Shown here: piece after piece, positions 1-64,000 of the stretch | Layout of the letters: each line of letters begins with the position of its first letter | Numbering within the stretch: position 1 is the stretch's first letter | Virus record (IMG/VR): IMGVR_UViG_3300029349_000001 | Span: 1 to 64,000 of that record | DNA from: a virus | Strand: one strand, 5' to 3' | DNA length: 64,000 nucleotides | The notes under the pieces: generated by a model | The model's database searches: none | The model's input: only the letters and a program-made list of their open reading frames with translations | Told to the model about the DNA's origin: nothing | Made by a program: the position numbers and the translations under genes

Positions 1-40
1 GGATCTGGATACGTAAGAATTATAGTATGGAGTTAAAATT

Positions 41-727
41 ATGAAAAAGTATAGAATATTAGACACTACTCCAGAAGTACCGCCAGAGGTTACACTAGAA
101 GTTACACCAGAAGTTACACCAGAGGTTACACTAGAAGTCACGCAGGAAGTAACACCAGAGGTTACACCAGAAGTTACACCAGAGGTTACACTAGAAGTCA
201 CGCAGGAAGTAACACCAGAGGTTACACTAGAAGTCACGCCGGAAGTAACACCAGAGCCTGTGATGGAAACTCCAACTCCTCCGATTACAACGCCAGTTAT
301 ACCGCCACAGATAAGCGAATTAACACAGTCTTGGGCCTTAGTCAGAGATTCAGATGGATTAGTTGAAACATTTTTAAGACTTGATCTACCATTGGGTTGG
401 CAACCGCCAGAAGGTTTTAGTTTAATTCCTGATGATCAGCTGCCAGCGGGATGGAGTAAAATACCTCAAGAAATACCAGCACCATCAACCATTACAGCAA
501 CACAAATTAGACTATGGTTAGTAAATAATGGTTTTTCTATGAATCAAATATACGATATTATCTCTCAGATACCAGACCCCTTATTAAAAGCACAAATAGA
601 AGTTCAGTGGGAATATGCTCCTTATGTAGAGCGTGATCATCCTATGATAAATACTTTGGGTGCCTCGTTAGGACTTAGTAGTGAACAAATAGACCAAGCA
701 TTTAGAGAAGCTTCAGTATTGCTCTAA
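41..727 (+). CDS. Tail fibre-associated protein with an N-terminal (P/L/Q)EVT repeat tract
   Basis: 228-aa ORF with a GGAG RBS upstream. The C-terminus (ITATQIRLWL...WEYAPYVERDHP...LGLSSEQIDQAFREA) resembles small proteins commonly found beside phage tail fibres. Confidence 0.6.
   Translation: MKKYRILDTTPEVPPEVTLEVTPEVTPEVTLEVTQEVTPEVTPEVTPEVTLEVTQEVTPEVTLEVTPEVTPEPVMETPTPPITTPVIPPQISELTQSWALVRDSDGLVETFLRLDLPLGWQPPEGFSLIPDDQLPAGWSKIPQEIPAPSTITATQIRLWLVNNGFSMNQIYDIISQIPDPLLKAQIEVQWEYAPYVERDHPMINTLGASLGLSSEQIDQAFREASVLL
71..250 (+). repeat. In-frame 12-bp tandem repeat (about 15 units) with a 60-bp higher-order period
   Basis: Units such as ccagaggttaca/ctagaagtcacg; 101-167 is repeated at 161-227. 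Confidence 0.95.
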
Positions 728-744
728 ATCTATAAGGATAATTT

Positions 745-3700
745 ATGGGAAATTTAATTCCATCAAATAATAATGATGATAATTTAGACTTTAATCCAAC
801 CAAACTTCCTGGATGCAAGGTTTGGATAGATGCTACTGATGAATCTACACTATTTACCACCGATTATCAAGGATCTGTAACAGTTGCAGATAGTTTTGTT
901 CCTACTAGTATTAGTGGATGCTCAAGTTGGTACGATAGTTCGGATTCGTCTACATTATATAACACTAGTGCTGGACCCGTTACCGCAGTATCATCTCCAA
1001 CAGGTATTAGTGGATGCTCTTTATGGTTAGACGCTAGTGATTCAACGACACTATATAAAACAGATGCAGCATTGGTCACACCGGTCAATTCTCCATTAAA
1101 TATCAGTGGATGTGTAGCATGGTGGGACGGTAGTGATATTTCTACTTTGTTTCAAAATACTGACGGAACTAATCCTGTTACAGCGAGTGGGCAGTTAGTA
1201 GGTTCCTGGGTGGACAAGGCATCTGGATTTACTGCAAGAGCCCCGTCTACAGATAATAGGCCAATGTATCAAACATCTGTCACAAATAGTAAATCTGCCA
1301 TATTGTTTGATGGCTGGAATGATTATTTGAATTTATCTGGAATGCCTTCTCAAACAACTGAAACAATATTTATTGTAACCAGAGCAAATTATGAATTTAA
1401 TAAATGGCATGTTATTCTGGCAGGAAATAGCCCTACTGGATATGGAGCTAGTTTATTTACATCTTCTTCTGCTAGTCGTTTTAGAGCATCATATGGGGGT
1501 TTTACTCCTGGAACTACGGCTGTTGTATATGGTCTATCTGATGGAGTTAATATAGATCCATTATTAATATCTCTCAATAGAAATGCGTCCGGCACATCTT
1601 TAAGAGAATCCGCAAATACCATACAATCCAGTACAACTCCATATGCTATCACGTACAATTATATTGGTGCGGACCCTGGAACACAAAGTGTTGGTGTTGC
1701 CAATAACAATGTTATCAATGGACATATATGTGAAATTATAATTTACAACTCCGATCTATCGGCTACAGACAGAGCAAGAATAGAATCTTATTTGGCTAGT
1801 AAATGGGGTATGGGTCGTTTGTTTGATGCTGCTTCTAGTATTAGTTCTGTAGGAACTTGGCAAGATAAAAGTGGAAACAACAAACATGCAATTCAATCAA
1901 TATCTGATTATCGACCCACTATATCAATTAACGAAAATAATTTAAACGTTATAAATTTTGATGGAACCAATGATGCTTTATTAACAAATCTTACTTCGCA
2001 AATTAGTCAATCTGTATTTGTTGTTTGTAAATACAACGGCACTTCGATTAATGCCGGTAGAGTTATTTCTTTTGGTACGTATAGAGGCATTTATCAAAAT
2101 CCTGGTCCAGTATTAGCGTTTTTCTCCAATTCTGTTTCAATTGCCATAGATTTTCCTGTTAATAGTAATAATTGGTCTATTGCTTCTTTGGTATTTAACA
2201 GTAATTCACAAGCAAGTATTTTTGGTAATGGCATTGGTACTGTGTCTTCTATTAACTTTGATCCTTATGATAGAGTCAATACTACATTAAAAATAGGACA
2301 AGAAGGAGATACTCCATATAATAATTTTCCAGGAAGTATAGCAGAAATAATAGTTTTTGATAGAACAATATCTTCTTCTGAAAGAACTTCGATAGAAAAA
2401 TATTTAGCTAATAAGTGGGGAATTCAAGGTGTACATACACAGACTACATCTAGTGGATCGATAGGATATTGGGGAGATAAAAGCGGCAATAATAGACACG
2501 CAAGGCAAGATATTGGATCTTATCGACCTTCTTATTCTGGAACTATAAACGGCTTACCAGCAATAACGTTTGATGGTGCAGACGATCACTTCTTAATAGG
2601 AGATTTGTCGTCTGCGTTTCCTAATTTTGGAGAAGTATATATTGTATTTGAGCCTAATAATGCAAATAGTTATGAATTATATCAAACTAGTCAGAATTAT
2701 TTGATATATAGATATGCTGGTGGAAATACTAGTCAATTTGGAGCATTTACGTCTAATAGAACAACAGGCACTGCTGTTGGTATTCCTACTAATGGTGTTC
2801 ATATTACAACTATGAGAGCTGATGCGTCTTCTATGACTGTTAGGTTTGATGGTAGTGTTTTATGGACCCAAGCTGGCTTAGGATATAATGGAGGCAATTA
2901 TCATACCATAGGATATTGTAATCAGGGTGGTGGTGGCGTTGGTGGCATAGTAATGAATGGTAAAATAGTAGAAGTTATTACATATAATACTAATATAGGA
3001 GCTGAAAATAGAGCTAAAGTAGAACAATACCTATCTAGAAAATGGGGGATTGATAGAAATTTACATAAAACTTCCAAAAATATTGGTGATAAAATTGGCT
3101 ATGTAAAAGACAAAGGAACAGAAAAGACTTTCCTGTCTCAACTGAATCATGATAATCGCCCAAAGATAGGAACATTGTCTAATAAGAAAGCTATAGATTT
3201 TACTCAATCATCTATTAATAGTTATTTACAGTCTCCGTCTTTGACTACTAATAATCATGAATTTAGTTTTTTTGTAGCTTATAGTGTTAATAATACTAGT
3301 TCAACATTATTTACTTTAGGAGTACAAGACGCTTTAAGATTAATATCAAGATATGCTGGCAATACAGTGACATATGGGGGTACAAATACACTAGGCTATA
3401 ATAATACTCCATACCAACTATCTGTTCCTAAAATAGAAAGTTTGATAAAAACAGTAGGTGGCACAAGCTCCTCTTTTACAAAATTATATGTGAATGGACA
3501 ATTAGCAACCCCATCTAGTACTGTTGGATTGGCAGCAGATATGAGTTCTTCATATGGTTGGCTGGTTCTAAGCGGCTATAATTCTCCCTATACTTTTTTA
3601 GGGCATAATAATTTTATTATTGGCGAATTTATTTACTATAATAGAACACTATCAGATCAAGAGAGACAATTAGTTGAAAAATATCTATATAATAAATGGA

Positions 3701-6700
3701 AGATTGATAATCTAACTTATAGTATATCTAAACCTACAGATATTAAAAATTGTATTTTGTGGCTGGATGCTAATGATAATAGTACTCTTTTTCAGAATCC
3801 AACAGCCTCTAATAATATCACAACAGATGGACAAAGTGTTGCATACTGGGTCGATAAGGCGGGTGGTCAAGACGTTGCTCAGTCAACAGTATCAGCCAGA
3901 CCAACATATAGAACAAATATTTTTAAGGACAAACCAGCGTTGTACTTTGATGGAGGAGACGATCTCTTATCACTAGTAAATAGACAGACAACCGGACCAT
4001 GTACCATTATAGTGGTATGTAGAATTGATCTTCATAGTGGAGATATCTCTGGTATTTTAGCCTATGGAGATACTACAGGAGGCAATAGTGGACCCGGAAT
4101 TGTATATTCTTCTTATGTAGCTTTTATGGATGGGGCTGGTGCTGGAACAACAACGTCTAGTAATTCTATACAATCTATTTTAGGAAGACCTTCTATTATT
4201 ACTGGGATATATACACAAAATAGAACTACGAACTCTTATATGTATATAAATGGTTTTTTGCAAGAATACTATTCCGGTACTGGAGTTGTATTAGCTAGTA
4301 GTTCTCCAAGAGTTCAAATAGGAGCTAGAACAGGAGGTGGATTTAATATTAGAAGAATGATAGGATATATTGCAGAATGCATAGTTTATGACAGGGCGCT
4401 AACAGATGTTGAAAGAGCCTCTGTGGAAAATTATTTATCAGACAAGTGGAGCATAGGTTCTGAAAGTAGTCCGTCAGCCATTGGATCGCAGATTAGATTA
4501 CACAATATTAAAGTATCAAATAAAGAAGCACAAAACTGGGTTGATAGAGTATTTCAAAATGGAGGAAGTGTAAGTCAAAAAACTGCTGATAGCGTTAATG
4601 ATTTTTGCAATAAGATAGATGCTGCTGGATTACGAAAGAAATTTTATCGACTAAATCTATTTTGCGGTAATGATCTAAATGCTTGCTTGACTCCTTTATA
4701 TTTAGGTCCAACATCAGAAACTTATTATGGTTTGAGAATAGACAACAATACTAATTTTCTCAATAGTAATTATACAGAGATAGATGGTCTTATAGCAGGA
4801 CCGGGATCCTCTACCGGAGGCAATGGCATTTTCTTATTAACGGGCCTTACTTTGAGTGATGCTAGATTGTCTGATACTGGCCATATGGCTTTTTATCAAA
4901 ATCAATTCAATATAGATACAAATCCATATAATGCTGGCAATAGACCAGCTATTGGAGCAGGAAATAGTTTTATAACACTACAGGGTAGTAACAACGTATT
5001 GAGTTACTATGGAGGATATGCCGGGGTTGAAACTCCTTATTTTGGTGGTTTGTTTTTGATTAGTAGAGATTCTTTAAGTTCTATAAAAGTTTATGAACAG
5101 GGGTCTTTATTAGGCGAAAATTCATCTACAATACCATATACGGATCAAAGTTCTCAGGTTGGAATCTTTACTGGAACAACAGGAGCATCTGCTTCTGGCT
5201 CTAATTACTACTACGCATATATGAAAGGCTACAGTGTCGGACAGAGCATGACTGCGTTAGAGGTGTCGAAATATGATACTATCATGGAAAATTTTCAACA
5301 ATCTCTTCGAAGAGGACTCTCAACTAGAGCTTCGTTACAGTTTGCTGCTGTTACTAATGAGGAAGCTAAATCTTGGATAGATGCGGTTTACGCCAATGGA
5401 GGTTCTATAAGCTCCTCTACAGCATTAGCTATAAATAATTTTTGTAACAGCATAGATGCTGCTGGGTTGAGAAACAAATTTTATAGGCTGAATCTATTCT
5501 GTGGAGATACTATTAATAGTTGTTTGGTGCCTTTGTATAGAAGTTCTTCAAGACTAGGTATTAGATATGGAAATGCAAAAGATCTTAATACGCCAGTTTC
5601 ATATGGATATTATTCTAATAGTGATGATTTTAATTATATTGAGAATCAAGGGTTATTAGGTAATACTCAAGAAATTGCAGGTAATTCGTTCGTTTCTCGT
5701 AGATTTTTAAATACAGGCTTAATAACAGGCAGTATTAGTGCATTAAATAATAATATGCATTATTCTATTTATAGTAAAAATTTGACAAATGGTGGTTATC
5801 CAATGGGAGCAATGGATACTGCTGGTACAGGACTTTCTTTACAAATTGGTTTAGGTGGATATAATTGGGGTATATGGGCTAATTCTCTATTGAATCCAAC
5901 CAATACTACAACAACAAGAATATTTCCTAGTAGAAAAGGCTTATATATCGGTAGTTATGCGAATAATGTTCTTACTTTATATGAAGGAAGAGCTTCAACA
6001 ATAGGACAAAGAGATTTAACAACTACTTATGCGATTCCTCCAACGACTCTTTCACCTGTTGGTATTTTTGCGGAAAACAGACAGACTACCGTGCCTCTAT
6101 TTAATTATTTAGATAGGCTACAAGGTTATTCTATAGGGTCATCATTAACATCTACTGATGTACAGAATTATTATGATATTATACAAACTTTCCAAGCGGC
6201 ACTGTCTAGAGCAGAACAGACTGTTTTAAGTTCTACGTTTGATAGTATTACTAATCCTGACGCCAGAAACTGGCTTACCAGAGTATACGAAAATGGAGGA
6301 ATTGTTGGTTTACCCACCGCTACGGCCGTACAAAACTTCTGCAATACCATAGATTCGGCTGGACTCAGAAGCAAGTTCTTTAGGCTCAACCTATTCTGCG
6401 GAGAAAACCTAAATGCTGCTACTGTACCTCTTTATAGAGGACCGAACATAGGAGGAACTCAGCACGGTTTCTTAATAGATATAAATAATAATATTCTTGA
6501 TATTGATTATAATGAAAACGGTGGTTTTGCTGGTATCAAGGGCAATGGCTCAAACAAACGACTAGACACCGGTCTTGGAACAGATTTTACTAATAATTCT
6601 AGTCTATCTTTTGGAGCATTTATTTCTGAGCCTACATCCACAGCATTTAGTGCTTATCTAGGAGTTGCCCAAAACAACAATGCAGATACGACCGTTTTGT

Positions 6701-9540
6701 ATTATAGAGATGGATTTACTAGAGGGTTGGATGGTACTACATTCTATCCAGCCGAACCAACCAACTCTATTCTTTTGGGTTATCACGCATATTCTAGAAT
6801 AGCTAGCAATAACTATTTTCATTCTTGGAATGGTATAGCTGGAGCAGCTTCTACTGCTGCGTCTGCTGCTAGAGGTGCTGATACGTTTATGATTCATGCG
6901 TTAAATAATAATGGAACCGCAACCAGCCATGGCGATGGTCGCATTTCCATGTATCATATAGGTTTGGGCTTAACTTCTGCCGAAGTCACAACGCTATATA
7001 ACGCTATTGATGCATTTAATACCACTATGGGGCGCACTAGACCGAGCGATTCATTTGCATCAGTAACCAATGAAGATGCTAAGATATGGATTGATAATGT
7101 ATACTATAATGACGGAACGGTATCTAGTACTACAGCAAATCTCGTTAATGCATTTTGTAATAGTATCGATTCTGCTGGCTTAAGGAGTAAGTTTTATAGA
7201 GTTAATTTATTCTGCGGAGATAGTTTGAATGCCTCTTTAGTACCAGTTTATAGAGGACCAAATAAAACAATAGTATATGGTAAAGTTAAAACCGACACCA
7301 ATAATAATTTTATATTAAACGACTATAGTGAAAATAGTGGATTAATAGGCAATGGATCATCTAAGTGGTTAGATACTGGATTATCGCAGAACTATTCTGC
7401 TAGTAGACATTTTGGTTGTGTGGTTTCTAAATTAGGTACTACTGTTTATAGATGTTATATGGGAGCCAAGGCTAATTCTAGTGATTTTATTGCAGATACT
7501 AGGCTGAATATAGACAACACTCTGACATCAGTCGCATTTGTAGGAGCTAATGATGCTGGTCAGTTGTCAACAGGGATAGGTCATCAGATAGCAGAAAAAA
7601 CACTAGTATTGGCGTCCTCTTCTTCTGGAGGTGCTAATAAAATCTATAGTGATAGTATAGGTAATAATACTATAGCATCTGCTTATTCTAATACCAACAC
7701 AACAACGATAGGTATTTTTGCACAAAAAGTTGGACAAACAAGTACAGGTACAGCATATACGGATGCTAGACTATCATTCTATACTATAGGAACAGATCTA
7801 ACCGACTCAGAAGTAACAACTTTGACAGGCATCGTTGACACTTTCAATAATGGATTAAATAGAGGCAAACCTAGCAGTACATTCCCATCCGTTACTAATG
7901 CCGACGCTAAAATATGGATTAATAGAGTATATACTAATGGAGGATCAGTATCTGCTAATACGGCCAATGCCATAAACACACTTTGCAATACTATAGATTC
8001 TGCTGGATTAAGAAGCAAACTATATAGATTCAACTTATTCTGTGGAGATAGTCTTAGCGCTGGATTAATACCATTATACAGAGGTCCGTCTGTTGGAGAT
8101 TTTGCTGGTGGTTATAGTGATGGTAACAATAACTTTAATAGTACTGACTATAGCGAAAGTGGAAGTAATGCAGGATTAAAAGGCAACGGAAGTAATAAAT
8201 ATTTAACCACCGGATTAGGTATGAATACCTTTAGTATATCTGATAGACACCTTATGGTTTATGAATCTAGTGTAAGTACTAACGCTTATGCTACTCTTAT
8301 CCAAGGAGGTTCAGACTATACCGCACCACTTGGGTTATGGTTTCTCGCCTATGGTTTATCTCCACCCTCTCCTAGATATGGTGCTTTTGGCGATTCATCA
8401 TATGCGCAGTCTCCTAATCACGGCACTCCGGGTATGTTTTTAGGTACTGGTACATCCACAAGCTCCGAAATTTATCGCAACGGAGTGTTAGTTGCTACAG
8501 CATCTACATCTACTACCGCTGAACTAGACACTTCTGCTATTATTGTGGGAGCTGGCTACGCGCCTGGAGGCTCGGTTGTGCAACACATCAATGGTTCTAT
8601 CTCGTCTTATTCTGTGGGTAATAAACTTACGTCTCAACAGGTATTAGACTTTTATAATGCTATAGAAACATTTAATCAGACAATTGGTAGAGGCAGACCG
8701 AGCACAAGCTTCTCTTCTGTAACTAATGAAGACGCAAAACTTTGGATAGATGGAGTATATGCTAATGGAGGTACTGTTTCTAGCACAACAGCATCTGCGA
8801 TCAATACTTTTTGTAATAGCATAAACTCAGCCGGTTTACGAAATAAAATATACAGATTAAATTTATTTTGCGGAAATAATTTAAATGCTTCATTAGTACC
8901 GGTATATAAAGGCCCATCATATGATGGTATTGTTTGTGGTAGTCCTTTTGATACTAATAATAATTTTATAGCTTCTGACTATAACGAGACTGGTATTAAT
9001 GCGGGACTAAAAGGTAATGGATCTAATAAGTATCTTAATCCTGGAATGACCGTATTAGGAACTACCGGTAACGAATCTATGAGTTGCTACGTAATAGAAG
9101 AATCCACAACTTCAGCGATCACTTATTATTATCTAGGTAGTCATGCTACATCTAACAATAATAGAACTCTATCTATCACTTACGAACCTACCGCCACACC
9201 AATTCAGTACCAAATAGAGGATGGACATACTGGAGGTGTTTTTAATACTGGGCTTACAACCAAGACTAATGGCTTTAAGGCCGCTTCTAGTTCTGGATTG
9301 TCTTTGAGAAAACTATATGTAAATGGAGATATAGCCTTTACATCTACCACTACCACAGTAGCGTCTACCGGTGTTATCACTCCTTATATTTTTTGTAGAA
9401 ATAATAATGGCGGTACTTACGGCTTTGGTAATCAAAGAATTGGTTCTTATCATATCGGTATTAGTATGTCAGATTTAGATATGTATAAATTATACCTTAT
9501 TGTTCAAGAATTTCAAACATACCTAGGAAGAAACGTATAG
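745..9540 (+). CDS. Giant repetitive adhesin/receptor-binding protein: five LamG/ConA-like domains plus six ~280-aa repeats
   Basis: 2931 aa. WxDxxD...WxDKSG...EII(I/V)Y...ExYLxxKW modules up to ~4455, then six NxxAxxW...NGG...IDSAGLRxKxYRxNLFCG units starting near 4513, 5350, 6247, 7063, 7891 and 8719. Confidence 0.75.
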   Translation: MGNLIPSNNNDDNLDFNPTKLPGCKVWIDATDESTLFTTDYQGSVTVADSFVPTSISGCSSWYDSSDSSTLYNTSAGPVTAVSSPTGISGCSLWLDASDSTTLYKTDAALVTPVNSPLNISGCVAWWDGSDISTLFQNTDGTNPVTASGQLVGSWVDKASGFTARAPSTDNRPMYQTSVTNSKSAILFDGWNDYLNLSGMPSQTTETIFIVTRANYEFNKWHVILAGNSPTGYGASLFTSSSASRFRASYGGFTPGTTAVVYGLSDGVNIDPLLISLNRNASGTSLRESANTIQSSTTPYAITYNYIGADPGTQSVGVANNNVINGHICEIIIYNSDLSATDRARIESYLASKWGMGRLFDAASSISSVGTWQDKSGNNKHAIQSISDYRPTISINENNLNVINFDGTNDALLTNLTSQISQSVFVVCKYNGTSINAGRVISFGTYRGIYQNPGPVLAFFSNSVSIAIDFPVNSNNWSIASLVFNSNSQASIFGNGIGTVSSINFDPYDRVNTTLKIGQEGDTPYNNFPGSIAEIIVFDRTISSSERTSIEKYLANKWGIQGVHTQTTSSGSIGYWGDKSGNNRHARQDIGSYRPSYSGTINGLPAITFDGADDHFLIGDLSSAFPNFGEVYIVFEPNNANSYELYQTSQNYLIYRYAGGNTSQFGAFTSNRTTGTAVGIPTNGVHITTMRADASSMTVRFDGSVLWTQAGLGYNGGNYHTIGYCNQGGGGVGGIVMNGKIVEVITYNTNIGAENRAKVEQYLSRKWGIDRNLHKTSKNIGDKIGYVKDKGTEKTFLSQLNHDNRPKIGTLSNKKAIDFTQSSINSYLQSPSLTTNNHEFSFFVAYSVNNTSSTLFTLGVQDALRLISRYAGNTVTYGGTNTLGYNNTPYQLSVPKIESLIKTVGGTSSSFTKLYVNGQLATPSSTVGLAADMSSSYGWLVLSGYNSPYTFLGHNNFIIGEFIYYNRTLSDQERQLVEKYLYNKWKIDNLTYSISKPTDIKNCILWLDANDNSTLFQNPTASNNITTDGQSVAYWVDKAGGQDVAQSTVSARPTYRTNIFKDKPALYFDGGDDLLSLVNRQTTGPCTIIVVCRIDLHSGDISGILAYGDTTGGNSGPGIVYSSYVAFMDGAGAGTTTSSNSIQSILGRPSIITGIYTQNRTTNSYMYINGFLQEYYSGTGVVLASSSPRVQIGARTGGGFNIRRMIGYIAECIVYDRALTDVERASVENYLSDKWSIGSESSPSAIGSQIRLHNIKVSNKEAQNWVDRVFQNGGSVSQKTADSVNDFCNKIDAAGLRKKFYRLNLFCGNDLNACLTPLYLGPTSETYYGLRIDNNTNFLNSNYTEIDGLIAGPGSSTGGNGIFLLTGLTLSDARLSDTGHMAFYQNQFNIDTNPYNAGNRPAIGAGNSFITLQGSNNVLSYYGGYAGVETPYFGGLFLISRDSLSSIKVYEQGSLLGENSSTIPYTDQSSQVGIFTGTTGASASGSNYYYAYMKGYSVGQSMTALEVSKYDTIMENFQQSLRRGLSTRASLQFAAVTNEEAKSWIDAVYANGGSISSSTALAINNFCNSIDAAGLRNKFYRLNLFCGDTINSCLVPLYRSSSRLGIRYGNAKDLNTPVSYGYYSNSDDFNYIENQGLLGNTQEIAGNSFVSRRFLNTGLITGSISALNNNMHYSIYSKNLTNGGYPMGAMDTAGTGLSLQIGLGGYNWGIWANSLLNPTNTTTTRIFPSRKGLYIGSYANNVLTLYEGRASTIGQRDLTTTYAIPPTTLSPVGIFAENRQTTVPLFNYLDRLQGYSIGSSLTSTDVQNYYDIIQTFQAALSRAEQTVLSSTFDSITNPDARNWLTRVYENGGIVGLPTATAVQNFCNTIDSAGLRSKFFRLNLFCGENLNAATVPLYRGPNIGGTQHGFLIDINNNILDIDYNENGGFAGIKGNGSNKRLDTGLGTDFTNNSSLSFGAFISEPTSTAFSAYLGVAQNNNADTTVLYYRDGFTRGLDGTTFYPAEPTNSILLGYHAYSRIASNNYFHSWNGIAGAASTAASAARGADTFMIHALNNNGTATSHGDGRISMYHIGLGLTSAEVTTLYNAIDAFNTTMGRTRPSDSFASVTNEDAKIWIDNVYYNDGTVSSTTANLVNAFCNSIDSAGLRSKFYRVNLFCGDSLNASLVPVYRGPNKTIVYGKVKTDTNNNFILNDYSENSGLIGNGSSKWLDTGLSQNYSASRHFGCVVSKLGTTVYRCYMGAKANSSDFIADTRLNIDNTLTSVAFVGANDAGQLSTGIGHQIAEKTLVLASSSSGGANKIYSDSIGNNTIASAYSNTNTTTIGIFAQKVGQTSTGTAYTDARLSFYTIGTDLTDSEVTTLTGIVDTFNNGLNRGKPSSTFPSVTNADAKIWINRVYTNGGSVSANTANAINTLCNTIDSAGLRSKLYRFNLFCGDSLSAGLIPLYRGPSVGDFAGGYSDGNNNFNSTDYSESGSNAGLKGNGSNKYLTTGLGMNTFSISDRHLMVYESSVSTNAYATLIQGGSDYTAPLGLWFLAYGLSPPSPRYGAFGDSSYAQSPNHGTPGMFLGTGTSTSSEIYRNGVLVATASTSTTAELDTSAIIVGAGYAPGGSVVQHINGSISSYSVGNKLTSQQVLDFYNAIETFNQTIGRGRPSTSFSSVTNEDAKLWIDGVYANGGTVSSTTASAINTFCNSINSAGLRNKIYRLNLFCGNNLNASLVPVYKGPSYDGIVCGSPFDTNNNFIASDYNETGINAGLKGNGSNKYLNPGMTVLGTTGNESMSCYVIEESTTSAITYYYLGSHATSNNNRTLSITYEPTATPIQYQIEDGHTGGVFNTGLTTKTNGFKAASSSGLSLRKLYVNGDIAFTSTTTTVASTGVITPYIFCRNNNGGTYGFGNQRIGSYHIGISMSDLDMYKLYLIVQEFQTYLGRNV

Positions 9541-9541
9541 T

Positions 9542-9553
9542 AGTGTATATAAT
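9542..9553 (+). promoter_or_regulatory. Candidate late promoter (AGTGTA)
   Basis: RGYGTA plus AT-rich tail, 53 bp before ATG 9595. Confidence 0.5.
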
Positions 9554-9594
9554 CATGTGTCACAAATTATTTATTTTATTTAAGTGATCAAATT

Positions 9595-12500
9595 ATGCCT
9601 AATTCTACCAAAGCCTATAATGCGTCTATTTTAAGTGACTATATTAATCCAACAGGATTAGCCGTATTTCCATCTACGGTGCGTGTGTCTGGTAGTTTGT
9701 TAGTTCAAGATGTGCCTGTGAGCGTTAGCGGACACAACCATGCTGTTAGTGATATTGTTAATTTTGATAGCACAGTTAGTGGACTATTACCTAACAATAT
9801 CGTTACCGGAGTAGGCACCAACGGATACTCTGCACAATGGAATTCTAATAATAGTCTAACTAGTGGTATTATTTTTAGCGATCAAAATAATGTTGGTATT
9901 GGCACGACAACCCCGAATAGCACACTTCATGTGATTGGTAGTGGTATATTTACTAGTGGTGTTAGAGTAGGAGATAGTGCCGCTAATAGTTATATTATTG
10001 GACCAAGTGGTAATACTTATATTAGATTTAATAGTGGAGCTAATAACTCTATAAATATAGGCTCTAATACAACCACTGGATCATCTGCTTATTTAGATAC
10101 ACAGTTTACATATCTTAATAGTCAAGCCACCTATGTTAATGGTTCTTTTACTTTTCCAGCGGCCGGAAATAATCCTACCAACACCGCTACCCAACAAGAC
10201 TCAAACTCTATTCGTTTATTTAATAAGTTGTGGGATGGATCGGCCGTAATGAGTCCCGCTAATGAAATTGTGTCTAAGGCTTCAACTACAAGCAATCTAT
10301 CATCTCGTTTAGCATTTTTTATGCAAAATGGAGATGGTACACAAAATAGAACAGAAAGAGTTAGTATATCTAATAATGGAAATGTTGGTATCGGAACTAC
10401 AAATCCTCAAAATTTAATACATATTAGTGGATCTACCGCCAATGCTGCTGGCATAAGAATTGACAATGCTGATGGCATGGCAGGTAGAATAGATGCGGAC
10501 AATGGAGCGCTCTATTTTAGTTCATCAACTGCTACTGTTTGTAGAATGCAAGCTTCTAAAATACGCTTAGGAGATGGTGTCACAGCAGCTGCTATAGAAC
10601 TAACTGCTAATGGAACTATTTCACAAGATGGCAATGGTGGAGGATTAAGTTTTAGTGGCACAACAGCACGACTTAGTAATGGCATGCATATTACTGGTGG
10701 TTCATTGGGGGTTGGCACCACCAGCCCTAGTGGACAACTTCATGTTATAGGAACAGGATTATTTAGTGAAAATTTATTAATTAATAATGTTCCAGTGAGT
10801 ATCAGTGGTCACAACCATATCAGCTCTGACATTACTAATTTTAATAGTAGTGTAAGTGGTTTAATTCCAATAAAGTCTATATCTCCAGGAACCAATATTT
10901 CTATCACTAATAATAGTGGAGATTATACTATTGGTGTAAGTGGCTCTTTAGGACTAACTACAGAAGAAGTAGACGATAGAATAGCCTCATTATTAGTTGC
11001 TGGGACTGGTATTCATATTACCTATAATGATAGTGCTAATATTTTAACTATCAATACTAGCGGTCTTCAACCAAGTGGTAATTATAGCTTATCTGACCAT
11101 AATCACGTAGCTAGTAATATTACAGATTTTAATACTAGTGTTAGTGGATTAATAAATGGTATCTACGCCACATTAGATAGTCCTGCTTTAATAGGTACTC
11201 CGACCGCTCCAACAGCAGCTAGTGGGACTAATACTACTCAAATCGCCAGTACACAATTTGTAAGAACAGAAATTAGCAACCTAGTATCGTCCGCACCGTC
11301 CACATTAGACACACTCAATGAACTAGCGACAGCACTAGGCAACGACGCTAATTTTAGCACCACAGTCACTAATAGTTTAGCCGGTAAGGCAAACTTAAGC
11401 GGAGCAAGTTTTACTGGTAATATTAGCGCTCCTAGCGGAGATTTTAGTTCTAGTTTAAAGGTTAACAATGTAGAAGTTAGCGTTAATACTCATACACATG
11501 GAAATATTAGTAGTTCTGGTACAATAGGGTCTACAGCCAATTTACCATTAATAACCATGGCTAATGGTTTGATAATCACTGGGGTCTTCGGCTCGTCTGC
11601 TAATACATTCTGTGAAGGCAATGATAGTAGATTATCTAATGCTCGCACTCCTCTTAGTCATACGCATGGCAATATTACTAATGATGGCTCAGTAGGATCT
11701 ACAGCTAATTTACCACTTATTACTACTACTGCCGGAGCTATTACTACGGGAACATTTGGAACAACGGCTAATACATTCTGTCAAGGCAACGACAGTAGAC
11801 TGAGCGATACTAGAACGCCAACAGATAATACCGTTAGTACAGCGAAGATCGTTAATAGTAACGTTACATATGCTAAAATTCAAAATATTAGTGCTACAGA
11901 TAGACTTCTAGGTAGATCATCCGCCGGAGCCGGTGCTATAGAGGAAATAGTGTGTACTACTTTTGGAAGATCCTTAATAGACGATACCGACGCAGCTACA
12001 GCTAGAACCACACTGGTAGTTCCATCTCGCACTGGAGGAGATGCTAGTGGTACGTGGTCTATATCAATCACAGGCAATTCTTACGGCTCTTCGTATCAGT
12101 TAGCTATTGGAACCGCCAATAATTTTAATACGAACTTTTCTGAAACACCAGCTCACGCAAGATCATTCAGAGAAATGTCCGCTGACGGACCACAAGGCGT
12201 ATGGTGGTTTGTAGAAAATTTGAGACATAGCAATAATACTGGACAATGGGGAAGGCAGAACGCTTGGGGGTGGGAAGATAATGCCAATGAGTTATGGTCA
12301 CGTAATGTTCAGAATGGTTCGTGGGGTTCTTGGGTCAGATTTCTTCACTCGGGCAATTATAACTCATATACCCCGACATTGACAGGAACAGGAGCAAGCG
12401 GAACTTGGGGTATCAGCATCACAGGCTCAGCCTCCAACCTAACTTCCGCCACAAACAGCGCCCAGTTATATGCTAATGACGCTAGTTATGGGTCATGGAG

Positions 12501-13524
12501 AGTTGGTGGTTCAAGAAATGGTTGGGCTGGATTAGAGTTTAATAGCACCGGTGCTGGTAATATAAGTTTAATGATGAACTCTGGCCACACCGGATGTCAT
12601 AATAACACATATGGATGGCAGTGGTATTGGACAAATGGATCATTTTATGTTAGCAAAGGAGCCTATGGAGGATCAAGTGTTGCAACTGTTTTGGATAGTT
12701 CAAATTATCCATCGTTTGCTTTGCAGAGTTTAGAAGCTGGTGGTCGATTGACGCTGGAATCCAATGTTCCTGTGAGCACCCTAGATCACACAGCAAAAAC
12801 AGTGTTGTATTATACTCCTTATAATGGAAATAGATTACCTCTTTATAACAGCGCAAGTAGTCGTTGGGAAATACATAGTTTTAGTGAAATAAGTTTGTCT
12901 CTTGGAACTTTGACTAGTGGTTTGAACTATGATGTATTTATTTACGACAGCAGCGGAACAAAATTAATGGAACTAGTTGCTTGGACAAATGATTCTACGC
13001 GTTCTGAGGCTCTTGGGTTACAGGATGGTATTTATGTACGATTAAACAATTCAGCAAAGAGATACTTAGGAACTATCCGCACCACAAGTACGACAACCAC
13101 AGAAGACAGCGAATCCAGAAGATTTGTATGGAATATCAATAACAAGGAACCAAGAGAAATGGCGGCAAACATTAGCGCTATTCATACATACACCTCTACA
13201 GCGGTTAGGCCGTTTAATAATTCTCAAGTTGTTGGGTCTACTCGAACCGAATTTGTACTAGGAATCGCAGACAGGCTCGACTGCTCGTTCCATGCATCAA
13301 TAGCCAATTCCGCCACAGTCGGATTATCGATAGATTCAACATCAAGCTATCATCATAATTCATTGATTTACGTTAATACAGGGGCAAGTGCAATCAGAGT
13401 AGTGCCTTCTGCATATACAGATAGACTTACTGCCGGTTTTCACTATTTGTTGATAGTTGAGGCTGGAAATGGTAGTAGCGGCACGTTTAATAATGCTTCA
13501 ATTTACTCAGTTGTTTTTGCCTAA
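9595..13524 (+). CDS. Tail fibre protein
   Basis: 1309 aa. NVGIGTTxP repeats, HxH motifs, the classic fibre motif SPALIGTPTAPTA...APSTLDTLNELATALGNDANF, and an internal duplication HTHGNI...NTFCxGNDSRLS. Confidence 0.85.
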   Translation: MPNSTKAYNASILSDYINPTGLAVFPSTVRVSGSLLVQDVPVSVSGHNHAVSDIVNFDSTVSGLLPNNIVTGVGTNGYSAQWNSNNSLTSGIIFSDQNNVGIGTTTPNSTLHVIGSGIFTSGVRVGDSAANSYIIGPSGNTYIRFNSGANNSINIGSNTTTGSSAYLDTQFTYLNSQATYVNGSFTFPAAGNNPTNTATQQDSNSIRLFNKLWDGSAVMSPANEIVSKASTTSNLSSRLAFFMQNGDGTQNRTERVSISNNGNVGIGTTNPQNLIHISGSTANAAGIRIDNADGMAGRIDADNGALYFSSSTATVCRMQASKIRLGDGVTAAAIELTANGTISQDGNGGGLSFSGTTARLSNGMHITGGSLGVGTTSPSGQLHVIGTGLFSENLLINNVPVSISGHNHISSDITNFNSSVSGLIPIKSISPGTNISITNNSGDYTIGVSGSLGLTTEEVDDRIASLLVAGTGIHITYNDSANILTINTSGLQPSGNYSLSDHNHVASNITDFNTSVSGLINGIYATLDSPALIGTPTAPTAASGTNTTQIASTQFVRTEISNLVSSAPSTLDTLNELATALGNDANFSTTVTNSLAGKANLSGASFTGNISAPSGDFSSSLKVNNVEVSVNTHTHGNISSSGTIGSTANLPLITMANGLIITGVFGSSANTFCEGNDSRLSNARTPLSHTHGNITNDGSVGSTANLPLITTTAGAITTGTFGTTANTFCQGNDSRLSDTRTPTDNTVSTAKIVNSNVTYAKIQNISATDRLLGRSSAGAGAIEEIVCTTFGRSLIDDTDAATARTTLVVPSRTGGDASGTWSISITGNSYGSSYQLAIGTANNFNTNFSETPAHARSFREMSADGPQGVWWFVENLRHSNNTGQWGRQNAWGWEDNANELWSRNVQNGSWGSWVRFLHSGNYNSYTPTLTGTGASGTWGISITGSASNLTSATNSAQLYANDASYGSWRVGGSRNGWAGLEFNSTGAGNISLMMNSGHTGCHNNTYGWQWYWTNGSFYVSKGAYGGSSVATVLDSSNYPSFALQSLEAGGRLTLESNVPVSTLDHTAKTVLYYTPYNGNRLPLYNSASSRWEIHSFSEISLSLGTLTSGLNYDVFIYDSSGTKLMELVAWTNDSTRSEALGLQDGIYVRLNNSAKRYLGTIRTTSTTTTEDSESRRFVWNINNKEPREMAANISAIHTYTSTAVRPFNNSQVVGSTRTEFVLGIADRLDCSFHASIANSATVGLSIDSTSSYHHNSLIYVNTGASAIRVVPSAYTDRLTAGFHYLLIVEAGNGSSGTFNNASIYSVVFA

Positions 13525-13540
13525 TTAAAGGACGAATAAA

Positions 13541-14008
13541 ATGATAGAGATTCTTCACAACCTAATAAATAAAGTTGTTCCTATTATAGGACTATCCGAC
13601 AATGAAGACGGTAATTATCGTGTAGATTATGTGGAAACTCCTACAGCAGAGCAAGTCTCTGCGGTAGAACAAATAATAAGTGCTTGGCCCCAAACCTTAA
13701 TTAAAATTAATAAACAAAAAGAACTTGACCAGTGGTTTCAGGAGCAGCAAGCTTCTGGATATACAACGTCTTATGGATGGAAATTAGGATTAAAAGAATC
13801 AGATGTGATTTTGCTAACCGGAGCTTTTGTATTAGCAAAAGAAGCGCACGGTATGGGTCTTGCCTTACCGTATATTATGGATATGGATGGAATACCACAT
13901 GAACTATCTTTTAATGACTTAACAAGTATTATGCTTTTATATGGGCAATATCGAGCAGATTTATCTACGGAATATGCTAATAGAAAAAGAGCAATTGAAG
14001 AACAATAA
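13541..14008 (+). CDS. Probable tail fibre assembly/chaperone protein
   Basis: 155 aa, directly after the fibre gene, AAGGA RBS; the call rests mainly on position. Confidence 0.5.
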   Translation: MIEILHNLINKVVPIIGLSDNEDGNYRVDYVETPTAEQVSAVEQIISAWPQTLIKINKQKELDQWFQEQQASGYTTSYGWKLGLKESDVILLTGAFVLAKEAHGMGLALPYIMDMDGIPHELSFNDLTSIMLLYGQYRADLSTEYANRKRAIEEQ

Positions 14009-14087
14009 ATAAATTATTAAAAATTATTTTTATATATCAAAAGCACAGATAGAATACCGTCACTTAACTATCAGCAAAGATAGTATC

Positions 14088-14115
14088 TTGCCAACACTAT
14101 ACAATCTCTTATAAT
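14088..14115 (+). promoter_or_regulatory. Sigma70-type promoter TTGCCA-N16-TATAAT
   Basis: Near-consensus -35 (14088-14093) and perfect -10 (14110-14115) in an intergenic gap, 40 bp upstream of ORF 14155. Confidence 0.6.
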
Positions 14116-14154
14116 ACTATTATAATCTGTCGATATGTAGAACAAGGAGAAAAC

Positions 14155-14337
14155 ATGGAATTGAACCACAGCGATATTCAAAATCTAATAGTAATTATTG
14201 ACTTAGCTACTCAAAGAGGAGTTTTTAAGGCTAGTGATTTAGCTTCAGTAGGTAGTTTATATGAAAAATTAATATCTATCGACAAAGAATTAAAGAAGAA
14301 AGCAGAAAATCAAACAGATTCTGCACAGACAGCTTAA
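14155..14337 (+). CDS. Small conserved phage hypothetical protein
   Basis: 60 aa, strong AAGGAGA RBS. The IIDLATQRGVFK...VGSLYEKL motif resembles small proteins I recall from T4-like aquatic phages. Confidence 0.7.
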   Translation: MELNHSDIQNLIVIIDLATQRGVFKASDLASVGSLYEKLISIDKELKKKAENQTDSAQTA

Positions 14338-14418
14338 TATATTTTTACAGCATCGCTTAAATACATAATAGGCTCATTAATGCGGTCAATTCCTAATAGA
14401 TAATTAATTCTCATATAA

Positions 14419-14434
14419 GGTGTATTATTCTATA
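14419..14434 (+). promoter_or_regulatory. Candidate late promoter (GGTGTA)
   Basis: 52 bp before ATG 14471. Confidence 0.55.
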
Positions 14435-14470
14435 TCTTATTAGTAATTAGCCACCTAGAGGATTATTATT

Positions 14471-14986
14471 ATGTCTTGGCAAATCGAAATACCGATCATA
14501 GTACGTACTCTAATCAATGATCTCGGAGATCAGCCAGTTTATAGCGATGAAAGAATACAGCAAGTAATAGCTGTCGCAGCTAAATATGTTCAATTCGATG
14601 TGGTATTAGATTATACTTATAGTATAGACGTGGCCAACCCTAATATCACACCAGATCCTACTAATAATAAAGACGAAATTTTTATTAGTTTAGTTAGTCT
14701 AAAGGCAGCATGTATTATTGATCAAAGTACCTTTCGTACTAAAGCTGCTATGGAAGGAATTAGAGCTGCCCTCGGCCCCGCTAGTTTAACAGTGATTGGA
14801 CAAAGTTCTGCATGGAAAACTATTTTGGAACAAGGTCCGTGTGCTCTATATGACGAATTAACTAGTCATTGGGATGTTAAGGATGCTAGTGCTATTCGTG
14901 CTGTACTTAGTCCATTCGTTAGCAATAGATTTGATCCAAGAACCATCCGAGAGAATGATTATAGATACAGAGATTTTTACTCTTAA
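14471..14986 (+). CDS. Putative head-tail adaptor
   Basis: 171 aa, helical (VRTLINDLGD...YSDERI); first gene of the neck cluster, GAGGA RBS. Confidence 0.5.
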   Translation: MSWQIEIPIIVRTLINDLGDQPVYSDERIQQVIAVAAKYVQFDVVLDYTYSIDVANPNITPDPTNNKDEIFISLVSLKAACIIDQSTFRTKAAMEGIRAALGPASLTVIGQSSAWKTILEQGPCALYDELTSHWDVKDASAIRAVLSPFVSNRFDPRTIRENDYRYRDFYS

Positions 14987-15006
14987 TATTAATATAAGGA
15001 TCTAAT

Positions 15007-15936
15007 ATGCCAGCCGCTAATCATAATATTACTATCGAACAAGGCTCCGCTTTTGAGATAGTATTTGAATTTATTAATAACAACAACGTCCCCATAGATC
15101 TTACTAATTGGTGTGCTCTATTACAATGGATAGACAGCGATGATAATACAGAAGTTTTTAATACCAATTATGATGGTGATGACTATAGAATGTTTGTGAA
15201 TAGCCTGGGTAAGATCACTCTCCAGATACCGGCTAAAATCACCAAAGATTACAACTTTACCTCTGCAACATACGACCTAGATCTACAAGAACCAAACGAG
15301 CAATATCCTAATAGTGGACTTAAAACATATAGATTAAGTACCGGTACAATTACTCTATTGAAGCGCAACACTCCGCCAGTTACAGCAGACTGTGCTAGTG
15401 TCAACTCGGACTTTGATATAGATACTTGTAATGTTGGTTGTGAAAATCTAGATCCTTATTCTGTAGTTTATGAAGGATCTTCTGTTGTGGTTGCTGATAA
15501 TACAACGACTACCTCTAGTATTAGTGTTACAGACTCTAGAACTATCGAAAATATAGATGTTGCTATTAATGGATTGAGACATTCTTCTCCGCAAGATCTA
15601 ATTTTTGTATTAGAATCTCCAAATAACTCATTAGATAGTGTGTTATTATCTATGAACAGCAAAATATCGAACTATAAGCCCGGTTTTAGTTTTGTATTTT
15701 CTGATAGAGCACCAGCTAATGTATATCTTAATAATGTTTTAAATAATAAGAGTTGTAGAATCACTAATAAGAGCACTACTCTTGGTCTTACTAATTTTGA
15801 TACTAGTGCTAGTTTTTCACACCTTATTGGTCAAACACTATCTGGCCTATGGAAGCTACATGTAATAGATAGCGACACCGGAGTAGCTGGAACTATTGAT
15901 GGATGGAAATTGATAATTACTTATTCGGATACTTGA
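15007..15936 (+). CDS. Virion protein: N-terminal baseplate-upper-like beta domain plus a proprotein convertase P-domain-like C-terminus
   Basis: ITIEQGSAF...PIDLT...YDLDL at the N-terminus; SSISV...IENIDVAINGLRHS...DL...LESP...GLWKLHVID...GTIDGWKL is the P-domain pattern. Confidence 0.7.
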   Translation: MPAANHNITIEQGSAFEIVFEFINNNNVPIDLTNWCALLQWIDSDDNTEVFNTNYDGDDYRMFVNSLGKITLQIPAKITKDYNFTSATYDLDLQEPNEQYPNSGLKTYRLSTGTITLLKRNTPPVTADCASVNSDFDIDTCNVGCENLDPYSVVYEGSSVVVADNTTTTSSISVTDSRTIENIDVAINGLRHSSPQDLIFVLESPNNSLDSVLLSMNSKISNYKPGFSFVFSDRAPANVYLNNVLNNKSCRITNKSTTLGLTNFDTSASFSHLIGQTLSGLWKLHVIDSDTGVAGTIDGWKLIITYSDT

Positions 15937-15939
15937 TAT

Positions 15940-16140
15940 ATGTTAACCAACAATATTATAAATCTTTTATATGCTTATGTGGTCGGTTATTTGCCCACCT
16001 TCGTTATTAACACAGATAATATCACGAATAGTAACGTAACTATAAAACAGGTAGTGGACTCCCAAGCAATCTTCATAACTCTGTCTGAAACGGCACAAAT
16101 CAAAAGCACACCAGATACTCCTCTATATACATCACTATGA
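15940..16140 (+). CDS. Hypothetical protein
   Basis: 66-aa ORF that fills the gap and overlaps the next start as ATGA. Confidence 0.5.
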   Translation: MLTNNIINLLYAYVVGYLPTFVINTDNITNSNVTIKQVVDSQAIFITLSETAQIKSTPDTPLYTSL

Positions 16141-16670
16141 CAAATCCTTTCGAAAATATTATTTCAGCAGAACTAAAACAAATCTATAAATATGCTATAG
16201 ATGAGGTACTATCGTCTCATGGATTAACCGTTCCCTGTTCTTTATATTACGATAAGCCATCTGCTTCTACATTTTGCAATAACTGTGTTATAGACCCAAT
16301 ATCTCAAATATCGTCTAATATATATAATTCTACTGGTCCTAGTCCTTTTCCTGAGAATACTATTTGTCCAGTGTGTGGTGGATCTGGTATGGTATCTGGT
16401 GAAAAAATGGAAATTATTAATTTGGGTGTTTTATTTGATAACAAATATTTTATAAGACCTATTGCTAATAGTGTTATTGGCTGGCCAAATAATAGTATAC
16501 AAACTATATGCGCCCATACCCTTGCTCATAAATTGCGAGCCGCTTCGAGACTAATGATCGGAGGGACTGCATCTCAATATAGTACGTATGAATATACCAG
16601 ACAATCCGATCCCCAACCTATTGGTTTTGGTGACACAAATTATATTGTCACTTTGTGGGCCACACAATGA
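16137..16670 (+). CDS. Putative head-closure protein with a Cys4 zinc finger
   Basis: 177 aa; CNNC...CPVCGGSG; position in the neck cluster. Confidence 0.5.
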   Translation: MTNPFENIISAELKQIYKYAIDEVLSSHGLTVPCSLYYDKPSASTFCNNCVIDPISQISSNIYNSTGPSPFPENTICPVCGGSGMVSGEKMEIINLGVLFDNKYFIRPIANSVIGWPNNSIQTICAHTLAHKLRAASRLMIGGTASQYSTYEYTRQSDPQPIGFGDTNYIVTLWATQ

Positions 16671-17311
16671 AAATAGAATTTAAATTATTAGAAAAAGATT
16701 CTGACATTGCTAATAGTATATTTGATGCTATCAAAGCTAGTCTTAGCGATGTTATGAATAGAGCAGAGCCAGAGATCCAAAGACGAGTAAAAGAAATTTT
16801 ATCTGATTCTTTAAGAACAGAACCAGAATATCAATCTTTGAAGTCTGGAATATTAAGAGCTGAATTTGGTATACAATATCCTGATACAGTTGATAAAATT
16901 GTTGAAAAAATATCCGAGACCGTTACTATAGAACACATACCGATTACTTTTACTGCTAGAGGCATTAAGGGCGGATTTAGATTAGTAGCAATAAAATCTG
17001 ATAATATTAGTGGCTTAATTGAAGACGCCGATGCTTTGGTTGCGGACGATGCAAGAGGTTATAAATTACCGTGGCTAGAATGGCTGTTATTGAGAGGTTC
17101 GGATAAAATTATTAAAAATTATGAAGTATCATTTGGAGCTTCTAAATATTCGCGTAGTGGCATGGCTCTGATGAAAGACTCGAAGTCTTCTTGGAGAGTG
17201 CCTCCGCAGTTTGCTGGTACGATTAAGAACAACTGGACCACAAGAGCCATCTCCAAAGCAGAAGATTCTATTAAATCTACTATCATAAGTACTATCGAGA
17301 ATTATTTATGA
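16655..17311 (+). CDS. Putative neck/tail-completion protein (real start possibly 16667)
   Basis: 218 aa; LPWLEWLL...GT..NNWTTRAI; position; ATGA overlap at 16667. Confidence 0.5.
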   Translation: MGHTMKIEFKLLEKDSDIANSIFDAIKASLSDVMNRAEPEIQRRVKEILSDSLRTEPEYQSLKSGILRAEFGIQYPDTVDKIVEKISETVTIEHIPITFTARGIKGGFRLVAIKSDNISGLIEDADALVADDARGYKLPWLEWLLLRGSDKIIKNYEVSFGASKYSRSGMALMKDSKSSWRVPPQFAGTIKNNWTTRAISKAEDSIKSTIISTIENYL

Positions 17312-18246
17312 CTAAATTTCATCATGTATATAATATAGGAGATAAAGGACCAGTAACTCTTCTAGAAGACAACATAAAGATGTTTCTAGATTGGTCTTTT
17401 TTAAATATTGGTGGGTTCGTTAATATTAAGATTCCAACCCAAAATATATCTACTGGTAATTTACATCAACTAAAACTATCTACAGATCCAGGCTTAACAG
17501 CGAATACCTCCTGGGAATCCCCAAAAAAAGACTGGGTATACGAGACAGGCATTGTTCATAATGGTATGTCGCCCATAAATATATCAGGCATTTATCTGAA
17601 TAACACCTTTTTACCATCTCCTACCGGATCTGGAGCATATGGCTATAAGATCAATTATCCTTTGGGTAAGATTAATTTTAACAATTCGGTTGGAGCAAAA
17701 AGCACTGTGGCGCTAGCATATAGTTACAGATATGTGCAAGTCTACAAAGCACACGACACTGTATGGTGGCAAGAATTTCAACAACAAACATATAATGCTG
17801 CTATGTCGAAAGCAAGTCCTAATAGCAATATTTCATCCGAACATAGAATACAAACCCCACTAATAGTGGTAGAATTAACAGATAGAACATATTTAAAGCC
17901 ATATCAGTTAGGATCTTCAGAAAATATCGTTTATCAAGATGTATTATTACATATATTTAGCGAAACACCCACTTATAGAAACTCCCTAGTAGACATGATG
18001 CTTCTACAAAAAGAGAAAAACCTACATTTGATAGATACTCAAAAAGTGATCAAAAATGGTGTTTTTAGCACTAATATTAATGGACAATTTAATCCTAATG
18101 CTTTAAATTATGATCAATTATCATACAATGCCGAATATTTTACAAATAGGTATAATATTAAAGATGCTATATTGTCTGAGACAAATACAATTTCTCCCAG
18201 CCTATATAGTGGTATAGTTCGTTGGACTTTGGAAATTTTTCCATAG
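17308..18246 (+). CDS. Putative tail terminator protein
   Basis: 312 aa, immediately upstream of the tail tube gene; PLIVVE...PYQLG...DVLLHIFSE pattern. Confidence 0.5.
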   Translation: MTKFHHVYNIGDKGPVTLLEDNIKMFLDWSFLNIGGFVNIKIPTQNISTGNLHQLKLSTDPGLTANTSWESPKKDWVYETGIVHNGMSPINISGIYLNNTFLPSPTGSGAYGYKINYPLGKINFNNSVGAKSTVALAYSYRYVQVYKAHDTVWWQEFQQQTYNAAMSKASPNSNISSEHRIQTPLIVVELTDRTYLKPYQLGSSENIVYQDVLLHIFSETPTYRNSLVDMMLLQKEKNLHLIDTQKVIKNGVFSTNINGQFNPNALNYDQLSYNAEYFTNRYNIKDAILSETNTISPSLYSGIVRWTLEIFP

Positions 18247-18259
18247 ATCAACTAAGGTT

Positions 18260-18272
18260 GGTGTACTATAAA
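18260..18272 (+). promoter_or_regulatory. Candidate late promoter (GGTGTA)
   Basis: 91 bp before the tail tube ATG. Confidence 0.55.
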
Positions 18273-18350
18273 CTAGATTACTTTTAATTTTATTCTCAGA
18301 ATACAATCAAAATAACTGTCGTACAAACACTCAATTAATGGAGTTCTCTC

Positions 18351-19448
18351 ATGCCAGCAAATAATAGAATTTACTATGCTAGTCAAGCAGTACAGTTACT
18401 TCCCTGCAATAGCGAGCTTTCCGCTCATTATTCTGATTGGTTAGTTCCACAGGGACTACAGAGCGTTGGCATGACAACAAATTTCAATCTAGAGCAGGTC
18501 TTCCAGCTCGGACAACTAGAGCTTTATGATAATCTTGAAGGAGTACCAGAAGTAGAAGTTACTCTCAATAAGGTTCTAGACGGAACTCCCCCACTTTATC
18601 TAATTTGCACAAATGGTAATTCCACATTCCCATATGCTAACGGAAGAGAAATTGCTGAAATCGTTAACAATCGTGTTTCTTTCCGTCTTGGTATTTGGCC
18701 AGACAACGTAACAGCCGCTACTGGCGCACCAGCCCACCAAGTAACTTGCAGTGGTATGTATCTATCACGATTTAGTTATACCATTCCTGTTGACGGCAAT
18801 GCTACCGAAGAAATCACACTAGTTGGTAACAACAAGGTGTGGAGTAGTGGATCGCAGATGAGTCTTGCCGAGTTTAATCCCAATGCTGGTAGATCACCCA
18901 CAGCTCCTAACGTAATGAGACGTTATAGTTTCGATACTGGAACTGTACTACCAACTGGCACAGCCGGTATTCCAATTCCAAGCGGCAGATCCGTTTCGAG
19001 ACCATATGTTCAGAACATTACAATTAGTGCTGACCTTGGAAGAGAAGCTATCAACGAACTTGGTTCTTTCTCTCCATACTTCAGATATGTTAACTTCCCA
19101 CTCGAAGTAACATCTGAATTTGAGGTTACAGCTAGTGACGGAGACAAGGTTGATGCTAATGACTTCTCCACAGTTAGTGGTTGCGGTCAGAACTTCACCA
19201 ACCTCCAGAACAAAGAAATCAAGGTTATTCTTTGCGGTACCGGAGCTGGTAGTAACAAGCTCATGTTGGATCTAGGTAAGAAGAATAAGCTAACTAGTGT
19301 TAACTATACTGGTGGAGACACCGGTGGTGGAAACGCTACAATTACTTATAGCTTCCAAACATTCAACAAGTTTGCTATGACAGCTAGTGGTACTTTTGCT
19401 GGCAGTAGTTGGGTAGACAACCAAGCTGACCAAGAGTTCTACAACTAA
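18351..19448 (+). CDS. Major tail (tube) protein
   Basis: 365 aa, beta-rich with two-fold internal similarity (GLQSVGMTTNF...VFQLG / VQNITISADL...INELG), codon usage suggesting high expression, located between neck genes and chaperones/TMP. Confidence 0.7.
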   Translation: MPANNRIYYASQAVQLLPCNSELSAHYSDWLVPQGLQSVGMTTNFNLEQVFQLGQLELYDNLEGVPEVEVTLNKVLDGTPPLYLICTNGNSTFPYANGREIAEIVNNRVSFRLGIWPDNVTAATGAPAHQVTCSGMYLSRFSYTIPVDGNATEEITLVGNNKVWSSGSQMSLAEFNPNAGRSPTAPNVMRRYSFDTGTVLPTGTAGIPIPSGRSVSRPYVQNITISADLGREAINELGSFSPYFRYVNFPLEVTSEFEVTASDGDKVDANDFSTVSGCGQNFTNLQNKEIKVILCGTGAGSNKLMLDLGKKNKLTSVNYTGGDTGGGNATITYSFQTFNKFAMTASGTFAGSSWVDNQADQEFYN

Positions 19449-19516
19449 GTAGTTAATTAGACGATTTTAGAGGCAGACATTAGGATTAGTGGTTTTACAA
19501 CCGGAGAAAGGACATT

Positions 19517-19669
19517 ATGGAAGAATTATTTAATATAATAGGAAAGCTGTACGTAGATATCTACAATACCCAAAAAATTATAGAACTACTACAAACTCAG
19601 CTTAAGGATAAGGACAGGGAAATATCTGAACTAAAGCAAAGGAAATCTTCTAAGGATGATAACGGATGA
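19517..19669 (+). CDS. Small coiled-coil protein (50 aa) missing from the ORF track
   Basis: Manual translation MEELFNIIGKLYVDIYNTQKIIELLQTQLKDKDREISELKQRKSSKDDNG; GGAGAAAGGA RBS; overlaps the next gene start. Confidence 0.7.
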   Translation: MEELFNIIGKLYVDIYNTQKIIELLQTQLKDKDREISELKQRKSSKDDNG

Positions 19670-20705
19670 TGTACGTATTGTTTTATATCGTATCTTGTCT
19701 GGTTCATTGTTTTTTCATGTAGATGGTCAAACATACGAATTTAGAAAGATTACGAATAAAACCAAATATGAGGCAGAAATTTTATATCGTCAAATTATTA
19801 ATGACGAGAAGTATAACGAATGGATAAGATCAGATAGTGCTGAGCAGATGATGATAAATTTAGGACTATGGACAAAAGACACTAATGATATGCTGAAGAA
19901 ACTAGAGAAGAGCATCGAAAATACTAAAGTAGAATTATTTAGTAATTTTTTATATCCAGAGAAAATTAAGAAAATAAGGAAAAGTCTGGATTCTTACAGA
20001 GCACAGCTAGACAAAGCCCTATCCGCTAAACAAAATTTCATAGTGTCTCATACTCTAGAAGGACATGCCGAAAACATCAAAAATGAATATATGGTGTGTC
20101 AGAGCTTGTACATGGACGACGATAGAGTATTTGATAGTCTAGATAGCATTAATGAAAGTGGTTCATATATGTATTTTAATGCTATAGTATCAGAGATCAA
20201 TAAGCATTCTATTTCTATGTCTCAATATAGAAAAATAGCTCGTAGCGATGAATGGAGATCTTATTGGAGTTGTAACAAAATCAATACATTTGAAGGATGT
20301 GTAGCTAATTGGACCGACGAACAACGTAGTTTAATTAATATCTCTAAAATGTATGATAGCATATATGAACACCCAGAATGTCCCAATGATAAGATTATCG
20401 AAGACGATGACGCATTAGACGGCTGGACAATAGTACAAAAAAGAAAGAACGACAAAAACAAGAATCAACAATCGATAGATGCTATTAATCCTAATTTAAA
20501 GAATGCTCAAGAAGTATTTCTCATGGCACAGAATAAAGAAGAAGTAGATAATATTATAGGACTTAATACTCCCGACGCTTTACATAGAATGAAACAAAAG
20601 AGAGCCGCGATAGATGCTGTTGGTACAATAGATGATATTAATCTGCCCGATGTTCAAGCAGAACTTAGGAACCAGACCAATCAACAAATTAAAAATAGGA
20701 AATAA
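19656..20705 (+). CDS. Putative tail assembly chaperone (paralog of 21011)
   Basis: 349 aa, between tube and TMP genes; shares GLW...H(T/S)xEGxAxN...Y(M/L)V with 21011. Confidence 0.5.
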   Translation: MITDDVRIVLYRILSGSLFFHVDGQTYEFRKITNKTKYEAEILYRQIINDEKYNEWIRSDSAEQMMINLGLWTKDTNDMLKKLEKSIENTKVELFSNFLYPEKIKKIRKSLDSYRAQLDKALSAKQNFIVSHTLEGHAENIKNEYMVCQSLYMDDDRVFDSLDSINESGSYMYFNAIVSEINKHSISMSQYRKIARSDEWRSYWSCNKINTFEGCVANWTDEQRSLINISKMYDSIYEHPECPNDKIIEDDDALDGWTIVQKRKNDKNKNQQSIDAINPNLKNAQEVFLMAQNKEEVDNIIGLNTPDALHRMKQKRAAIDAVGTIDDINLPDVQAELRNQTNQQIKNRK

Positions 20706-20708
20706 CTT

Positions 20709-21014
20709 ATGAGCATGAATAATGATGATATTCTATATAATATCGAAAAACGACTCAAAACAACAATGATAGGATCCATAGCAAAATTTGAAGAATTTTT
20801 TGGACATCTATGGGAGGAAGAAAATCCTAATATAGACCATTATGATAAATTATGGGAACAAGCTAGAACATCCATATTAAATAATGGAAATAATCAAATT
20901 AGACTTGCGCTTAATGAATTGTCTGATTATTTATATAATAGACGAAATTCCACGACCGTAAAACAAAAGTACCACTATAAGTTTAACTTTAGGAACAGAG
21001 GAGATAACGAATGA
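20709..21014 (+). CDS. Hypothetical protein
   Basis: 101 aa, tightly packed, ATGA overlap with the next gene. Confidence 0.7.
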   Translation: MSMNNDDILYNIEKRLKTTMIGSIAKFEEFFGHLWEEENPNIDHYDKLWEQARTSILNNGNNQIRLALNELSDYLYNRRNSTTVKQKYHYKFNFRNRGDNE

Positions 21015-21886
21015 AGACTAAGACTTTTACCGTAAAGCTAGAGGATAAGGACAGAGAGATTCTCGTAAAGACACCATCTTTAAATGATCAGCGAGAAGCT
21101 CAAAAGGTTTATAATCAAGCCTTTACAGACGCTATAAAGAGCAAGAGTGTGGTACGAGCCAAGCTCGATGATCTACTCAAAGATCAAGGACTATGGAGCG
21201 ACGAAAAACAGGCCCAATTTAACCTGCTCCAAAAAGAAATTCTAGACGGAGAAAAAAGACTAGCAAAGGGAGGATTTAGCTTAAATGAGGCTAAAGACCT
21301 AGCTATAGCCATAAAGGCCAAGAGAGATGAGATTAGAGATCTAATCAGTGTTAGAACATCTCTAGATAATCATAGTGCAGAAGGACAGGCCGATAATGCT
21401 AGATTTAATTACTTAGTATCGGTATGTGTGGTGTATAATGATTCAAAGGAACCTGTTTTTAAGGACATGGAAGATTATTTGAACAGATCGACAGAAGAAG
21501 TTTCACTATTGGGCGCTCAAAATTTGGCTAATATGCTTTATGGATTGGATAATGACTATGAAAGTAATTTACCAGAAAATAAGTTTCTTAAAAAATATAA
21601 GTTTGTTGACAATCAATTAAGACTTGTAGACAAGAAGGGTAGGCTGATAGACGCCGACGGTAGATTAATTGATGCCGATAACAGATTTATAGACGAAGAG
21701 GGTAACTTTGTAGATAAGTTTGGAAATAGGGTAGACAAAAATGGAGATTACGTTGTTGAGCCAGAGCCATTTTTGGATGAAAACGGAAAACCAATTATTT
21801 TAGATGAACCAAAAAATGAAACACCAACCACTCCATCACCAGAACCAGAGTCTACGGCTGTTTCAGAAGAAAAGTCGTCTCAGTAA
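21011..21886 (+). CDS. Putative tail assembly chaperone with 7-aa (I/V)DxxG repeats
   Basis: 291 aa, directly upstream of the TMP gene; GAGGAG RBS. Confidence 0.55.
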   Translation: MKTKTFTVKLEDKDREILVKTPSLNDQREAQKVYNQAFTDAIKSKSVVRAKLDDLLKDQGLWSDEKQAQFNLLQKEILDGEKRLAKGGFSLNEAKDLAIAIKAKRDEIRDLISVRTSLDNHSAEGQADNARFNYLVSVCVVYNDSKEPVFKDMEDYLNRSTEEVSLLGAQNLANMLYGLDNDYESNLPENKFLKKYKFVDNQLRLVDKKGRLIDADGRLIDADNRFIDEEGNFVDKFGNRVDKNGDYVVEPEPFLDENGKPIILDEPKNETPTTPSPEPESTAVSEEKSSQ

Positions 21887-21916
21887 TTACACATTAAACA
21901 TTTTATATGTTACTTT

Positions 21917-21957
21917 AATCCCTAGTCTATGTAACTATAGATTAGGGATTATTTTTT
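21917..21957 (+). terminator. Rho-independent terminator-like hairpin just upstream of the TMP gene
   Basis: aatccctagtctat-gtaact-atagattagggatt (14-bp stem with one G-U pair) followed by ATTTTTT. Confidence 0.75.
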
Positions 21958-21972
21958 AATAATAGGATTTAA

Positions 21973-24900
21973 ATGTCTACAGCTTTTAATTTAACAGCAC
22001 AGCTGAATCTTAGAGGACCAACCAATGTCAGGAATATTGTTTCTGGCATTAGAAGGCAATTAGGTAATATTACAGCAGACGTAAATCTAAGAATAGACCC
22101 TGCTGCTACTAGAAATCTAACCCAACTTAATACAGCTTTAACAAACTTTAACGCAACCCTTAGAACCACACAAACAAATGCCGCTAATACAGCGAATGCT
22201 CTAAGAGGTTTGGCCAATGCTATTAATGGAATAAATGCTAACAATCTACCAAGAAACATGACCAACATCGCCACTGCATCAAATAGAGCAGCACAGGCTA
22301 CTGGTCGAGTAACACAACAGGTAGGAGAAGCTCGTAATCAGATGGAAGAATTCGGTAGACAGTCTGCTCTAGCTGTTCGTCGTTTTGCTGCTTTTAGTAT
22401 TTCTGCCGGTATCATTGTTGGTTTTACAAATGCTATTAATAAGGGTGTTAGAGCTTTCGTTGAGTTTGATAAAGAATTAGTTAAATTACAGCAAGTTACT
22501 GGTGAATCTGCAAAGGGATTATCTGGTCTTCAGAAAACTATTGCGAATTTAGCTTCTGGTTTAGGTGTTAGTTCTTCCGAATTAATTAATGTTTCATCAA
22601 CATTAGCACAGGCTGGTTTGAGTGCTAGAGATACTGAAAAAGCTCTTAAGGCATTAGCACTAAGTTCTTTGGCTCCGTCATTCGATGATATGAATAAGAC
22701 GGTAGAAGGTAGTATCGCATTGATGAGGCAGTTCGGCATTAGTGCCGGTCAACTAGATCAAGCTCTTGGTTCTGTTAATGCTGTTGCTGCGAAGTTTGCC
22801 GTCGAAGCTAGTGATATTATTGCTGCTATTCAGCGTACTGGTGGTGTGTTCGCTGCTGCTAGTAAGGGAGTTAGTGAAGGCACCGATGCACTCAATGAGT
22901 TTATTGCTGTTTTTACCAGTATCCGAGCCACTACTCGTGAAAGCGCAGAAACTATCGCAACCGGTTTGCGTACTATTTTTACTCGTGTACAAAGAGGAGA
23001 AACCATAGAGGCTCTTAAGCAATATGGTGTTAATCTTACTGATTTAGAAGGCAAATTCGTTGGAGCTTATAAGGCAGTGGAACTTTTATCTAGAGGTCTT
23101 GGTCAGATTGATCCAAGAGATCTAAGATTCTCTCAAATTGTAGAAGAACTTGGTGGATTCCGACAGATCGGTAAAGTTATTCCACTTATTCAACAATTTG
23201 CTACAGCACAACAAGCATTAGCAGTTGCTCAACGTGGTCAAGGTTCTCTAGCAGAAGATGCTGCTATCGCCCAATTATCTCTTGCTAATCAGATAGCTAA
23301 AGTTAGAGAAGAATTTTTAACTCTTATTCGTGATATTGGTGGAACAGATACCTTTCAGACTATTGCTAAAAGCGCTTTAGGTTTAGCTAGTGCGTTAATC
23401 AAAGTAGCAGATAGTGTTAAGGGGGTATTACCAGTACTTGGTGTGGTTATGGCCATACGAGGTACTGCTGCCTTATCCAGTTATGCTAGAGGTTTTGCTG
23501 GTGGTATGGGTAATATGAGAGGTGGACGCAGAGCAGCGAGTGGGGGTTATATTAAATATGCTGCCGGTGGACAGGTGCCTGTGGCTTTAATGCCCGGTGA
23601 GGCTGTCATATATCCAGAAGCAGCAAAGCGTATTGGCACACCAACTCTACGTCGCATGAATTATGCTGATAAGAAGATGGCTAAGGGTGGTAAAGTAGGC
23701 ATGGTTCCAGGCACCGGCAATAGTGATAGTTTTTATACATCTTTGCCAGCTGGAAGCTTTGTAATTAGGAAGAAAGCTACCCAAGCTATGGGCGCTGGTA
23801 GAATTAATGATATAGCGTCTGGTAGACAAAAATTTGCAGTAGGAGGCGAAGCAAAATGGAGGGACGTAGAAGCCCAGATGAGAGGCGGTAGAGGACGACC
23901 AAGCAAAAATACTACTACAGTAGGAGAAGCTGTTGATAAGGTATCGTCTAAAGAATACAACAATAGAAAAGGCAGATTTAAGTCTGATTTTCCTTTTATC
24001 ATTAGAGGATTAAATAGAGCAGGAACTAAAGCTCAAATTAATGAAGAAGCAATATTAGATAAATATCTTAAAAAAGGAGTCAATGATCTTTCTAAAGCTA
24101 TTGTTAATCAAACACAAGGAAATATAACTGTTCCTTCTAGTGATATTGATATTCAAAATAAAGAAAGTATTTATGGAGGACTATTTGAAACCGCTTTATT
24201 AAAGATTAGTAAAAGATCAGCAGATAAAAAAGACAATAGTCAAAACTTTGACTTTCCAAGAGGTATAGGACCGATCTTGTCTAATATCTTTAGTGGTATG
24301 CCTCCTAGTATATCTACCGACGTTAAAAGAACAGCAGCAGCCAATGCTGGTATGAAATCTAATATAGCTAATAAATTAGCGAATGAAATGGCTTCCAATA
24401 GACTACCCAAACAGCCCATGCCGGTCGGAGTAGTATCTTTAAGCCCAATGGACTCTGCTATAGTTTCTAAAATTTCAGGAGCAGAAGTAAACAAGTTATT
24501 AAATACTAAGCTAAAACAAAAAAGTAAAAGTCAAAGAAGAGCTATTGGTGGACTTATTCAAAAGTTCGCCAAGGGAGGACTAGCAACTAGAAATGTCGGA
24601 TATATTGATAGTGATGAAATAACACAGCTATTAAAAGATAGTGTTAAAGGTCCGCTCATTAAGGCCGAAATGGATAGGCTAGGAATCAAAGGAGTAACAG
24701 AGTATAAAGAACACCTCGCCAACTTAGCAGCGACCAGAAGAAACGACGGAAGTCTCAAGAGATTAACGAATATCTTTGGTGTTGCTGGATCTGGCAAGAG
24801 CACAATGCTCCAAGGTGGATCAAGAGCCGCCGAAGCAGACAACGCCAGACTACGCAAAACCAATAGATATCCAGTATTAACAGAGCAAGATATATTGCGT

Positions 24901-27900
24901 TCAGATCAAATTGTTGACTCTACATCAGTAGCCGGTCCTACTCAAAGAACAGCATTAAGTTCTGCTGATAGAGTAATAGCTTTATCATCTAGAACTAAAG
25001 AATCGCAAGAAGCACTAAAGAAGAATAGAAAATCTAGAGATACTAGTGGTAGAAATTTATTTGGTAGAAGACCAGGATCTACCAAAAGCGCCCCATTAGA
25101 TAGTGGTATGGGAGAGGCATATATCGCCGCTAGTGGTGTTTCTGGTGTTGATCCTAAAAAAGTTGTTACAATGAAGTTGGGTGAAAAGTTTAGAAAGACC
25201 AGAACATCACAACCAACAGTAAGAACTCCAGATAAAACTGGTTTATTTTATGGTAATTTTGGACCCACAACAAAAGGCCACACTAGTGTCGTAAAAGAAG
25301 CAGAAAAAATGGGTATTCCTGCTAAAGACTTTGTTGCTTTAGTAGGTGGTGATACTCCTATAGATTATACAGATAAAGATCCTCATAGTAGACGTACTGC
25401 TATCTTCCCACAGAAAAGTTCTGATCAACTACCGTCACGACTAGGTATGGCTAGAGCAGCTTTTGGCGCTATGGGAGCCAACGTATCCGCCATGCCCAAA
25501 GGAAGCGGCCCAGGAAGTATTCCGTCTGCATTTAAAGTAGGAGAAGATAGTTATATTGTACCTAGAGGCAAGGGAGATATAGCATTTGTAGGTGACGAGA
25601 AAGAGTCTGGGTCTTTATCTAAATATGAAAAACTAGGATATGGCGTTAAATCTCTTCCAAGATCTGGCGGTATCAGTGGCACTAAAGCTAGAGAAGCCAT
25701 AGCAGCTAATGATATTCCAGCCTTGAAAAAGTTGCTAAGTCCAGCCGGATTCGAGTATGTGCAAAAACATATGGCTACTCTTCAACAGCGTCCTAAGTTG
25801 CTAGACGCTATCTTATCCAAGATTGAGAGAAATAGCGCATCTGGCAAAGGTACAGCAGGCAGACTATCACAGATTAAATCTCAGTTAGCAGACTTACCAT
25901 CTAGAGTTAGTAAAACTACACCAGCAGATGTTGTAGCAAAAATAGAGTCTTTAAGAAAAGAAAGAGATTCATTATCTAGTAAAGTTGGCAGATTACCATC
26001 TAAATTAATGTCTAGATTAGAACAAAGACAAAAATTTGCTGTTGGTGATGAAGTCAAGAAAAGAAAAATCAAAAAGATTAACCCAAATGACTACTCACAA
26101 AGTATTCAAAATCTACAGAATGATCCTAACAGTATTCTAAGACAGCAGGCTGTTGGTGTTGCTATTCTTCAGGGACCAAAGAAAGGTGTTGCAGATTCTG
26201 CTGTTAGTAAAAAGTCTATTATACAATCTGTTGGCAAACAATACAGCGATTTATTAGGTTCTGCTGTGTCCGGTGGTAGTATTGGTATTCAGAGAGAAGC
26301 CTTAAAGCCACAAGTATACAAAGACTTCAATGAAGGTATCGAAAATGGCCTAGTACAAGCCGTTAATACTGCTGTTGGTACCATTTCTAGTAAATATCCA
26401 GAACTACCCACTCCGGCAATCAACGGAGAAGAAGAAAGAAGAAAATATTTAAAGGGTGTTAATGATGCTGCTAAAGGCAATATGTTCGAAGAAATGCTAA
26501 CAAGCATGAGGAACAAAGGACAGTATGATGCCAACCCAGATCCACAAAGATCTTTTGACTTTGCACCAAATAAAGGCTCCGCTTTTGGATTGTCTAATAT
26601 ATTCGATAAAATTTCTTCTCTTTTATATGTAGACGCTAAGGCTAGCAATCCTTCTGATGCTGCTATTTCTAAGAAAATTGCGAACCAAACTCTTAGAGAT
26701 TTAGGGGTTATTAAGGGTAGAAAATCTAAGGATGTTCCAGATCAAGGTTCTATGGAGAGAGATATTAGTAAGAGGTTGCAGTCTGTTACTGAAGATTCTC
26801 CGTTATCATTACAAGATTTACAAAAAGAATTACCCAATGCTAAACTAAAAATGACCAACTCTATTGCCAAGAGTATGGGTCTTGTGGTTGATAGGGCCGG
26901 AGGTAAAACCAATTTTATTAGACCTAGAGTCGGACAACCTAGAAGACTAGCTAGAGGTGGTTTCGCTAATAGATTAGCGGTATCTGATCACGATATGACC
27001 GGAGCTGTGACAGCAGGAAAAGAAACTCCCAGTTTGTCACAATTTAAAGATCCCAAACTAGCAGTTCCAGATATAATGTCTGGTAGTCCAACTAAATTAA
27101 TAGGACTTCTTAAGCAATATGGAGCTACCCAGATACTTACTGCTAGAAGCGGCGGCCCTAAAGGAGAGATGAGAGATGCTCTTAAGAGATTTTATAACAA
27201 AAATGGTTTATTAATTCCAGACTCTAGAATAACTACATTAGGAGATCAGATCAATGATATTCCTACTCCAGAAAGAAAAGCACGAGCTTTATTTGATTTA
27301 GTTAAAAAATATGGTAAAGTAGATTTTTTTGATGATGATCCTAGAAATATAGAAGCTGCTAAAGACGTTAAGGGAGTAAATGCTAGAAGAGTTAAGGTTA
27401 GAAAAGCTTCTGGCGGATCAATTCCTTCCTCAATAGACAACTCATTGTCTCTTAATAGATCTGCTAAAGATAAAAGATTGGATTCTAAAAAATTAGCAGC
27501 TTTTCTTGGCGCTAAAACCACAACTTCTACTAAGCAACAAGAACTAGCAGAACGATTAAAAGACCTTGGTGTATCAGCTCCCTCTAAACCAAATTATGAA
27601 GAATTACTAAAAGGCCTAAAAGGATATGCAAAAGGAGGAGAAGTACCAATAGTTGCTCAAGAGGGAGAATATGTTATTAACAGGAAATCTGCAAAGGCTA
27701 TAGGATATGGTAATTTACATGCTTTAAATAAATATCATACTGGTGGAATAGTACAAAAATTTGGCGCCGGAGGACCGCTGGACTCCGCTATGGCCTCAAT
27801 GTCTGCCAAAGATGCTGCTAAGCTAAAGGTTTCTATTAGTAAAAATGCTAAAGCCTTTGATCAGTTAGAGAAAGGCGTTAAGGGTTGGCCAATAGACGCG

Positions 27901-30900
27901 GTACAAGCAGCTATGAAAAAACTAGCAAGAACACTAGAACGAGGAGACAAAACCTTTAAGTTTGATAATAAGAACTATAATAAAAACAATCCCGCAACAA
28001 GACAAAACAAAAAAGAAAGAGTCGGACTAAAGGGCAAGCCAGCCGGTACAGGAACATCAAAAGCTTCTACCAATGAAGCCAATTTTGAAGCAAATAAAGT
28101 AAAAATGATTGCTGATTTACAAAAATATGAAAAAGCACAATACGACAAAGAGAGAAAAAAGGGAAAAACAGCACAAGAAGCCAGAGAGTCGTCTAAAGCA
28201 GCAGCAATAGCTCGCACAAAACAAATAGCACAACCAATGTCTAAACAACAAGAAAGAGCGGTTACTGCACAAGCTATTCGTAAAGCTAGAGCATCTGGAG
28301 CAAATAATCAGGATGCAAAAAGATCAGGGCAAAATGCTTTAAATAATGCTAGAGCAAAACAACAAGCACAATCTCAAGGAGCTGCGATATTCAATACCGC
28401 CTCGGTGACCGGAGATAAAACGTCTTTAAGAAACGCCCTCGGTGGATACAACCCAGCTTCTGCCGCTAGAGCCGGAGGAGGAACCAGAACAGGCGGCGGA
28501 GGAGGAACAGGAGCAGGTGGTGGAGGATCATCTAGACGAAGAAGATCGTCTGGAGGAGGTCAGCAACCAGATAGGGATAATAATGGTCGTATAATGGGTA
28601 TGGGAAGATTAACTCAAGCTGGTTTTGGTATTAGCATGATGGGCGGTCTTGGTAGTCAGTTCTTTAATCCAGAATCTAGCGCATCAAATGCTGCGAATGC
28701 TGCTTTTACAGAAAGTTTTACTAGTACTATTGGTATGGGAGCGACCGTTGCTGGTAGTATAGGAGACTTGCTTAGTGGTAGTGGAGAAGATAACAACAGA
28801 AGAAGACCATCCAGAAATTCTCGCAACAGAGGAACATCAACTAGAACGAGACCACAAGCTTCTCCGTCGAGTCGAGGAAACAGTAGAAGCAGCGGCCCAA
28901 GGGTATCGTCTGGCAGCTCCGGTAGTGGCGACGGTAGTGGCTCAGGCATGGGAGTACTGGGAGGACTTGGTGCCGTACTGGGAGTTGTTGCAGTAGGAGG
29001 ACTTGCTTTAGCGGAGGGGTTGAAGGCCGCTCACAATGCTGCTAGAGAATTCACTATCAACCTAGCTAATAATAAACTACAAGAGTCATTAGAAAAAGCG
29101 AATAAGTCTGTAGAAAAATTTAGTAATAATCTCAAAGACCGAACAGCAGAGACCCAAGCGAAACGAGATACTCTAGATGTCGTTAAGGCTACCGATGCTT
29201 TAGACGCAGCTTCTTCAAAACCAGAAGCAGGATTATTTAATCTTGGAGATGCTATGTCCGGAGATAAGGGCAGTTTTGAGCGTAGTCAAATTCTTAATAA
29301 GAGGGGCATATCCGCATATCTTAGCACAACTAATATGTTTGGGGGAGAGAACGCAGCAAAAAATCAAGCTGCTCAATTTTCGACACTAATTCCACAGCTA
29401 GCATCTGAAAAATCCAAAAGATACACAGGAGCAGCAGAATCCTCCACTTCGTTCCTAGAATCAAAATTCCGTTCTGGCTCTAGTATAGACGAGATGAAGA
29501 AAGATAAAGACCAGTTTAGTAATCTCACAAAAAGCCTAGCATTAGCGGATGCTGCGATTCAACAACAGATTATGACTGTTGAAAATTCTACCACACTCAA
29601 TGATGCACAAAAGGCTACCCTTAAAAATAGTATCATAGCTACCAATGCTGAAACCAAAGCTAGAGAAATACAGACTAAAGTATTGAGAGAAATGGCTCTT
29701 GAAAGTCTTAATAAGACTACAATAATTTTACAAAATAGTCTCGAAAGAATGTTCCAGAACATGGAGCAAGCTATTGCTTCTAATGCATATGCATTGGATA
29801 AACTTACTGCTAGCGCAGACCTAGCATCCGCTTCCTTGTCCGGTTCTGCTAAAGTAGGATCGGTAAAACTAGATAGTATTAATACCCTACAGAACCCAAG
29901 GGCAAATAGCGGACAACCTATGAGATCCGCAGCTGATCAAGCAGCATCTATGTTTGGAAATGAAGCCCCGGCTATTAAGTCTATATTACAAGTTGCTTCT
30001 TCTATGGAAGATGCTGTAATGTCTACTATTAACAGTACTCTAAAAAATAATCCTGGTGCTACCAATGAACTTGTTGGTGGGTCTATAGATAAATCTATAT
30101 TTAAAGTATTAACCGATCTTAAATTACCTCCTGACTTGAGTTCCAAGCTATCTAGTGAAGTTGGTTTAGCTATTAAAGATATGAGAAAGTCTGGTGAAGA
30201 CAAGGTAGATTTTAGTCAGCTAGTTGAAAAAATACCACAACTCGGCAGAGTACTAGATAGTGCAAAAAGAGCGCAAGAAGTCGCTATTAAATCACTAGAA
30301 AATTGGCAAAATGCTTTAAATGAATATGCTAATACGACTAATCAATTAATTGATATACAAATAGATAGTAATCAAAAACTTAGAAGAGCTACAGATATAC
30401 TAATCGGTGGTCAAAATGAATTAGCTAATGCTTTTGGTAAATCGGCTTCATTACAAAGCGCTGTAAATAACTCCAAAGCCAAAACAGCTTCCCAAACAGG
30501 AGGACCAACCGACCCATCAGACATCCGTAGAAATATACAAAGTCTTGAATTAACAAGACAATCAGAGCAGGCTAGGTCAGATACTGCATCCCAAAAGGGT
30601 TTTGGTGGTAAAGATGAATTCATGATGATGCAAGAAAGGCTAAAAAATACTAGTGTTGCATTAAGAGAAAATTATGATGCTCTTAAGAACATGGCGGACA
30701 ACACAGATGTTGCCAGCGCCGCCCTAAATAAAATTTCTGAAATTAGACAACAAAGACAGGCGGGAGTCGGTTTTGCTGAAAAGCTAGTATCCAGTACTCC
30801 CAAAGAATTAGCAAATCTTAATATGTCAATGGCCAGACTGCAAAACAACATGGCTGGTGGAATGAATATGTCCAATGCTAGCCAAAGAGCTGGCGACCTA

Positions 30901-33900
30901 CAGCTGTTCAACGAACTGGCTCCTTTGCTGGGAGATAAGCAATCAGAGATGAAAGCTAATGTTTTAGAAAACATGCTCAAAGAATCTGGAGTTGGAGTGA
31001 GTCCAATGATGCAGGAGGTTCTGACATCTCTAAGGAATCCGGAGGCCGATCCGGCCATGCAAGAAGCTATTGCTACTTATAGAGAAGCTATCGGTCTTCA
31101 AGCAGAGGCCAATAAACAATTAGTTTTTCTTAATACTCAAATGGCAGAGAATAGTGCGGATATAGCTGCTAATAAATTGGCTCAATCTATGCGTGGTGTT
31201 ATACTAAAATTTGAAAGCCAGCAATTATTAGATATTAATAATAACATCAAAAATTTAATTGCAGTAGTAGAGGCCAAAGGTGGCTTGGCGCCGGGCGCTG
31301 CTCCGGCCGCAGGAAAAGCTCGTGGAGGAATGATATATGCCGCGGCTGGACAGTTGGTTGACTTTCAACCAAAAGGAACAGATACCGTTCCTGCTATGTT
31401 AACACCCGGTGAATTTGTGGTTAATAGAAAATCTACACAAAAACATTTACCATTACTTAAATCTATTAATAGCAACTCATATTCTAATGGTGGTAAAGTA
31501 GGATACTATGCTTATGGAGGATTGGTATTCGGAGATCCTTGGCAGAGAGAAGATAAAGCAGATGCTCTTAATAGGTCGGCCTCTGTTGAAAACGAAACAC
31601 CAGATAGACATCCTGATCTACTAAAAAATATGAGTAAAAGTAAGGGAGATTTGTCCAAATATTTTGAAGATATCTTTTCTGTTCAAGGGGCGTTTTATGC
31701 TGCCAATAAAAACTCTGGCCCTGTATCTGATTGGTTTTTTGACAAATTTACCGGCTCATTTTCTGGGCTACAACCACAAGCTGTTTTGGGTTCCTCATAT
31801 TCTAAGTTTGTTGCTTCTGTCGGTCCGGGAGTCGTCGATTATACTAATATTACCAGATCAGGAAATGTTAGAACTCCTAAAATTGGTAATATCCCAACCC
31901 TGGAATTCTTTTCAGATATAGTTTCTCAAACAGCGGAACAGAAAAAAATCAAAGAATCACAAATAAAAGAATATTATGGTGTGCTAGACAATATACTTAA
32001 ATTTATGCCAAAAACAGAGATATCTGGCGATAGTATCAAAGTTGATGGGAAAAATATAATTATAGATAGTCTTCTTGATCCAAAATCTAGACCAGACTTA
32101 TCTCCCCAGGTTGATGTTACTTCAACAGCCGATGGCTACAAACAATTGATAACCGTATCTAATCTTTCTAAAAAAACGGGTAATTTGCATGGTTTATATA
32201 CTAAAAATAATATAAATACTATTCATGCAAATAGTGATGATATGGGTGGAATCGGGAATATATATGGTATTAATGCACAGAATAGGGATCTAAGCGGATA
32301 TCCATATACTAGGATAGTAGCCGGATTGGATAGTATGAGATATGCTGGCCTAGGAGGCTTCTCTTCTATGGATATAGCTGGAGACCTTGCTTCTCAGACA
32401 ACTAATTATGACAATTCCATGTTCGATGGTGATATGGCACAAATTAAACAGAGACTATCTAATGCTCAGATAGTGAAAGCTAATCTAGAAAGAACAAAAG
32501 AACTATTATCTGGCGGTAACGTTAAACTTCAAGAGAGTGAAACATCAGAAGCTAATAGAAACTATGTAAATAAACTACAACAATTACTTAGCGGTTCGGT
32601 ATTTAAAGCGACTTTTTCCGAAGCCGAAATAAAAGGAAAAGATTCTGTCAAGCCACCCATAACTCTGTATAACCTAGATGGTAATGATTGGGATTCTAGA
32701 GTAGATGTTCTTGACAAGGATGCTTCTGTTACAAAAGGAACGTACGCTGGTAAAAAGGGCTCTAGCTGGATCCCTGTTGGATCAAGAACCATGGGCGTGG
32801 GAACAGTACCTGATCAATTTAGTATTCAAAAATGGTTTCCTTGGGTTGGGTCTGGATTTAATTCTACTATTTTTGATGATCTTAAAAACAAATATAATGC
32901 ACAGAATCCAAACAATGTAAAGGTAACTCCAGGATCATATGCTGATGATATAATGGCATTTAATTATAAAAACATAGAAGGACCTATGTTCGATGCTAAT
33001 AAAAAGATGACCAAAAACAAATACAAGTTTACAACAGTTTCGCTGGATCAAAATACTGTAAACGAGAAACTGAATCCGTTCCGAGACTTAGTTGATCAAA
33101 ACCTTCTTCCACAAGATCCAGAAAAATCCGAGATTTACGCAAACACTCCGGGTGATCTAATAGGTATGATCAAAAATTTGGTCAATAATACTATTCTAAG
33201 AACTCAACAAAACACTTTATCATTTGGTAGTTCTATTAAGAGATTATCAGCAGCAGACAAAGCTATAGCAGACCTAGATTTTGCTCAACAAACAAAAGAT
33301 AATGCTTATTTACTTAATTCTATAGCACCAGGATTTCAATACGAAGCAAAATTATATGGAGACGAACTAAGAAAGAGAATAGCACAACAAAAACAAGATC
33401 AACAAGCAGCAGCTGGAGAAAAAGGGATAGCCAATAAAGCAAATCTTCAAGACCTACCAGAAAATCCGCTATTGTTAGCCGAACAAGCGAGAGGCATAGT
33501 TAGTAAAGTCTTATCTCCTGTTTCTGGAATTTTATCTGCATACAATATTAAACTCTCTCCTATTAGAGTAGCATCTCAAATTGCTCCATACGGTAATTAT
33601 TTATTACAGGCTCAACAGTTTTTTGGTGATGCTGTAACTCAAAAATTTAAAAACAACAAGAAGGGAATAGACCAAAGACTATGGAATGTCTGGGGAGCGC
33701 TCGGGGCCTCTGGTAAAGTATTTGAAAAACTAGGAGCGGGAGATAAGCAGGGGCTACAAACCCTATTAGGTTCTGCTGCTAGTACTCTAGATAGTACAGA
33801 TTTAGGAGATATGGTTGTACGATATGGTCAATTGTTAGCGGCTCAAGGAGCAACATTCGCTGGTACAGCTGGGCTATCTACTCCGAAAGACGTACTAAAG

Positions 33901-35016
33901 AAAGAAATTGGAGACAACGACAAACAAACAATAGAAGGTATATTTAAGAAAGCTCAAACAGAAGAGGCTACAGTAGCCAGAGATGGTAGATTAACCGTAA
34001 ATAAAACCGAAGGAAGGAATCTGCCGACCAACTTATTAGATCTCGGAAAGAAAATAGTTAACCCATACTCCACATTCCAACCTGGAGATCGTAGTCCTTT
34101 ATTTGATATTCTTCTCAAAGGATTGGAAACACACGACAACAAGGGGGTTAAACGCAATGTTAATGAAAAATTAGTCACCAATCTCAAAGCTCTAAAACAG
34201 TTCTATGCTTCATTTTTAGATCCGATAGTAAGCGGAGGGGTTGCTCCAAATGATGATATGATACGGCAGATATCTGATCAGTATCCAACAATGAACGCTA
34301 TTTTACAAGTATTAACTAATGGCGAATATGGAGCGATGCCGGATGCTAAAAAAATGCAAGAGCTTGCAGCTGCTAAAAAAGCCAGAATGGAAGCAGAGAA
34401 AAAGGCTAGTGGCGGCATAGTATATGCGAGCACTGGAACCCTAGTAGACTATAAACCCAGAGGGACTGATACTGTTCCAGCGATGTTAACACCAGGAGAA
34501 TTTGTAGTTAATAGACAATCAACATCCAAACACTTACCATTATTACGTGCTATTAATAGTAATAGATATCAAACAGGTGGCGTTGTATCCCCCAACTATT
34601 ATGAAGCCGGTGCGCTTGCATCAGGAGCAGCAAAGACTGTCGGTGCTATAGCAGGCATGGTCGGTATCAAATTAGATACCAAAAAACTAGAGACAGATAT
34701 TACATCAGCATTCGATAGCGGTTCTCAACAACTAAAGAGTCAACTTCAGGGTATTTTTGGATTAAAATCAGAAGACCGCAATGCATTAATATCATTTGGT
34801 ACTAGTATGGTAAGACTAGTATCTCAGCTAGCTCAAGTTAGTATACCTCCAGAAATTAAGTTCAGTATGCAGCCAGTACAAGTGAATATTACAGGCGCTC
34901 AAGGATTGACAGAGGCTGCTCAAAGTCTAATTGATGGAGCAATCAAGAAAGCTTTTGATGATTTTTTAAGTATTAATGATTTGCAGGGTACCTATAAAGC
35001 GCCAGATGAAAACTAG
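21973..35016 (+). CDS. Tail tape measure protein (4347 aa) with embedded enzyme-like domains
   Basis: TP901-type TMP core at ~22455-23430 (FDKELVKLQQVTG...LAQAGL...TRESAETIATGLRTIFTR); Gly/hydrophobic helices ~28620-29020; GTDTVPAMLTPGEFVVN motifs; position after tube and chaperone genes. Confidence 0.9.
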   Translation: MSTAFNLTAQLNLRGPTNVRNIVSGIRRQLGNITADVNLRIDPAATRNLTQLNTALTNFNATLRTTQTNAANTANALRGLANAINGINANNLPRNMTNIATASNRAAQATGRVTQQVGEARNQMEEFGRQSALAVRRFAAFSISAGIIVGFTNAINKGVRAFVEFDKELVKLQQVTGESAKGLSGLQKTIANLASGLGVSSSELINVSSTLAQAGLSARDTEKALKALALSSLAPSFDDMNKTVEGSIALMRQFGISAGQLDQALGSVNAVAAKFAVEASDIIAAIQRTGGVFAAASKGVSEGTDALNEFIAVFTSIRATTRESAETIATGLRTIFTRVQRGETIEALKQYGVNLTDLEGKFVGAYKAVELLSRGLGQIDPRDLRFSQIVEELGGFRQIGKVIPLIQQFATAQQALAVAQRGQGSLAEDAAIAQLSLANQIAKVREEFLTLIRDIGGTDTFQTIAKSALGLASALIKVADSVKGVLPVLGVVMAIRGTAALSSYARGFAGGMGNMRGGRRAASGGYIKYAAGGQVPVALMPGEAVIYPEAAKRIGTPTLRRMNYADKKMAKGGKVGMVPGTGNSDSFYTSLPAGSFVIRKKATQAMGAGRINDIASGRQKFAVGGEAKWRDVEAQMRGGRGRPSKNTTTVGEAVDKVSSKEYNNRKGRFKSDFPFIIRGLNRAGTKAQINEEAILDKYLKKGVNDLSKAIVNQTQGNITVPSSDIDIQNKESIYGGLFETALLKISKRSADKKDNSQNFDFPRGIGPILSNIFSGMPPSISTDVKRTAAANAGMKSNIANKLANEMASNRLPKQPMPVGVVSLSPMDSAIVSKISGAEVNKLLNTKLKQKSKSQRRAIGGLIQKFAKGGLATRNVGYIDSDEITQLLKDSVKGPLIKAEMDRLGIKGVTEYKEHLANLAATRRNDGSLKRLTNIFGVAGSGKSTMLQGGSRAAEADNARLRKTNRYPVLTEQDILRSDQIVDSTSVAGPTQRTALSSADRVIALSSRTKESQEALKKNRKSRDTSGRNLFGRRPGSTKSAPLDSGMGEAYIAASGVSGVDPKKVVTMKLGEKFRKTRTSQPTVRTPDKTGLFYGNFGPTTKGHTSVVKEAEKMGIPAKDFVALVGGDTPIDYTDKDPHSRRTAIFPQKSSDQLPSRLGMARAAFGAMGANVSAMPKGSGPGSIPSAFKVGEDSYIVPRGKGDIAFVGDEKESGSLSKYEKLGYGVKSLPRSGGISGTKAREAIAANDIPALKKLLSPAGFEYVQKHMATLQQRPKLLDAILSKIERNSASGKGTAGRLSQIKSQLADLPSRVSKTTPADVVAKIESLRKERDSLSSKVGRLPSKLMSRLEQRQKFAVGDEVKKRKIKKINPNDYSQSIQNLQNDPNSILRQQAVGVAILQGPKKGVADSAVSKKSIIQSVGKQYSDLLGSAVSGGSIGIQREALKPQVYKDFNEGIENGLVQAVNTAVGTISSKYPELPTPAINGEEERRKYLKGVNDAAKGNMFEEMLTSMRNKGQYDANPDPQRSFDFAPNKGSAFGLSNIFDKISSLLYVDAKASNPSDAAISKKIANQTLRDLGVIKGRKSKDVPDQGSMERDISKRLQSVTEDSPLSLQDLQKELPNAKLKMTNSIAKSMGLVVDRAGGKTNFIRPRVGQPRRLARGGFANRLAVSDHDMTGAVTAGKETPSLSQFKDPKLAVPDIMSGSPTKLIGLLKQYGATQILTARSGGPKGEMRDALKRFYNKNGLLIPDSRITTLGDQINDIPTPERKARALFDLVKKYGKVDFFDDDPRNIEAAKDVKGVNARRVKVRKASGGSIPSSIDNSLSLNRSAKDKRLDSKKLAAFLGAKTTTSTKQQELAERLKDLGVSAPSKPNYEELLKGLKGYAKGGEVPIVAQEGEYVINRKSAKAIGYGNLHALNKYHTGGIVQKFGAGGPLDSAMASMSAKDAAKLKVSISKNAKAFDQLEKGVKGWPIDAVQAAMKKLARTLERGDKTFKFDNKNYNKNNPATRQNKKERVGLKGKPAGTGTSKASTNEANFEANKVKMIADLQKYEKAQYDKERKKGKTAQEARESSKAAAIARTKQIAQPMSKQQERAVTAQAIRKARASGANNQDAKRSGQNALNNARAKQQAQSQGAAIFNTASVTGDKTSLRNALGGYNPASAARAGGGTRTGGGGGTGAGGGGSSRRRRSSGGGQQPDRDNNGRIMGMGRLTQAGFGISMMGGLGSQFFNPESSASNAANAAFTESFTSTIGMGATVAGSIGDLLSGSGEDNNRRRPSRNSRNRGTSTRTRPQASPSSRGNSRSSGPRVSSGSSGSGDGSGSGMGVLGGLGAVLGVVAVGGLALAEGLKAAHNAAREFTINLANNKLQESLEKANKSVEKFSNNLKDRTAETQAKRDTLDVVKATDALDAASSKPEAGLFNLGDAMSGDKGSFERSQILNKRGISAYLSTTNMFGGENAAKNQAAQFSTLIPQLASEKSKRYTGAAESSTSFLESKFRSGSSIDEMKKDKDQFSNLTKSLALADAAIQQQIMTVENSTTLNDAQKATLKNSIIATNAETKAREIQTKVLREMALESLNKTTIILQNSLERMFQNMEQAIASNAYALDKLTASADLASASLSGSAKVGSVKLDSINTLQNPRANSGQPMRSAADQAASMFGNEAPAIKSILQVASSMEDAVMSTINSTLKNNPGATNELVGGSIDKSIFKVLTDLKLPPDLSSKLSSEVGLAIKDMRKSGEDKVDFSQLVEKIPQLGRVLDSAKRAQEVAIKSLENWQNALNEYANTTNQLIDIQIDSNQKLRRATDILIGGQNELANAFGKSASLQSAVNNSKAKTASQTGGPTDPSDIRRNIQSLELTRQSEQARSDTASQKGFGGKDEFMMMQERLKNTSVALRENYDALKNMADNTDVASAALNKISEIRQQRQAGVGFAEKLVSSTPKELANLNMSMARLQNNMAGGMNMSNASQRAGDLQLFNELAPLLGDKQSEMKANVLENMLKESGVGVSPMMQEVLTSLRNPEADPAMQEAIATYREAIGLQAEANKQLVFLNTQMAENSADIAANKLAQSMRGVILKFESQQLLDINNNIKNLIAVVEAKGGLAPGAAPAAGKARGGMIYAAAGQLVDFQPKGTDTVPAMLTPGEFVVNRKSTQKHLPLLKSINSNSYSNGGKVGYYAYGGLVFGDPWQREDKADALNRSASVENETPDRHPDLLKNMSKSKGDLSKYFEDIFSVQGAFYAANKNSGPVSDWFFDKFTGSFSGLQPQAVLGSSYSKFVASVGPGVVDYTNITRSGNVRTPKIGNIPTLEFFSDIVSQTAEQKKIKESQIKEYYGVLDNILKFMPKTEISGDSIKVDGKNIIIDSLLDPKSRPDLSPQVDVTSTADGYKQLITVSNLSKKTGNLHGLYTKNNINTIHANSDDMGGIGNIYGINAQNRDLSGYPYTRIVAGLDSMRYAGLGGFSSMDIAGDLASQTTNYDNSMFDGDMAQIKQRLSNAQIVKANLERTKELLSGGNVKLQESETSEANRNYVNKLQQLLSGSVFKATFSEAEIKGKDSVKPPITLYNLDGNDWDSRVDVLDKDASVTKGTYAGKKGSSWIPVGSRTMGVGTVPDQFSIQKWFPWVGSGFNSTIFDDLKNKYNAQNPNNVKVTPGSYADDIMAFNYKNIEGPMFDANKKMTKNKYKFTTVSLDQNTVNEKLNPFRDLVDQNLLPQDPEKSEIYANTPGDLIGMIKNLVNNTILRTQQNTLSFGSSIKRLSAADKAIADLDFAQQTKDNAYLLNSIAPGFQYEAKLYGDELRKRIAQQKQDQQAAAGEKGIANKANLQDLPENPLLLAEQARGIVSKVLSPVSGILSAYNIKLSPIRVASQIAPYGNYLLQAQQFFGDAVTQKFKNNKKGIDQRLWNVWGALGASGKVFEKLGAGDKQGLQTLLGSAASTLDSTDLGDMVVRYGQLLAAQGATFAGTAGLSTPKDVLKKEIGDNDKQTIEGIFKKAQTEEATVARDGRLTVNKTEGRNLPTNLLDLGKKIVNPYSTFQPGDRSPLFDILLKGLETHDNKGVKRNVNEKLVTNLKALKQFYASFLDPIVSGGVAPNDDMIRQISDQYPTMNAILQVLTNGEYGAMPDAKKMQELAAAKKARMEAEKKASGGIVYASTGTLVDYKPRGTDTVPAMLTPGEFVVNRQSTSKHLPLLRAINSNRYQTGGVVSPNYYEAGALASGAAKTVGAIAGMVGIKLDTKKLETDITSAFDSGSQQLKSQLQGIFGLKSEDRNALISFGTSMVRLVSQLAQVSIPPEIKFSMQPVQVNITGAQGLTEAAQSLIDGAIKKAFDDFLSINDLQGTYKAPDEN
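31378..34560 (+). repeat. Duplicated TMP module GTDTVPAMLTPGEFVVNRxSTxKHLPLLxxINS (copies at ~31378-31472 and ~34462-34560)
   Basis: Near-identical peptide copies flanking ~960 aa of unrelated sequence. Confidence 0.9.
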
Positions 35017-35032
35017 TCGTCTTACTGTAACA

Positions 35033-35050
35033 GGTGTATTTAATAATATA
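35033..35050 (+). promoter_or_regulatory. Candidate late promoter (GGTGTA)
   Basis: 35 bp before ATG 35068. Confidence 0.55.
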
Positions 35051-35067
35051 ATCTAAAAGGAAGAAAA

Positions 35068-36501
35068 ATGATCAAATCCCCCATAAGAGTCGTTGAAAAT
35101 ATAGGATCTTATTGCCATGAGACTAATAATCGATTAGTTTTGGGCGAGATTCTAGATGGATATGCTGGACTATCTATTAATGACCATAATACATATATAC
35201 CATATATATGCAAGTCTTTTGATCTTAAAAACTGGGAGATAGGTATTGGTCTAGTGTCTGTTGTGGACTCCAAAGTTACTGTGGAGCGTGTTAGGGTAAT
35301 CAAAAAATCTTCAGAAAGTTATCAATTTGTTGGTAATAATAATCTATTTTATGTGTTTGCTAATGAATATAACTTTAATACTGGACTAAATAATTGTGTA
35401 GCATTAGAAGATCAAACAACTCTAGTTAATATTAAATGTACTTATTTAAAAACCAATGATTCTAAAGACACGTATGAACTACCCAGCAGCACAAATAATC
35501 AAGGATTAGCTATAGACTTTAAGAACACATCAGACTCAACTCTATATCTGCATAATTCAGATGAAAATGAGACATATGCTTGTGGACCCGGAGAATATCT
35601 TAAAGTTATAAGTGATGGAAATAGTTGGATTAAATTATACAGTGTGGTTGATTCTTTGGGTGTTGTGTCTTTATCAGCAGAACAACCGAACTATTTTAGT
35701 ACACAAAATCTAACAGCTTCTGGAATATACGGAGCCATACAATATAATAATAACGGCTCTATAGATGGTTCTAATCTAGTAATTAGCAGCGGATTATTAT
35801 TGCTAGGCAGTAGCTCAACGAACCCCTCGTCTGCTCAAAATATCATTCCATTATCTCTCTCTAATAAAGATACAATTTTTAATAACAACAATACTTCTGG
35901 CAATTTTATTGTTAAGGGTCTTGGTGATAAGAATTTAATTTTTACAAAAGATGGCAGACTAGGACTCAATATTCCCAGCGGTTCATTACCTCAAACAGCA
36001 TTGCACGTATTAAGTTATGCTTGTCAAGAAGGTATTAGGTTGGAAAATAGAAATTCCTGCTATCCTGCAAATCTGACCCTATATCATAAGCCTTCTACTT
36101 TGCCATCCAACGGCAGTATAGTATCAACCATTAATCTATCATCTAAAAACTCCGCCAATGCACAAGTTAATTACTCACAACTAAGATCCAAAATCATTAA
36201 TTCTGATTCTGTATCTAGTAGTGGCGAATTTGCTGTAGCAATACAGAATAACGGATCGTTAATAGAATCATTAAGAATTAATCCAACTGGATTTATAGCA
36301 TCTGTTAATACCAATTCTATTGTAGTAAATAATAATGGTATTCAATTAAACGGATCTTTAAGAACTAATCAGATTGCTACTAGTGGTAGCTTTATGATGA
36401 CTGATGGTAGTGGAAATTTAGTTTTGACAAGCCTTAATAATAGTCCTATAATAAGCTTGTTAGATGGTGATGTTGTCACATTTACTGGAGTATGTTCATG
36501 A
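35068..36501 (+). CDS. Tail fibre/appendage-like protein
   Basis: 477 aa; N-terminal RV.E...WEIGIG fibre-attachment-like segment, G.IQYNNNG and GRLGLN..PQTALHV motifs. Confidence 0.6.
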   Translation: MIKSPIRVVENIGSYCHETNNRLVLGEILDGYAGLSINDHNTYIPYICKSFDLKNWEIGIGLVSVVDSKVTVERVRVIKKSSESYQFVGNNNLFYVFANEYNFNTGLNNCVALEDQTTLVNIKCTYLKTNDSKDTYELPSSTNNQGLAIDFKNTSDSTLYLHNSDENETYACGPGEYLKVISDGNSWIKLYSVVDSLGVVSLSAEQPNYFSTQNLTASGIYGAIQYNNNGSIDGSNLVISSGLLLLGSSSTNPSSAQNIIPLSLSNKDTIFNNNNTSGNFIVKGLGDKNLIFTKDGRLGLNIPSGSLPQTALHVLSYACQEGIRLENRNSCYPANLTLYHKPSTLPSNGSIVSTINLSSKNSANAQVNYSQLRSKIINSDSVSSSGEFAVAIQNNGSLIESLRINPTGFIASVNTNSIVVNNNGIQLNGSLRTNQIATSGSFMMTDGSGNLVLTSLNNSPIISLLDGDVVTFTGVCS

Positions 36502-37022
36502 AGATTAAAAGAGATATAACATCAGAATCAGCTCCAGCCGCAAATCAACTAGAAGTTGGCGAAATAGCTATTAATGCTAGAACAGGAATTTTATACTCCA
36601 AATTAGTAGACGGCACTGTTATAAAATGGTTGGGTGCTCCGGTCTGTGAATCAGAAAATAGTACTATTTGTCCAGTTCCAGTACCAGAGATTTCTTTTAG
36701 TGACATTTCTAATTTTTGTTGTGGTGGTGATAGTTTAACATTATATGTTAGTAACTTATTGGTAGGACATAGATATTTTTGTACGATAACAGATCTTATA
36801 GAGGATTCTACAGCAGTAGTTTCTCCAGAAGAACCACCATTGTTACCAAATAATAAATCGGATAGATCTGCTACATTTAATATCAATATAGATAAAGAAT
36901 TACAAAGTATATCTATGTTTAAAGTTAGCGTATATGAAATTGTTAAAGTTAATAATATAGACACCAATATGTTGCGTTCTGAAAAGCTAATCAACATTTG
37001 CTGTCGTAACTGCGCAGGATAA
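36492..37022 (+). CDS. Virion protein: fibre N-terminal motif plus Cys-capped beta-sandwich
   Basis: IKR...APAANQLEVGEIAIN...GILY, then the NL..G..Y...KVS..E...IC beta domain. Confidence 0.6.
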   Translation: MFMKIKRDITSESAPAANQLEVGEIAINARTGILYSKLVDGTVIKWLGAPVCESENSTICPVPVPEISFSDISNFCCGGDSLTLYVSNLLVGHRYFCTITDLIEDSTAVVSPEEPPLLPNNKSDRSATFNINIDKELQSISMFKVSVYEIVKVNNIDTNMLRSEKLINICCRNCAG

Positions 37023-37024
37023 TC

Positions 37025-37768
37025 ATGGTAGAAAAAATAAGTTATTCTGGATCTGTTTGTTTTAGTGGCGTTGTCGTATCTTTTAGTGGATTAGATTTGT
37101 CACTAGACGAAACATATAGTATAAGATTTGATAATTTAAGTACTATTCCTGCCGCTACTAACGTTACATTGAATCCAACAGGATTTATTTTGGCTCCGTC
37201 CGACAAATCCCCAGTATTATCAACAATTTTTAAATCAAGAAGTAATTATTCCAATAATGCTAGTTTAAATTTAATTAGTTTAAGTATATATAATAACTCT
37301 AACGAGCTAATACACAGAGACTATAAATCTATCTCATGCGAGAGTTTGTGTGGCACCGGAGTTCCTTTGTCTCCCACGCCAACAGTAACGCCAACTATCA
37401 CGCCCACAATTACCCCAACACCAACCCAAACACCACCACCACCCTCTCCACAACCAACATTAAACATTAGAACATCTTTTGATAGACTTATTAATGTGCT
37501 TCCAACATGTAATAAGGTTCTTATCAGAGCTAAGGCTTATGGAGATATTAACAAAACATATGCGTATACTTTTGGTACAGATATGACCAATGTTGACTTA
37601 CAAATATCCAATCCGGCTGGATATATCACCATTTTACAAAATCCCACATACGTATATACTAATATTACATTACCCGAATCTTGTAAGGATTATGTGCTAG
37701 AATTTGGCCTATCTGATGATATTAATACCGTGCAATCGGCGGCCGTATTTAGGTGCGGCAACTGTTAA
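37025..37768 (+). CDS. Virion protein: two Cys-capped beta-sandwich domains joined by a Pro/Thr linker
   Basis: 247 aa with a PTPT linker; the domains end in ISCESLC and FRCGNC. Confidence 0.6.
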   Translation: MVEKISYSGSVCFSGVVVSFSGLDLSLDETYSIRFDNLSTIPAATNVTLNPTGFILAPSDKSPVLSTIFKSRSNYSNNASLNLISLSIYNNSNELIHRDYKSISCESLCGTGVPLSPTPTVTPTITPTITPTPTQTPPPPSPQPTLNIRTSFDRLINVLPTCNKVLIRAKAYGDINKTYAYTFGTDMTNVDLQISNPAGYITILQNPTYVYTNITLPESCKDYVLEFGLSDDINTVQSAAVFRCGNC

Positions 37769-37772
37769 TTTT

Positions 37773-37787
37773 AGTGTATTACATAAG
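37773..37787 (+). promoter_or_regulatory. Candidate late promoter (AGTGTA)
   Basis: 39 bp before ATG 37812. Confidence 0.5.
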
Positions 37788-37811
37788 TAAAGCAGACACA
37801 AGGAAACTATA

Positions 37812-40800
37812 ATGCCTACTCCGCCACCGGCCCCAATTACCATTAAATTTGATTTTAGACACTATATACCCAACCAGGATTTATCTGCTGGTACTGTGCA
37901 ATTGGACGGAATGGATTGTGCTGACAAGAGTTTTGTAGCCACCATATTGGCCGAAAATCTCATGCCAGGACATAGTTATAGAACCACATATGAACTGGTC
38001 AATCCTCAAACTGATCAAAAGGTCTTCAATCCAGCTTCTTCTGATTTATATGCTTCTTATGGATCTCAAAATTTTGTTACGTCCGTTGTATTGCCTAAAG
38101 GACCAGATAAAGAATCTAATAGTTATGTACTCAAGGCCACTATTACAGATCTAACAGAAGGATCTACGGCAACAGCCTCTACTCAGATAAATCTTATCTG
38201 TGGCATAAAGAGACAGGTTTTTGAGGTAGAGCTTTTAGATCCAGATTCGCTCACATCTAGAGATGATGTTGTGGACTTGGGAGATTGTACTAACGGTTTT
38301 CCACTCGTTGGTGTTATTAAAAATGCTTTAATCGGCAAAGAATACGACTATCAACTATATGACAATCCAGCAGGAAGTATAATTTTTGAAAAACAAACAG
38401 GAAATGTTTATGCTGGAGATATTAATCAAAATTTTAATTCTAAAGTAGCCCTATCAGGCTATCCGTACGTATTCGTTCATGCTAAGGTTACAGAAAAAGA
38501 TACTGGAATATCTAGATTCAGTGATCCTTTACTATTAAAATGTTTTCAAACAGATCCGTGTGATGTTGCATTACCAACCGGAATAGATTGTTCTGTTGGA
38601 GCATACACATTAAAGAGATGTTCTTCTAGGGGTTTGACCACAGCTAGTTTATCTTCATTTTATGGAGGCACGGGTTTCTCTATTGGAGACAAGCTAACCA
38701 CTACTGGAGGCGGTGGCTACGGAGCAGAAATTGAAATTTTATTTGGTGGTATTACCGTAGATACGTTTAGTTCATTTCATGGTGGTTCCGGCTTCAACAT
38801 CAATGATCTTATTGAAGTTACTGGCGGTGGTGGCTCGGGAGGTTTAATTAAGATCATATCTGGTGGACTTACCAACGCCTCTATAGATTCTTTAAATGGC
38901 TGTTCAGGATTTAAGATTGGAGATTTGTTAACTACAGTAGGTGGAGGCGGCAAAGACGCACTAATAACAGTTACGGCCACAGGAGTAAACGGCAGTATTT
39001 CCGGATATTCAGTAACCCATTCGGGTTATGGATTTATAGATGCTCCAAGCGGTGTTATAGCTATTAATGGTAACGGCGCTTGTGCTAGTGCGTCTTTCAA
39101 TGATGATAATTTTACTATACCACCAGCAGGAGGCATTACTTCTGATTCATTGAATTTGGAGGGTGGTACCGGATATAATATTGGAGAAATACTAAACATA
39201 GTAGGTGGCGGCGGCACCGGAGCACAAGTTAAAATACTTTCCGGTTCTCTAACAGTAGCATCTATTAATAGTCTTGGTGGAGGAACAGGCTATTCTGTTG
39301 GCGATTATCTAACCACAGTAGGAGGAGGCGGTTCAGATGTTGTAATAAGAGTTACTGCTGTCGGCCCCAATGGTGAAATCTTAGCTTGGGAAATACTTAA
39401 TCCAGGATACGGGTTTACATCTGCTCCAACAGGATTAGTAGCTCTTACTGGATCTGGTACTGGAGCTACATTAGTGGCTAATGCCAATAATTTTGCGATT
39501 ACATCTGAAGGATCTATTACCGAAGATAGTATTATTAATTTAATCGGATCTGGCTCAGGATATCAAGTTGGAGATGAACTAATTGTTGTGGGCGGTGGAG
39601 GATCTGGTGCCGTAATCGTGATTACAGAAGTAAGTCCAACAGGCGCTATACTTGCTTATATTATTAAGAACCCCGGCTCTGGATATGATAGCATTCCTCA
39701 AATTGTGGACGAGAACCAGGTTCCTATTGTGCCACAACCATCTTGGAATATCTCTGAGTTTACAGACAATAGTTATGTTATTATTAATGCTGGTTCCGGA
39801 TACCAAAATCCGCCTACTGCTATCACATCAACTAACGGCGATGGCACAGGAGCAGAATTTGATGTTGATGTTACAAGATATACAGATCCAGCATTTATTG
39901 TTGTTAATACTGGTAGCGGATATACTTCAGCACCTACTGGCATAATAGTAAGGAGCGGAGATGGTTCTGGTGTTACAGCAACCTTTAACGATGACAGTTT
40001 CACTATTCCTTGTGCTGGTGGTATTACTTATGAATCTATCTCTGGACTTATTGGTAAGTCTTCTTTCTTAAATGGCGAAGAACTAGTTGTTGATGGAGGA
40101 GAGGGATCTGGAGGAAGAATTAAAGTTACAGCAGTAAATAACGGTGCTATAGTATCGTTTGTAGTCCTAAACGCTGGTTGTGGCTATACTGATGTTCCTA
40201 CTCTAAAGAGACTAAACGGCTTAGCTATAAATGGAGTGACTTTCGACGTAGAAGATTTTACCGATTTGGCTGTTATTGTTACCAATCCGGGTGCCGGTTT
40301 CTCTGATACTCCAACAGGCATAGAAGTATTGACCGGAGGAGGCAGCGTAGAAGATATATTTGTTGTATTTGATCCAGAGAAATTTATTGAAATAGTAGGA
40401 CCAATTCCTACTCCTCCAGTGCCAACTCCCACGGTAACCCCATCTCAGTCTCCACCAGTTCTATGCAACGACCTACAAACAGCTGGTGGACAAAACATTA
40501 TTTCTAATACTAAAACAATAAATATTGCACCAAGCGGACAAAACTTTATTGTGGTAGAAAATACAGAAGGACTTAATAAATATTCAATTGTAAGTTTAAA
40601 CAATGTACCTGCTGGAACCTATGTTGTAGATGTAACCAATTGGTTTGCTAATTTTGATAATCGTGTTCTCTATAAGAAAATTACTCTAAGTAATGCCATC
40701 ACTGGCGAAGTACCAGTAAATACCCCTGTTACTATTTATTCTACAGATATTAGATTAATTAAAGTTCCTTATTGGCCCGGCAATATGACATTCTCATACG

Positions 40801-41147
40801 ACGCCTATAGCGTACCAGACAGATTCAGAGTATTTGCAGTACCTATGGACTCTAGATTACCAGACGTACTATTGTTTGATAGTGGCTATAGAGGAAGTGA
40901 AGGTTGTGGATATGCCAACAATTTAAGTGGTCTTGGTTCCGGTAGTGTTCAACTGATGAAGCCGGATGGTTCTACTTTTATCAAGGTTGTGGTAGAAGCC
41001 CCATGCGAAGGAACGGCGTGGGAATATGCTCTATCGTGTCCACAAAGAGTATTTACTACTGTAACTTCTACACCTACACCCACACCAACTTTGACCCCAA
41101 GTATTACTCCTACAATTACCGTAACTCCATCTAGATCTAGCCTATAA
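37812..41147 (+). CDS. Virion appendage protein with seven nested Gly-rich (GxGY) repeats
   Basis: 1111 aa; two Cys-capped domains, GxG(F/Y)..GD...GGGG and NxGxGY...P repeats, C-terminal Pro/Thr tail. Confidence 0.7.
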   Translation: MPTPPPAPITIKFDFRHYIPNQDLSAGTVQLDGMDCADKSFVATILAENLMPGHSYRTTYELVNPQTDQKVFNPASSDLYASYGSQNFVTSVVLPKGPDKESNSYVLKATITDLTEGSTATASTQINLICGIKRQVFEVELLDPDSLTSRDDVVDLGDCTNGFPLVGVIKNALIGKEYDYQLYDNPAGSIIFEKQTGNVYAGDINQNFNSKVALSGYPYVFVHAKVTEKDTGISRFSDPLLLKCFQTDPCDVALPTGIDCSVGAYTLKRCSSRGLTTASLSSFYGGTGFSIGDKLTTTGGGGYGAEIEILFGGITVDTFSSFHGGSGFNINDLIEVTGGGGSGGLIKIISGGLTNASIDSLNGCSGFKIGDLLTTVGGGGKDALITVTATGVNGSISGYSVTHSGYGFIDAPSGVIAINGNGACASASFNDDNFTIPPAGGITSDSLNLEGGTGYNIGEILNIVGGGGTGAQVKILSGSLTVASINSLGGGTGYSVGDYLTTVGGGGSDVVIRVTAVGPNGEILAWEILNPGYGFTSAPTGLVALTGSGTGATLVANANNFAITSEGSITEDSIINLIGSGSGYQVGDELIVVGGGGSGAVIVITEVSPTGAILAYIIKNPGSGYDSIPQIVDENQVPIVPQPSWNISEFTDNSYVIINAGSGYQNPPTAITSTNGDGTGAEFDVDVTRYTDPAFIVVNTGSGYTSAPTGIIVRSGDGSGVTATFNDDSFTIPCAGGITYESISGLIGKSSFLNGEELVVDGGEGSGGRIKVTAVNNGAIVSFVVLNAGCGYTDVPTLKRLNGLAINGVTFDVEDFTDLAVIVTNPGAGFSDTPTGIEVLTGGGSVEDIFVVFDPEKFIEIVGPIPTPPVPTPTVTPSQSPPVLCNDLQTAGGQNIISNTKTINIAPSGQNFIVVENTEGLNKYSIVSLNNVPAGTYVVDVTNWFANFDNRVLYKKITLSNAITGEVPVNTPVTIYSTDIRLIKVPYWPGNMTFSYDAYSVPDRFRVFAVPMDSRLPDVLLFDSGYRGSEGCGYANNLSGLGSGSVQLMKPDGSTFIKVVVEAPCEGTAWEYALSCPQRVFTTVTSTPTPTPTLTPSITPTITVTPSRSSL

Positions 41148-41159
41148 TAGAGACATAAT

Positions 41160-42464
41160 ATGAGTGATTATTTATTATTAAAAATTAGTATTCTAGAACA
41201 TTCTACGGCCACAGAAAATTGTAGGCTTAGTGAGGATATTTTAACAGTAATTTGTGATCCGGTGCCAAGTCCAACACCAACAGCTACAAACACACCAACA
41301 CCAACACTCACAACCACTCCGACTAATACTCCTACAAATACATCAACACCCACACCGACCGCTACTGTTACAGCTTCTCCGATCACTCCTACGCCAACTC
41401 CGACAGCAACGAACACACCGACCCTAACACCAACATCTAGTGTAACTCCAACAGTTACGCCTACATTAACAGCCACGCCTACCGCTACACTAACACCGAC
41501 ACCAACAAATACTTTAATTATTCCACCAATCGTTAGTTTTAATGACACTAGTGATCAATTATATTTCTTTAATCTAAATGACTCAAGTGTTTTACTACAA
41601 ACACAAAAATCATTAGATAATGGTACTAGTTGGCAAGATATAGGTCCCTTTATCAGTGTAGATTCGAACTCAGGCATCTATGTTTCCCACACAGACAACT
41701 CCGCTGCTAAATTTAGATCTAGAGCATTTAGTTCCGGAGGCGGATCGATTGTTAGTCCTTGGTCATATGAATACGCATATGCTAATTCTGATAATTTAAA
41801 TGCTCCAGTTATTAACTATAATTACGACAATGGACTATTACAATTATTTAATTTAAATGATTTTAATGTTATTGCCCTTATAGAAAAATCAGAAGATGGA
41901 AACGTATGGCATAATATTACTGATTATAACGTAACTATGAATGCTAATAGTAGTAGATCTATGGCAGTAAATGCTAGTATTAGCACTAAATTCAGAGCTT
42001 TGGTCTTTACTCAATCATCTGGTGCTTCTGTTAGTTCTTGGGCTGTTACAAACAATCCTGTTGTAAGTCCCACACCCACAACAACACAAACATCTACGCC
42101 AACCCCAACTCCCACTTTAACATCTACAGCAACACCAACTCCTACTGTTACCGCTTCTCCTGGGGCTAATATAGTGTTAAATTCGGCCAACAATTGGACG
42201 TATGTGTTGAATAACTCGGTAATTTTAAAGTTTGTAAGACAAGACACAACCCAAACCAATATTAGTATTAATGTTCCGGCAAATAATATTACTCTTGTAG
42301 CTAATAATAGTGTTCCTAGTGTATCTAATATTGTATTTAATACAAACATTATTGGTCAGCTTATATATAATGGTCCTATATTCGAAAATAAGCCATTTAC
42401 TATGCGTATTGGTTCTACACCTTACTCTGGCACTATAAACTTCCAAACAATAACATTATCTTAA
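41160..42464 (+). CDS. Pro/Thr-rich virion appendage protein
   Basis: 434 aa; orphan two-strand N-terminus, long PT linkers, duplicated FnIII-like unit (FNLND...KS.D.G..W...KFR). Confidence 0.7.
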
Positions 42465-42482
42465 ATAATAGAAGGATAGGCA

Positions 42483-43559
42483 ATGATTATTGATAATATC
42501 TTCAACATCAAAACTTATGCCGGTAGTCAAGCGTTGCCTTTATTCAATGCCCCCAATAGCTTAGCGACTAACACAGCATACACTACGTTTCTGAATAATA
42601 TATTTACTATATATGGAACACAAACAGTAGACGGTTCCATTCCAGTCTTCTATAAAACCAATAATGTTCCGGATCCTAAATCGTCTTTACGAGCACTAGA
42701 TCCACAGCAATCTTATTACTTTATTAGCAAGGCAGACGCCACTCTTCCCTACAATATACCATATGTTGGTAATTTGTTACCATCTCCGTATCGCAATTGT
42801 CCTACTGTGGACGTAATACCCTCTAGAGTAACACTAACAGCCTCTTCTGGAAATTATTACTATTTAATTAATGATGTTGGTAATTTAAATACAGCATATC
42901 CTTATACTTACGAAGTCAAGGTATTAAGTAGTAATTGGAAGGTCACAACACTCGCTCCTTCTGGTACAGTAGCTAGTTCACAACCAAGCAATACGATTAT
43001 ATCTGCATTAAGATTTGATACGGATGCTGGTGTTACAGACTACTCTACCTTTTTACCGCCATCTACATCATCAAGTCAAATAGATCGTAATAATTTATTT
43101 GCAATTGTAGAAGTGTCTTTGAATTCTCCTCAAAATATTGATTGCCCCAAGATTGTAGACTTGATGCTACTACAGTGCAACAACTGTATTCCTGCCCCAT
43201 CCCCAACACCAACACCCACAGTAACTACAACTCCAACATTGACTCCAACACCCACCCCTACCAAGACACCAGCCCCTACTTTTGATAGCCAGTTGACTAC
43301 CGTACAAAATAACACAGCAGTAGCAGCCAACGGCATTACTTTTACCGCTGGTCTACAAGATAGACTCGACTATACTTTAATTTCACCTAGAGTTGGTCAG
43401 GCTAGGGCCGTGAATATTTTTGTTGGTGCTACACAAGTGGCTAGAGTAGACTATACTTCGGATTATGTTGGTAGAAGCTTTAGATATTATAGATCTTCAA
43501 CAGGATTATCTTATGTCGGTACATTCTCTGATACTGTGAATGGAAATATTAATTTTTAA
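42483..43559 (+). CDS. Virion appendage protein
   Basis: 358 aa; N-terminal domain resembles the N-terminal repeats of 43585 (IYG...SSL..L), then a Cys-capped domain and a PT linker. Confidence 0.65.
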   Translation: MIIDNIFNIKTYAGSQALPLFNAPNSLATNTAYTTFLNNIFTIYGTQTVDGSIPVFYKTNNVPDPKSSLRALDPQQSYYFISKADATLPYNIPYVGNLLPSPYRNCPTVDVIPSRVTLTASSGNYYYLINDVGNLNTAYPYTYEVKVLSSNWKVTTLAPSGTVASSQPSNTIISALRFDTDAGVTDYSTFLPPSTSSSQIDRNNLFAIVEVSLNSPQNIDCPKIVDLMLLQCNNCIPAPSPTPTPTVTTTPTLTPTPTPTKTPAPTFDSQLTTVQNNTAVAANGITFTAGLQDRLDYTLISPRVGQARAVNIFVGATQVARVDYTSDYVGRSFRYYRSSTGLSYVGTFSDTVNGNINF

Positions 43560-43584
43560 TTTCTAAAAGAAGAATATCAACATC

Positions 43585-46500
43585 ATGCCAATAACTATAA
43601 ATAAGCAATATCAATTTATTAAATTTTTAGGATCTTCTAATCTAAGTCTCAATAGTTTATCTGGTTCTATTACTAATCAAATTGCTATAATTTATGGTAT
43701 TTCCGCAGATGGTTCTTCATATTTATCATGGAGCAACAGTGCTTTTTCTAGTTTACAAAATCTAGAAACTTATAAGACATATCTAATTGTTAGCAATAGT
43801 GCAAATCCTAATTATACTCTATATTCAGGCAGTGAAGTAGTCGATGCGAGCACGAGTACAGAGATTACTACCACTAGATCAATGGAAACATATAGGGGCG
43901 CAACACCTCTGACACTAAGTAGTGCTAGTTTTAAAAATAATATTTTGTTGATATATGGTATTTCTAGTGATGGCTTAGGTTTCGTATCTTATAGTCCATC
44001 GTCTCAATTTAATAGTTTAACAACACTACAACCAGATGTTGGATATGAGTTTGTTACCAACGGCACTCCTTTTACACTGTGGTTGGCTCCTGGAGCATCT
44101 CCCACCCCAACGCCAACCCTCACAGCAACACCAACACTAACGCCGACCAATACCCCAACAAGAACTCTTACCCCAACACCTACTTTAACAGCAACTGTTA
44201 CTGCCACACCAACGCTCACACCATCATTAACGCAAACCAATACGCCCACACGCACACTCACTCCTACTCCTACGCTTTCTCCCACTCCAACGAGTAGTCC
44301 TCTATTAAGTCCTAATTTTGCTAATTATAATAATCAATCTATTTTTAAAGGACTAGCTAATAGTAGTACTGTTGGTACTAACGGAGCAAAAAGCTCGTAT
44401 GGTTGCCATGACATGAGTGGAAATGTTTCGGAGTGGGTTGGTCAAGCCACCGATGTTTGTTTAAGAGGCGGTAATTTTTCGTCTTCTTCAAATGATATTT
44501 CAAAATACGGTAGATTAGTAGTAGCCGCTACCGTATCTGATCCAGCCACGGGCTTTAGAATTGCTACGTCTGGCACAAATGGCGACCACCTATCACTAGG
44601 TAATTTCATTACTATTGGAAATACTAATAACGTATCTGATCCTGATACGAGTTATGGCGCTGTGGCATATTCTTATCGCATATCTAAATTTCAGGTTACC
44701 AATGATGAATATTGTGCTTTCTTAAATAGTCAAGCAAAATTAGATACAAAAGCATTATATAATTCTTTAATGAGTAACGATGCGGAAAGAGGAGGTATAT
44801 TGAGAGGTGGATCACCAGGATCCTATTACTATGTAAGCAAAATGCATCATGGTAATAAACCAGTTAATTATGTTAATTGGATAGATTGTGCCAGATACTG
44901 TAATTGGATACATAATGGAGCAACAGACACTAGCGATACAGAAAATGGAGCATATACCATCAATCCGTTGGGAGCTGTGGCAAGAAACACAGGCGCTAAA
45001 TACTGGATACCTCTAGAAAATGAATGGTATAAGGCAGCTTTCTATGATCCAGCCTCTACCAGTTACTATTTATATAGCACACAAAATAATAGCACACCAA
45101 CAGCAGCATCTCTTAACACTAATGGAGATGGGCCATTTTCTCCATCTTCAGCTTTTGATGATGGACAAATACTTATTGCTGATACAACCAAGATGGTGGT
45201 ACTAGATACTAATAATCCTAGTAGTAATATTGTAAATATATCAGATATTAATACCACTCCACATAGTCTAACAGTTGGTCCGTTTAGAGATGATGCTTTT
45301 ATCTCTAATTCCGCCGGTCTTATAGATGTGGTGAGCCTAACTGCACAAAATCCTAGTGGCTGGGCCAAGGTTTTATCTTTAGCGGCTGGATCTGACGCTA
45401 GAAAAATATTAGTTAGTTCTGACGGATCAAGATTATATTGTTTAAATTATAATGATAGAACTATTACCGTATATGACCTACTCGGATCCCCTAGGTATGC
45501 TACAAGACTCATTATGGATTATCGCGGTTCGGGCATAGTATACGACTTTTGCAATGGAGAAAATGCAGACACAATCTATGTAGCCTGCTCTAACGGATAT
45601 GTAGTCAGAACCACTATTACTGGATCTTCTTATAATAATAATATTTATTATTACTATCATGGTTTTATTAACCAGCCAGTATCAATGACTTTCTTACAAA
45701 ATCAAATATATGTAGCCTTGGTTGATGGTGCTACTACTATTAAAACCCGCAATATAAATAATGGCGCAGAAGCGACTATTAGTATTGTTGGATTAAGTAA
45801 TTTTGGACAGGCTTCTACAGTGACTGTTGTTAGATTGGCTTTATACAATGATCCTTATAACAAATATTTAGTTTTGACAGGAGAAATATCTAATCTTAAT
45901 AGAGGAGTTATATATTATTATAATCCCCTATATAACAGACAAATGTCTATCAGTTATACCGATACTGTATCAACAATCGGTATTTATACCAATATTGCAC
46001 AAAATAAAGACTATGCATATTTATTTGCCGGTAATAGATTGCTAACTTTTGATTCAACTAATAAATATTTTAGAACCTCGGTCGTTGTATCTCCCACTTT
46101 CAATAGTTCTATTATTAGAGATGTTGAGTTTAGAAGCAATACCGCGATACCAGCACCGTCTCCTTCTCCAACACCAACTAATACTACTACTCCAACCAGA
46201 ACACCCACTAATACGCCAACAGTCACCCCAACCAACACTGTTACCCCTACATTCACTTCTACCCCAACACCAACTCCAACACAAGAACCTCCTGTAGTAT
46301 ATTCTAACTCTATGGTGGCGGCTGTGGGTGCTAACGATGTGGGCCAATTAGGAGACGGCACTTATGGTTCATCCAAGGTCTTTAAGCATATAACTGCCCC
46401 ATCAGGAAATGTATTTAATTATAATGTAAGAGCTAGTTCTTTAGGTAGTCATAATCTCATTATTGATTCCAGCAATAGACTTTGGGGATGGGGTAATAAC

Positions 46501-47388
46501 GATAGGGGTCAAGTTGGTCCGTCAGCATGGACTAGTGTGGCTCCTTCTGGTAGTGGTTTGAATACCAATCCTTCTACTATGGCATATGATACAGTTAGTA
46601 ATAGGTATGCTATATTTGGTCTTTCAAGTAATGTTGTTAATGTTTCGACTAATGGTACCGTTTGGACAAGTGCAACTATCGGAACAGCTCCTCCATCTTT
46701 AAATTGGACAACATCTATCGGATGGAATAACAATACTTCCACAGGTGGAGGATCTCCACAAACTAATCAATACTCTATCTTTGCATTAGCTAATAACTCC
46801 AATATTCTTGCAGCATATAGCAATTCAAATAATACCTGGGTATCACCCAGCTTGTCTGTTACAAGAAATTGGACCGCTATGGTACAATCAAGAAATAAGA
46901 TTTTAGCTTTTGCTAGCAATAGCAACAATGTATTTACTATAGTTCCCGGAGCAAATAATACTATTACAACATCTGACGTAAGCCTAGGCTTAGGGTCTTT
47001 AAATGTGTTCTGGAAAACTGCGGCTGTTAATAGTAATGGCTCTACTATACTAGCAATTGGGTACGATTCAAGAACCATTGTTCGTAGTACTGATAGTGGC
47101 GCTTCTTGGTCGCAGGCTGGTGTTTCTTTACCTTTAGTTGCCAAATGGGAGAAGATTATTTGTTCTAACAACAGATGGATCTTAATCGCTTCTGATCAGG
47201 ATAGTGTATATACTAGTGATGATAATGGATCTAATTGGACAGCTCGCTCAACCAGCAGCACCAACCCGTCTTGGACTCAAATATCAGTCTATAATAATAC
47301 CATTATTTTAGTTGGATTAAATAATAACTATTACTTAACAAGTACTGATAATGGCACATCTTGGAAAAAACGATTCTTAGGCGTATAA
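43585..47388 (+). CDS. Multidomain appendage protein: permuted FGE-sulfatase-like domain, beta-propeller, two RCC1 blades, BNR/Asp-box propeller
   Basis: DMSGNVSEW, GFRIA, ENEWYKAA; GANDVGQLG, GNNDRGQVG; SxDxGxxW boxes. Confidence 0.8.
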   Translation: MPITINKQYQFIKFLGSSNLSLNSLSGSITNQIAIIYGISADGSSYLSWSNSAFSSLQNLETYKTYLIVSNSANPNYTLYSGSEVVDASTSTEITTTRSMETYRGATPLTLSSASFKNNILLIYGISSDGLGFVSYSPSSQFNSLTTLQPDVGYEFVTNGTPFTLWLAPGASPTPTPTLTATPTLTPTNTPTRTLTPTPTLTATVTATPTLTPSLTQTNTPTRTLTPTPTLSPTPTSSPLLSPNFANYNNQSIFKGLANSSTVGTNGAKSSYGCHDMSGNVSEWVGQATDVCLRGGNFSSSSNDISKYGRLVVAATVSDPATGFRIATSGTNGDHLSLGNFITIGNTNNVSDPDTSYGAVAYSYRISKFQVTNDEYCAFLNSQAKLDTKALYNSLMSNDAERGGILRGGSPGSYYYVSKMHHGNKPVNYVNWIDCARYCNWIHNGATDTSDTENGAYTINPLGAVARNTGAKYWIPLENEWYKAAFYDPASTSYYLYSTQNNSTPTAASLNTNGDGPFSPSSAFDDGQILIADTTKMVVLDTNNPSSNIVNISDINTTPHSLTVGPFRDDAFISNSAGLIDVVSLTAQNPSGWAKVLSLAAGSDARKILVSSDGSRLYCLNYNDRTITVYDLLGSPRYATRLIMDYRGSGIVYDFCNGENADTIYVACSNGYVVRTTITGSSYNNNIYYYYHGFINQPVSMTFLQNQIYVALVDGATTIKTRNINNGAEATISIVGLSNFGQASTVTVVRLALYNDPYNKYLVLTGEISNLNRGVIYYYNPLYNRQMSISYTDTVSTIGIYTNIAQNKDYAYLFAGNRLLTFDSTNKYFRTSVVVSPTFNSSIIRDVEFRSNTAIPAPSPSPTPTNTTTPTRTPTNTPTVTPTNTVTPTFTSTPTPTPTQEPPVVYSNSMVAAVGANDVGQLGDGTYGSSKVFKHITAPSGNVFNYNVRASSLGSHNLIIDSSNRLWGWGNNDRGQVGPSAWTSVAPSGSGLNTNPSTMAYDTVSNRYAIFGLSSNVVNVSTNGTVWTSATIGTAPPSLNWTTSIGWNNNTSTGGGSPQTNQYSIFALANNSNILAAYSNSNNTWVSPSLSVTRNWTAMVQSRNKILAFASNSNNVFTIVPGANNTITTSDVSLGLGSLNVFWKTAAVNSNGSTILAIGYDSRTIVRSTDSGASWSQAGVSLPLVAKWEKIICSNNRWILIASDQDSVYTSDDNGSNWTARSTSSTNPSWTQISVYNNTIILVGLNNNYYLTSTDNGTSWKKRFLGV

Positions 47389-47394
47389 TATAAG
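47380..47394 (+). promoter_or_regulatory. Candidate late promoter (GGCGTA variant)
   Basis: 35 bp before ATG 47415; overlaps the last codons of 43585. Confidence 0.4.
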
Positions 47395-47414
47395 TATAAT
47401 ATCAAGGATACATT

Positions 47415-50400
47415 ATGGCTAATTTTAGAAATCTTATCACAGGAAATGGTATACTTCTAGGACTGTCTGATGATAATCAGATGTATGTTTTAGGGGATAA
47501 TGCTAATAAAAATACAGTATCCAGAATCGGTAATGATGGTCCACTATACGCCGCCGGATGGAAATCAGCATCGGTTAACGCCAAGCATTCCGCAGCTATT
47601 ACCAATAATGGACAACTATATGTATGGGGAGACAACTCCTATGGTCAATTAGGCATAGGAGGATCAGTAGCGTCTTCTATGGATCCTATATTATTAGATA
47701 ATAGTGAATGGCTTAGTGTAAGTTGTGGAGCAAGACATACCGTAGGTATTAAAAAAGATGGATCTTTATGGGGTTGGGGATCTAATCAATTTGGTCAATT
47801 AGGACCAAACGCAGCAACTATACAATATGTACCTTATAGAATATCCGAGCCTTCTTTTAGCAACGTGGCCTTATTGTTGCACCTTAATGGTTTTGCTGGA
47901 TCAACTACGATTTCTGATAGTTCTTTATTATCTAAAAATGTTAAGATTATAGGATCTGGGAGACTATCTTCTACTCAGTCTAGGTTTGGAGGTATATCTT
48001 ATTATTATGGAGATACTGGCAGCAGTGGTATAGATGCCAACGGCTCATATGATGATCTAAAATTTGGTACTGGTGACTTTACAATAGAGGGATACTACTA
48101 CTTAAATAGTAATAGTAGCGACAACTTCTTATATGATACAAGACATCCCTGGAATGCATCAGGAGGATCTTACGCATATGTTACTAGTACTGGCGTACTT
48201 AATGTAGAAGGTCAGACCACTATTATTATGCCAACCAATCGTTGGGTTCATGTGGCTTTTAGTAGACAAAACGGTATATTAAGAACATTTTTTGATGGAG
48301 TATTAGTATATACTCAATCTTCAACCACTAACTACGATTCGGGATACTGCTATATTGGTGCTGCTGCTTACTATCCTGCTGGTGCCGCACCCTTCAGAGG
48401 TTACATAGACGAGGTAAGGGTTACTAAGGGAATTGCTAGATACGTATCAACCTTTACGGCTCCCACAATACCCTTTATGGACTCTAGCGATTCTTATTTA
48501 AAAATTGCTGCTGGTTCCTTCTTTAATTTAGCTATTAAAGCAGATAACACTCTTTGGAGTTGGGGCGATAATTCGTATGGACAATTAGGCACATCTTCTA
48601 CTGTCGCATCTAGACCAACACTTACACAAATTGGTACAGATAATAATTGGGTTGATATAGTATGTGGAGATAGTCATGCTCTAGCAGTTAAGTCCGATGG
48701 CTCTTTATATTCCTGGGGATATAATGCTTTGGGTCAGTGTGGTGTTGGTACTTCTAATGAGAGTTATAATAGTCCTATAGCTGTAACCGGGGTTCACGAT
48801 GGAGCTACTTATCGTCCAATTTTAGGCATTACTTTAGATAATGAAAAAAGAATAGCTTGTGGAAAAAATCACAGCTTTATTATCGCAAGAACAGCACTAG
48901 GAGATAATATCCTATTCGGCACTGGAGATAATAGCAACGCCCAATTAGGCACAGGAAACAATGATTCTAAAACAGTATTTACTGCCGTTGATCTTAGTAG
49001 AAGATTCATCTCTACAGATGCTGGTGTGAATCATAGTTTAGGCAAACTAGACTTACCAGAAAATCAACCAACTCCTAGTCCAACTCCCACACTAACTCCA
49101 ACACCAACAGTTACCGCAACCAATACTCCAACTGTAACACCAACTAGAACCGCTACGCCAACACTAACGGCCACTCCATCTGCAACCCCGGTTGGACCAC
49201 CACCTTCTCCGTCCCCAACTGCTACAGTATCACCCACTCCTTCTTTACCAGCTAGGGCAGGCTTTAATTGGTTTCCTATCAATATTGTTTCCAGAGCTTT
49301 TAATAGTGTAGTATACGGCGCTAAGCTCGATAGATTTATTGCTATGCCGAGAAATGGCAATATTCCAGCCATATCAGAAAATAGTACTGCCACAAGTTGG
49401 ATTGACACAAACTCCTTGCCTTCTAATATGGCTCTGCCAGAAGTTATAGATGCTAGACACTACTTGTTTTCATATGATCCTTCTTCGAGTCCAAGAGCTA
49501 ATGGTAACACGATAGCAATCTCTAAAAATGGGTTCGACTGGATTAACAATACTGTAGTAAGAACAGACTCTAATAGTTATAGTATAGTAAGCGCATCGTC
49601 TTATACTAGTTTGTCTAGTGTTGATGGACACATTGTTGCTGTGGGACCAGTTGCTAATAGTGGTAACAGAACAGCTCTTAGATATAAAAAAATTACAGTT
49701 AAGGATACTGATAATATTTCAGCCAGTATGATCCCAGAGCGAGACTTTGCTCCATTCTTAGATGCAAATAATCGTCCGATCTTAACGATAAATACAGCTA
49801 ATTATAATAATCATGTGGGCAGCGTAACAGATGTAAGATATAATGGTGGTTCTAGCGCATATGGCGCTTTCGATATGACAGGCAACGTAGATGAATGGAC
49901 AGGAACATCTGGTACCGGAGGAACATCATTCTTTACTTTGGGAGGAAACTATACTGCTAGTAATCCATCCAAAGATAATGTGACTACAACACAATCTTCG
50001 TCGTCTTCTATAGGGACAAGAGGTTTTAGACTTGCTAGTGTAACAAATCCAACTAATAATTATAGCACATTTGTGTCTGTTGGAGATATCAACAATGATT
50101 CGGATAACGGTGTGGGTTCTGTTACTTCTAATTATCGTATTGGTACATATCCTGTGACAAATTTGGAATATGTTGAATTTTTAAATGCTGTTCAGCCCAC
50201 CGGCAGCATTAGTGAATTACACAATATTCCCTCCTTAGCTGATAAAGACGTAGGAATTAAATTACCATATACGATATCTAATACTATAGAGAGTAATTCA
50301 ATCTACTCATATGGCATAGCGATTAATCCTAATACCAATAGAGCATATGTATGTAAATACTATGACAGTAGTTTACAAGTTATAGATCTTAATACTTCTA

Positions 50401-52571
50401 CGATTATAGCAACTATTAATGTTGGTAGTCAACCATGGGATGTTATATGTGATCCAGCCAACAATAGAATTTATGTTTCTGTATCCGGCGGCGCAAGAAT
50501 TAGAGTGATTGACGGAACTAATAATACTATTATAGGTAATATTACAACACAGAGTTTTCCACGCTATATGGCATTAGATAGTGCCAACAATAAATTGTAT
50601 GTGTCATTTTCTACGAATAGTTTTAGTGTGATTGATGTTACAACCATTACGACTAATATGTTGGTACAAACAACTTCTTCTGTCATCGGTACTCCATTAG
50701 GTATGGCCGTAGATTCCACTAACAATAGACTATATATTGGGTATTCTGATTCCACAGGGGCGTATATTAGGGTTGTGAATGCTTCTAATATTAATACGAT
50801 TATATCAACCATTTCTTTACAAAGCAATACGTATCCTTTTGATCTAAAGCTGAATAGCGATAGAAGTAGACTTATTGTAGCCGAAAGCAATAGCAAGTCA
50901 TTAACTATTATTAATACTACAACTAATTCTATTATTGCTAGAATACCATTATCAACTACTACAATAGCTGGCTTCTCACTAGATGCACAAAACAAGGCCT
51001 ATATTGCAGGATATGGGGACAATAGTTTAATAATAGTAGATACCAATACCTCAGCTTTGGTTGGAAAGGTTGTATTATCTAATACTAATATTAATCCACA
51101 AGACGTGGCCATTGCTAATAATAAAATATATATAGTTAATTGGGGCGATAGTAAGGTATTTACTGTAGAAGTATCTAATACCTATACGACTATACCAGGA
51201 ATGGAATATAAACCAGTATCTTATATAAATTGGTATAATGCTGCTCGTTATTCTAATTGGTTGTCAAACGGAAAACCTGTTGGAGTACAGTCCTCAACAA
51301 CAACAGAAAATGGCGCATATCAGCTCAATGGAAATACTGGAAATCCCACACTAAATACAACTAATCCCAATACAGGATCTGCTCCGGCTTATTATCTACC
51401 TTCTAGAAATCAATGGTATAAAGCAGCATACTATAAGGGTGGTAATACCAATGCTGGATATTGGCTATACGGAAACTCATCAGATACATTATCTCCAGCA
51501 TATTTATTCGGCAATAGTCTAGAGAATCTACCAGCCGCCAGTAGTGTTGTCAAAGTTAGAAAAGACGGACTAGTGGTGGTTGCTGGACAAGGATTCGTGT
51601 TGATGTCTAACATGGTTCCAAATACTGTACCAAACTGGAATTATTATCCTCTTACACAACTAACTGAACCTACAGACATATTATTTGGGGATAATAACAG
51701 AATCGTTATTCTACAAAGCACACTCGGAGTCGTATCTGCTAATAATAGATACTATTATAGTGACGCTGTAAATTACTCCAATAGTTATCCTTCTGTTAGT
51801 TGGACAATAGGAAATCTGCCCGCGACAACCCTAACTACATCTGTTGGAGCATCCGCTTATGACAATGGTGTGTTTGTGGTCATACCTCTTTCTGCTTCAT
51901 TATCTTCGTCTTCTTTTGTTTCTTCTGATGGTATTAATTGGAATACTATTTCTTCTAGTGTGCTATCTAATAAGATATGGAGAGGCTTAGCTAGTAAGAG
52001 TAATCTATTTGTAGCGGTTGGAGACAATTCACCACTAGCTGCTATTAGCTATAGTGATATCAGAACCACACCAACCCCCACAGCAACGCCCACAGTTACT
52101 CCATCAAATCTAGGTATCGTAATTACACAACAACCGAAAAATGTTGATATAGTTCTCGTGGCAGATAATAATGCTGGAGGTGTCGCGGTCTTTAATGTTA
52201 CCGCTAGTTCTAGATCTCCAATTGCATATCAGTGGTATGAGTCTGTTAGTAATGGGCCGTTTACCGCTATTCCAAATGCTACGCTCAATAGTTTATCTAT
52301 CAATAATATTACTAGTAGTAAGCATGGTAATAGATATTATGTTAAATTAACATCTGGTACTATTGTAGTAGATAGTAGTATCGCAACCCTAAATGTATTC
52401 ACAAATTCACCCATTACTATTCTACAACAACCTAGTAATACCACTGCGGTTAGTGCTGCGGCATCTTTTACCGTATTGGCCACTATCAACTATCCTTCAC
52501 CAACCCCTACAATAACAGCTACTAGTACTCCAACGCCGACCCCAACAGTTACCCCTTCTAGGTCTGTATGA
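47415..52571 (+). CDS. Multidomain appendage protein: five RCC1 blades, LamG, permuted FGE-like domain, YVTN-like propeller, Ig-like domain
   Basis: WGDNSYGQLG repeats; GYIDEVRVTKG; DMTGNVDEW; NRIYV/IATINVGSQP repeats; QQP...YQW. Confidence 0.8.
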   Translation: MANFRNLITGNGILLGLSDDNQMYVLGDNANKNTVSRIGNDGPLYAAGWKSASVNAKHSAAITNNGQLYVWGDNSYGQLGIGGSVASSMDPILLDNSEWLSVSCGARHTVGIKKDGSLWGWGSNQFGQLGPNAATIQYVPYRISEPSFSNVALLLHLNGFAGSTTISDSSLLSKNVKIIGSGRLSSTQSRFGGISYYYGDTGSSGIDANGSYDDLKFGTGDFTIEGYYYLNSNSSDNFLYDTRHPWNASGGSYAYVTSTGVLNVEGQTTIIMPTNRWVHVAFSRQNGILRTFFDGVLVYTQSSTTNYDSGYCYIGAAAYYPAGAAPFRGYIDEVRVTKGIARYVSTFTAPTIPFMDSSDSYLKIAAGSFFNLAIKADNTLWSWGDNSYGQLGTSSTVASRPTLTQIGTDNNWVDIVCGDSHALAVKSDGSLYSWGYNALGQCGVGTSNESYNSPIAVTGVHDGATYRPILGITLDNEKRIACGKNHSFIIARTALGDNILFGTGDNSNAQLGTGNNDSKTVFTAVDLSRRFISTDAGVNHSLGKLDLPENQPTPSPTPTLTPTPTVTATNTPTVTPTRTATPTLTATPSATPVGPPPSPSPTATVSPTPSLPARAGFNWFPINIVSRAFNSVVYGAKLDRFIAMPRNGNIPAISENSTATSWIDTNSLPSNMALPEVIDARHYLFSYDPSSSPRANGNTIAISKNGFDWINNTVVRTDSNSYSIVSASSYTSLSSVDGHIVAVGPVANSGNRTALRYKKITVKDTDNISASMIPERDFAPFLDANNRPILTINTANYNNHVGSVTDVRYNGGSSAYGAFDMTGNVDEWTGTSGTGGTSFFTLGGNYTASNPSKDNVTTTQSSSSSIGTRGFRLASVTNPTNNYSTFVSVGDINNDSDNGVGSVTSNYRIGTYPVTNLEYVEFLNAVQPTGSISELHNIPSLADKDVGIKLPYTISNTIESNSIYSYGIAINPNTNRAYVCKYYDSSLQVIDLNTSTIIATINVGSQPWDVICDPANNRIYVSVSGGARIRVIDGTNNTIIGNITTQSFPRYMALDSANNKLYVSFSTNSFSVIDVTTITTNMLVQTTSSVIGTPLGMAVDSTNNRLYIGYSDSTGAYIRVVNASNINTIISTISLQSNTYPFDLKLNSDRSRLIVAESNSKSLTIINTTTNSIIARIPLSTTTIAGFSLDAQNKAYIAGYGDNSLIIVDTNTSALVGKVVLSNTNINPQDVAIANNKIYIVNWGDSKVFTVEVSNTYTTIPGMEYKPVSYINWYNAARYSNWLSNGKPVGVQSSTTTENGAYQLNGNTGNPTLNTTNPNTGSAPAYYLPSRNQWYKAAYYKGGNTNAGYWLYGNSSDTLSPAYLFGNSLENLPAASSVVKVRKDGLVVVAGQGFVLMSNMVPNTVPNWNYYPLTQLTEPTDILFGDNNRIVILQSTLGVVSANNRYYYSDAVNYSNSYPSVSWTIGNLPATTLTTSVGASAYDNGVFVVIPLSASLSSSSFVSSDGINWNTISSSVLSNKIWRGLASKSNLFVAVGDNSPLAAISYSDIRTTPTPTATPTVTPSNLGIVITQQPKNVDIVLVADNNAGGVAVFNVTASSRSPIAYQWYESVSNGPFTAIPNATLNSLSINNITSSKHGNRYYVKLTSGTIVVDSSIATLNVFTNSPITILQQPSNTTAVSAAASFTVLATINYPSPTPTITATSTPTPTPTVTPSRSV

Positions 52572-52573
52572 AT

Positions 52574-52591
52574 GGTGTAATTACTAATATA
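52574..52591 (+). promoter_or_regulatory. Candidate late promoter (GGTGTA)
   Basis: 44 bp before ATG 52618. Confidence 0.55.
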
Positions 52592-52617
52592 ATTCATTTT
52601 AAATTAAAGGCTAAACT

Positions 52618-55600
52618 ATGGGATTAACATATCAATGGCAAGTATCAACAGATAATACAGCGACAGTATTCGTTGACTTGCAAGACGGTCCATTGGTATC
52701 TGGAACCAAGACTCAAACACTATTATTTAACAATCTAACAGTAGCTGATAATAATAAAAAATATCGCGTAATTATCGGTAGTACAGATTTTAATGTGGCT
52801 CCTGTTGTTAGTGATGCTGCTACTCTTTTCACAGCTCCCTCTATTACTTTAAGTACAATCCCAGATATAGCCACAACAGCGACAACAGCAACATTTTCTG
52901 TTAGCGGAGTAGCTAATACTGGTACTATTAGTTATCAATGGCAAAAAAGAGTACCTTGCGCCCCAACTGCTACAGAACCATGTTTTATTAATTTAGTAGA
53001 TCAAACAGGTTCCGTTAGCGGTGCTCTTACTCCAAATCTTATTTTAACTGGATTAACAGCTGCGGTACATAATAATTCTCAATACCGAGTTGTTGCCAGC
53101 GCACAGTGTTGTGGAACAACCGCCATTACACAATCATCAAATGTCGCAACACTACAAGTTGCCACACAAGGACAAACACTATTTATTACTAAAGACTTAA
53201 CAGATGCAATAATAGCAACAGACAAAACTGCTTCTTTTAATATAGAGATACAAACGACAACAACCAATTCGACACCGGTCCCAGTAACATTCGGATGGCA
53301 AAAATTAGTTGCTGGGAGTTGGGTAAATGTAACTAATAATCAACCGATACAAAGTTCAGTTATTAATCCTACATTATTGCTATACAAACAAACACTAGCT
53401 ATTACTAGTGCTATTGATAGCGAATCTTATAGAGTTGTGGTAAACGATGGAAGGTCATCCGCCACCAGCGCTACCGCAAAGAGTAAGAATCCCGCCACAT
53501 GTACTGATTGTGGAGGTAGTGGTACTGGAGATCCACACTTTTATATAGGCGGGAATTACGGCTTTGATGATAATCCGATTATTAACGGACACAAAGAAAT
53601 TGTAATGCTTTATATAAAAAACAAAAAAGACAATACCGAGCACGTATTAACTTGCAAAAATACTGGAGCTTTCGGCAAGTCTTCTCCATATAACGTAGAA
53701 AGAACTTCATATACACAATTTAAAGATGGTAAAATTGTTGGAGCCAGAGTAGACAACGGAAAAGCAGATATGATGGGTGTGGCAATGATGAACGCCGCTT
53801 CTGGACGTTTTGCTTTTACTTGGTCTGTTCTAAACCCCTCTAATATCCACAAAGCTCAAGACTTAGATATAGTTATTGGTGGTGCGTGGTATTGGATGTG
53901 CAAGTCCCTAATTCAATATCTAAAAAAGAATCCGTCTTTCATGAGTTTAGGATGGCCATATATTGGTTGGATTCATGCTGATGGCATCGGTTTGGGATTG
54001 GCTCCATATAATCTTATCAGAGAGAATTTTGAAATAGATAATTTATATCTTAAAAATAGTGGAAGTGCGAATATTGACGGTCTTTATATAGCTTCTAGCA
54101 AAGATGATAAGAATAGTACTAGATACAATAAAGACAATAGTGCATATTCCATAATTAGAGATCGCGGACTATGGCAAATCAAAACCAGGGTTCTGTCTCC
54201 TATCGCAATGACTAAAATTTCTGATACGCAATTTAGCATCAGCACATCTCGCTATATAGATGCAGAAAGTCTAAGTGTTGGCCTTGGGGTTGGTAGTAGT
54301 GCGGCTGGCGTTGTTGCTGGAAATCCTATCATATCATCTATCTCGTATAAATATCCTGCTCAAGCTATGGCGAGAGAAGATGTAGCGCCTATCACTGCTG
54401 AAATCACCGTAAGTGGTGGGCAGATTCTACAAAGCGGCTCCGTTATTTTTGGATATTTTGTAGACACCACAAACACTAGTAATAGTATTACACTACCTAA
54501 TCTCTTTACAGCTTCAGATATATATATTGGTCAAAAAATTACTATTAGCGGAGCTACATCTGCTAATACTACAATTACTAATATTAACGGGAATATATTA
54601 ACACTAAGTAGTAATTGTACTGCTACTGGTAGGTTCCCACTAGAAATTATTTATGCTGAATCTTTTGAAGACAATACTACTTCTCCAGATTTATCTGGGG
54701 GATGGTTAAAAAATAAAAATATTATTCCAGACATTAAATTATTACCATTATTATCTAGTCCAGAAGGCATATCTAAAATTGCAGAAGATATCACCGCCAA
54801 TCCTCGTTTTTGGCATGAGTTGTCTTTGGCTCTATCGGGCAAGCCTCTAGACGGAACTCCAGTAAATAGTATAGTAGCACAACCCAAAGATACTATCTCT
54901 GTCAATGGAATAGCGTCTTTTACTGTGGTTGCTGAATTGGCCAGTTCCAAATATCAGTGGCAAAAATCCACAGACAACGGAGTGTCTTGGATAGATATAG
55001 CTGGAGCTACTAATGCTACACTTGTAGTTAATGCTATTAAATCTGATAACGGATCGTTGTTCAGAGTAAAAGTTGACACTGTTCTTACCAGTAGTAGTGC
55101 TAAGTTATCTGTTCCATCTACTCTTAGAGTCCAACAAGAACCATCAAATACTAGTGCTATTAATCTACAGGCCGTATTCGGTGTTGTTGCTAGCGGAGTA
55201 CAGCCGATTACATATCAGTGGCAAAAATCCGACGATAATGGCGCAACATTCTCTAATGTGCCAAACAACAATCTACCTACCCTTACCTTGAGTAATCTTA
55301 AAGCTGAAGATGATAATGATCTATATAAAGTTTCTGTGGCCGACGGAGCCGGAGATTCCTATACATCAGCCGCTTATAAGCTCTTTATTAATCCAGTCTT
55401 AAGTATCACATCGCACCCGACTACACAAACAGCATCCGAGGAAGAAACAGCTACTTTTAGTGTTTCTGGCACTTGCAATAACGGGTTGTTTAAACACCAA
55501 TGGGAAGTATCTACCAATAATGGCGTATCATATGCGGCCGTTGGAGAACCTTCTTATTCTGGTAATTTAAATTTAAGTGGTCTCAAGATATATGATGATA

Positions 55601-57291
55601 ATAAGCTGTATAGAGTTAAGCTTATTTCTGATATAAAGAATAACTTTGTTTATTCTAGTGGTGCTAGATTATTGGTACCTAATAGTCTTACAATAGTTAC
55701 TCAGCCAGCAAATACTATATCTTCTAGCGGCAATGCAACATTTTCTGTTGGAGCAAACTCATCTCAGCCACCTCTAAGTTACCAGTGGCAGACACAAGCA
55801 CCACAGTCCAACAATTGGATAGACATAGTTTCTGGTACTGGGTCTACTTTAAATGTAACAGGACTAAGGCTCGTTGACGATAATACTAAATATAGAGTTA
55901 TATTAACAGATCAAAGAGGTTCTGTATATAGTCAACAGGCTATCGTAGACACGACACCCCAAATTTCTATCACTCAAAATATTGCTGGATATACTAGCAA
56001 TAATTATAAGCTTAACTTAACTGTTGTGGCATCTGTTTTGACCACAACACTAGAAAATACTTCTGGTAGTTTGGTATATAGTTGGGAAAAAGCAGATCCA
56101 GGATCCAATTTATTTGCCCCACTTACTGGTATTCCATCTAATCAAAATTACCTATTAGGAGATCTAAAGGTGGCAGATAGTGGAGTAAAGTATAGAGTAA
56201 AATTAAGCCTACCCGGCGCACGAGACCTATACTCCAATACTGCACAAATAGATGTGCCTCCATCAATAACTGTTAATGTCAAAACTCCATTTTTAGCAAA
56301 GACCAACTATCCCAATACGGATATTACTTTATCAATTGATGCGACAACTAAAGTTCCACCACTAAACTATCAATGGCAAAAAGCAAGCACCACAAGTAAT
56401 CTTATTAATTATCAATTCCCTAATAATGATCCTTTCTATGATAGAGTAGGACTATTTATGGAAATGAGTGGTGTTTCTGGCACGAGGGCTTTTGTGGATT
56501 CGACAGACAAAACATATATAATACCGTATAGAGATGATTCGGTATATAATCAATATGCAGATATTAAATTATCAAATTTAGATTTCAAGTCTGCTCCAAC
56601 TAGTGCTAGATTTAATGATATATACAGTCATCTTAGAGTTTTTGATAGTGGCAATAATTTGTATTTTGGTAACAAGAACTTTACTATAGAATATTGGTAC
56701 AAGCCAACTGAGTATTCTGAAATGAGTGTTGTATCTCGAAGAAAGGGTAATGTTTGGCCTGTTTACGGTAATGTGGGCTGGACTTTAAGTAGTACTCGTT
56801 TTAGAGCTAAAATAGGACAGACTTGGAGAGATGATTGGATTGATGATAATGGGAATTTATCTATTATACCAGTGAACGAATGGACACACGTAGCCTTAAC
56901 CCGCTATAATAATACATATCGTTTATTTAGAAATGGAGCTATGGTTGGCAGCTTCTTCAATAACGAGACTTTGGATGAAACATCTGGCCCTCTAGTAATT
57001 GGCACCTCAAGTTCGGTTCAAATTAATAGTACAGAGAATGGTTACAGTTTGGTGGGCTTTTTAGATAATCTAAGAATTACTGTTGGATTGGCTAGATATA
57101 CACAGAACTTTGTTCCAGATACATTAATAGATACAGACTATCAAGTAACCATAGCCAATAATAATTTTACTAATATTCCCAACGCAACAGGAACTACGCT
57201 AAAATTAGAAGGATTAACAAGCAATAATAATCTAGAACAATATAGGGTTGTTCTAACCGATCCTGTTTCGACTGTTATAGTAGAGAATTAA
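52618..57291 (+). CDS. Multi-Ig-domain appendage protein with a GDPH (VWD-like) domain and LamG
   Basis: Repeated YQWQ.S.D.G...YRV Ig units; GTGDPHF; GFLDNLRITVG. Confidence 0.8.
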   Translation: MGLTYQWQVSTDNTATVFVDLQDGPLVSGTKTQTLLFNNLTVADNNKKYRVIIGSTDFNVAPVVSDAATLFTAPSITLSTIPDIATTATTATFSVSGVANTGTISYQWQKRVPCAPTATEPCFINLVDQTGSVSGALTPNLILTGLTAAVHNNSQYRVVASAQCCGTTAITQSSNVATLQVATQGQTLFITKDLTDAIIATDKTASFNIEIQTTTTNSTPVPVTFGWQKLVAGSWVNVTNNQPIQSSVINPTLLLYKQTLAITSAIDSESYRVVVNDGRSSATSATAKSKNPATCTDCGGSGTGDPHFYIGGNYGFDDNPIINGHKEIVMLYIKNKKDNTEHVLTCKNTGAFGKSSPYNVERTSYTQFKDGKIVGARVDNGKADMMGVAMMNAASGRFAFTWSVLNPSNIHKAQDLDIVIGGAWYWMCKSLIQYLKKNPSFMSLGWPYIGWIHADGIGLGLAPYNLIRENFEIDNLYLKNSGSANIDGLYIASSKDDKNSTRYNKDNSAYSIIRDRGLWQIKTRVLSPIAMTKISDTQFSISTSRYIDAESLSVGLGVGSSAAGVVAGNPIISSISYKYPAQAMAREDVAPITAEITVSGGQILQSGSVIFGYFVDTTNTSNSITLPNLFTASDIYIGQKITISGATSANTTITNINGNILTLSSNCTATGRFPLEIIYAESFEDNTTSPDLSGGWLKNKNIIPDIKLLPLLSSPEGISKIAEDITANPRFWHELSLALSGKPLDGTPVNSIVAQPKDTISVNGIASFTVVAELASSKYQWQKSTDNGVSWIDIAGATNATLVVNAIKSDNGSLFRVKVDTVLTSSSAKLSVPSTLRVQQEPSNTSAINLQAVFGVVASGVQPITYQWQKSDDNGATFSNVPNNNLPTLTLSNLKAEDDNDLYKVSVADGAGDSYTSAAYKLFINPVLSITSHPTTQTASEEETATFSVSGTCNNGLFKHQWEVSTNNGVSYAAVGEPSYSGNLNLSGLKIYDDNKLYRVKLISDIKNNFVYSSGARLLVPNSLTIVTQPANTISSSGNATFSVGANSSQPPLSYQWQTQAPQSNNWIDIVSGTGSTLNVTGLRLVDDNTKYRVILTDQRGSVYSQQAIVDTTPQISITQNIAGYTSNNYKLNLTVVASVLTTTLENTSGSLVYSWEKADPGSNLFAPLTGIPSNQNYLLGDLKVADSGVKYRVKLSLPGARDLYSNTAQIDVPPSITVNVKTPFLAKTNYPNTDITLSIDATTKVPPLNYQWQKASTTSNLINYQFPNNDPFYDRVGLFMEMSGVSGTRAFVDSTDKTYIIPYRDDSVYNQYADIKLSNLDFKSAPTSARFNDIYSHLRVFDSGNNLYFGNKNFTIEYWYKPTEYSEMSVVSRRKGNVWPVYGNVGWTLSSTRFRAKIGQTWRDDWIDDNGNLSIIPVNEWTHVALTRYNNTYRLFRNGAMVGSFFNNETLDETSGPLVIGTSSSVQINSTENGYSLVGFLDNLRITVGLARYTQNFVPDTLIDTDYQVTIANNNFTNIPNATGTTLKLEGLTSNNNLEQYRVVLTDPVSTVIVEN

Positions 57292-57295
57292 TCAC

Positions 57296-60200
57296 ATGAC
57301 ACAAATTTATACATCTAATACTGTTTTAGTCAAAGCAAAAGCGCCTATTGTTAATTTTTCTGAAGGCGACTCCGCGACATTAGTAGCTGATATTAGTATT
57401 ATATGGATCAACCCAAGCTCGGCACAAAGGTTTTTGACTCATAAATGGCAAGAGTCCAATGACGGAGGAGTAACCTGGAGAGATATTAGCTCAGGTATTG
57501 CGGACCATCCACTATCAACAAATAATATAGCTCCAACCAAAACCGTATCTTTGCTCGATAATCAACTTGCAGATCTAGAATTATCAGAGTTTAATATTGC
57601 CAAAACTAAGCCAATAGTAGCTTCTCTCACCATCGATAACGTACTATTAAGTCAAGATAATTATTTATACAGATGCATAGTGTTGTTATATAACAATGAT
57701 ATTAATACAATTGAGAGTGCTGGTACTAGTGAAAATATTTTCCTCAATATTTCAGAGAAAAAAACAGGTCATTTATTACCTAATTTTGATATTCCTTGGG
57801 ATCCTATGAATCCTCGTGGAGTAATCAAATCTGGAAATCTTAAGTTTGATCAAAACACTAAGATAGAGTTATTTAAGCTTACAAAAGATGCTTGTGGTTC
57901 TCAGTGGAGAATTATAGAGGTAGGCTATGGAACTCAGTATATCAACGGCAATATCACTAATGGTATGCCAGTAGGCTTACCCAAAACTTATGGCCCCAAC
58001 GATCAAACATATCCGGGCTATATGGAATTACAGTTTTATTGTAATAATAGTTGGGTAACACAGGAATCTTGGATATCTTTAGTGGGCAATGATGAACACG
58101 TATTTGAAAAATATGGACCAATATCTCCAGTAACCGTATCTATCAACGGAGAAGCTTTAGTTAGTCAAACATCTTTAGGTACGAAAGATAATCCTTTAGT
58201 TATTAAACCAACACCCGGTGCAACAGGAGGTTCGTCTCTAGATGTTACTGGTGTTTCAGATAATAGCACCGTATCTGTATCATGGAATGGAACAGCCCTA
58301 GGGTATAGTAACACATTAGGTATCCAACAAGCTGGAACACAAACCATAACCGTACCATCATCCTTCGTTCTGCCTGTACAAGTTACTATTACAGGAGGAT
58401 GTGATGATGACTTGGTAGTTAATGGTCAGGTTATTAATCAGAATAATTTAGCTGATAATGTTAACTATACTTTTACTTGTGAGACCAGAACATTTACTGT
58501 AAGTGTTTACAATGCTATGGCTGGCGGTACTGCTTATGACTATAATATTTCTTTTGCTGGGACTCAAAGCGCTAATAGTGCTGTTTCCGCTATTAGGTCT
58601 GACACTACTAATATTTTAACAATATCACAAGCTTCAGAAACTAAAAATGTAAGTGTTAATAGCAATAATAATAATTGGACCGAGGCTGGTATTAATGTAC
58701 AAGAAGGATCTAGACTGTTTATATCTGCTACTGGCAGCATACAGTGGTCTACTAATAATTTTAGCAGTCCTTCTGGTGTTGGTTCTGGTAATGCTGTTTT
58801 ATATAGCGGCATTCCCCAATCAGCTTTAGTTGGAAGAATAGGAACAACTGGAACGCCATTTTATATAGGAGATTACTATAATAGCTTTGCTAATGGTAGT
58901 GGTCCTCTATTCTTGTCTGTCAATGATAGTAATAAGAATGATAATTCTGGATCATATGCGTCTATCATAAAATATGCAACACCAGATCCTTTGGGCATTA
59001 AAGTTACAACATTGAATTCTGAGCCTTATGATTCTACCATTCAAGACCTAGATTTTTCCAAGGTGAGCTTATTATTAAAATCCGATAATGACTCATTAAA
59101 TGATGTTTCGGCCAAGCCAAAATCTTTTACTAGTACCAACGTTAGTTTTAGTAGTCAGATAAATACTTTTGGTGGTTATTCTGCATACTATGGAGACAGT
59201 GGATATTCTGTAGCTAATTCCGATAGTTCTCTAGGATTCTCTGGTGATTTTACTATTGAAGGATGGTTTTATTTCTCTAAGAATAATGTTGGATACCAGG
59301 GTTTAGTTTCCACATATAGAACCGGAGACATTAGTGGATGGATATTGGTTTTAGAGAGTAATAACACTTTAAGATTTTACGCTACTAATGCTAATATTAC
59401 TTGGTATTGGCCCCTATCTATATCTTCTAATTATACTCCGCCAACAGAGAAATGGACATATATTGTTGTACAAAGACTTGGTTCCTCTGTGAAGATGTTT
59501 GCTGATGGAGTAGAAGTTGGATCAACTTCTAATAATCTGGATATAACAAGCGGCTCCAAGATAGAAGTAGGCGGTTATCAATACTTTCCGGGTGGACGTA
59601 GATCATTACAAGGATATGTTGACGAAGTTAGAATTACTAAAGGATTGGCCAGATATCCACAGAGCAACCCGCCACTACCAAACAAACCCTTTCCGAAACG
59701 ATCATATAGTGCTACACAAATAATAGATATCTCTGGTAGTCAGAAATCAGCCACTCCAGTATACGATAGTAACGGAAATTTTCTTTACTACGAATTTAAC
59801 TCCAAGAATAGTTACATAGGTCCGTACAACGAGCCTGGACAGCTTAGTTTGGTTTATGGGTATGTTTCTGGCTCTCCGATAGTCGCACAGACACCGGCAG
59901 AAGGATATTTCCAAGCTTTTGATGGCAGTGATAGATATTTCAGAAAACTTGGGGTTTATGATTTAGATTGCTGTTATATGGGTGGCTACACACCAGATGA
60001 CGGATACTATATATTATCCAGGAGAGCTGACGGTCAGTATGTAGTATCAGAAAGCGTTAGATGGTATGCTGCTAATGGATATGCTGTTGGAACCATAGTG
60101 CCATATCCTCCTCAAATTAATCAAGTAGGAGATAATGGACATCCTAATAATAGCGCATCATGGAGATCGTGGAGTTGGAGTAATTCGTGCTGTAATAATG

Positions 60201-61654
60201 ATGGTACTAAAAATTATTTTGAATTAACAGATGAGGTTCTCACCCCATTAACCCCAACACCTACTGTTACTCCAACAAGTATAACACCAACACCCACTCC
60301 TACAGTAACATCAACGGTAACAGCAACACCAACCATTACTCCGTCTGTTACCACTTCATCTTTACCTCCTGCTTTTGATACTCTATATAGTGATGTTGTA
60401 TTATTGATGAATATGTCTGGAACTAATAATAGTAAAAATATTATTGATTCATCATTATTGAATAATACTATTGTTGCTACTGGTAATGCTGCTATTTCTA
60501 CCTCTCAAAGCAGATTCGGAGGATCAAGTCTATTAGTACCAGAAGCAACATCTAGTCGCAATGCAATATATTTGTCAGCTTCTAATAATTTTAATTTTGG
60601 TTCTGGTAATTTTTCTGTAGAATTTTGGCTTAGACAGAACAGCACTCCGCAATCTGGTTCTCGCGTGTTTCAAACTAGCGAAAACAACGATACTACTTCT
60701 GGTGTGGATATTTATTATCCAACCAATAGTAATTCTTTATTAGCAAAACTATCAGATAATAGTAATAATACTGTGGTATTATCTATGGGGGCCACAGATA
60801 CATCAGTGTGGAATCATTATGCTCTAGTAAGAAATAACCACAATATCATTACATATAGAAATGGTGTTCAGGTAGCCTCGCAATATGCAGTAATGAATTT
60901 ATCAAACTCTTCTGGTAATGTGGTTATCGGAGGCAATGCTACAACCGGTCCAAATAGATCAATTAATGCTTACATAGATGACATGAGAGTTACTAAGGCG
61001 TCAAGATATACTAGTAATTTTACTAGTCCGGTATTTCAGTTAGTTAATGCTGGACCGCCAGTTACTCCATCAAATACTGCAACTCCAACCAATACGCCCA
61101 CAGTCACAGTCACACCAACATTAACAGCATCAAATACTCCTACACCTACTGTTAGTGCAAGTGTAGGATTTATATCATCGCCAACACCCACTTCCACAGT
61201 AACTTCTACGGCGACACCAACCTCTTCGCCTCCAGCGCCGCAAGCGTTAACATTTTCTGCTCTTCAGGCTGGGTGTGACCCAAGATGGCAGCTAGGCAAT
61301 ATTCCAGCCAATACCACATCTTTAAGATTGACCTCTTCTGGTTCACATCGCGGTGGTGCGTTTAGTAATATTGTGTCAACATTCCCGATTGATACTAATA
61401 GTACACAAATTATAACTGGTCCTACGAATAACTCTTGGAGTATACATATTTCCCACTTCGGAGCCTCTTTGCCGGGTGGTTCGGCTCCCGGAGCATCCAT
61501 AAGAGGATATTTTGATACCGGGACGCGGGAGGGCAGCAATTTTTGGAATACGGAACACAACTTTACGGCAAGAATAGAAGCGCTAGATGTGAGCAATAAT
61601 GTGATAGGCATTATAAACAATACTAGTTGGATTAAAGACGATTGCGACGACTAA
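57296..61654 (+). CDS. Multidomain adhesin: Ig, LecA/PA-IL-like and two LamG domains, PT linkers
   Basis: HKWQES.DGG..W...YRC; ALVGRIG...LFLSVND...DNSG; GYVDEVRITKG; AYIDDMRVTK. Confidence 0.75.
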   Translation: MTQIYTSNTVLVKAKAPIVNFSEGDSATLVADISIIWINPSSAQRFLTHKWQESNDGGVTWRDISSGIADHPLSTNNIAPTKTVSLLDNQLADLELSEFNIAKTKPIVASLTIDNVLLSQDNYLYRCIVLLYNNDINTIESAGTSENIFLNISEKKTGHLLPNFDIPWDPMNPRGVIKSGNLKFDQNTKIELFKLTKDACGSQWRIIEVGYGTQYINGNITNGMPVGLPKTYGPNDQTYPGYMELQFYCNNSWVTQESWISLVGNDEHVFEKYGPISPVTVSINGEALVSQTSLGTKDNPLVIKPTPGATGGSSLDVTGVSDNSTVSVSWNGTALGYSNTLGIQQAGTQTITVPSSFVLPVQVTITGGCDDDLVVNGQVINQNNLADNVNYTFTCETRTFTVSVYNAMAGGTAYDYNISFAGTQSANSAVSAIRSDTTNILTISQASETKNVSVNSNNNNWTEAGINVQEGSRLFISATGSIQWSTNNFSSPSGVGSGNAVLYSGIPQSALVGRIGTTGTPFYIGDYYNSFANGSGPLFLSVNDSNKNDNSGSYASIIKYATPDPLGIKVTTLNSEPYDSTIQDLDFSKVSLLLKSDNDSLNDVSAKPKSFTSTNVSFSSQINTFGGYSAYYGDSGYSVANSDSSLGFSGDFTIEGWFYFSKNNVGYQGLVSTYRTGDISGWILVLESNNTLRFYATNANITWYWPLSISSNYTPPTEKWTYIVVQRLGSSVKMFADGVEVGSTSNNLDITSGSKIEVGGYQYFPGGRRSLQGYVDEVRITKGLARYPQSNPPLPNKPFPKRSYSATQIIDISGSQKSATPVYDSNGNFLYYEFNSKNSYIGPYNEPGQLSLVYGYVSGSPIVAQTPAEGYFQAFDGSDRYFRKLGVYDLDCCYMGGYTPDDGYYILSRRADGQYVVSESVRWYAANGYAVGTIVPYPPQINQVGDNGHPNNSASWRSWSWSNSCCNNDGTKNYFELTDEVLTPLTPTPTVTPTSITPTPTPTVTSTVTATPTITPSVTTSSLPPAFDTLYSDVVLLMNMSGTNNSKNIIDSSLLNNTIVATGNAAISTSQSRFGGSSLLVPEATSSRNAIYLSASNNFNFGSGNFSVEFWLRQNSTPQSGSRVFQTSENNDTTSGVDIYYPTNSNSLLAKLSDNSNNTVVLSMGATDTSVWNHYALVRNNHNIITYRNGVQVASQYAVMNLSNSSGNVVIGGNATTGPNRSINAYIDDMRVTKASRYTSNFTSPVFQLVNAGPPVTPSNTATPTNTPTVTVTPTLTASNTPTPTVSASVGFISSPTPTSTVTSTATPTSSPPAPQALTFSALQAGCDPRWQLGNIPANTTSLRLTSSGSHRGGAFSNIVSTFPIDTNSTQIITGPTNNSWSIHISHFGASLPGGSAPGASIRGYFDTGTREGSNFWNTEHNFTARIEALDVSNNVIGIINNTSWIKDDCDD

Positions 61655-61655
61655 T

Positions 61656-62054
61656 ATGAGAACACTATCAACCATACCACTTAGGAGCAATAAGCACTGC
61701 CGCCGTCTTGATGCTCCAGATTTCTTGTTTGAAAAACCACTTACTGGAGGATTTGAATATCAAAAAGGAGACCAACAACAATGGCACACTAATTGGAGCA
61801 ATCCCGGAGCAAGATGTTATTTGGTTTGGAGTGAAACGGGGGACAGCGGTATGAGATTTATATTAAATGGAGAAGTCTGGACAAGCCAAGATCTTCCTGG
61901 CTGGCAATATAGAATATTTAATATACCACAACCTCATTGTGTATTTGCAAATTGTCATCGTAAAAGTTTTGGCTGGTGGGTTCCGCACACAGACAAAGAA
62001 ATACTCTTACCAATAGGACTTAAAAATGCTGAAGATGTACTACAGTTTGCCTAA
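61656..62054 (+). CDS. Hypothetical protein
   Basis: 132 aa, starts 1 bp after the previous stop codon. Confidence 0.6.
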   Translation: MRTLSTIPLRSNKHCRRLDAPDFLFEKPLTGGFEYQKGDQQQWHTNWSNPGARCYLVWSETGDSGMRFILNGEVWTSQDLPGWQYRIFNIPQPHCVFANCHRKSFGWWVPHTDKEILLPIGLKNAEDVLQFA

Positions 62055-62595
62055 CGGAAAGAGCTTTGCTCACGTTAGCAGAAGTTGCACAAGCACATTA
62101 GCCGCTCATGCTTTAAAAAACTTTTGGCCAGAAAAGTATGAACAGTTTATCCAACAAGAAAATAGTGCTAACTCTCCACAAACCTTTATGCAAGAAACTT
62201 GGGCTAGTAGGTTGGCCCCACATTGTTTGGTGATGGTTAGAAATCCTATAGATAGACTAAATAGCCTAATTTCTAGAAACCTATACCCCCTAGAGACGGT
62301 AGAAGCTGTTTTGTCCGCTTGTCATAGATGTTTAATCACGACCAGAGATGTATCAAAAACAATAGATATTGTTAAATTTCATCATATTTCTCCAGTGTGT
62401 TGGATTGCTGATAATGATAGTACTTTCTGTTTATTTCCAGACGTTAAAAAAGCATGTGCAATGTTGGATATGGAATATTATCCGGACATTCATGAGAATG
62501 CACTGCAAAATCAACGCAATGAACATATTCCCAACGAATGGATGTCTTATCTACAAGATAGCATAGGGTTGTGGGAAGCCCTAAGTAAAAATTGA
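62026..62595 (+). CDS. Sulfotransferase-family-like protein
   Basis: FAHVSRSCTSTL (5'-PSB-like), VMVRNPIDRLNS (3'-PB-like), later HEN motif. Confidence 0.6.
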   Translation: MLKMYYSLPNGKSFAHVSRSCTSTLAAHALKNFWPEKYEQFIQQENSANSPQTFMQETWASRLAPHCLVMVRNPIDRLNSLISRNLYPLETVEAVLSACHRCLITTRDVSKTIDIVKFHHISPVCWIADNDSTFCLFPDVKKACAMLDMEYYPDIHENALQNQRNEHIPNEWMSYLQDSIGLWEALSKN

Positions 62596-62647
62596 TATAT
62601 AATAATTAATGGGTCAATTGCTGATTGGTTTTACAAAAGGAGTAATT

Positions 62648-62664
62648 GGTGTATTTCTTTATAG
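62648..62664 (+). promoter_or_regulatory. Candidate late promoter (GGTGTA)
   Basis: 39 bp before ATG 62687. Confidence 0.55.
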
Positions 62665-62686
62665 TCATAAACTTTAGAGGTGTGTA

Positions 62687-63454
62687 ATGTTATTATCAAA
62701 TTCTAGTCAGCCATATTTATATAATGATAACAATGTATCTCGTATATTATATTGTTGTGCTGATCATGCTATAGATTTAAATTATGGTGGCTCAATATAT
62801 ACTATCAGACCATGGAAAATTAAATTATTAGATTTAAGTAACAACACCAGCGTTCTAGTACCCACAGTATCTTATGACGAGCAATATGGTAGAGTCGCCC
62901 TAGAGTGTAATCCTCATATAGTTATTAGTAATTCTATTGTTAAATTATATTATACTGTTGGCTTTATGAAAAGTGATGATAGTCCCATAATTTATTATTT
63001 ATGCTCTATGACAGCAGATAATTTGTCATTAACTAATTTAACAGACTTTACTGTTATACAAAAAACATTTAGCGGCACATTTCTTACAGACAGCGAATTA
63101 TTATTTGTAGATAAAATTTATGGCAAAGATACTCTAGTTCGCAAAACTATAGGATCTACTAATGGTAGTCTAGTGCCGGTTGATACTATGTCTTTAGAAG
63201 AAATATTAAGAGTAACTAGAACATTCGATACTAATCAAATAATTATTACTGGTAAAACATCACAAAAAACATATGTGTCATATTTATTAAATAATGATCT
63301 TAGCATAGATAAAAAAATTAATAACTCTTATGGTATGGATATTTATAAGTGTAGTATATTAAATAACGTATTGGCCTATACTGTGCGTAACGAGTCCTAT
63401 AATAAGGAAGATGTAGAGAGTAGGAGTATAGTAGTTGAAAATATTGTTAATTAA
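62687..63454 (+). CDS. Hypothetical beta-rich protein
   Basis: 255 aa, GAGG RBS, preceded by the GGTGTA motif. Confidence 0.65.
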   Translation: MLLSNSSQPYLYNDNNVSRILYCCADHAIDLNYGGSIYTIRPWKIKLLDLSNNTSVLVPTVSYDEQYGRVALECNPHIVISNSIVKLYYTVGFMKSDDSPIIYYLCSMTADNLSLTNLTDFTVIQKTFSGTFLTDSELLFVDKIYGKDTLVRKTIGSTNGSLVPVDTMSLEEILRVTRTFDTNQIIITGKTSQKTYVSYLLNNDLSIDKKINNSYGMDIYKCSILNNVLAYTVRNESYNKEDVESRSIVVENIVN

Positions 63455-63460
63455 GCTTGT

Positions 63461-63474
63461 GGTGTATTCTATAG
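63461..63474 (+). promoter_or_regulatory. Candidate late promoter (GGTGTA)
   Basis: 43 bp before ATG 63504. Confidence 0.55.
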
Positions 63475-63503
63475 TGATTACTATATTATAGGAGATAAAT
63501 TAT

Positions 63504-63743
63504 ATGGCCAATCCGGATTTAAAAGTTACTTTTCCAGATGGAAATATTAAGCGCTTAGAAAACAGCCAATGTGCCTGTCCGAATATGCTCAGTGTGGTAG
63601 TTAATAACATGGTTGTTGGTAAAAAATATACTGTTTTTATTAATAACTTAAATAATACTCCCGTTAGAACATTTCCTAGTAGTTATAGTTTCGTTGCTGA
63701 AAGCGCCAATAAGACACTAGCTTTTTATTATCAGTTTAGTTAA
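63504..63743 (+). CDS. N-terminal part of a Cys-capped beta-sandwich domain
   Basis: 79 aa; LSVVVNNMVVGKKYTVFINNL aligns with LTLYVSNLLVGHRYFCTITDL of 36492; AGGAG RBS. Confidence 0.7.
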   Translation: MANPDLKVTFPDGNIKRLENSQCACPNMLSVVVNNMVVGKKYTVFINNLNNTPVRTFPSSYSFVAESANKTLAFYYQFS

Positions 63744-63784
63744 TATTGGTGCCGAGGATTATAATTTTATAGGACATCAATACA

Positions 63785-64000
63785 ATGCCATATGCCCTGA
63801 ATACTAATACTGGTTCCGACGCTGTAGAATTTTCAGCTCAAACAACAACAAACAAACCAGTATCAATTTTATTCAATGGTTCTGGCATTCATACCATCTC
63901 TGGTCCAGTACCTCTAGTTGATATTTCTAAAACATATAATAGAACTAGTGCTGGAGAAATAGAGAGCGTTCTTAATACTATTACCTTAACTGGTAAAATT
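63785..64000 (+). CDS. Truncated ORF, possibly a distal tail/baseplate protein
   Basis: Manual translation MPYALNTNTGSDAVEF...GPVPLVDISKTYNR...TITLTGKI, open to the window end; AGGA RBS. Confidence 0.55.
   Translation, partial: MPYALNTNTGSDAVEFSAQTTTNKPVSILFNGSGIHTISGPVPLVDISKTYNRTSAGEIESVLNTITLTGKI

Follow-up and report, generated by a model that had tools for sequence, protein, structure and literature searches.

The window analysed here, positions 1 to 64,000 of IMG/VR virus record IMGVR_UViG_3300029349_000001, comes from an uncultured freshwater jumbo phage, whose tail and fibre module it represents. Two of its genes raise the question of whether a single immunoglobulin (Ig)-like domain can be encoded in two distant parts and completed in trans. 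One of them (63504, named like the other genes after its first position) specifies a protein of 79 residues, and the other (41160), about 22 kb upstream, a fibre protein of 434 residues. An initial annotation, made from the DNA sequence alone, had proposed that the N-terminus of the latter complements the former in an arrangement maintained by selection, and had presented this as the best evidence for a functional split-fold chain; the three peptide strings that it quoted are all present where it placed them. We find that both pieces are real and under selection and that, judged by profile comparison and structure models, they are complementary halves of one domain type. Direct complementation between the two proteins is plausible, their binding being weakly predicted.

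Curated families offer little guidance to these proteins: for the products of 63504, 41160 and 36492, comparison with Pfam (E <= 0.1) and PHROGs (E <= 0.01) gave no match. GenBank phages contain no DNA match to the window, and the sole protein match among them is between a short N-terminal motif of the 36492 product and cyanophage PSS2. IMG/VR scans with P0002, P0104 and P0118 returned no matches.

Intact copies of the domain

The following copies served as references for the complete domain:

36669..37019, + strand: intact reference copy, residues ~60-176 of the 176-aa product of gene 36492-37022 (AF2, Foldseek, VIA)
42795..43187, + strand: second intact copy, in the 358-aa product of gene 42483-43559, bounds approximate (hhalign)

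The AF2 model of the 36492 product (pLDDT 86) has seven strands and matches PapD, FimC, FaeE, MSP and MG-like Ig folds with Foldseek E-values of ~2e-4 and VIA Z-scores of 8-9.9 over 95-108 residues. This copy, annotated from the outset as intact, has the seven-strand sandwich of the PapD/MSP/MG-like (s-type) fold, with strands A-B-E and C'-C-F-G, on one chain. The copy in 42483 is also supported by profile, more weakly than that in 36492: hhalign places the 63504 family at residues 128-178 of the 42483 family (E 2e-3) and the N-terminal hairpin of 41160 at 215-233 (E 4e-3), in the same order as on 36492, and the copy has the Cys-x10-Cys spacing of the hairpin. The pairs of intact copies that had been listed for 37025 and 37812 were not significant in profile-profile comparison and fit by motif only. 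The 36492 and 42483 paralogues belong by profile and fold to the same domain family as the two fragments and have the same cysteines, where strand B begins and where strand G ends, but carry all seven strands on one chain.

Two fragments with complementary coverage

The features of the two fragment genes are:

63461..63467, + strand: GGTGTAT motif 5' of the 79-aa gene, putative promoter (position and conservation)
63490..63494, + strand: AGGAG ribosome-binding site, 9 nt before the ATG of 63504 (read from sequence)
63504..63743, + strand: 79-aa gene, encoding just strands A-E from the PapD/MG-like Ig sandwich, proposed acceptor half (translation, family, AF2 model, hhalign)
41160..42464, + strand: whole gene of the 434-aa fibre protein, composed of hairpin, Pro/Thr-rich (PT) linker, two repeated beta domains, PT linker and C-terminal domain
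41160..41261, + strand: orphan F-G hairpin, the N-terminal 34 residues of the 41160 product, proposed donor half (translation, conservation, hhalign)
41262..41510, + strand: PT linker of ~83 residues, tethering the hairpin to the remainder of the 41160 product (translation)

The 63504 family comprises 35 homologous clusters of 77-85 aa with 49-86% identity, all with the same terminal strand, and its dN/dS of ~0.06 (against L001) indicates purifying selection. AF2 models the protein alone with six strands (pLDDT 77). This model covers the first two thirds of the templates that it shares with the 36492 domain (Z ~5; Foldseek E > 0.1), spanning 1-70 of FimC against 1-117, 8-83 of Caf1M against 7-147, and 828-904 of the C4 MG domain against 830-937. 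It ends 33-64 residues short of the domain end on every shared template, and by this coverage the complete PapD/MSP/MG-like fold is absent. A small autonomous protein of this shape was found in neither the PDB nor the ESM Atlas, where the matches are parts of larger domains (TM by target <= 0.42). Profile and fold coverage therefore bear out the view that 63504 encodes the first part of the domain only. A six-frame HMM scan detected no continuation of 63504 hidden in another frame and no A-E piece hidden 5' of 41160.

The gene is equipped for separate expression, as originally described, with its own ribosome-binding site and a candidate promoter motif. Four of the six + strand copies of GGTGTAT in the window lie in intergenic DNA, which makes up 2.5% of the window, 35-52 nt 5' of start codons, and GGTGTA is kept upstream of the 63504 homologues in five of six relatives. 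Sigma-70 promoter sites near 63504 are no commoner than in shuffled sequence.

All homologues found, down to an overall identity of 46%, keep the first ~34 residues of 41160 at the extreme N-terminus, as do those in three further complete genomes. Thirteen of 40 N-terminal positions are invariant, and beside them the linker changes in length and turns over completely in sequence. Shorter orthologues (153-230 aa) retain the hairpin, the linker and the C-terminal domain. With a dN of 0.05-0.14 and saturated dS, the hairpin too is under purifying selection.

Profile-profile comparison aligns residues 23-67 of the 63504 family with residues 76-121 of 36492 (E 8.4e-5; residues 28-71 with 81-125, E 1.3e-5, in a local hhalign rerun), and residues 5-35 of the 41160 N-terminal family with residues 141-174 (E 4.2e-4; rerun E 2.4e-4). 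The A-E and F-G ranges on 36492 are complementary with zero overlap, ~3-8 template residues of the E-F loop being left uncovered, and it is in this loop that the break between the pieces falls. This is the outcome that the initial annotation had anticipated, including its assignment of only the last two strands to the 41160 N-terminus. For both fragments the nearest paralogue in the phage is, reciprocally, the 36492 domain, the hairpin and the 36492 F-G profile being reciprocal best matches, and the piece ends are fixed across 46-86% identity. The invariant C23 of 63504 and C32 of 41160 align with the invariant C76 and C171 of the intact 36492 domain, so that an inter-chain disulfide between them, serving as a lock, is possible from the alignment.

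A proposed mechanism and its co-folding

Sequence and modelling together lead us to favour, tentatively and at somewhat less than even probability, a reading in which the 41160 hairpin fills the gap in the sandwich of the 79-aa protein and thereby fixes the fibre to a tail structure. The product of 63504 would be a small virion-associated protein, an Ig-like sandwich minus its last two strands, and the 41160 fibre would carry these two strands in a hairpin at its N-terminus, attached through a PT linker that is long and flexible. By inserting into the open sandwich the hairpin would complete the fold, as in the donor-strand complementation of pili, and so anchor the fibre to the structure in which the 79-aa protein is held; this is probably the product of the 660-aa gene found invariably 3' of 63504. 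It is possible, if doubtful, that this is one case of a rule holding more widely among these phages: an Ig-like domain split naturally between two genes, with halves ~20-30 kb apart and a possible disulfide lock, would attach a fibre to the tail, and successive adhesin polypeptides would be joined by completing each other's domains.

Co-folding of 63504 with the 41160 N-terminus, which had been suggested as a check, was passed, but weakly. The score of 0.56 (0.02 for the best of three controls) is above a mark that was cleared by 58 of 80 solved complexes and by 2 of 110 mismatched pairs, yet lies in a band (<= 0.60) that holds just seven of those solved complexes along with both mismatches that passed, and by the tool's own statement a weak pass is wrong in most cases if the prior is not good. 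At least 91% of contacts are shared between the runs, with partner pLDDT of at least 68, and the chains together reach a pLDDT of 75-76 (63504) and 69 (hairpin), against 50-51 and 39 with an unrelated protein in the same job. Since docking is probable for any F-G hairpin in the family, the pass confers no specificity. Thus, of the proposed complementation in trans under selection, the complementary halves and the purifying selection on both stand, whereas their mutual binding is only weakly predicted.

Gene neighbourhood and other possible partners

In all three CheckV-complete related genomes with the 79-aa gene there is exactly one hairpin-first gene, 19-32 kb upstream, and hence one copy of each piece, which answers the annotation's call for a check of co-occurrence; because both genes may be core, their joint presence in three genomes from one phage group carries little weight. 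On a more distant contig (L022) a hairpin-first gene lies directly upstream of the gene for P0097; among longer proteins, it is the N-terminal domain of P0097 that matches the 63504 profile best. At all loci seen, those of distant lineages with a longer counterpart among them, 63504 adjoins a downstream gene of 611-674 aa, and in the main lineage it is never adjacent to the hairpin gene; this favours a different primary partner for the 79-aa protein. The hairpin gene in turn always lies directly 3' of a 37812-like gene whose product ends as a bare PT tail.

Such synteny, together with a co-fold pass that lacks the power to establish specificity, speaks for an alternative that we regard as rather unlikely, namely that the pieces are real, selected and incomplete, but are not each other's partners. 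The hairpin would then dock by beta-augmentation on another tail protein, for example on the edge strand of an intact Ig domain or on the 37812 product made just before it, and the 79-aa protein would depend for its completion or anchorage on a different protein, most likely the 611-674-aa gene product, or on self-association. Against this, the shared break loop and the shared nearest paralogue would have to be coincidence, and no other orphan A-E or F-G piece was found in the window, in the 45 kb downstream (G001) or in the complete 152-kb genome G006, in which HMM and PT-linker censuses recovered one A-E-only and one F-G-only copy, the other detectable copies being intact.

Longer homologues of the 79-aa protein

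In P0104 and P0118 the E strand of the A-E unit runs straight into a PT linker and F-G is absent in cis. P0092, P0097 and P0101, as read by eye, apparently have a separate Ig domain after the A-E unit and probably also lack F-G after it in cis. Since the closest longer homologues are without F-G in cis, A-E may be an autonomous short form. Furthermore, 63504 is the positional counterpart of longer genes and not a piece cut out of 41160, which suggests that it originated by truncation of such a gene. Two related candidates were rejected. An exhaustive profile search for a fused 'Rosetta stone' form yielded longer proteins that start with a 63504-like unit, and the hairpin profile recognises no segment after it. 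In the P0104 lineage the upstream gene has a C-terminal PT linker and a conserved 35-aa Cys-bearing tail, and was considered as half of a second donor-acceptor pair; by profile and by eye this tail is not F-G and resembles a domain start, from the A strand to CxC.

We consider it improbable that the 79-aa protein needs no completion at all and that the 41160 hairpin is a remnant of a once complete N-terminal domain, kept as a cap or stabiliser of the protein or of the translation start, with the tiling reflecting common descent only. The longer homologues, the position of 63504 and the six-strand model of the lone protein fit this account, but the model's shortfall on all shared templates and the lack of a small autonomous look-alike do not, and a mere relic would not hold so many invariant positions beside a fully changing linker. 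With the weak and unspecific co-fold, the A-E-only homologues and the correspondence in position to longer genes, the statement that the pair is the best support for a functional split-fold chain is an overreach.

Sequencing error and read-through, already discounted in the initial annotation, are ruled out by the recurrence of the arrangement in independent assemblies and three complete genomes with the genes far apart. The junction upstream of 41160 bears on a related proposal:

41055..41147, + strand: C-terminal PT tail of the 1111-aa 37812 product, with TAA TAG next and the start of 41160 13 nt on (sequence)

A recent nonsense split of one 37812-41160 gene was rejected: the two are in frame in the window, but every relative has the junction of PT tail, stop and hairpin gene, with the two frames matching in some and differing in others (L015, L034), so that the boundary is old. 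Read-through from 37812 into 41160 would in any event provide no strands A-E.

Relationship to known strand-complementation systems

The completion of the 79-aa protein by the 41160 hairpin, our preferred reading, would be closest to the chaperone-usher pili (PapD/FimC/Caf1M and pilins), in which an Ig sandwich without C-terminal strand material is completed in trans by the N-terminal extension of another polypeptide. PapD-like chaperone domains are the closest structures to both the 63504 and the 36492 models; the 63504 product lacks C-terminal strand material (two strands), and residues 1-34 of 41160 place putative donor strands at the N-terminus of another subunit. However, one G strand is missing in the pili and two strands, the F-G hairpin, here; the donor here sits on the PT linker of a phage fibre protein, and a sequence relationship is not detectable. 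Moreover, the pilus machinery consists of a periplasmic chaperone, an outer-membrane usher and secreted subunits, whereas the present genes belong to a phage tail module, which makes the likeness one of functional analogy and not of membership. TasA of Bacillus subtilis is a homopolymer whose subunits are joined by one strand inserted into the neighbour's beta-sandwich (PMC9674648). The proposed joint would likewise be made by strand insertion into a neighbour's sandwich, but as a single joint of two strands between two different proteins from distant genes. In engineered split Ig-like domains of the SpyTag/SpyCatcher type, a small terminal-strand peptide rebuilds the domain with a larger partner; these are man-made and locked by an isopeptide bond, whereas the present pair would be natural and, going by its aligned invariant cysteines, would have at most a disulfide.

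In the literature searched we found no description of donor-strand-type fold complementation building a phage tail. If the two pieces bind, such complementation would be used in tail building, constituting a new variant of the donor-strand mechanism, and would account for the attachment of linker-tethered fibres in these jumbo phages; the pair (~35 and 79 residues) would also be a small natural tag and catcher for protein engineering. If they do not bind, they still define two conserved elements, a 79-aa family and an N-terminal hairpin, presumably with other partners. Binding would further explain why several giant adhesin genes are cut inside domains and yet conserved. At least one further gene boundary in the window, 47415/52618, also cuts an Ig domain, so that domains split across genes recur in this phage.

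Two genes encode complementary parts of one domain type

The 79-aa product of gene 63504 (63504-63743) and the N-terminus of the 434-aa fibre protein 41160 are parts of one type of beta-sandwich domain, which protein 36492 of the same phage carries intact; the peptides quoted from all three in the initial annotation are present where it placed them. No Pfam or PHROG families covering these products were found. The 36492 family comprises 37 sequences (AF2 pLDDT 86), and its seven-stranded C-terminal domain matches PapD, FimC, FaeE, MSP and complement MG domains (Foldseek E ~2e-4; VIA Z 8-9.9). In profile-profile comparisons the two pieces fell on complementary parts of this domain, 63504 on residues 76-125 and the 41160 hairpin on residues 141-174, with the last strand of 63504 falling on strand E (125-132) and the break between them on the E-F loop.

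Table. Profile-profile matches to protein 36492
Piece; residues; residues of 36492; E
63504 family; 23-67; 76-121; 8.4e-5
63504 family, local rerun; 28-71; 81-125; 1.3e-5
41160 hairpin; 5-35; 141-174; 4.2e-4
41160 hairpin, local rerun; 6-33; 142-172; 2.4e-4

The best non-self matches of the hairpin profile were the F-G regions of 36492 and 42483 orthologues, those of the 36492 F-G profile were residues 6-34 of 41160 orthologues, and that of the 36492 domain profile was 63504. On the 42483 family the pieces align in the same order, more weakly. Among the copies previously claimed as intact, 36492 is upheld by profile and fold and 42483 by the weaker profile match, whereas 37025 and 37812 were not significant by profile. 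On shared templates, the 36492 model spans the whole domain and the 63504 model only its first two thirds. Given this tiling, the reciprocal best matches and the two-thirds template coverage, we regard the division of the domain type between 63504 and 41160 as confirmed.

Table. Coverage of shared templates
Template; 63504 model; 36492 domain
FimC; 1-70; 1-117
Caf1M; 8-83; 7-147
SafB; 8-81; 8-135
C4 MG domain; 828-904; 830-937

Gene families and boundaries

The 63504 product belongs to a family and is not a stray ORF: its 35 clusters show 49-86% identity, lengths of 77-85 aa and a common last strand. Its dN/dS is 0.06 against the closest relative, dS being saturated against the others, and its AF2 model has a pLDDT of 77. 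One homologue, P0037 (from a 1.6-kb JGI contig), is identical to its relatives over 45 residues and diverges completely thereafter, and is probably a frameshifted or mis-assembled copy. All 41160 homologues found begin with the ~34-residue hairpin, followed by a Pro/Thr (PT) linker variable in length and sequence. Homologues with as little as 46% overall identity keep the hairpin, as do a distant 173-aa form (L022) and three complete genomes, and 13 of the hairpin's 40 alignment columns are invariant, two cysteines among them.

Neither a continuation of 63504 nor an A-E piece upstream of 41160 was found in any frame. In the window, gene 41160 is in frame with 37812, with TAA TAG and three codons between them; every relative has the junction of PT tail, stop and hairpin gene, out of frame in two cases, so this boundary is old. 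As had been proposed, read-through does not explain the split, and a product read through from 37812 into 41160 would lack strands A-E anyway. The PT tail of 37812 is conserved in all relatives examined (L015, L017, L018, L034-L036). At L021 (1-521), the reading frame of a distant 86-aa 63504 homologue shares ATGA with the end of the upstream gene, whose product terminates in an intact domain end and a PT tail; the arrangement looks like a longer gene divided at the linker.

The RBS and promoter-like motif attributed to 63504 were both found, as AGGAG 9 nt ahead of the ATG and GGTGTAT 43 nt upstream. GGTGTAT is not enriched across the window as a whole; on the + strand, four of its six copies lie in intergenic DNA (2.5% of the sequence), 35-52 nt ahead of start codons. 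Upstream of the 63504 homologue, GGTGTA is kept in five of six relatives. Within the window, GGTGTA with an AT-rich TATA-like stretch after it recurs in intergenic positions 35-90 nt ahead of start codons:
14419, 18260, 35033, 52574, 62648, 63461: GGTGTA with AT-rich stretch
9542, 37773: variants
We infer that the motif is probably a phage-specific promoter.

Do the two pieces pair?

The initial annotation held that 41160 complements 63504 in trans. Besides the complementarity of the pieces, co-occurrence points this way: each of the three complete related genomes that have the 79-aa gene carries exactly one hairpin-first gene, 19-32 kb upstream, although such a pattern within a single phage group is weak evidence. 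In G006, HMM and linker censuses of the whole complete genome (152 kb) gave one A-E-only copy and one F-G-only copy, the other detectable copies being intact. At L022 a hairpin-first gene lies directly ahead of P0097, whose N-terminal domain matches the 63504 profile best among the longer proteins. Co-folding of 63504 with the hairpin scored 0.56 against 0.02 for the best of three controls, which lends weak support in a test blind to specificity. Of 80 solved complexes 58 reach the co-fold mark, as do 2 of 110 mismatched pairs; at scores of 0.60 or less it is reached by only seven of the 80 complexes and both passing mismatches. Contact agreement between runs was at least 91% and partner pLDDT at least 68; together, 63504 reached 75-76 and the hairpin 69, as against 50-51 and 39 with unrelated partners. 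We tentatively favor complementation as a pair, at somewhat less than even chances.

Against pairing, 63504 always adjoins a downstream gene of 611-674 aa, and not 41160, and its nearest longer homologues have an A-E unit without F-G after it. In P0104 and P0118 strand E passes into a PT linker; in P0092, P0097 and P0101, read by eye, a separate Ig domain seemingly follows. Thus, the A-E unit is either a widespread acceptor module or an autonomous short fold. P0104-type genes occupy the position of 63504, ahead of the 660-aa gene's homologue, which makes 63504 look more like a truncated P0104-type gene than like a fragment split off 41160. That both are real pieces with other partners is somewhat less likely than pairing; that 63504 is an autonomous short form and the hairpin a retained relic is less likely still.

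If 63504 and 41160 do pair, the hairpin, on its flexible linker, would complete the sandwich left open in the 79-aa protein and thereby anchor the fibre. Two invariant cysteines, C23 of 63504 and C32 of 41160, align with C76 and C171 of 36492, respectively, which are also invariant; the topology of the fold places the beginning of strand B and the close of strand G at one end of the sandwich, which makes an inter-chain disulfide between C23 and C32 conceivable. Such pairing finds its closest parallel in the donor-strand complementation of chaperone-usher pili and of TasA fibres (PMC9674648). Here, in contrast, two strands are missing instead of one, the donor is linker-tethered, the setting is a phage tail, and the joint would involve neither chaperone nor usher. 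A full-text literature search turned up no account of strand complementation in phage tails.

The tail module and other divided domains

Every large ORF of the window is on the + strand. Gene 21973-35016 corresponds to the tape-measure protein of relatives (PF10145) and is exceptionally long (4347 aa; relatives 4021-4318 aa), gene 9595 matched tail-fibre PHROGs, and genes 43585 to 61654 encode lectin-like, RCC1, FGE-sulfatase and Ig domains. Freshwater metagenome contigs of up to 235 kb hold identical or related sequence, as do IMG/VR records of 152-200 kb that are rated complete, one of which has direct terminal repeats; GenBank phages showed nothing similar at the DNA level. The window is therefore part of an uncultured freshwater jumbo phage, namely its tail and fibre module. 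A 228-aa ORF (41-727) starts with ~12 tandem 6-residue EVTPEV-like repeats and continues into a globular part.

A gene boundary at 52413-52830 divides a second domain:
47415-52571, + strand: 1718-aa product ending in strands A-B of its Ig repeat and a 23-aa PT tail
46-nt gap, containing GGTGTA
52618-57291, + strand: product beginning at strand C of the same repeat type

In the 37812-like and 47415 proteins the last segment is a bare PT linker, no domain following it (41055-41147, 52500-52571); the two tails in the window have alike endings (..TPSRS..). The 52618 and 62687 products end in a similar short beta-strand motif, h-V-h-V-E-N (57265-57291, 63422-63454), which is kept in the 62687 homologues of L001 and L023 and may be a shared docking strand. 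In the P0104/P0118 lineage, the product of the gene ahead of the 63504-like gene carries a long PT linker and then a conserved ~35-aa tail with CxC at its C-terminus (L026 5850-5958; L027 5850-5958; L019 690-803). Where the neighbouring protein has diverged by 46%, this tail is still retained, and it resembles the first strand of the domain plus CxC, not F-G.

What the first reader, a model, noticed from the sequence alone, without database searches (positions are those of the whole stretch)
46312..49045. Seven-bladed RCC1 propeller split 2+5 across two separate genes
Seen: gene 43585 has exactly two RCC1 signatures (GANDVGQLG, GNNDRGQVG) and then an inserted Asp-box propeller that stops mid-series. 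Gene 47415 opens with the next blade-like segment (NFRNLITGNGILLGLSDDNQMYV), supplies five more RCC1 signatures (GDNSYGQLG, GSNQFGQLG, GDNSYGQLG, GYNALGQCG, GDNSNAQLG) and ends the domain on a closing half-blade (FISTDAGVNHSLG). The genes are in different frames, 26 bp apart, and 47415 has its own AAGGA RBS. Established: RCC1 propellers have seven blades. Inference: the two proteins lock together by co-folding shared propellers.
Basis: partly seen in the sequence, partly recalled or inferred. Interest (0 to 1): 0.88.

Follow-up and report, generated by a model that had tools for sequence, protein, structure and literature searches.

The report
Phage propeller split across two genes
Two neighbouring structural genes of a large uncultured phage each encode part of one RCC1-type propeller domain (with a second propeller nested in it), and modelling suggests but does not prove that the two proteins snap together by rebuilding it, a joint known from Sec13/Nup145C that I did not find described for phage fibres.

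Summary
Gene A (43585-47388) carries 1.5 RCC1 repeats after a Pro/Thr linker, then six Asp-box blades, then stops. Gene B (47415-52571) starts 26 nt later in another frame with its own GGA ribosome site. It opens with a blade-like segment, has five clear RCC1 signatures plus one degenerate one, has a LamG domain inserted, and ends the domain on a two-strand half blade before the next Pro/Thr linker.

The boundary is not an assembly error. Five divergent relatives keep stop, spacer (15-29 nt) and the MANFRN start, and a sixth has a whole extra gene in between. No fused form was found.

Folded alone, gene B's propeller matches seven-bladed RCC1 structures but lacks about half a blade. Gene A's RCC1 piece and gene B's first 46 residues are low-confidence alone, yet they are conserved at least as well as the rest of their modules.

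The complex prediction supports binding but does not show it: score 0.72, best control 0.00. Its surest contacts pair gene B's orphan strand with gene A's first RCC1 strand. The contact pattern favours a reciprocal swap, 2+5 RCC1 blades and 6+1 Asp-box blades.

The next junction (B/C) splits an Ig domain in the same way. This scan has unchecked notes of similar split joints in other giant phages.

The parts
43585..47388 (+). Gene A (P0001, 1267 aa). It is a multidomain structural protein with Pro/Thr linkers, an FGE-sulfatase-like domain, a propeller-like region and the C-terminal split module.
   Evidence: ORF list and translation; Pfam.
46309..46401 (+). X: gene A residues 909-939. This is the first RCC1 unit, consisting of strand 3, the signature GANDVGQLG and strand 4 (the two outer strands of a blade). 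It follows directly after a Pro/Thr linker.
   Evidence: It matches the start of the Pfam WD40_RLD profile (2-69/363). pLDDT is below 50 when folded alone. The least-error contacts of the complex model pair residues 911-916 with gene B residues 540-544. Mean pairwise identity among relatives is 0.62, against 0.56 for the whole module.
46405..46548 (+). Y: gene A residues 941-988, one complete RCC1 repeat with signature GNNDRGQVG.
   Evidence: hhalign gives 95-97% to gene B repeats R2-R5. It is the most conserved segment of the module (0.67). Nearly every residue (947-960, 964-986) touches gene B in the complex model.
46570..47385 (+). B1-B6: gene A residues 996-1267, six Asp-box (BNR-like) four-stranded blades. 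The chain ends flush with the last strand of blade 6.
   Evidence: In the AF2 model the blocks have pLDDT 75-93 and there are 24 strands. Asp-box motifs STDSGASW, SDDNGSNW and STDNGTSW are read in the sequence. Pfam PSII_BNR and BNR hits are below cut-off. VIA best matches are 7- and 8-bladed propellers.
47389..47414 (+). Intergenic spacer of 26 nt with AAGGA at 47404-47408, 6 nt before the ATG, and TAA in gene B's frame at 47397-47399.
   Evidence: Sequence. Relatives have spacers of 26, 28, 15 and 29 nt, each with a GGA core.
47415..52571 (+). Gene B (P0002, 1718 aa).
   Evidence: Eleven orthologues at 50-99% identity over the aligned N-terminal ~560 residues all begin M[AV]N[FLM][RK][NK].
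47415..47558 (+). R1: gene B residues 1-48, a blade-like segment with three predicted strands and the degenerate signature GDNANKNTV. It is the candidate seventh blade of the Asp-box ring, or alternatively the first RCC1 blade.
   Evidence: pLDDT is 32-52 when folded alone. There are 15 invariant residues in 48. Nearly all residues touch gene A in the complex model. hhalign is ambiguous: 83% to R4, 26% to B5.
47559..47858 (+). R2-R3: gene B residues 49-148, two complete RCC1 blades.
47859..48488 (+). LamG (concanavalin-like) domain inserted between RCC1 blades 3 and 4, gene B residues about 149-358.
   Evidence: Pfam Laminin_G_3 213-336, E 3e-12. VIA matches to LamG-like folds cover residues 144-353.
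48489..49001 (+). R4-R6: gene B residues 359-529, three complete RCC1 blades.
49002..49058 (+). R7(AB): gene B residues 530-548, the two inner strands only of the last blade, followed by the invariant KLD..NQP and a Pro/Thr linker.
   Evidence: Strands 531-536 and 541-545. The aligned range stops about 33-43 residues short of full seven-bladed references. The match runs to the end of the Pfam profile, position 362/363. It forms an interface with X in the complex model.

Best explanation
One RCC1-like seven-bladed propeller domain is encoded across two genes. The domain is bounded on both sides by Pro/Thr linkers and has two nested inserts, an Asp-box propeller and a LamG domain. Its order is: linker - X(outer half blade) - Y(blade) - six Asp-box blades | stop, 26 nt, start | R1 - R2 - R3 - LamG - R4 - R5 - R6 - R7(inner half blade) - linker.

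The two polypeptides are made separately and reassemble by strand and blade complementation. Gene A's X supplies the two missing outer strands of gene B's last blade.

In the register I favour, about 60:40 over the alternatives if the complex is real, the swap is reciprocal:
- Gene A's Y also enters the RCC1 ring, giving 2+5 signatures.
- Gene B's first 46 residues fill the gap of gene A's six-bladed Asp-box array, giving 6+1.

The result is a pair of interlocked seven-bladed propellers. This forms a tight non-covalent joint between two successive segments of a virion fibre or adhesin.

What is shown and what is inferred:
- Shown: the anatomy, the conservation, the incompleteness of gene B's ring in the model, and the pass of the complex prediction.
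- Inferred: actual binding, the register, the origin by gene fission, and the fibre role.
For: 1. Domain limits. X starts at profile position 2 of Pfam WD40_RLD directly after a Pro/Thr linker, and R7 ends at position 362/363 directly before the next linker. At the gene boundary itself there is no linker.

2. Incomplete ring in gene B. In the AF2 model of gene B residues 1-560 (pLDDT 84.7), the last blade has two strands only. VIA gives UVR8 4dnw_A at Z 39.7, rmsd 2.3 A, 316 aligned, model 1..548 against chain 14..347. HERC2 7q40_A gives Z 38.9, rmsd 2.2, 314 aligned, chain 2991..3326. Human RCC1 1a12_A gives Z 34.7, rmsd 2.9, 319 aligned, chain 64..421. The geometry is seven-fold, but about 33-43 residues of a full ring are absent.

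3. Orphan pieces. X and Y have pLDDT below about 50 (block means 28-52) when gene A's C-terminal third is folded alone, and R1 has 32-52. Yet X (0.62) and Y (0.67) are the best-conserved parts of their module (0.56 overall), and R1 and R7 (0.56-0.60) are at or above gene B's average of 0.53.

4. Complex prediction. The model supports binding; it does not show it. The score is 0.72 and the best of 3 controls is 0.00. That mark was reached by 58 of 80 solved complexes and by 2 of 110 mismatched pairs; these counts hold only roughly because my own alignments were used. The runs agree in at least 84% of contacts, and the partner's pLDDT is at least 82. The least-error pairs are gene B 540-544 (strand HSLGK) with gene A 911-916 (strand VAAVGA), which is the canonical B-C strand pairing of an RCC1 blade.

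5. Register, from the contact lists. Nearly all residues of Y and of R1 touch the other chain. All four strands of R2 touch gene A. On Asp-box blades 1 and 6, alternate residues of the inner strands touch gene B, and in a closed ring only a neighbouring blade can do that.

6. Conserved boundary. It is kept in L012 (86% identity), L018 (84%), L002 (59-62%) and L021 (52%). In L017 (about 45-50%) gene A has an extra C-terminal domain and a 1192-aa gene lies between A and B, yet X, Y and MANIRN...R1 are all kept.

7. The next junction (B/C) splits an Ig unit in the same complementary way.
Against: - No experiment and no coordinates: the register is read from residue lists only.
- The pass of the complex prediction may come from likeness to solved single-chain RCC1 propellers. 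Pieces of a textbook fold tend to be reassembled by such models.
- By sequence there are 8 RCC1-like units, one too many for a seven-bladed ring, and R1 is weakly more RCC1-like than Asp-box-like.
- The AF2 monomer models offer a cis solution: Y closing gene A's Asp-box ring and R1 sitting in gene B's ring. Both are at low confidence.
- No unsplit homologue was found, so fission is not demonstrated.
- The alignments are shallow (12 and 7 rows).
- Conserved gene order among related phages is expected for structural genes whether or not the products bind.
Confidence: 0.62

Rival explanations
1. Independent modules. Gene A's RCC1 fragment folds in cis with its own Asp-box blades: Y serves as a seventh blade, and X is a flexible or vestigial lead-in. 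Gene B's RCC1 ring is stable as 6.5 blades. The two proteins are neighbours only because fibre genes are syntenic.
For: The AF2 monomer model of gene A's C-terminal third matches 7- and 8-bladed propellers from about residue 34-50 of the segment onward. Examples are cd1 nitrite reductase 1e2r_A (Z 22.6, rmsd 3.7, 314 aligned) and virginiamycin B lyase 2z2o_D (Z 20.8, rmsd 3.4, 273 aligned, model 50..361). This means Y joins the ring in cis. The monomer model of gene B places R1 as a normal blade. In L017 the two genes are not adjacent.
Against: In those monomer models X, Y and R1 have pLDDT below about 50. X has no partner in cis, yet it is better conserved than the Asp-box blades. Gene B's half blade has no outer strands in cis. 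The complex prediction scored 0.72 with a best control of 0.00 (with the caveats given there).
Confidence: 0.27
2. Same trans-complementation but a different register. Either only the half blade X is donated (RCC1 ring = R1-R6 + R7/X, Asp-box ring = Y + B1-B6), or the RCC1 ring has eight blades and the Asp-box ring is a closed six.
For: The X-only register keeps both monomer models unchanged. R1 is nearer to RCC1 repeats by profile. R1 connects to R2 through the usual short RCC1 strand-4-to-strand-1 link with the conserved Trp. Six-bladed Asp-box propellers are common (my own knowledge).
Against: The contact lists show gene B touching one face of the inner strands of Asp-box blades 1 and 6, and gene A touching all four strands of R2. 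Neither is expected if Y sits between B6 and B1, or if R1 sits between Y and R2. To my knowledge no eight-bladed RCC1-like propeller is known.
Confidence: 0.25
3. One polypeptide after all: an assembly indel, a recent pseudogenising mutation, or programmed recoding (frameshift, read-through, bypass) joins the two ORFs.
For: There is no linker at the boundary and the two ends are complementary. In L018 the two ORFs happen to be in the same frame, 15 nt apart.
Against: Independent assemblies from IMG/VR, ENA, NCBI and Logan all keep a stop, a spacer of varying length and frame (15, 26, 26, 28, 29 nt), a GGA site and an ATG. Gene B's frame is closed by TAA 18 nt before its ATG. L017 has an entire gene in between. 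All 11 orthologues are 1717-2199 aa and start at the same Met.
Confidence: 0.03

Closest known systems
Sec13-Nup145C, Sec13-Sec31 and Seh1-Nup85 (open six-bladed WD40 propellers completed by a blade from the partner)
   Same: A propeller that is incomplete in one chain is closed by strands donated by another chain, which makes a tight structural joint (PMC3115789 for the known cases; for this one).
   Different: - Those are eukaryotic WD40 propellers, and the partner donates one whole blade.
- Here the fold is RCC1-like and the cut runs through a blade (two strands from each chain).
- The favoured model has a second, reciprocal donation into a nested Asp-box ring.
- The setting is a phage structural protein, and binding is only predicted.
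Single-chain RCC1-like domains (RCC1, UVR8, HERC2 RLDs, RPGR, BLIP-II)
   Same: The repeat signature and the seven-fold geometry are the same: Z 37-40 at rmsd 2.2-2.4 A to UVR8 and HERC2. The Pfam WD40_RLD score is 197.8 bits against a cut-off of 150. The domain starts at strand 3 and ends at strand 2, as in those proteins.
   Different: All seven blades of those domains are in one chain and carry no nested domains. Here the start of the domain is in another gene, and two other domains are inserted.
Donor-strand complementation in chaperone-usher pili (Ig-like folds completed by a strand of the next subunit); from my own knowledge
   Same: It builds a fibre from separate gene products, each completing the fold of its neighbour. 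The B/C junction of this locus splits an Ig-like unit after its second strand.
   Different: Pili donate one strand, use a chaperone, and are bacterial. Here the A/B joint is a propeller, and no chaperone has been identified.
Oligomeric propellers built from short subunits (for example the Ralstonia lectin RSL, a trimer of two-blade subunits; Tawfik-lab fragment assemblies); from my own knowledge, not checked here
   Same: They show that propeller rings can be assembled from separate chains.
   Different: Those are homo-oligomers of whole blades. This is a hetero-pair with unequal shares and a cut inside a blade.

Membership tests
RCC1-like domain (Pfam PF25390 WD40_RLD; repeats PF00415 and PF13540) | Score above the curated cut-off. 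| tested here: met
   Gene B scores above the cut-offs: WD40_RLD 197.8 bits (cut-off 150), RCC1 144.5 (21.7), RCC1_2 141.9 (22). Gene A's fragment scores RCC1_2 23.5 (22), but WD40_RLD only 31.8 (150) and RCC1 18.9 (21.7).
RCC1-like domain | Seven blades forming a closed ring within one polypeptide. | tested here: not met
   Gene B alone gives six blades plus two strands. References align over 316 of about 365 ring residues, leaving 33-43 residues unmatched. Gene A alone has 1.5 repeats.
RCC1-like domain | Seven-fold geometry like solved RCC1-like domains. | tested here: met
   VIA: UVR8 Z 39.7, rmsd 2.3 A, 316 aligned; HERC2 RLD2 Z 38.9, rmsd 2.2 A, 314 aligned. This is a model, not a structure.
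BNR/Asp-box propeller (PF02012; PSII_BNR PF14870) | Asp-box motif S-x-D-x-G-x-x-W recurring once per four-stranded blade, and a score above cut-off. | tested here: inconclusive
   Motifs are clear in blades 4-6 and degenerate in blades 1-3. Six four-stranded blades are modelled with confidence. The Pfam scores are below cut-off: PSII_BNR 20.3 (27) and BNR 15.7 (27).
Trans-completed propeller (Sec13/Nup145C kind) | One chain has an open ring. | tested here: met
   Gene B's last blade lacks its two outer strands in the model.
Trans-completed propeller (Sec13/Nup145C kind) | The partner carries the missing strands as an otherwise orphan piece. | tested here: met
   X is strand 3, signature and strand 4. 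It matches the profile start and is disordered when folded alone.
Trans-completed propeller (Sec13/Nup145C kind) | The two chains form a stable complex with a shared blade. | not testable with these tools
   There is only a prediction: score 0.72, best control 0.00, with the caveats.
Split gene (gene fission product) | Unsplit homologues exist in other genomes. | tested here: inconclusive
   None was found. All orthologues of gene B start at the same Met. Full matches to gene A's module occur in proteins of 1255-2583 aa that never continue into the RCC1 ring. The searches are not exhaustive for long proteins.

The most novel reading that the evidence does not exclude
The four consecutive genes 43585-61654 encode one fibre or adhesin of about 6000 aa that is never covalently continuous. 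Successive segments would be fastened by rebuilding a domain cut by the gene boundary: a reciprocally blade-swapped double propeller at A/B and a split Ig unit at B/C. This would be a general snap-fastener principle of giant-phage fibres, one that also lets distal segments be exchanged by recombination at gene boundaries.
Probability: 0.35. Interest if true: 0.88.

Novelty: new variant of a known kind. Interest (0 to 1): 0.74.

Why it matters
If the joint is real, it shows how a phage can build a very long, multi-domain receptor-binding fibre from separate gene products without dedicated adaptor domains. The cut domain itself would be the connector, and its two halves guarantee specific, ordered, one-to-one assembly.

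It would be the first RCC1-type propeller I know of that is completed in trans. If the reciprocal register holds, it would be an unusual case of two propellers each built from both chains.

It also bears on annotation. Such genes look like fragments or pseudogenes and are easily merged or discarded.

The pair is small enough (about 370 + 550 residues) to test directly by co-expression. It could also serve as a natural split-protein tag.

Tried and rejected
- Assembly indel or recoding: rejected. See the third rival explanation.

Conservation in independent assemblies stands in for it.

- Fused homologues: three searches found none.
  -, candidates 944-3007 aa.
  -, exhaustive over 1.84 billion representatives.
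  -, candidates 2219-5000 aa. The single hit, P0399, continues into DUF642-like and LamG domains, not into the RCC1 ring.
  - P0136 and P0172, long RCC1+LamG proteins, are generic multi-propeller proteins and not this architecture.

- Nucleotide search of the phage collection found nothing. tblastn with gene A's module found nothing in that collection. Gene B's N-terminus gave only distant RCC1 or LamG hits in cyanophages and others.

- Deciding whether R1 is an Asp-box or an RCC1 blade by profile comparison was inconclusive: 83% to R4 against 26% to B5, both far weaker than true repeat pairs.

I used the residue lists instead.

- Literature searches for a split RCC1, or for an RCC1 joint in phage fibres, found nothing relevant.


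Full report
**Setting.**
- The window is all plus-strand genes at about 37% G+C.
- No whole genome is held for it.
- Its relatives are IMG/VR viral contigs and metagenome contigs of up to 230 kb.
- PHROG hits around the finding are to virion structural, tail and baseplate families.
- Genes 43585-61654 encode four proteins of 1267, 1718, 1557 and 1452 aa. They are made of globular domains joined by Pro/Thr linkers: FGE-sulfatase-like, LamG, Ig-like, RCC1 and Asp-box or YVTN-like propellers.
- I read them as fibre or adhesin proteins of a large uncultured phage. That role is inferred from domain content only.

**The observation.**
- Gene A (P0001) ends at 47388. Gene B (P0002) starts at 47415, after a 26-nt spacer carrying AAGGA, and is in a different frame. 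Gene B's frame is closed by TAA 18 nt before its ATG.
- After a Pro/Thr linker, gene A has:
  - X, residues 909-939: strand 3, GANDVGQLG, strand 4.
  - Y, residues 941-988: a full repeat with GNNDRGQVG.
  - Six Asp-box blades. The chain stops flush with the last strand.
- Gene B has, in order:
  - R1, residues 1-48: three strands and a degenerate signature.
  - R2 and R3.
  - A LamG insert, about residues 149-358.
  - R4, R5 and R6.
  - R7, which has only its first two strands (531-536, 541-545).
  - The invariant KLD..NQP and a Pro/Thr linker.
- Pfam's RCC1-like domain profile is matched at its very start by gene A's piece (2-69 of 363) and at its very end by gene B's last part (199-362 of 363).
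- So the two Pro/Thr linkers bracket what looks like one RCC1 domain. It starts and ends in the usual places, has two nested inserts, and has the gene boundary falling inside it without any linker.

**The boundary is real and old.**
- Related contigs keep the stop, a spacer of 26, 15, 28 or 29 nt in varying frame relation, a GGA site and the start M-[AV]-N-[FLM]-[RK]-[NK].
- Those contigs are at 86%, 84%, about 60% and 52% identity.
- All eleven orthologues of gene B found (50-99% identity over the aligned N-terminal ~560 residues, 1717-2199 aa) start at that Met.
- In L017 the gene A relative has a further domain after the Asp-box blades, and a whole 1192-aa gene lies between it and the gene B relative. 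Even so, X, Y and R1 are all retained.
- No fused form was found in three searches.
- An assembly indel, a fresh pseudogene and simple recoding are therefore excluded for practical purposes.

**Each half alone.**
- Gene B 1-560 was folded by AF2 with 12 orthologues and gave pLDDT 84.7.
- That model superposes on seven-bladed RCC1-like structures with high scores. UVR8 4dnw_A gives Z 39.7, rmsd 2.3 A, 316 aligned, model 1..548 on chain 14..347. HERC2 and human RCC1 give similar matches, each leaving about 33-43 residues of the reference unmatched.
- The model thus has seven-fold geometry with the two outer strands of one blade missing. Its first 46 residues have pLDDT 32-52.
- Gene A 895-1267 was folded with 7 rows and gave pLDDT 71.5. 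It has a confident six-blade Asp-box array, while X and Y are below about 50.
- The best structural matches of that model are 7- and 8-bladed propellers, not six-bladed ones. In the monomer model, Y is recruited at low confidence into the ring.

**Conservation of the orphan pieces.**
- Among divergent relatives, X (0.62) and Y (0.67) are the best-conserved parts of gene A's module (0.56 overall).
- R1 (0.60 and 0.56) and R7 (0.60) are at or above gene B's average of 0.53.
- The loop R37-G-N-D-G-x-L44 of R1 is invariant, although it is modelled as disordered in the monomer.
- Pieces that are disordered alone yet strongly conserved are what one expects of interface elements.

**The complex.**
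- The prediction used gene B 1-552 and gene A 902-1267, each with its alignment.
- The model supports binding; it does not show it. The score is 0.72 and the best of 3 controls is 0.00.
- That mark was reached by 58 of 80 solved complexes and by 2 of 110 mismatched pairs. The counts hold only roughly here, because my own alignments were used.
- The runs agree in at least 84% of their contacts, and the partner's pLDDT is at least 82.
- Pieces of a textbook fold tend to pass by likeness to solved single-chain structures, so this pass may partly be memory of RCC1 propellers.
- The least-error contacts pair gene B 540-544 (HSLGK, second strand of the half blade) with gene A 911-916 (VAAVGA, third strand). 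They also pair gene B's R6 signature 508-512 with X. This is exactly the canonical blade completed across the two chains.

**Which register.** By sequence there are eight RCC1-like units and six Asp-box blades, fourteen in all. Three arrangements are possible:
- Reciprocal swap: RCC1 ring = R7/X, Y, R2-R6; Asp-box ring = B1-B6 + R1.
- X only is donated: RCC1 ring = R1-R6 + R7/X; Asp-box ring = Y + B1-B6.
- An eight-bladed RCC1 ring plus a closed six-bladed Asp-box ring.

I had no coordinates, so I used the residue lists. They show the following:
- Nearly every residue of Y (gene A 947-960, 964-986) and of R1 (gene B 4, 6-17, 21-27, 30-42) touches the other chain, as for a blade sandwiched between two blades of the partner.
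- All four strands of R2 touch gene A.
- On Asp-box blade 1 (gene A 999, 1001, 1003; 1006, 1008, 1010) and blade 6, alternate residues of the inner strands touch gene B. In a closed ring only a neighbouring blade can reach these.

Two things count against it. R1 is weakly nearer to RCC1 repeats than to Asp-box blades by profile. R1 also joins R2 by the usual short RCC1 link. I put the reciprocal register at about 60% given that the complex is real.

**A second split junction.**
- Gene B ends with the first two strands of an Ig-like unit plus a Pro/Thr tail.
- Gene C starts M-G-L-T-Y-Q-W-Q, the third strand of such a unit.
- Aligned to an intact unit of gene B, the tail covers positions 1-36 and the head covers positions 36-93.
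- The head M.L.YQWQ is kept in four relatives.
- This lead came from earlier notes of this scan on the same genome. I checked it only at the sequence level.
- It makes a design principle, domains cut at gene boundaries serving as joints, more likely than a one-off accident.
- The scan also holds unchecked notes of split Ig and split propeller joints in other giant phages.

**Comparison with what is known.**
- Propellers completed in trans are known: Sec13 with Nup145C or Sec31, and Seh1 with Nup85 (PMC3115789).
- Fibres built by fold completion are known from chaperone-usher pili (my own knowledge).
- I found no report of an RCC1-type propeller completed in trans, none of a cut through a blade with reciprocal exchange into a nested propeller, and none of such a joint in a phage fibre. 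The library searched is limited to open-access papers.
- I therefore class it as a new variant of a known kind.

**Verdict.**
- I put the probability that the two products really share the propeller at about 0.6.
- The main rival, at about 0.27, is that the modules are independent and the pieces fold in cis.

Noticed in passing
window 52413-52830 (end of gene B, start of gene C): An Ig-like unit is split by the gene boundary. Gene B ends with strands A-B plus a Pro/Thr tail, and gene C begins MGLTYQWQ at strand C. The two pieces align to positions 1-36 and 36-93 of an intact unit. The gene C head is conserved in L012, L018, L021 and L019.
   Followed up: partly
L019:10000-10500: In this 49%-identity relative, gene B ends in a LamG domain (…GGYLDDIRITKGVAR…) instead of Ig strands A-B, yet gene C still starts MAILYQWQ. 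I did not check whether the Ig strands A-B lie before that LamG.
   Followed up: no
window 44311-45131 (gene A) and about 49790-51490 (gene B): By eye, the FGE-sulfatase-like domain appears circularly permuted. The part that is normally C-terminal (D.SGNV.EW … GG.F … GFR.A) precedes the normally N-terminal part (VTN.EY..FLN … PV.YV.W … E.EWYKAA) in genes A and B and in the relative P0003. Pfam shows only the pieces.
   Followed up: no
window about 49260-52065 (gene B residues about 615-1550): Nested domains: about three Asp-box-like blades, then the FGE-like domain, itself interrupted by a propeller of about 300 aa (Pfam beta-propeller hits 968-1246), then about three more Asp-box-like blades. 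This was seen in the translation and and has not been modelled.
   Followed up: no
P0249 (relative of gene A), alignment A2 columns about 148-445: A relative carries a further block of about 300 aa of Asp-box-like blades inserted after blade 1 of the six-blade array. X and Y are unchanged. This is another example of propeller-in-propeller nesting in the family.
   Followed up: no
L017:8001-19264: The gene A relative (P0251) has a DUF642-like domain after the Asp-box blades. A 1192-aa gene with a weak DUF642 hit lies between it and the gene B relative. The gene caller missed the gene B relative (ORF 16247-19264, which contains a run of N).
   Followed up: partly
window 47389-47400 and 52572-52617: The A/B spacer begins TATAAGTATAAT, also seen in L012. 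The B/C spacer carries ATGGTGTAATTACTAATATAAT, conserved in L012 and L018. These could be phage late-promoter-like elements upstream of each gene. This was not tested.
   Followed up: no
window 57291-57296: Genes C and D are only 4 nt apart. Gene C ends in Ig-like strands (…YRVVLTDPVSTVIVEN) and gene D starts MTQIYTSNTVLVKAKAPIV. I did not analyse whether this junction also cuts a domain.
   Followed up: no

What the first reader, a model, noticed from the sequence alone, without database searches (positions are those of the whole stretch)
52413..52830. Ig domain split between the end of one gene and the start of the next
Seen: 47415 ends with only Ig strands A-B (ITILQQPSNTTAVSAAASFTVLATIN) plus a PT tail. 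52618 starts at strand C (MGLTYQWQVSTD...LTVADNNKKYRVII...SDAATLF). Together they match the intact Ig units in the same genes. The ORFs are in different frames with a 46-bp gap containing a GGTGTA motif and an RBS. Inference: strand complementation, analogous to pilus donor-strand exchange, chains the subunits head to tail into one ~6000-aa appendage (43585-47415-52618-57296).
Basis: partly seen in the sequence, partly recalled or inferred. Interest (0 to 1): 0.85.

Follow-up and report, generated by a model that had tools for sequence, protein, structure and literature searches.

The report
Split Ig domain joining phage fibre proteins
Two neighbouring giant fibre genes of an uncultured jumbo phage each encode part of one immunoglobulin-like domain, and the cut sits at the same loop in every relative examined. 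The two proteins therefore most likely clip together by rebuilding that domain, a joint solved once before in a small dairy phage and only predicted here.

Summary
Gene 47415-52571 ends with Ig strands A-B (52413-52490) and a 26-residue Pro/Thr tail. Gene 52618-57291 starts at strand C. A profile of the window's own Ig units matches the two pieces at positions 1-21 and 23-66.

This is not an artefact, a pseudogene or a recoding site:
- All 19 full-length orthologues of the downstream protein (36-98% identity) start M-x-x-x-Y-Q/K-W-Q.
- All 14 upstream proteins examined keep the A-B hairpin and a Pro/Thr linker.
- Gaps (3-58 nt) and frames vary.
- Both halves are under strong purifying selection (dN/dS 0.03-0.07).

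In some lineages the linker carries about 440-480 further residues (two LamG domains, or a BNR propeller) before the stop. The joint may therefore also be a branch point.

A natural in-frame read-through construct folds as a complete I-set Ig (pLDDT 88.6). This fold leans on homology, because intact paralogues were in the alignment. The two-chain prediction gave only weak support (0.57 against 0.00 for controls).

The "chain of four" is not established. The GGTGTA motif is a general promoter-like intergenic motif of this phage.

Closest solved precedent: the Tuc2009 BppU hairpin completing a BppA Ig-like domain. Notes from this scan report similar split-Ig fibre joints in at least eight other phage genomes.

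The parts
47415..52571 (+). Upstream giant fibre gene (P0001, 1718 aa). It holds an RCC1 propeller with a LamG insert, an FGE-sulfatase-like domain, a YVTN-type propeller, one intact Ig, then the Ig A-B hairpin and a Pro/Thr tail.
   Evidence: ORF list, translation, Pfam
52146..52400 (+). Last intact Ig unit of P0001 (about residues 1578-1662), directly before the hairpin.
   Evidence: HMM hit at profile 9-70, residues 1588-1651
52413..52490 (+). Ig strands A and B (residues 1667-1692, ITILQQP...FTVLATIN): the donated hairpin.
   Evidence: HMM positions 1-21. Conserved in 14 upstream proteins. dN/dS 0.05 against L001.
52491..52571 (+). Pro/Thr tail of 26 residues plus the TGA stop. It is the stump of a linker that carries about 440-480 more residues in some relatives.
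   Evidence: Translation. Mostly synonymous differences from L001 and dN/dS 0.07. Extensions seen in L042, L044, L046, L047 and P0128.
52572..52617 (+). 46-nt spacer with the promoter-like motif GGTGTAATT (52574-52582) and the RBS-like AAAGG (52606-52610, 7 nt before ATG).
   Evidence: Sequence. 43/46 identical in L001. The motif recurs in intergenic regions.
52618..52842 (+). N-terminal part of the Ig domain, strands C to G (P0002 residues 1-75, starting MGLTYQWQ): the acceptor.
   Evidence: HMM positions 23-66. The start is conserved in 19 orthologues. dN/dS 0.03, lower than the next Ig unit.
52618..57291 (+). Downstream giant fibre gene (P0002, 1557 aa). It holds the part Ig, about nine further Ig units, a roughly 440-aa non-Ig region and a LamG domain nested in the last Ig.
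56323..57267 (+). Last Ig of P0002 with a LamG domain inserted after strand C. This shows that these Ig units tolerate large loop insertions within one chain.
   Evidence: HMM 12-35 at residues 1236-1261 and 32-70 at 1513-1550. Laminin_G_3 at 1348-1487.
57270..57340 (+). Next junction (stop at 57289-57291, ATG at 57296). The termini ...VSTVIVEN and MTQIYTSNT... are conserved. A role as a joint is unresolved.

Best explanation
The two genes make separate polypeptides that assemble by rebuilding one I-set-type Ig domain from two chains.

The upstream fibre protein contributes the A-B beta-hairpin, half of the A-B-E-D sheet. It then leaves the domain at the B-C loop through a flexible Pro/Thr linker. 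The downstream protein begins exactly at strand C and contributes strands C to G.

The completed domain continues the string of Ig beads across the protein boundary, so it acts as a non-covalent plug-and-socket joint between successive segments of a monomeric, adhesin-like virion fibre. In relatives the Pro/Thr linker goes on to a lectin-like domain (two LamG) or a BNR propeller. In those phages the joint is also a branch point. In this window only a 26-residue stump remains.

Shown:
- the exact complementarity of the two pieces;
- separate genes with their own RBS-like and promoter-like signals;
- conservation of the cut across the clade, and purifying selection on both halves.

Inferred:
- that the halves bind each other;
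- the sheet topology, which rests on general knowledge of the Ig fold;
- that the proteins are virion fibre components, which rests on neighbouring tail-fibre and baseplate-like genes.
For: 1. Exact complementarity: HMM positions 1-21 at the end of P0001 and 23-66 at the start of P0002. The alignment with intact units agrees.

2. The cut is ancient and fixed.
- All 19 full-length P0002 orthologues, 98% down to 36% identity over the first 500 residues, on contigs up to 230 kb from JGI, ENA, NCBI and Logan, start M-x-x-x-Y-Q/K-W-Q.
- In all nine loci read, the upstream protein has the A-B hairpin followed by a Pro/Thr linker. The same holds for further upstream orthologues P0126-P0129 and P0132.
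- No orthologue has the domain intact in one chain. No fused orthologue appeared among proteins over 2725 aa, which is weak evidence.

3. Selection, window against L001: dN/dS is 0.05 for the hairpin, 0.07 for the tail and 0.03 for the C-G half, against 0.07-0.12 for the genes. In all three comparisons the C-G half has lower dN than the next intact Ig.

4. No recoding route.
- Spacers are 3, 31, 46, 46, 47, 50, 54, 56 and 58 nt, in all relative frames.
- About 440-480 extra residues lie before the stop in some lineages.
- There are stops in every frame.
- The spacer carries an RBS-like AAAGG and a promoter-like motif.

5. Folding. In L043 the two genes are in frame (TAA CAA ATG).
- The natural read-through sequence, with the stop read as Q, folds with mean pLDDT 88.6 and pTM 0.79. 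The hairpin scores about 96 and the Pro/Thr loop 61-68.
- The model matches I-set Ig domains over residues 1-131: Z 12.1, rmsd 2.4 A, 101 aligned (9gti_D); Z 11.9, rmsd 3.0 A, 102 aligned (phage N4 capsid protein, 9e99_J); Z 11.3, rmsd 2.1 A, 91 aligned (titin Ig21, 8p35_E).

6. Two-chain prediction, verdict 'weak support'.
- Score 0.57, best of 3 controls 0.00.
- The mark was reached by 58 of 80 solved complexes and 2 of 110 mismatched pairs.
- A score of 0.60 or under was given by only 7 of those 80 solved complexes and by both mismatches that passed.
- The runs agree in at least 85% of contacts, and the partner's pLDDT is at least 78.

7. A solved precedent exists for the principle: Tuc2009 BppU residues 296-321 form a hairpin that completes a sheet of BppA domain 2, giving a titin-like composite domain (PMC4742702).
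Against: - No experiment shows binding.
- The complex prediction is only a weak pass and gave no contacts.
- The read-through fold used an alignment that contained intact paralogous Ig units. It is therefore largely a homology statement, and it was made for L043, not for the window's own pair.
- Upstream partners were read in only 14 lineages. Paired depth is too small for a covariation test.
- Virion location of these proteins is inferred from gene neighbourhood only.
- The C-G half could in principle be completed by a hairpin from another protein or another copy.
Confidence: 0.7

Rival explanations
1. Relic of gene fission. An ancestral giant gene was cut inside an Ig domain. The two pieces are tolerated remnants, disordered or packed against neighbouring domains, and the proteins are held together, if at all, by other contacts.
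For: Domain insertions and rearrangements are common in these genes. The two-chain prediction is only a weak pass.
Against: A useless 26-residue hairpin would not survive divergence to 36% identity with saturated synonymous sites. Yet it is present in all 14 upstream proteins, whatever follows it. It has dN/dS 0.05, and the C-G half has the lowest dN/dS measured, 0.03. An Ig sandwich lacking two strands of one sheet would expose its core (general knowledge of the fold).
Confidence: 0.12
2. The halves are completed in trans but not in the simple neighbour-to-neighbour way. For example, the hairpin might be swapped between copies in an oligomeric fibre, or the socket might accept hairpins from more than one protein.
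For: Nothing tested here fixes the stoichiometry or the partner. Notes from this scan on other phages describe one plug serving several sockets (unchecked).
Against: In the loci read, the HMM found no other terminal part-Ig unit besides this pair. Hairpin and socket are always encoded by adjacent genes in the same order.
Confidence: 0.1
3. One polypeptide is made after all, by read-through, frameshifting or ribosome bypassing of the spacer.
For: In L043 the two genes are in frame with only TAA CAA between them. Ig-like domains are added to some phage structural proteins by programmed frameshifts (my recollection of Fraser et al. 2006, not checked here).
Against: In the window the frames differ, and every frame has stops between the halves. 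Spacer lengths and frames vary freely among relatives, and the stop comes after about 440-480 extra residues in several. The Pro/Thr tail is selected in its own frame up to the same stop. The downstream gene has its own RBS-like and promoter-like signals.
Confidence: 0.03
4. Assembly or sequencing artefact, or a recently broken pseudogene.
For: None found.
Against: The same cut is present in independent assemblies from JGI, ENA, NCBI and Logan across 36-98% identity. Both genes show dN/dS of 0.07-0.12.
Confidence: 0.01

Closest known systems
Lactococcus phage Tuc2009 baseplate tripod: BppU C-terminal hairpin with BppA domain 2 (Legrand et al. 2016, PMC4742702, read)
   Same: A two-strand beta-hairpin at the end of one virion protein completes a beta-sheet of an incomplete beta-sandwich in a second virion protein. 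The composite domain resembles a titin Ig domain. The joint attaches a carbohydrate-binding accessory module.
   Different: - In Tuc2009 the incomplete sandwich is the C-terminal domain of a small accessory protein. Here it is the N-terminal domain of a 1557-aa fibre protein, and the hairpin forms strands A-B of a recognisable repeat unit.
- No sequence relation was seen. A PDB profile search with the composite domain found phage Moo19 and N4 Ig-like capsid proteins, RemA and titin, but not Tuc2009.
- Here the donor chain can continue beyond the hairpin to a further domain.
- The present case is predicted, not solved.
Donor-strand complementation and exchange in chaperone-usher pili (Fim, Pap, Caf1, Saf); established knowledge, not re-read here
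   Same: An Ig-like fold that is incomplete in one polypeptide is completed by strands from the neighbouring subunit, giving a strong non-covalent link in a fibre.
   Different: - In pili one G strand is missing and is donated by the N-terminal extension of the next subunit. Assembly needs a periplasmic chaperone and an usher, and gives homopolymers.
- Here strands A-B are missing from the acceptor and come from near the C-terminus of the preceding protein.
- The joint is a single heterotypic one, and no chaperone or usher is evident.
Type V pili of Bacteroidia (FimA/Mfa1) assembled by protease-mediated strand exchange; established knowledge, not re-read here
   Same: Strand exchange between Ig-like or transthyretin-like pilin domains builds a fibre. 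The Ig units here resemble those of Bacteroidota surface proteins (names given by sources; RemA).
   Different: - Type V pilins are made complete, and a strand is removed by a protease before the neighbour's C-terminal strands insert.
- Here the domain is genetically split, and nothing indicates proteolysis.
Ig-like decoration domains of phage virions (T4 Hoc, PMC10385173, title and abstract seen; N4 and Moo19 capsid proteins)
   Same: The same I-set-like fold and a detectable sequence relation: 9d7z_J at E 4e-12 and 9e99_J at E 6e-6.
   Different: Those domains are complete within one chain and act as surface decoration, not as inter-protein joints.

Membership tests
Ig-like domain, I-set / Pfam Ig_3 type | Sequence match to the family profile | tested here: met
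   P0002 matches PF13927 Ig_3 at E 1.3e-9, 38.8 bits against a cut-off of 30. The composite-domain profile matches Ig-like capsid proteins of phages Moo19 and N4, and titin, in the PDB.
Ig-like domain, I-set / Pfam Ig_3 type | Seven-to-nine-strand beta-sandwich formed by the two halves together | tested here: met
   Prediction only. The L043 read-through model has pLDDT 88.6. It matches solved Ig domains across model residues 1-131 at Z 11-12, rmsd 2.0-3.3 A, 84-104 aligned residues. The alignment used contained intact paralogues.
Tuc2009 BppU-BppA type joint (hairpin completes a partner's Ig-like sandwich) | A beta-hairpin of one virion protein binds and completes a sheet of an incomplete sandwich in another | tested here: inconclusive
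   Two-chain prediction: 0.57 against a best control of 0.00, 'weak support', no contacts given. Comparative evidence is strong. No binding was measured.
Tuc2009 BppU-BppA type joint (hairpin completes a partner's Ig-like sandwich) | The composite domain is titin-like | tested here: met
   The model matches titin Ig21 (8p35_E) at Z 11.3, rmsd 2.1 A, 91 aligned residues. The paper reports Z 5.9 to titin 2NZI for the Tuc2009 composite.
Tuc2009 BppU-BppA type joint (hairpin completes a partner's Ig-like sandwich) | Sequence homology to BppU or BppA | tested here: inconclusive
   The PDB profile search with the composite domain listed six sequences, none from Tuc2009. A missing match does not exclude a distant relation.
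Chaperone-usher donor-strand complementation | The acceptor lacks the C-terminal G strand, and the donor is an N-terminal extension of the next subunit | tested here: not met
   The acceptor lacks strands A-B (HMM 23-66 at residues 3-53). The donor is HMM 1-21 near the C-terminus of the upstream protein.
Chaperone-usher donor-strand complementation | Dedicated periplasmic chaperone and outer-membrane usher genes | not tested
   No such Pfam or PHROG hit appeared among the window proteins scanned, but I did not search for them specifically.
Programmed recoding site (frameshift, read-through, bypass) | Conserved frame relation and spacing between the two reading frames | tested here: not met
   Spacers of 3-58 nt in all three relative frames. 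Stops in every frame in the window.

The most novel reading that the evidence does not exclude
The split Ig domain is a genetically encoded three-way connector. The upstream protein threads its A-B hairpin into the socket at the start of the next fibre protein. It then leaves through the Pro/Thr linker to display an exchangeable lectin or propeller head, so the fibre is extended and branched at the same node. The same 'part domain, inserted domain, stop, rest of the domain' layout at the RCC1 propeller of the preceding junction would mean that the whole ~6000-aa appendage is assembled by domain completion at gene boundaries.
Probability: 0.3. Interest if true: 0.75.

Novelty: new variant of a known kind. 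Interest (0 to 1): 0.6.

Why it matters
If the joint is real, it explains how very large phages build long modular adhesin fibres from several giant genes without covalent links. It also shows where receptor-binding modules can be exchanged or lost, since the same node carries nothing, two LamG domains or a BNR propeller in close relatives.

It would extend a principle solved once, in Tuc2009, to a different strand topology and to a whole clade of jumbo phages.

It also offers a natural two-strand/five-strand split Ig pair that could be tested as a protein-ligation or tagging module.

For annotation, part domains at gene ends in phage fibre clusters should not be called pseudogenes or frameshift errors.

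Tried and rejected
- DNA search of GenBank phages with 51500-53500 found nothing. No whole genome is held for the window.
- Simple frameshift or bypass: rejected after translating all frames and comparing spacers. GTA-to-GTA hopping from the last sense codon lands in a frame that stops before the ATG, as read.
- MAFFT alignments meant to give the read-through construct an MSA misplaced the hairpin fragments three times (A4, A5 and five rows of A8). They were discarded. A7 and A9 were checked by eye before use.
- Search for fused orthologues among proteins over 2725 aa: only generic poly-Ig proteins at 33% identity or less and 60% coverage or less. This is weak evidence for absence.
- Search of 1.84 billion representatives with the half domain: dominated by internal units of poly-Ig proteins, and uninformative on other clades with the same cut.
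- Scan of 40 unrelated viral loci for part-Ig units at ORF ends: none found.
- Junction 57291/57296 as a donated G strand: the read-through model of L001 did not place MTQIYTSNT in the preceding Ig, and it is low-confidence there. Unresolved.
- Junction 47388/47415: Pfam coordinates on RCC1 repeats are ambiguous. The signature counts are suggestive only.
- Literature searches for a described split Ig joint in phage fibres found none beyond Tuc2009.
Full report
**Setting**

The window is a one-strand block of very large genes with about 37% G+C. PHROG matches to tail-fibre and baseplate or virion proteins lie in neighbouring genes. Orthologues lie on viral or metagenomic contigs of up to 230 kb. 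This is therefore the structural module of an uncultured jumbo phage.

Four consecutive genes encode bead-on-a-string proteins: 43585-47388 (P0003), 47415-52571 (P0001), 52618-57291 (P0002) and 57296-61654 (P0004). They are made of RCC1, LamG, FGE-sulfatase-like, propeller and Ig-like domains, several nested inside each other.

**The observation**

P0001 ends with ITILQQP...FTVLATIN (residues 1667-1692, bases 52413-52490), then 26 Pro/Thr-rich residues and TGA. After 46 nt, P0002 starts MGLTYQWQ.

I built a 72-position HMM from the window's own Ig units. It matches the end of P0001 at positions 1-21 and the start of P0002 at positions 23-66. Aligned with intact units of the same proteins, the two pieces join without loss or overlap. 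Only the Pro/Thr tail, the stop and the spacer are extra. No reading frame connects them.

**Is the cut real and meaningful?**

- A relative with about 90% protein identity (L001) has the same stop and the same 46-nt spacer (43/46 identical). Its Pro/Thr tail differs mostly at third codon positions.
- A protein search gave a graded series of P0002 orthologues from 98% to 36% identity. All 19 full-length ones begin M-x-x-x-Y-Q/K-W-Q.
- I fetched the DNA around seven of them. In every case the upstream protein contains an intact Ig, then an A-B hairpin, then a Pro/Thr linker. Further upstream orthologues show the same.
- Spacers are 3-58 nt in all relative frames, which excludes a conserved recoding device.
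- Against L001, dN/dS is 0.05 for the hairpin, 0.07 for the tail and 0.03 for the C-G half, with 0.07-0.12 for the genes as wholes. In all three comparisons the C-G half has lower dN than the next intact Ig.
- As controls, none of 41 Ig-bearing ORFs in 40 unrelated viral loci starts or ends inside a unit. No fused orthologue was found among longer proteins, which is weak evidence.

**An unexpected feature**

In L042, L046 and L047 the Pro/Thr linker after the hairpin leads to about 460 further residues. In L042 these are two LamG domains by Pfam; L046 and L047 have the same length and the same opening motif. In L044 a roughly 130-residue Pro/Thr linker leads to a BNR/Asp-box propeller. In P0128 the hairpin is followed by 439 residues with no Pfam match. 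Only then comes the stop, and the next gene still begins at strand C.

So the 'tail' in this window is the stump of a linker. The layout is that of a nested domain insertion in the B-C loop whose return path has been replaced by a chain break. The last Ig of P0002 shows the unbroken version, a LamG domain inserted after strand C within one chain.

**Structure predictions**

In L043 the two genes happen to be in frame (TAA CAA ATG). The natural read-through sequence, with the stop read as Q, gave these results:
- It folded with mean pLDDT 88.6 and pTM 0.79, the hairpin at about 96 and the Pro/Thr loop at 61-68.
- The model matches I-set Ig domains over its whole length: Z 12.1, rmsd 2.4 A, 101 aligned for 9gti_D; Z 11.9 for the phage N4 capsid protein 9e99_J; Z 11.3 for titin Ig21.
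- The alignment contained intact paralogues, so this shows compatibility rather than independent proof.

The two-chain prediction for the window's own termini, with alignments A2 and A3, gave 0.57 against 0.00 for the best of three controls. The tool's verdict was 'weak support':
- The mark was reached by 58 of 80 solved complexes and 2 of 110 mismatched pairs.
- Scores of 0.60 or under came from only 7 of those 80 solved complexes and from both mismatches that passed.
- The runs agree in at least 85% of contacts, and the partner's pLDDT is at least 78.

**Mechanism proposed**

There are two polypeptides. The upstream one supplies strands A and B, half of the A-B-E-D sheet by the standard Ig topology. 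The downstream one supplies strands C to G. The rebuilt domain continues the Ig string across the boundary and forms a non-covalent joint. Where the linker carries a domain, the joint is also a branch point. I put this at about 0.7.

**The spacer**

GGTGTA is not part of the joint. GTGTAWW occurs 12 times on the + strand, 8 of them in the 1618 nt of intergenic DNA and 7 of those 34-52 nt before a start codon. It also recurs after the stop in several relatives. It looks like a promoter element of this phage. AAAGG lies 7 nt before the ATG, matching the RBS-like motif before other genes.

**The other junctions**

- 57291/57296. All orthologues end ...YRV.LTD.VS..IVE.., and the next gene always starts MT(Q/K)IYT(S/A/I)NT, with tight or overlapping stop and start. 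This conservation is striking. However, the read-through model of L001 uses P0002's own last strand, and the junction has pLDDT 50-61. Unresolved.
- 47388/47415. P0003 has two RCC1 signatures, then a BNR-like propeller and the stop. P0001 starts with RCC1 blades. The same holds in L044 and L045. It does not hold in L042, L046 and L047, whose upstream gene is of another type. Suggestive only.

The four-protein chain is therefore not established.

**Comparison with known systems**

The nearest solved case is phage Tuc2009. There the last 25 residues of BppU form a hairpin that completes a sheet of BppA domain 2, giving a titin-like composite (PMC4742702). I found that paper through notes of this scan and read it myself.

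Pilus donor-strand complementation shares the principle but not the strands, polarity, chaperone or polymerisation. I found no paper describing a split Ig joint in phage fibres beyond Tuc2009.

Notes of this scan report similar split-Ig joints in at least eight other phage genomes. Those notes are unchecked by me and are not used as evidence.

**Verdict**

This is a real, conserved, selected split of an Ig domain between adjacent fibre genes. It is most likely a plug-and-socket joint. It is a new variant of a known kind and is predicted, not demonstrated.

Noticed in passing
window 9543, 14420, 18261, 35034, 37774, 52575, 62649, 63462 (+ strand): Recurrent intergenic motif (G)GTGTAWW, often followed by TATA-like bases. 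Eight of the 12 + strand copies of GTGTAWW lie in the 2.5% of the window that is intergenic, mostly 34-52 nt before a start codon. It is probably a promoter element of this phage. Similar motifs follow the stop in relatives L042, L045, L047 and L048.
   Followed up: partly
window 56323-57267: A LamG domain is nested inside the last Ig unit of P0002, after strand C. The two Ig parts match HMM positions 12-35 and 32-70.
   Followed up: partly
window 57270-57340; L001, L042-L048 equivalents: Every P0002 orthologue ends ...VS(T/S).IVE.. and every next gene begins MT(Q/K)IYT(S/A/I)NT, although the rest of the next protein varies widely (LamG, FGE-sulfatase or PA-IL types). Stop and start are 1-4 nt apart or overlap. 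This may be a second joint; the AlphaFold2 read-through model was inconclusive.
   Followed up: partly
window 46312-47800: P0003 carries exactly two RCC1 signatures, then a BNR-like propeller and the stop. P0001 opens with further RCC1 blades (four to five signatures, interrupted by a LamG). This is the same 'part domain, inserted domain, stop, rest of domain' layout as at the Ig joint in L044. It is seen in the window, L044 and L045 but not in L042, L046 or L047.
   Followed up: partly
window about 53500-53545: The motif CTDCGGSGTGDPHF (GDPH) sits at the start of the roughly 440-residue non-Ig region of P0002. GDPH is the Asp-Pro self-cleavage motif of VWD-type domains (general knowledge). 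Not tested.
   Followed up: no
L042 8561-9943; L044 8800-9966; P0128 1360-1769: The domain hung on the Pro/Thr linker after the hairpin differs between close lineages: two LamG domains, a BNR/Sortilin-like propeller, an unassigned 410 residues, or nothing. This suggests module exchange or loss at this node.
   Followed up: partly
L043 854-862: In the most distant relative the two genes are in frame and separated only by TAA CAA. This allowed a natural read-through construct. Whether any read-through occurs there is unknown.
   Followed up: no
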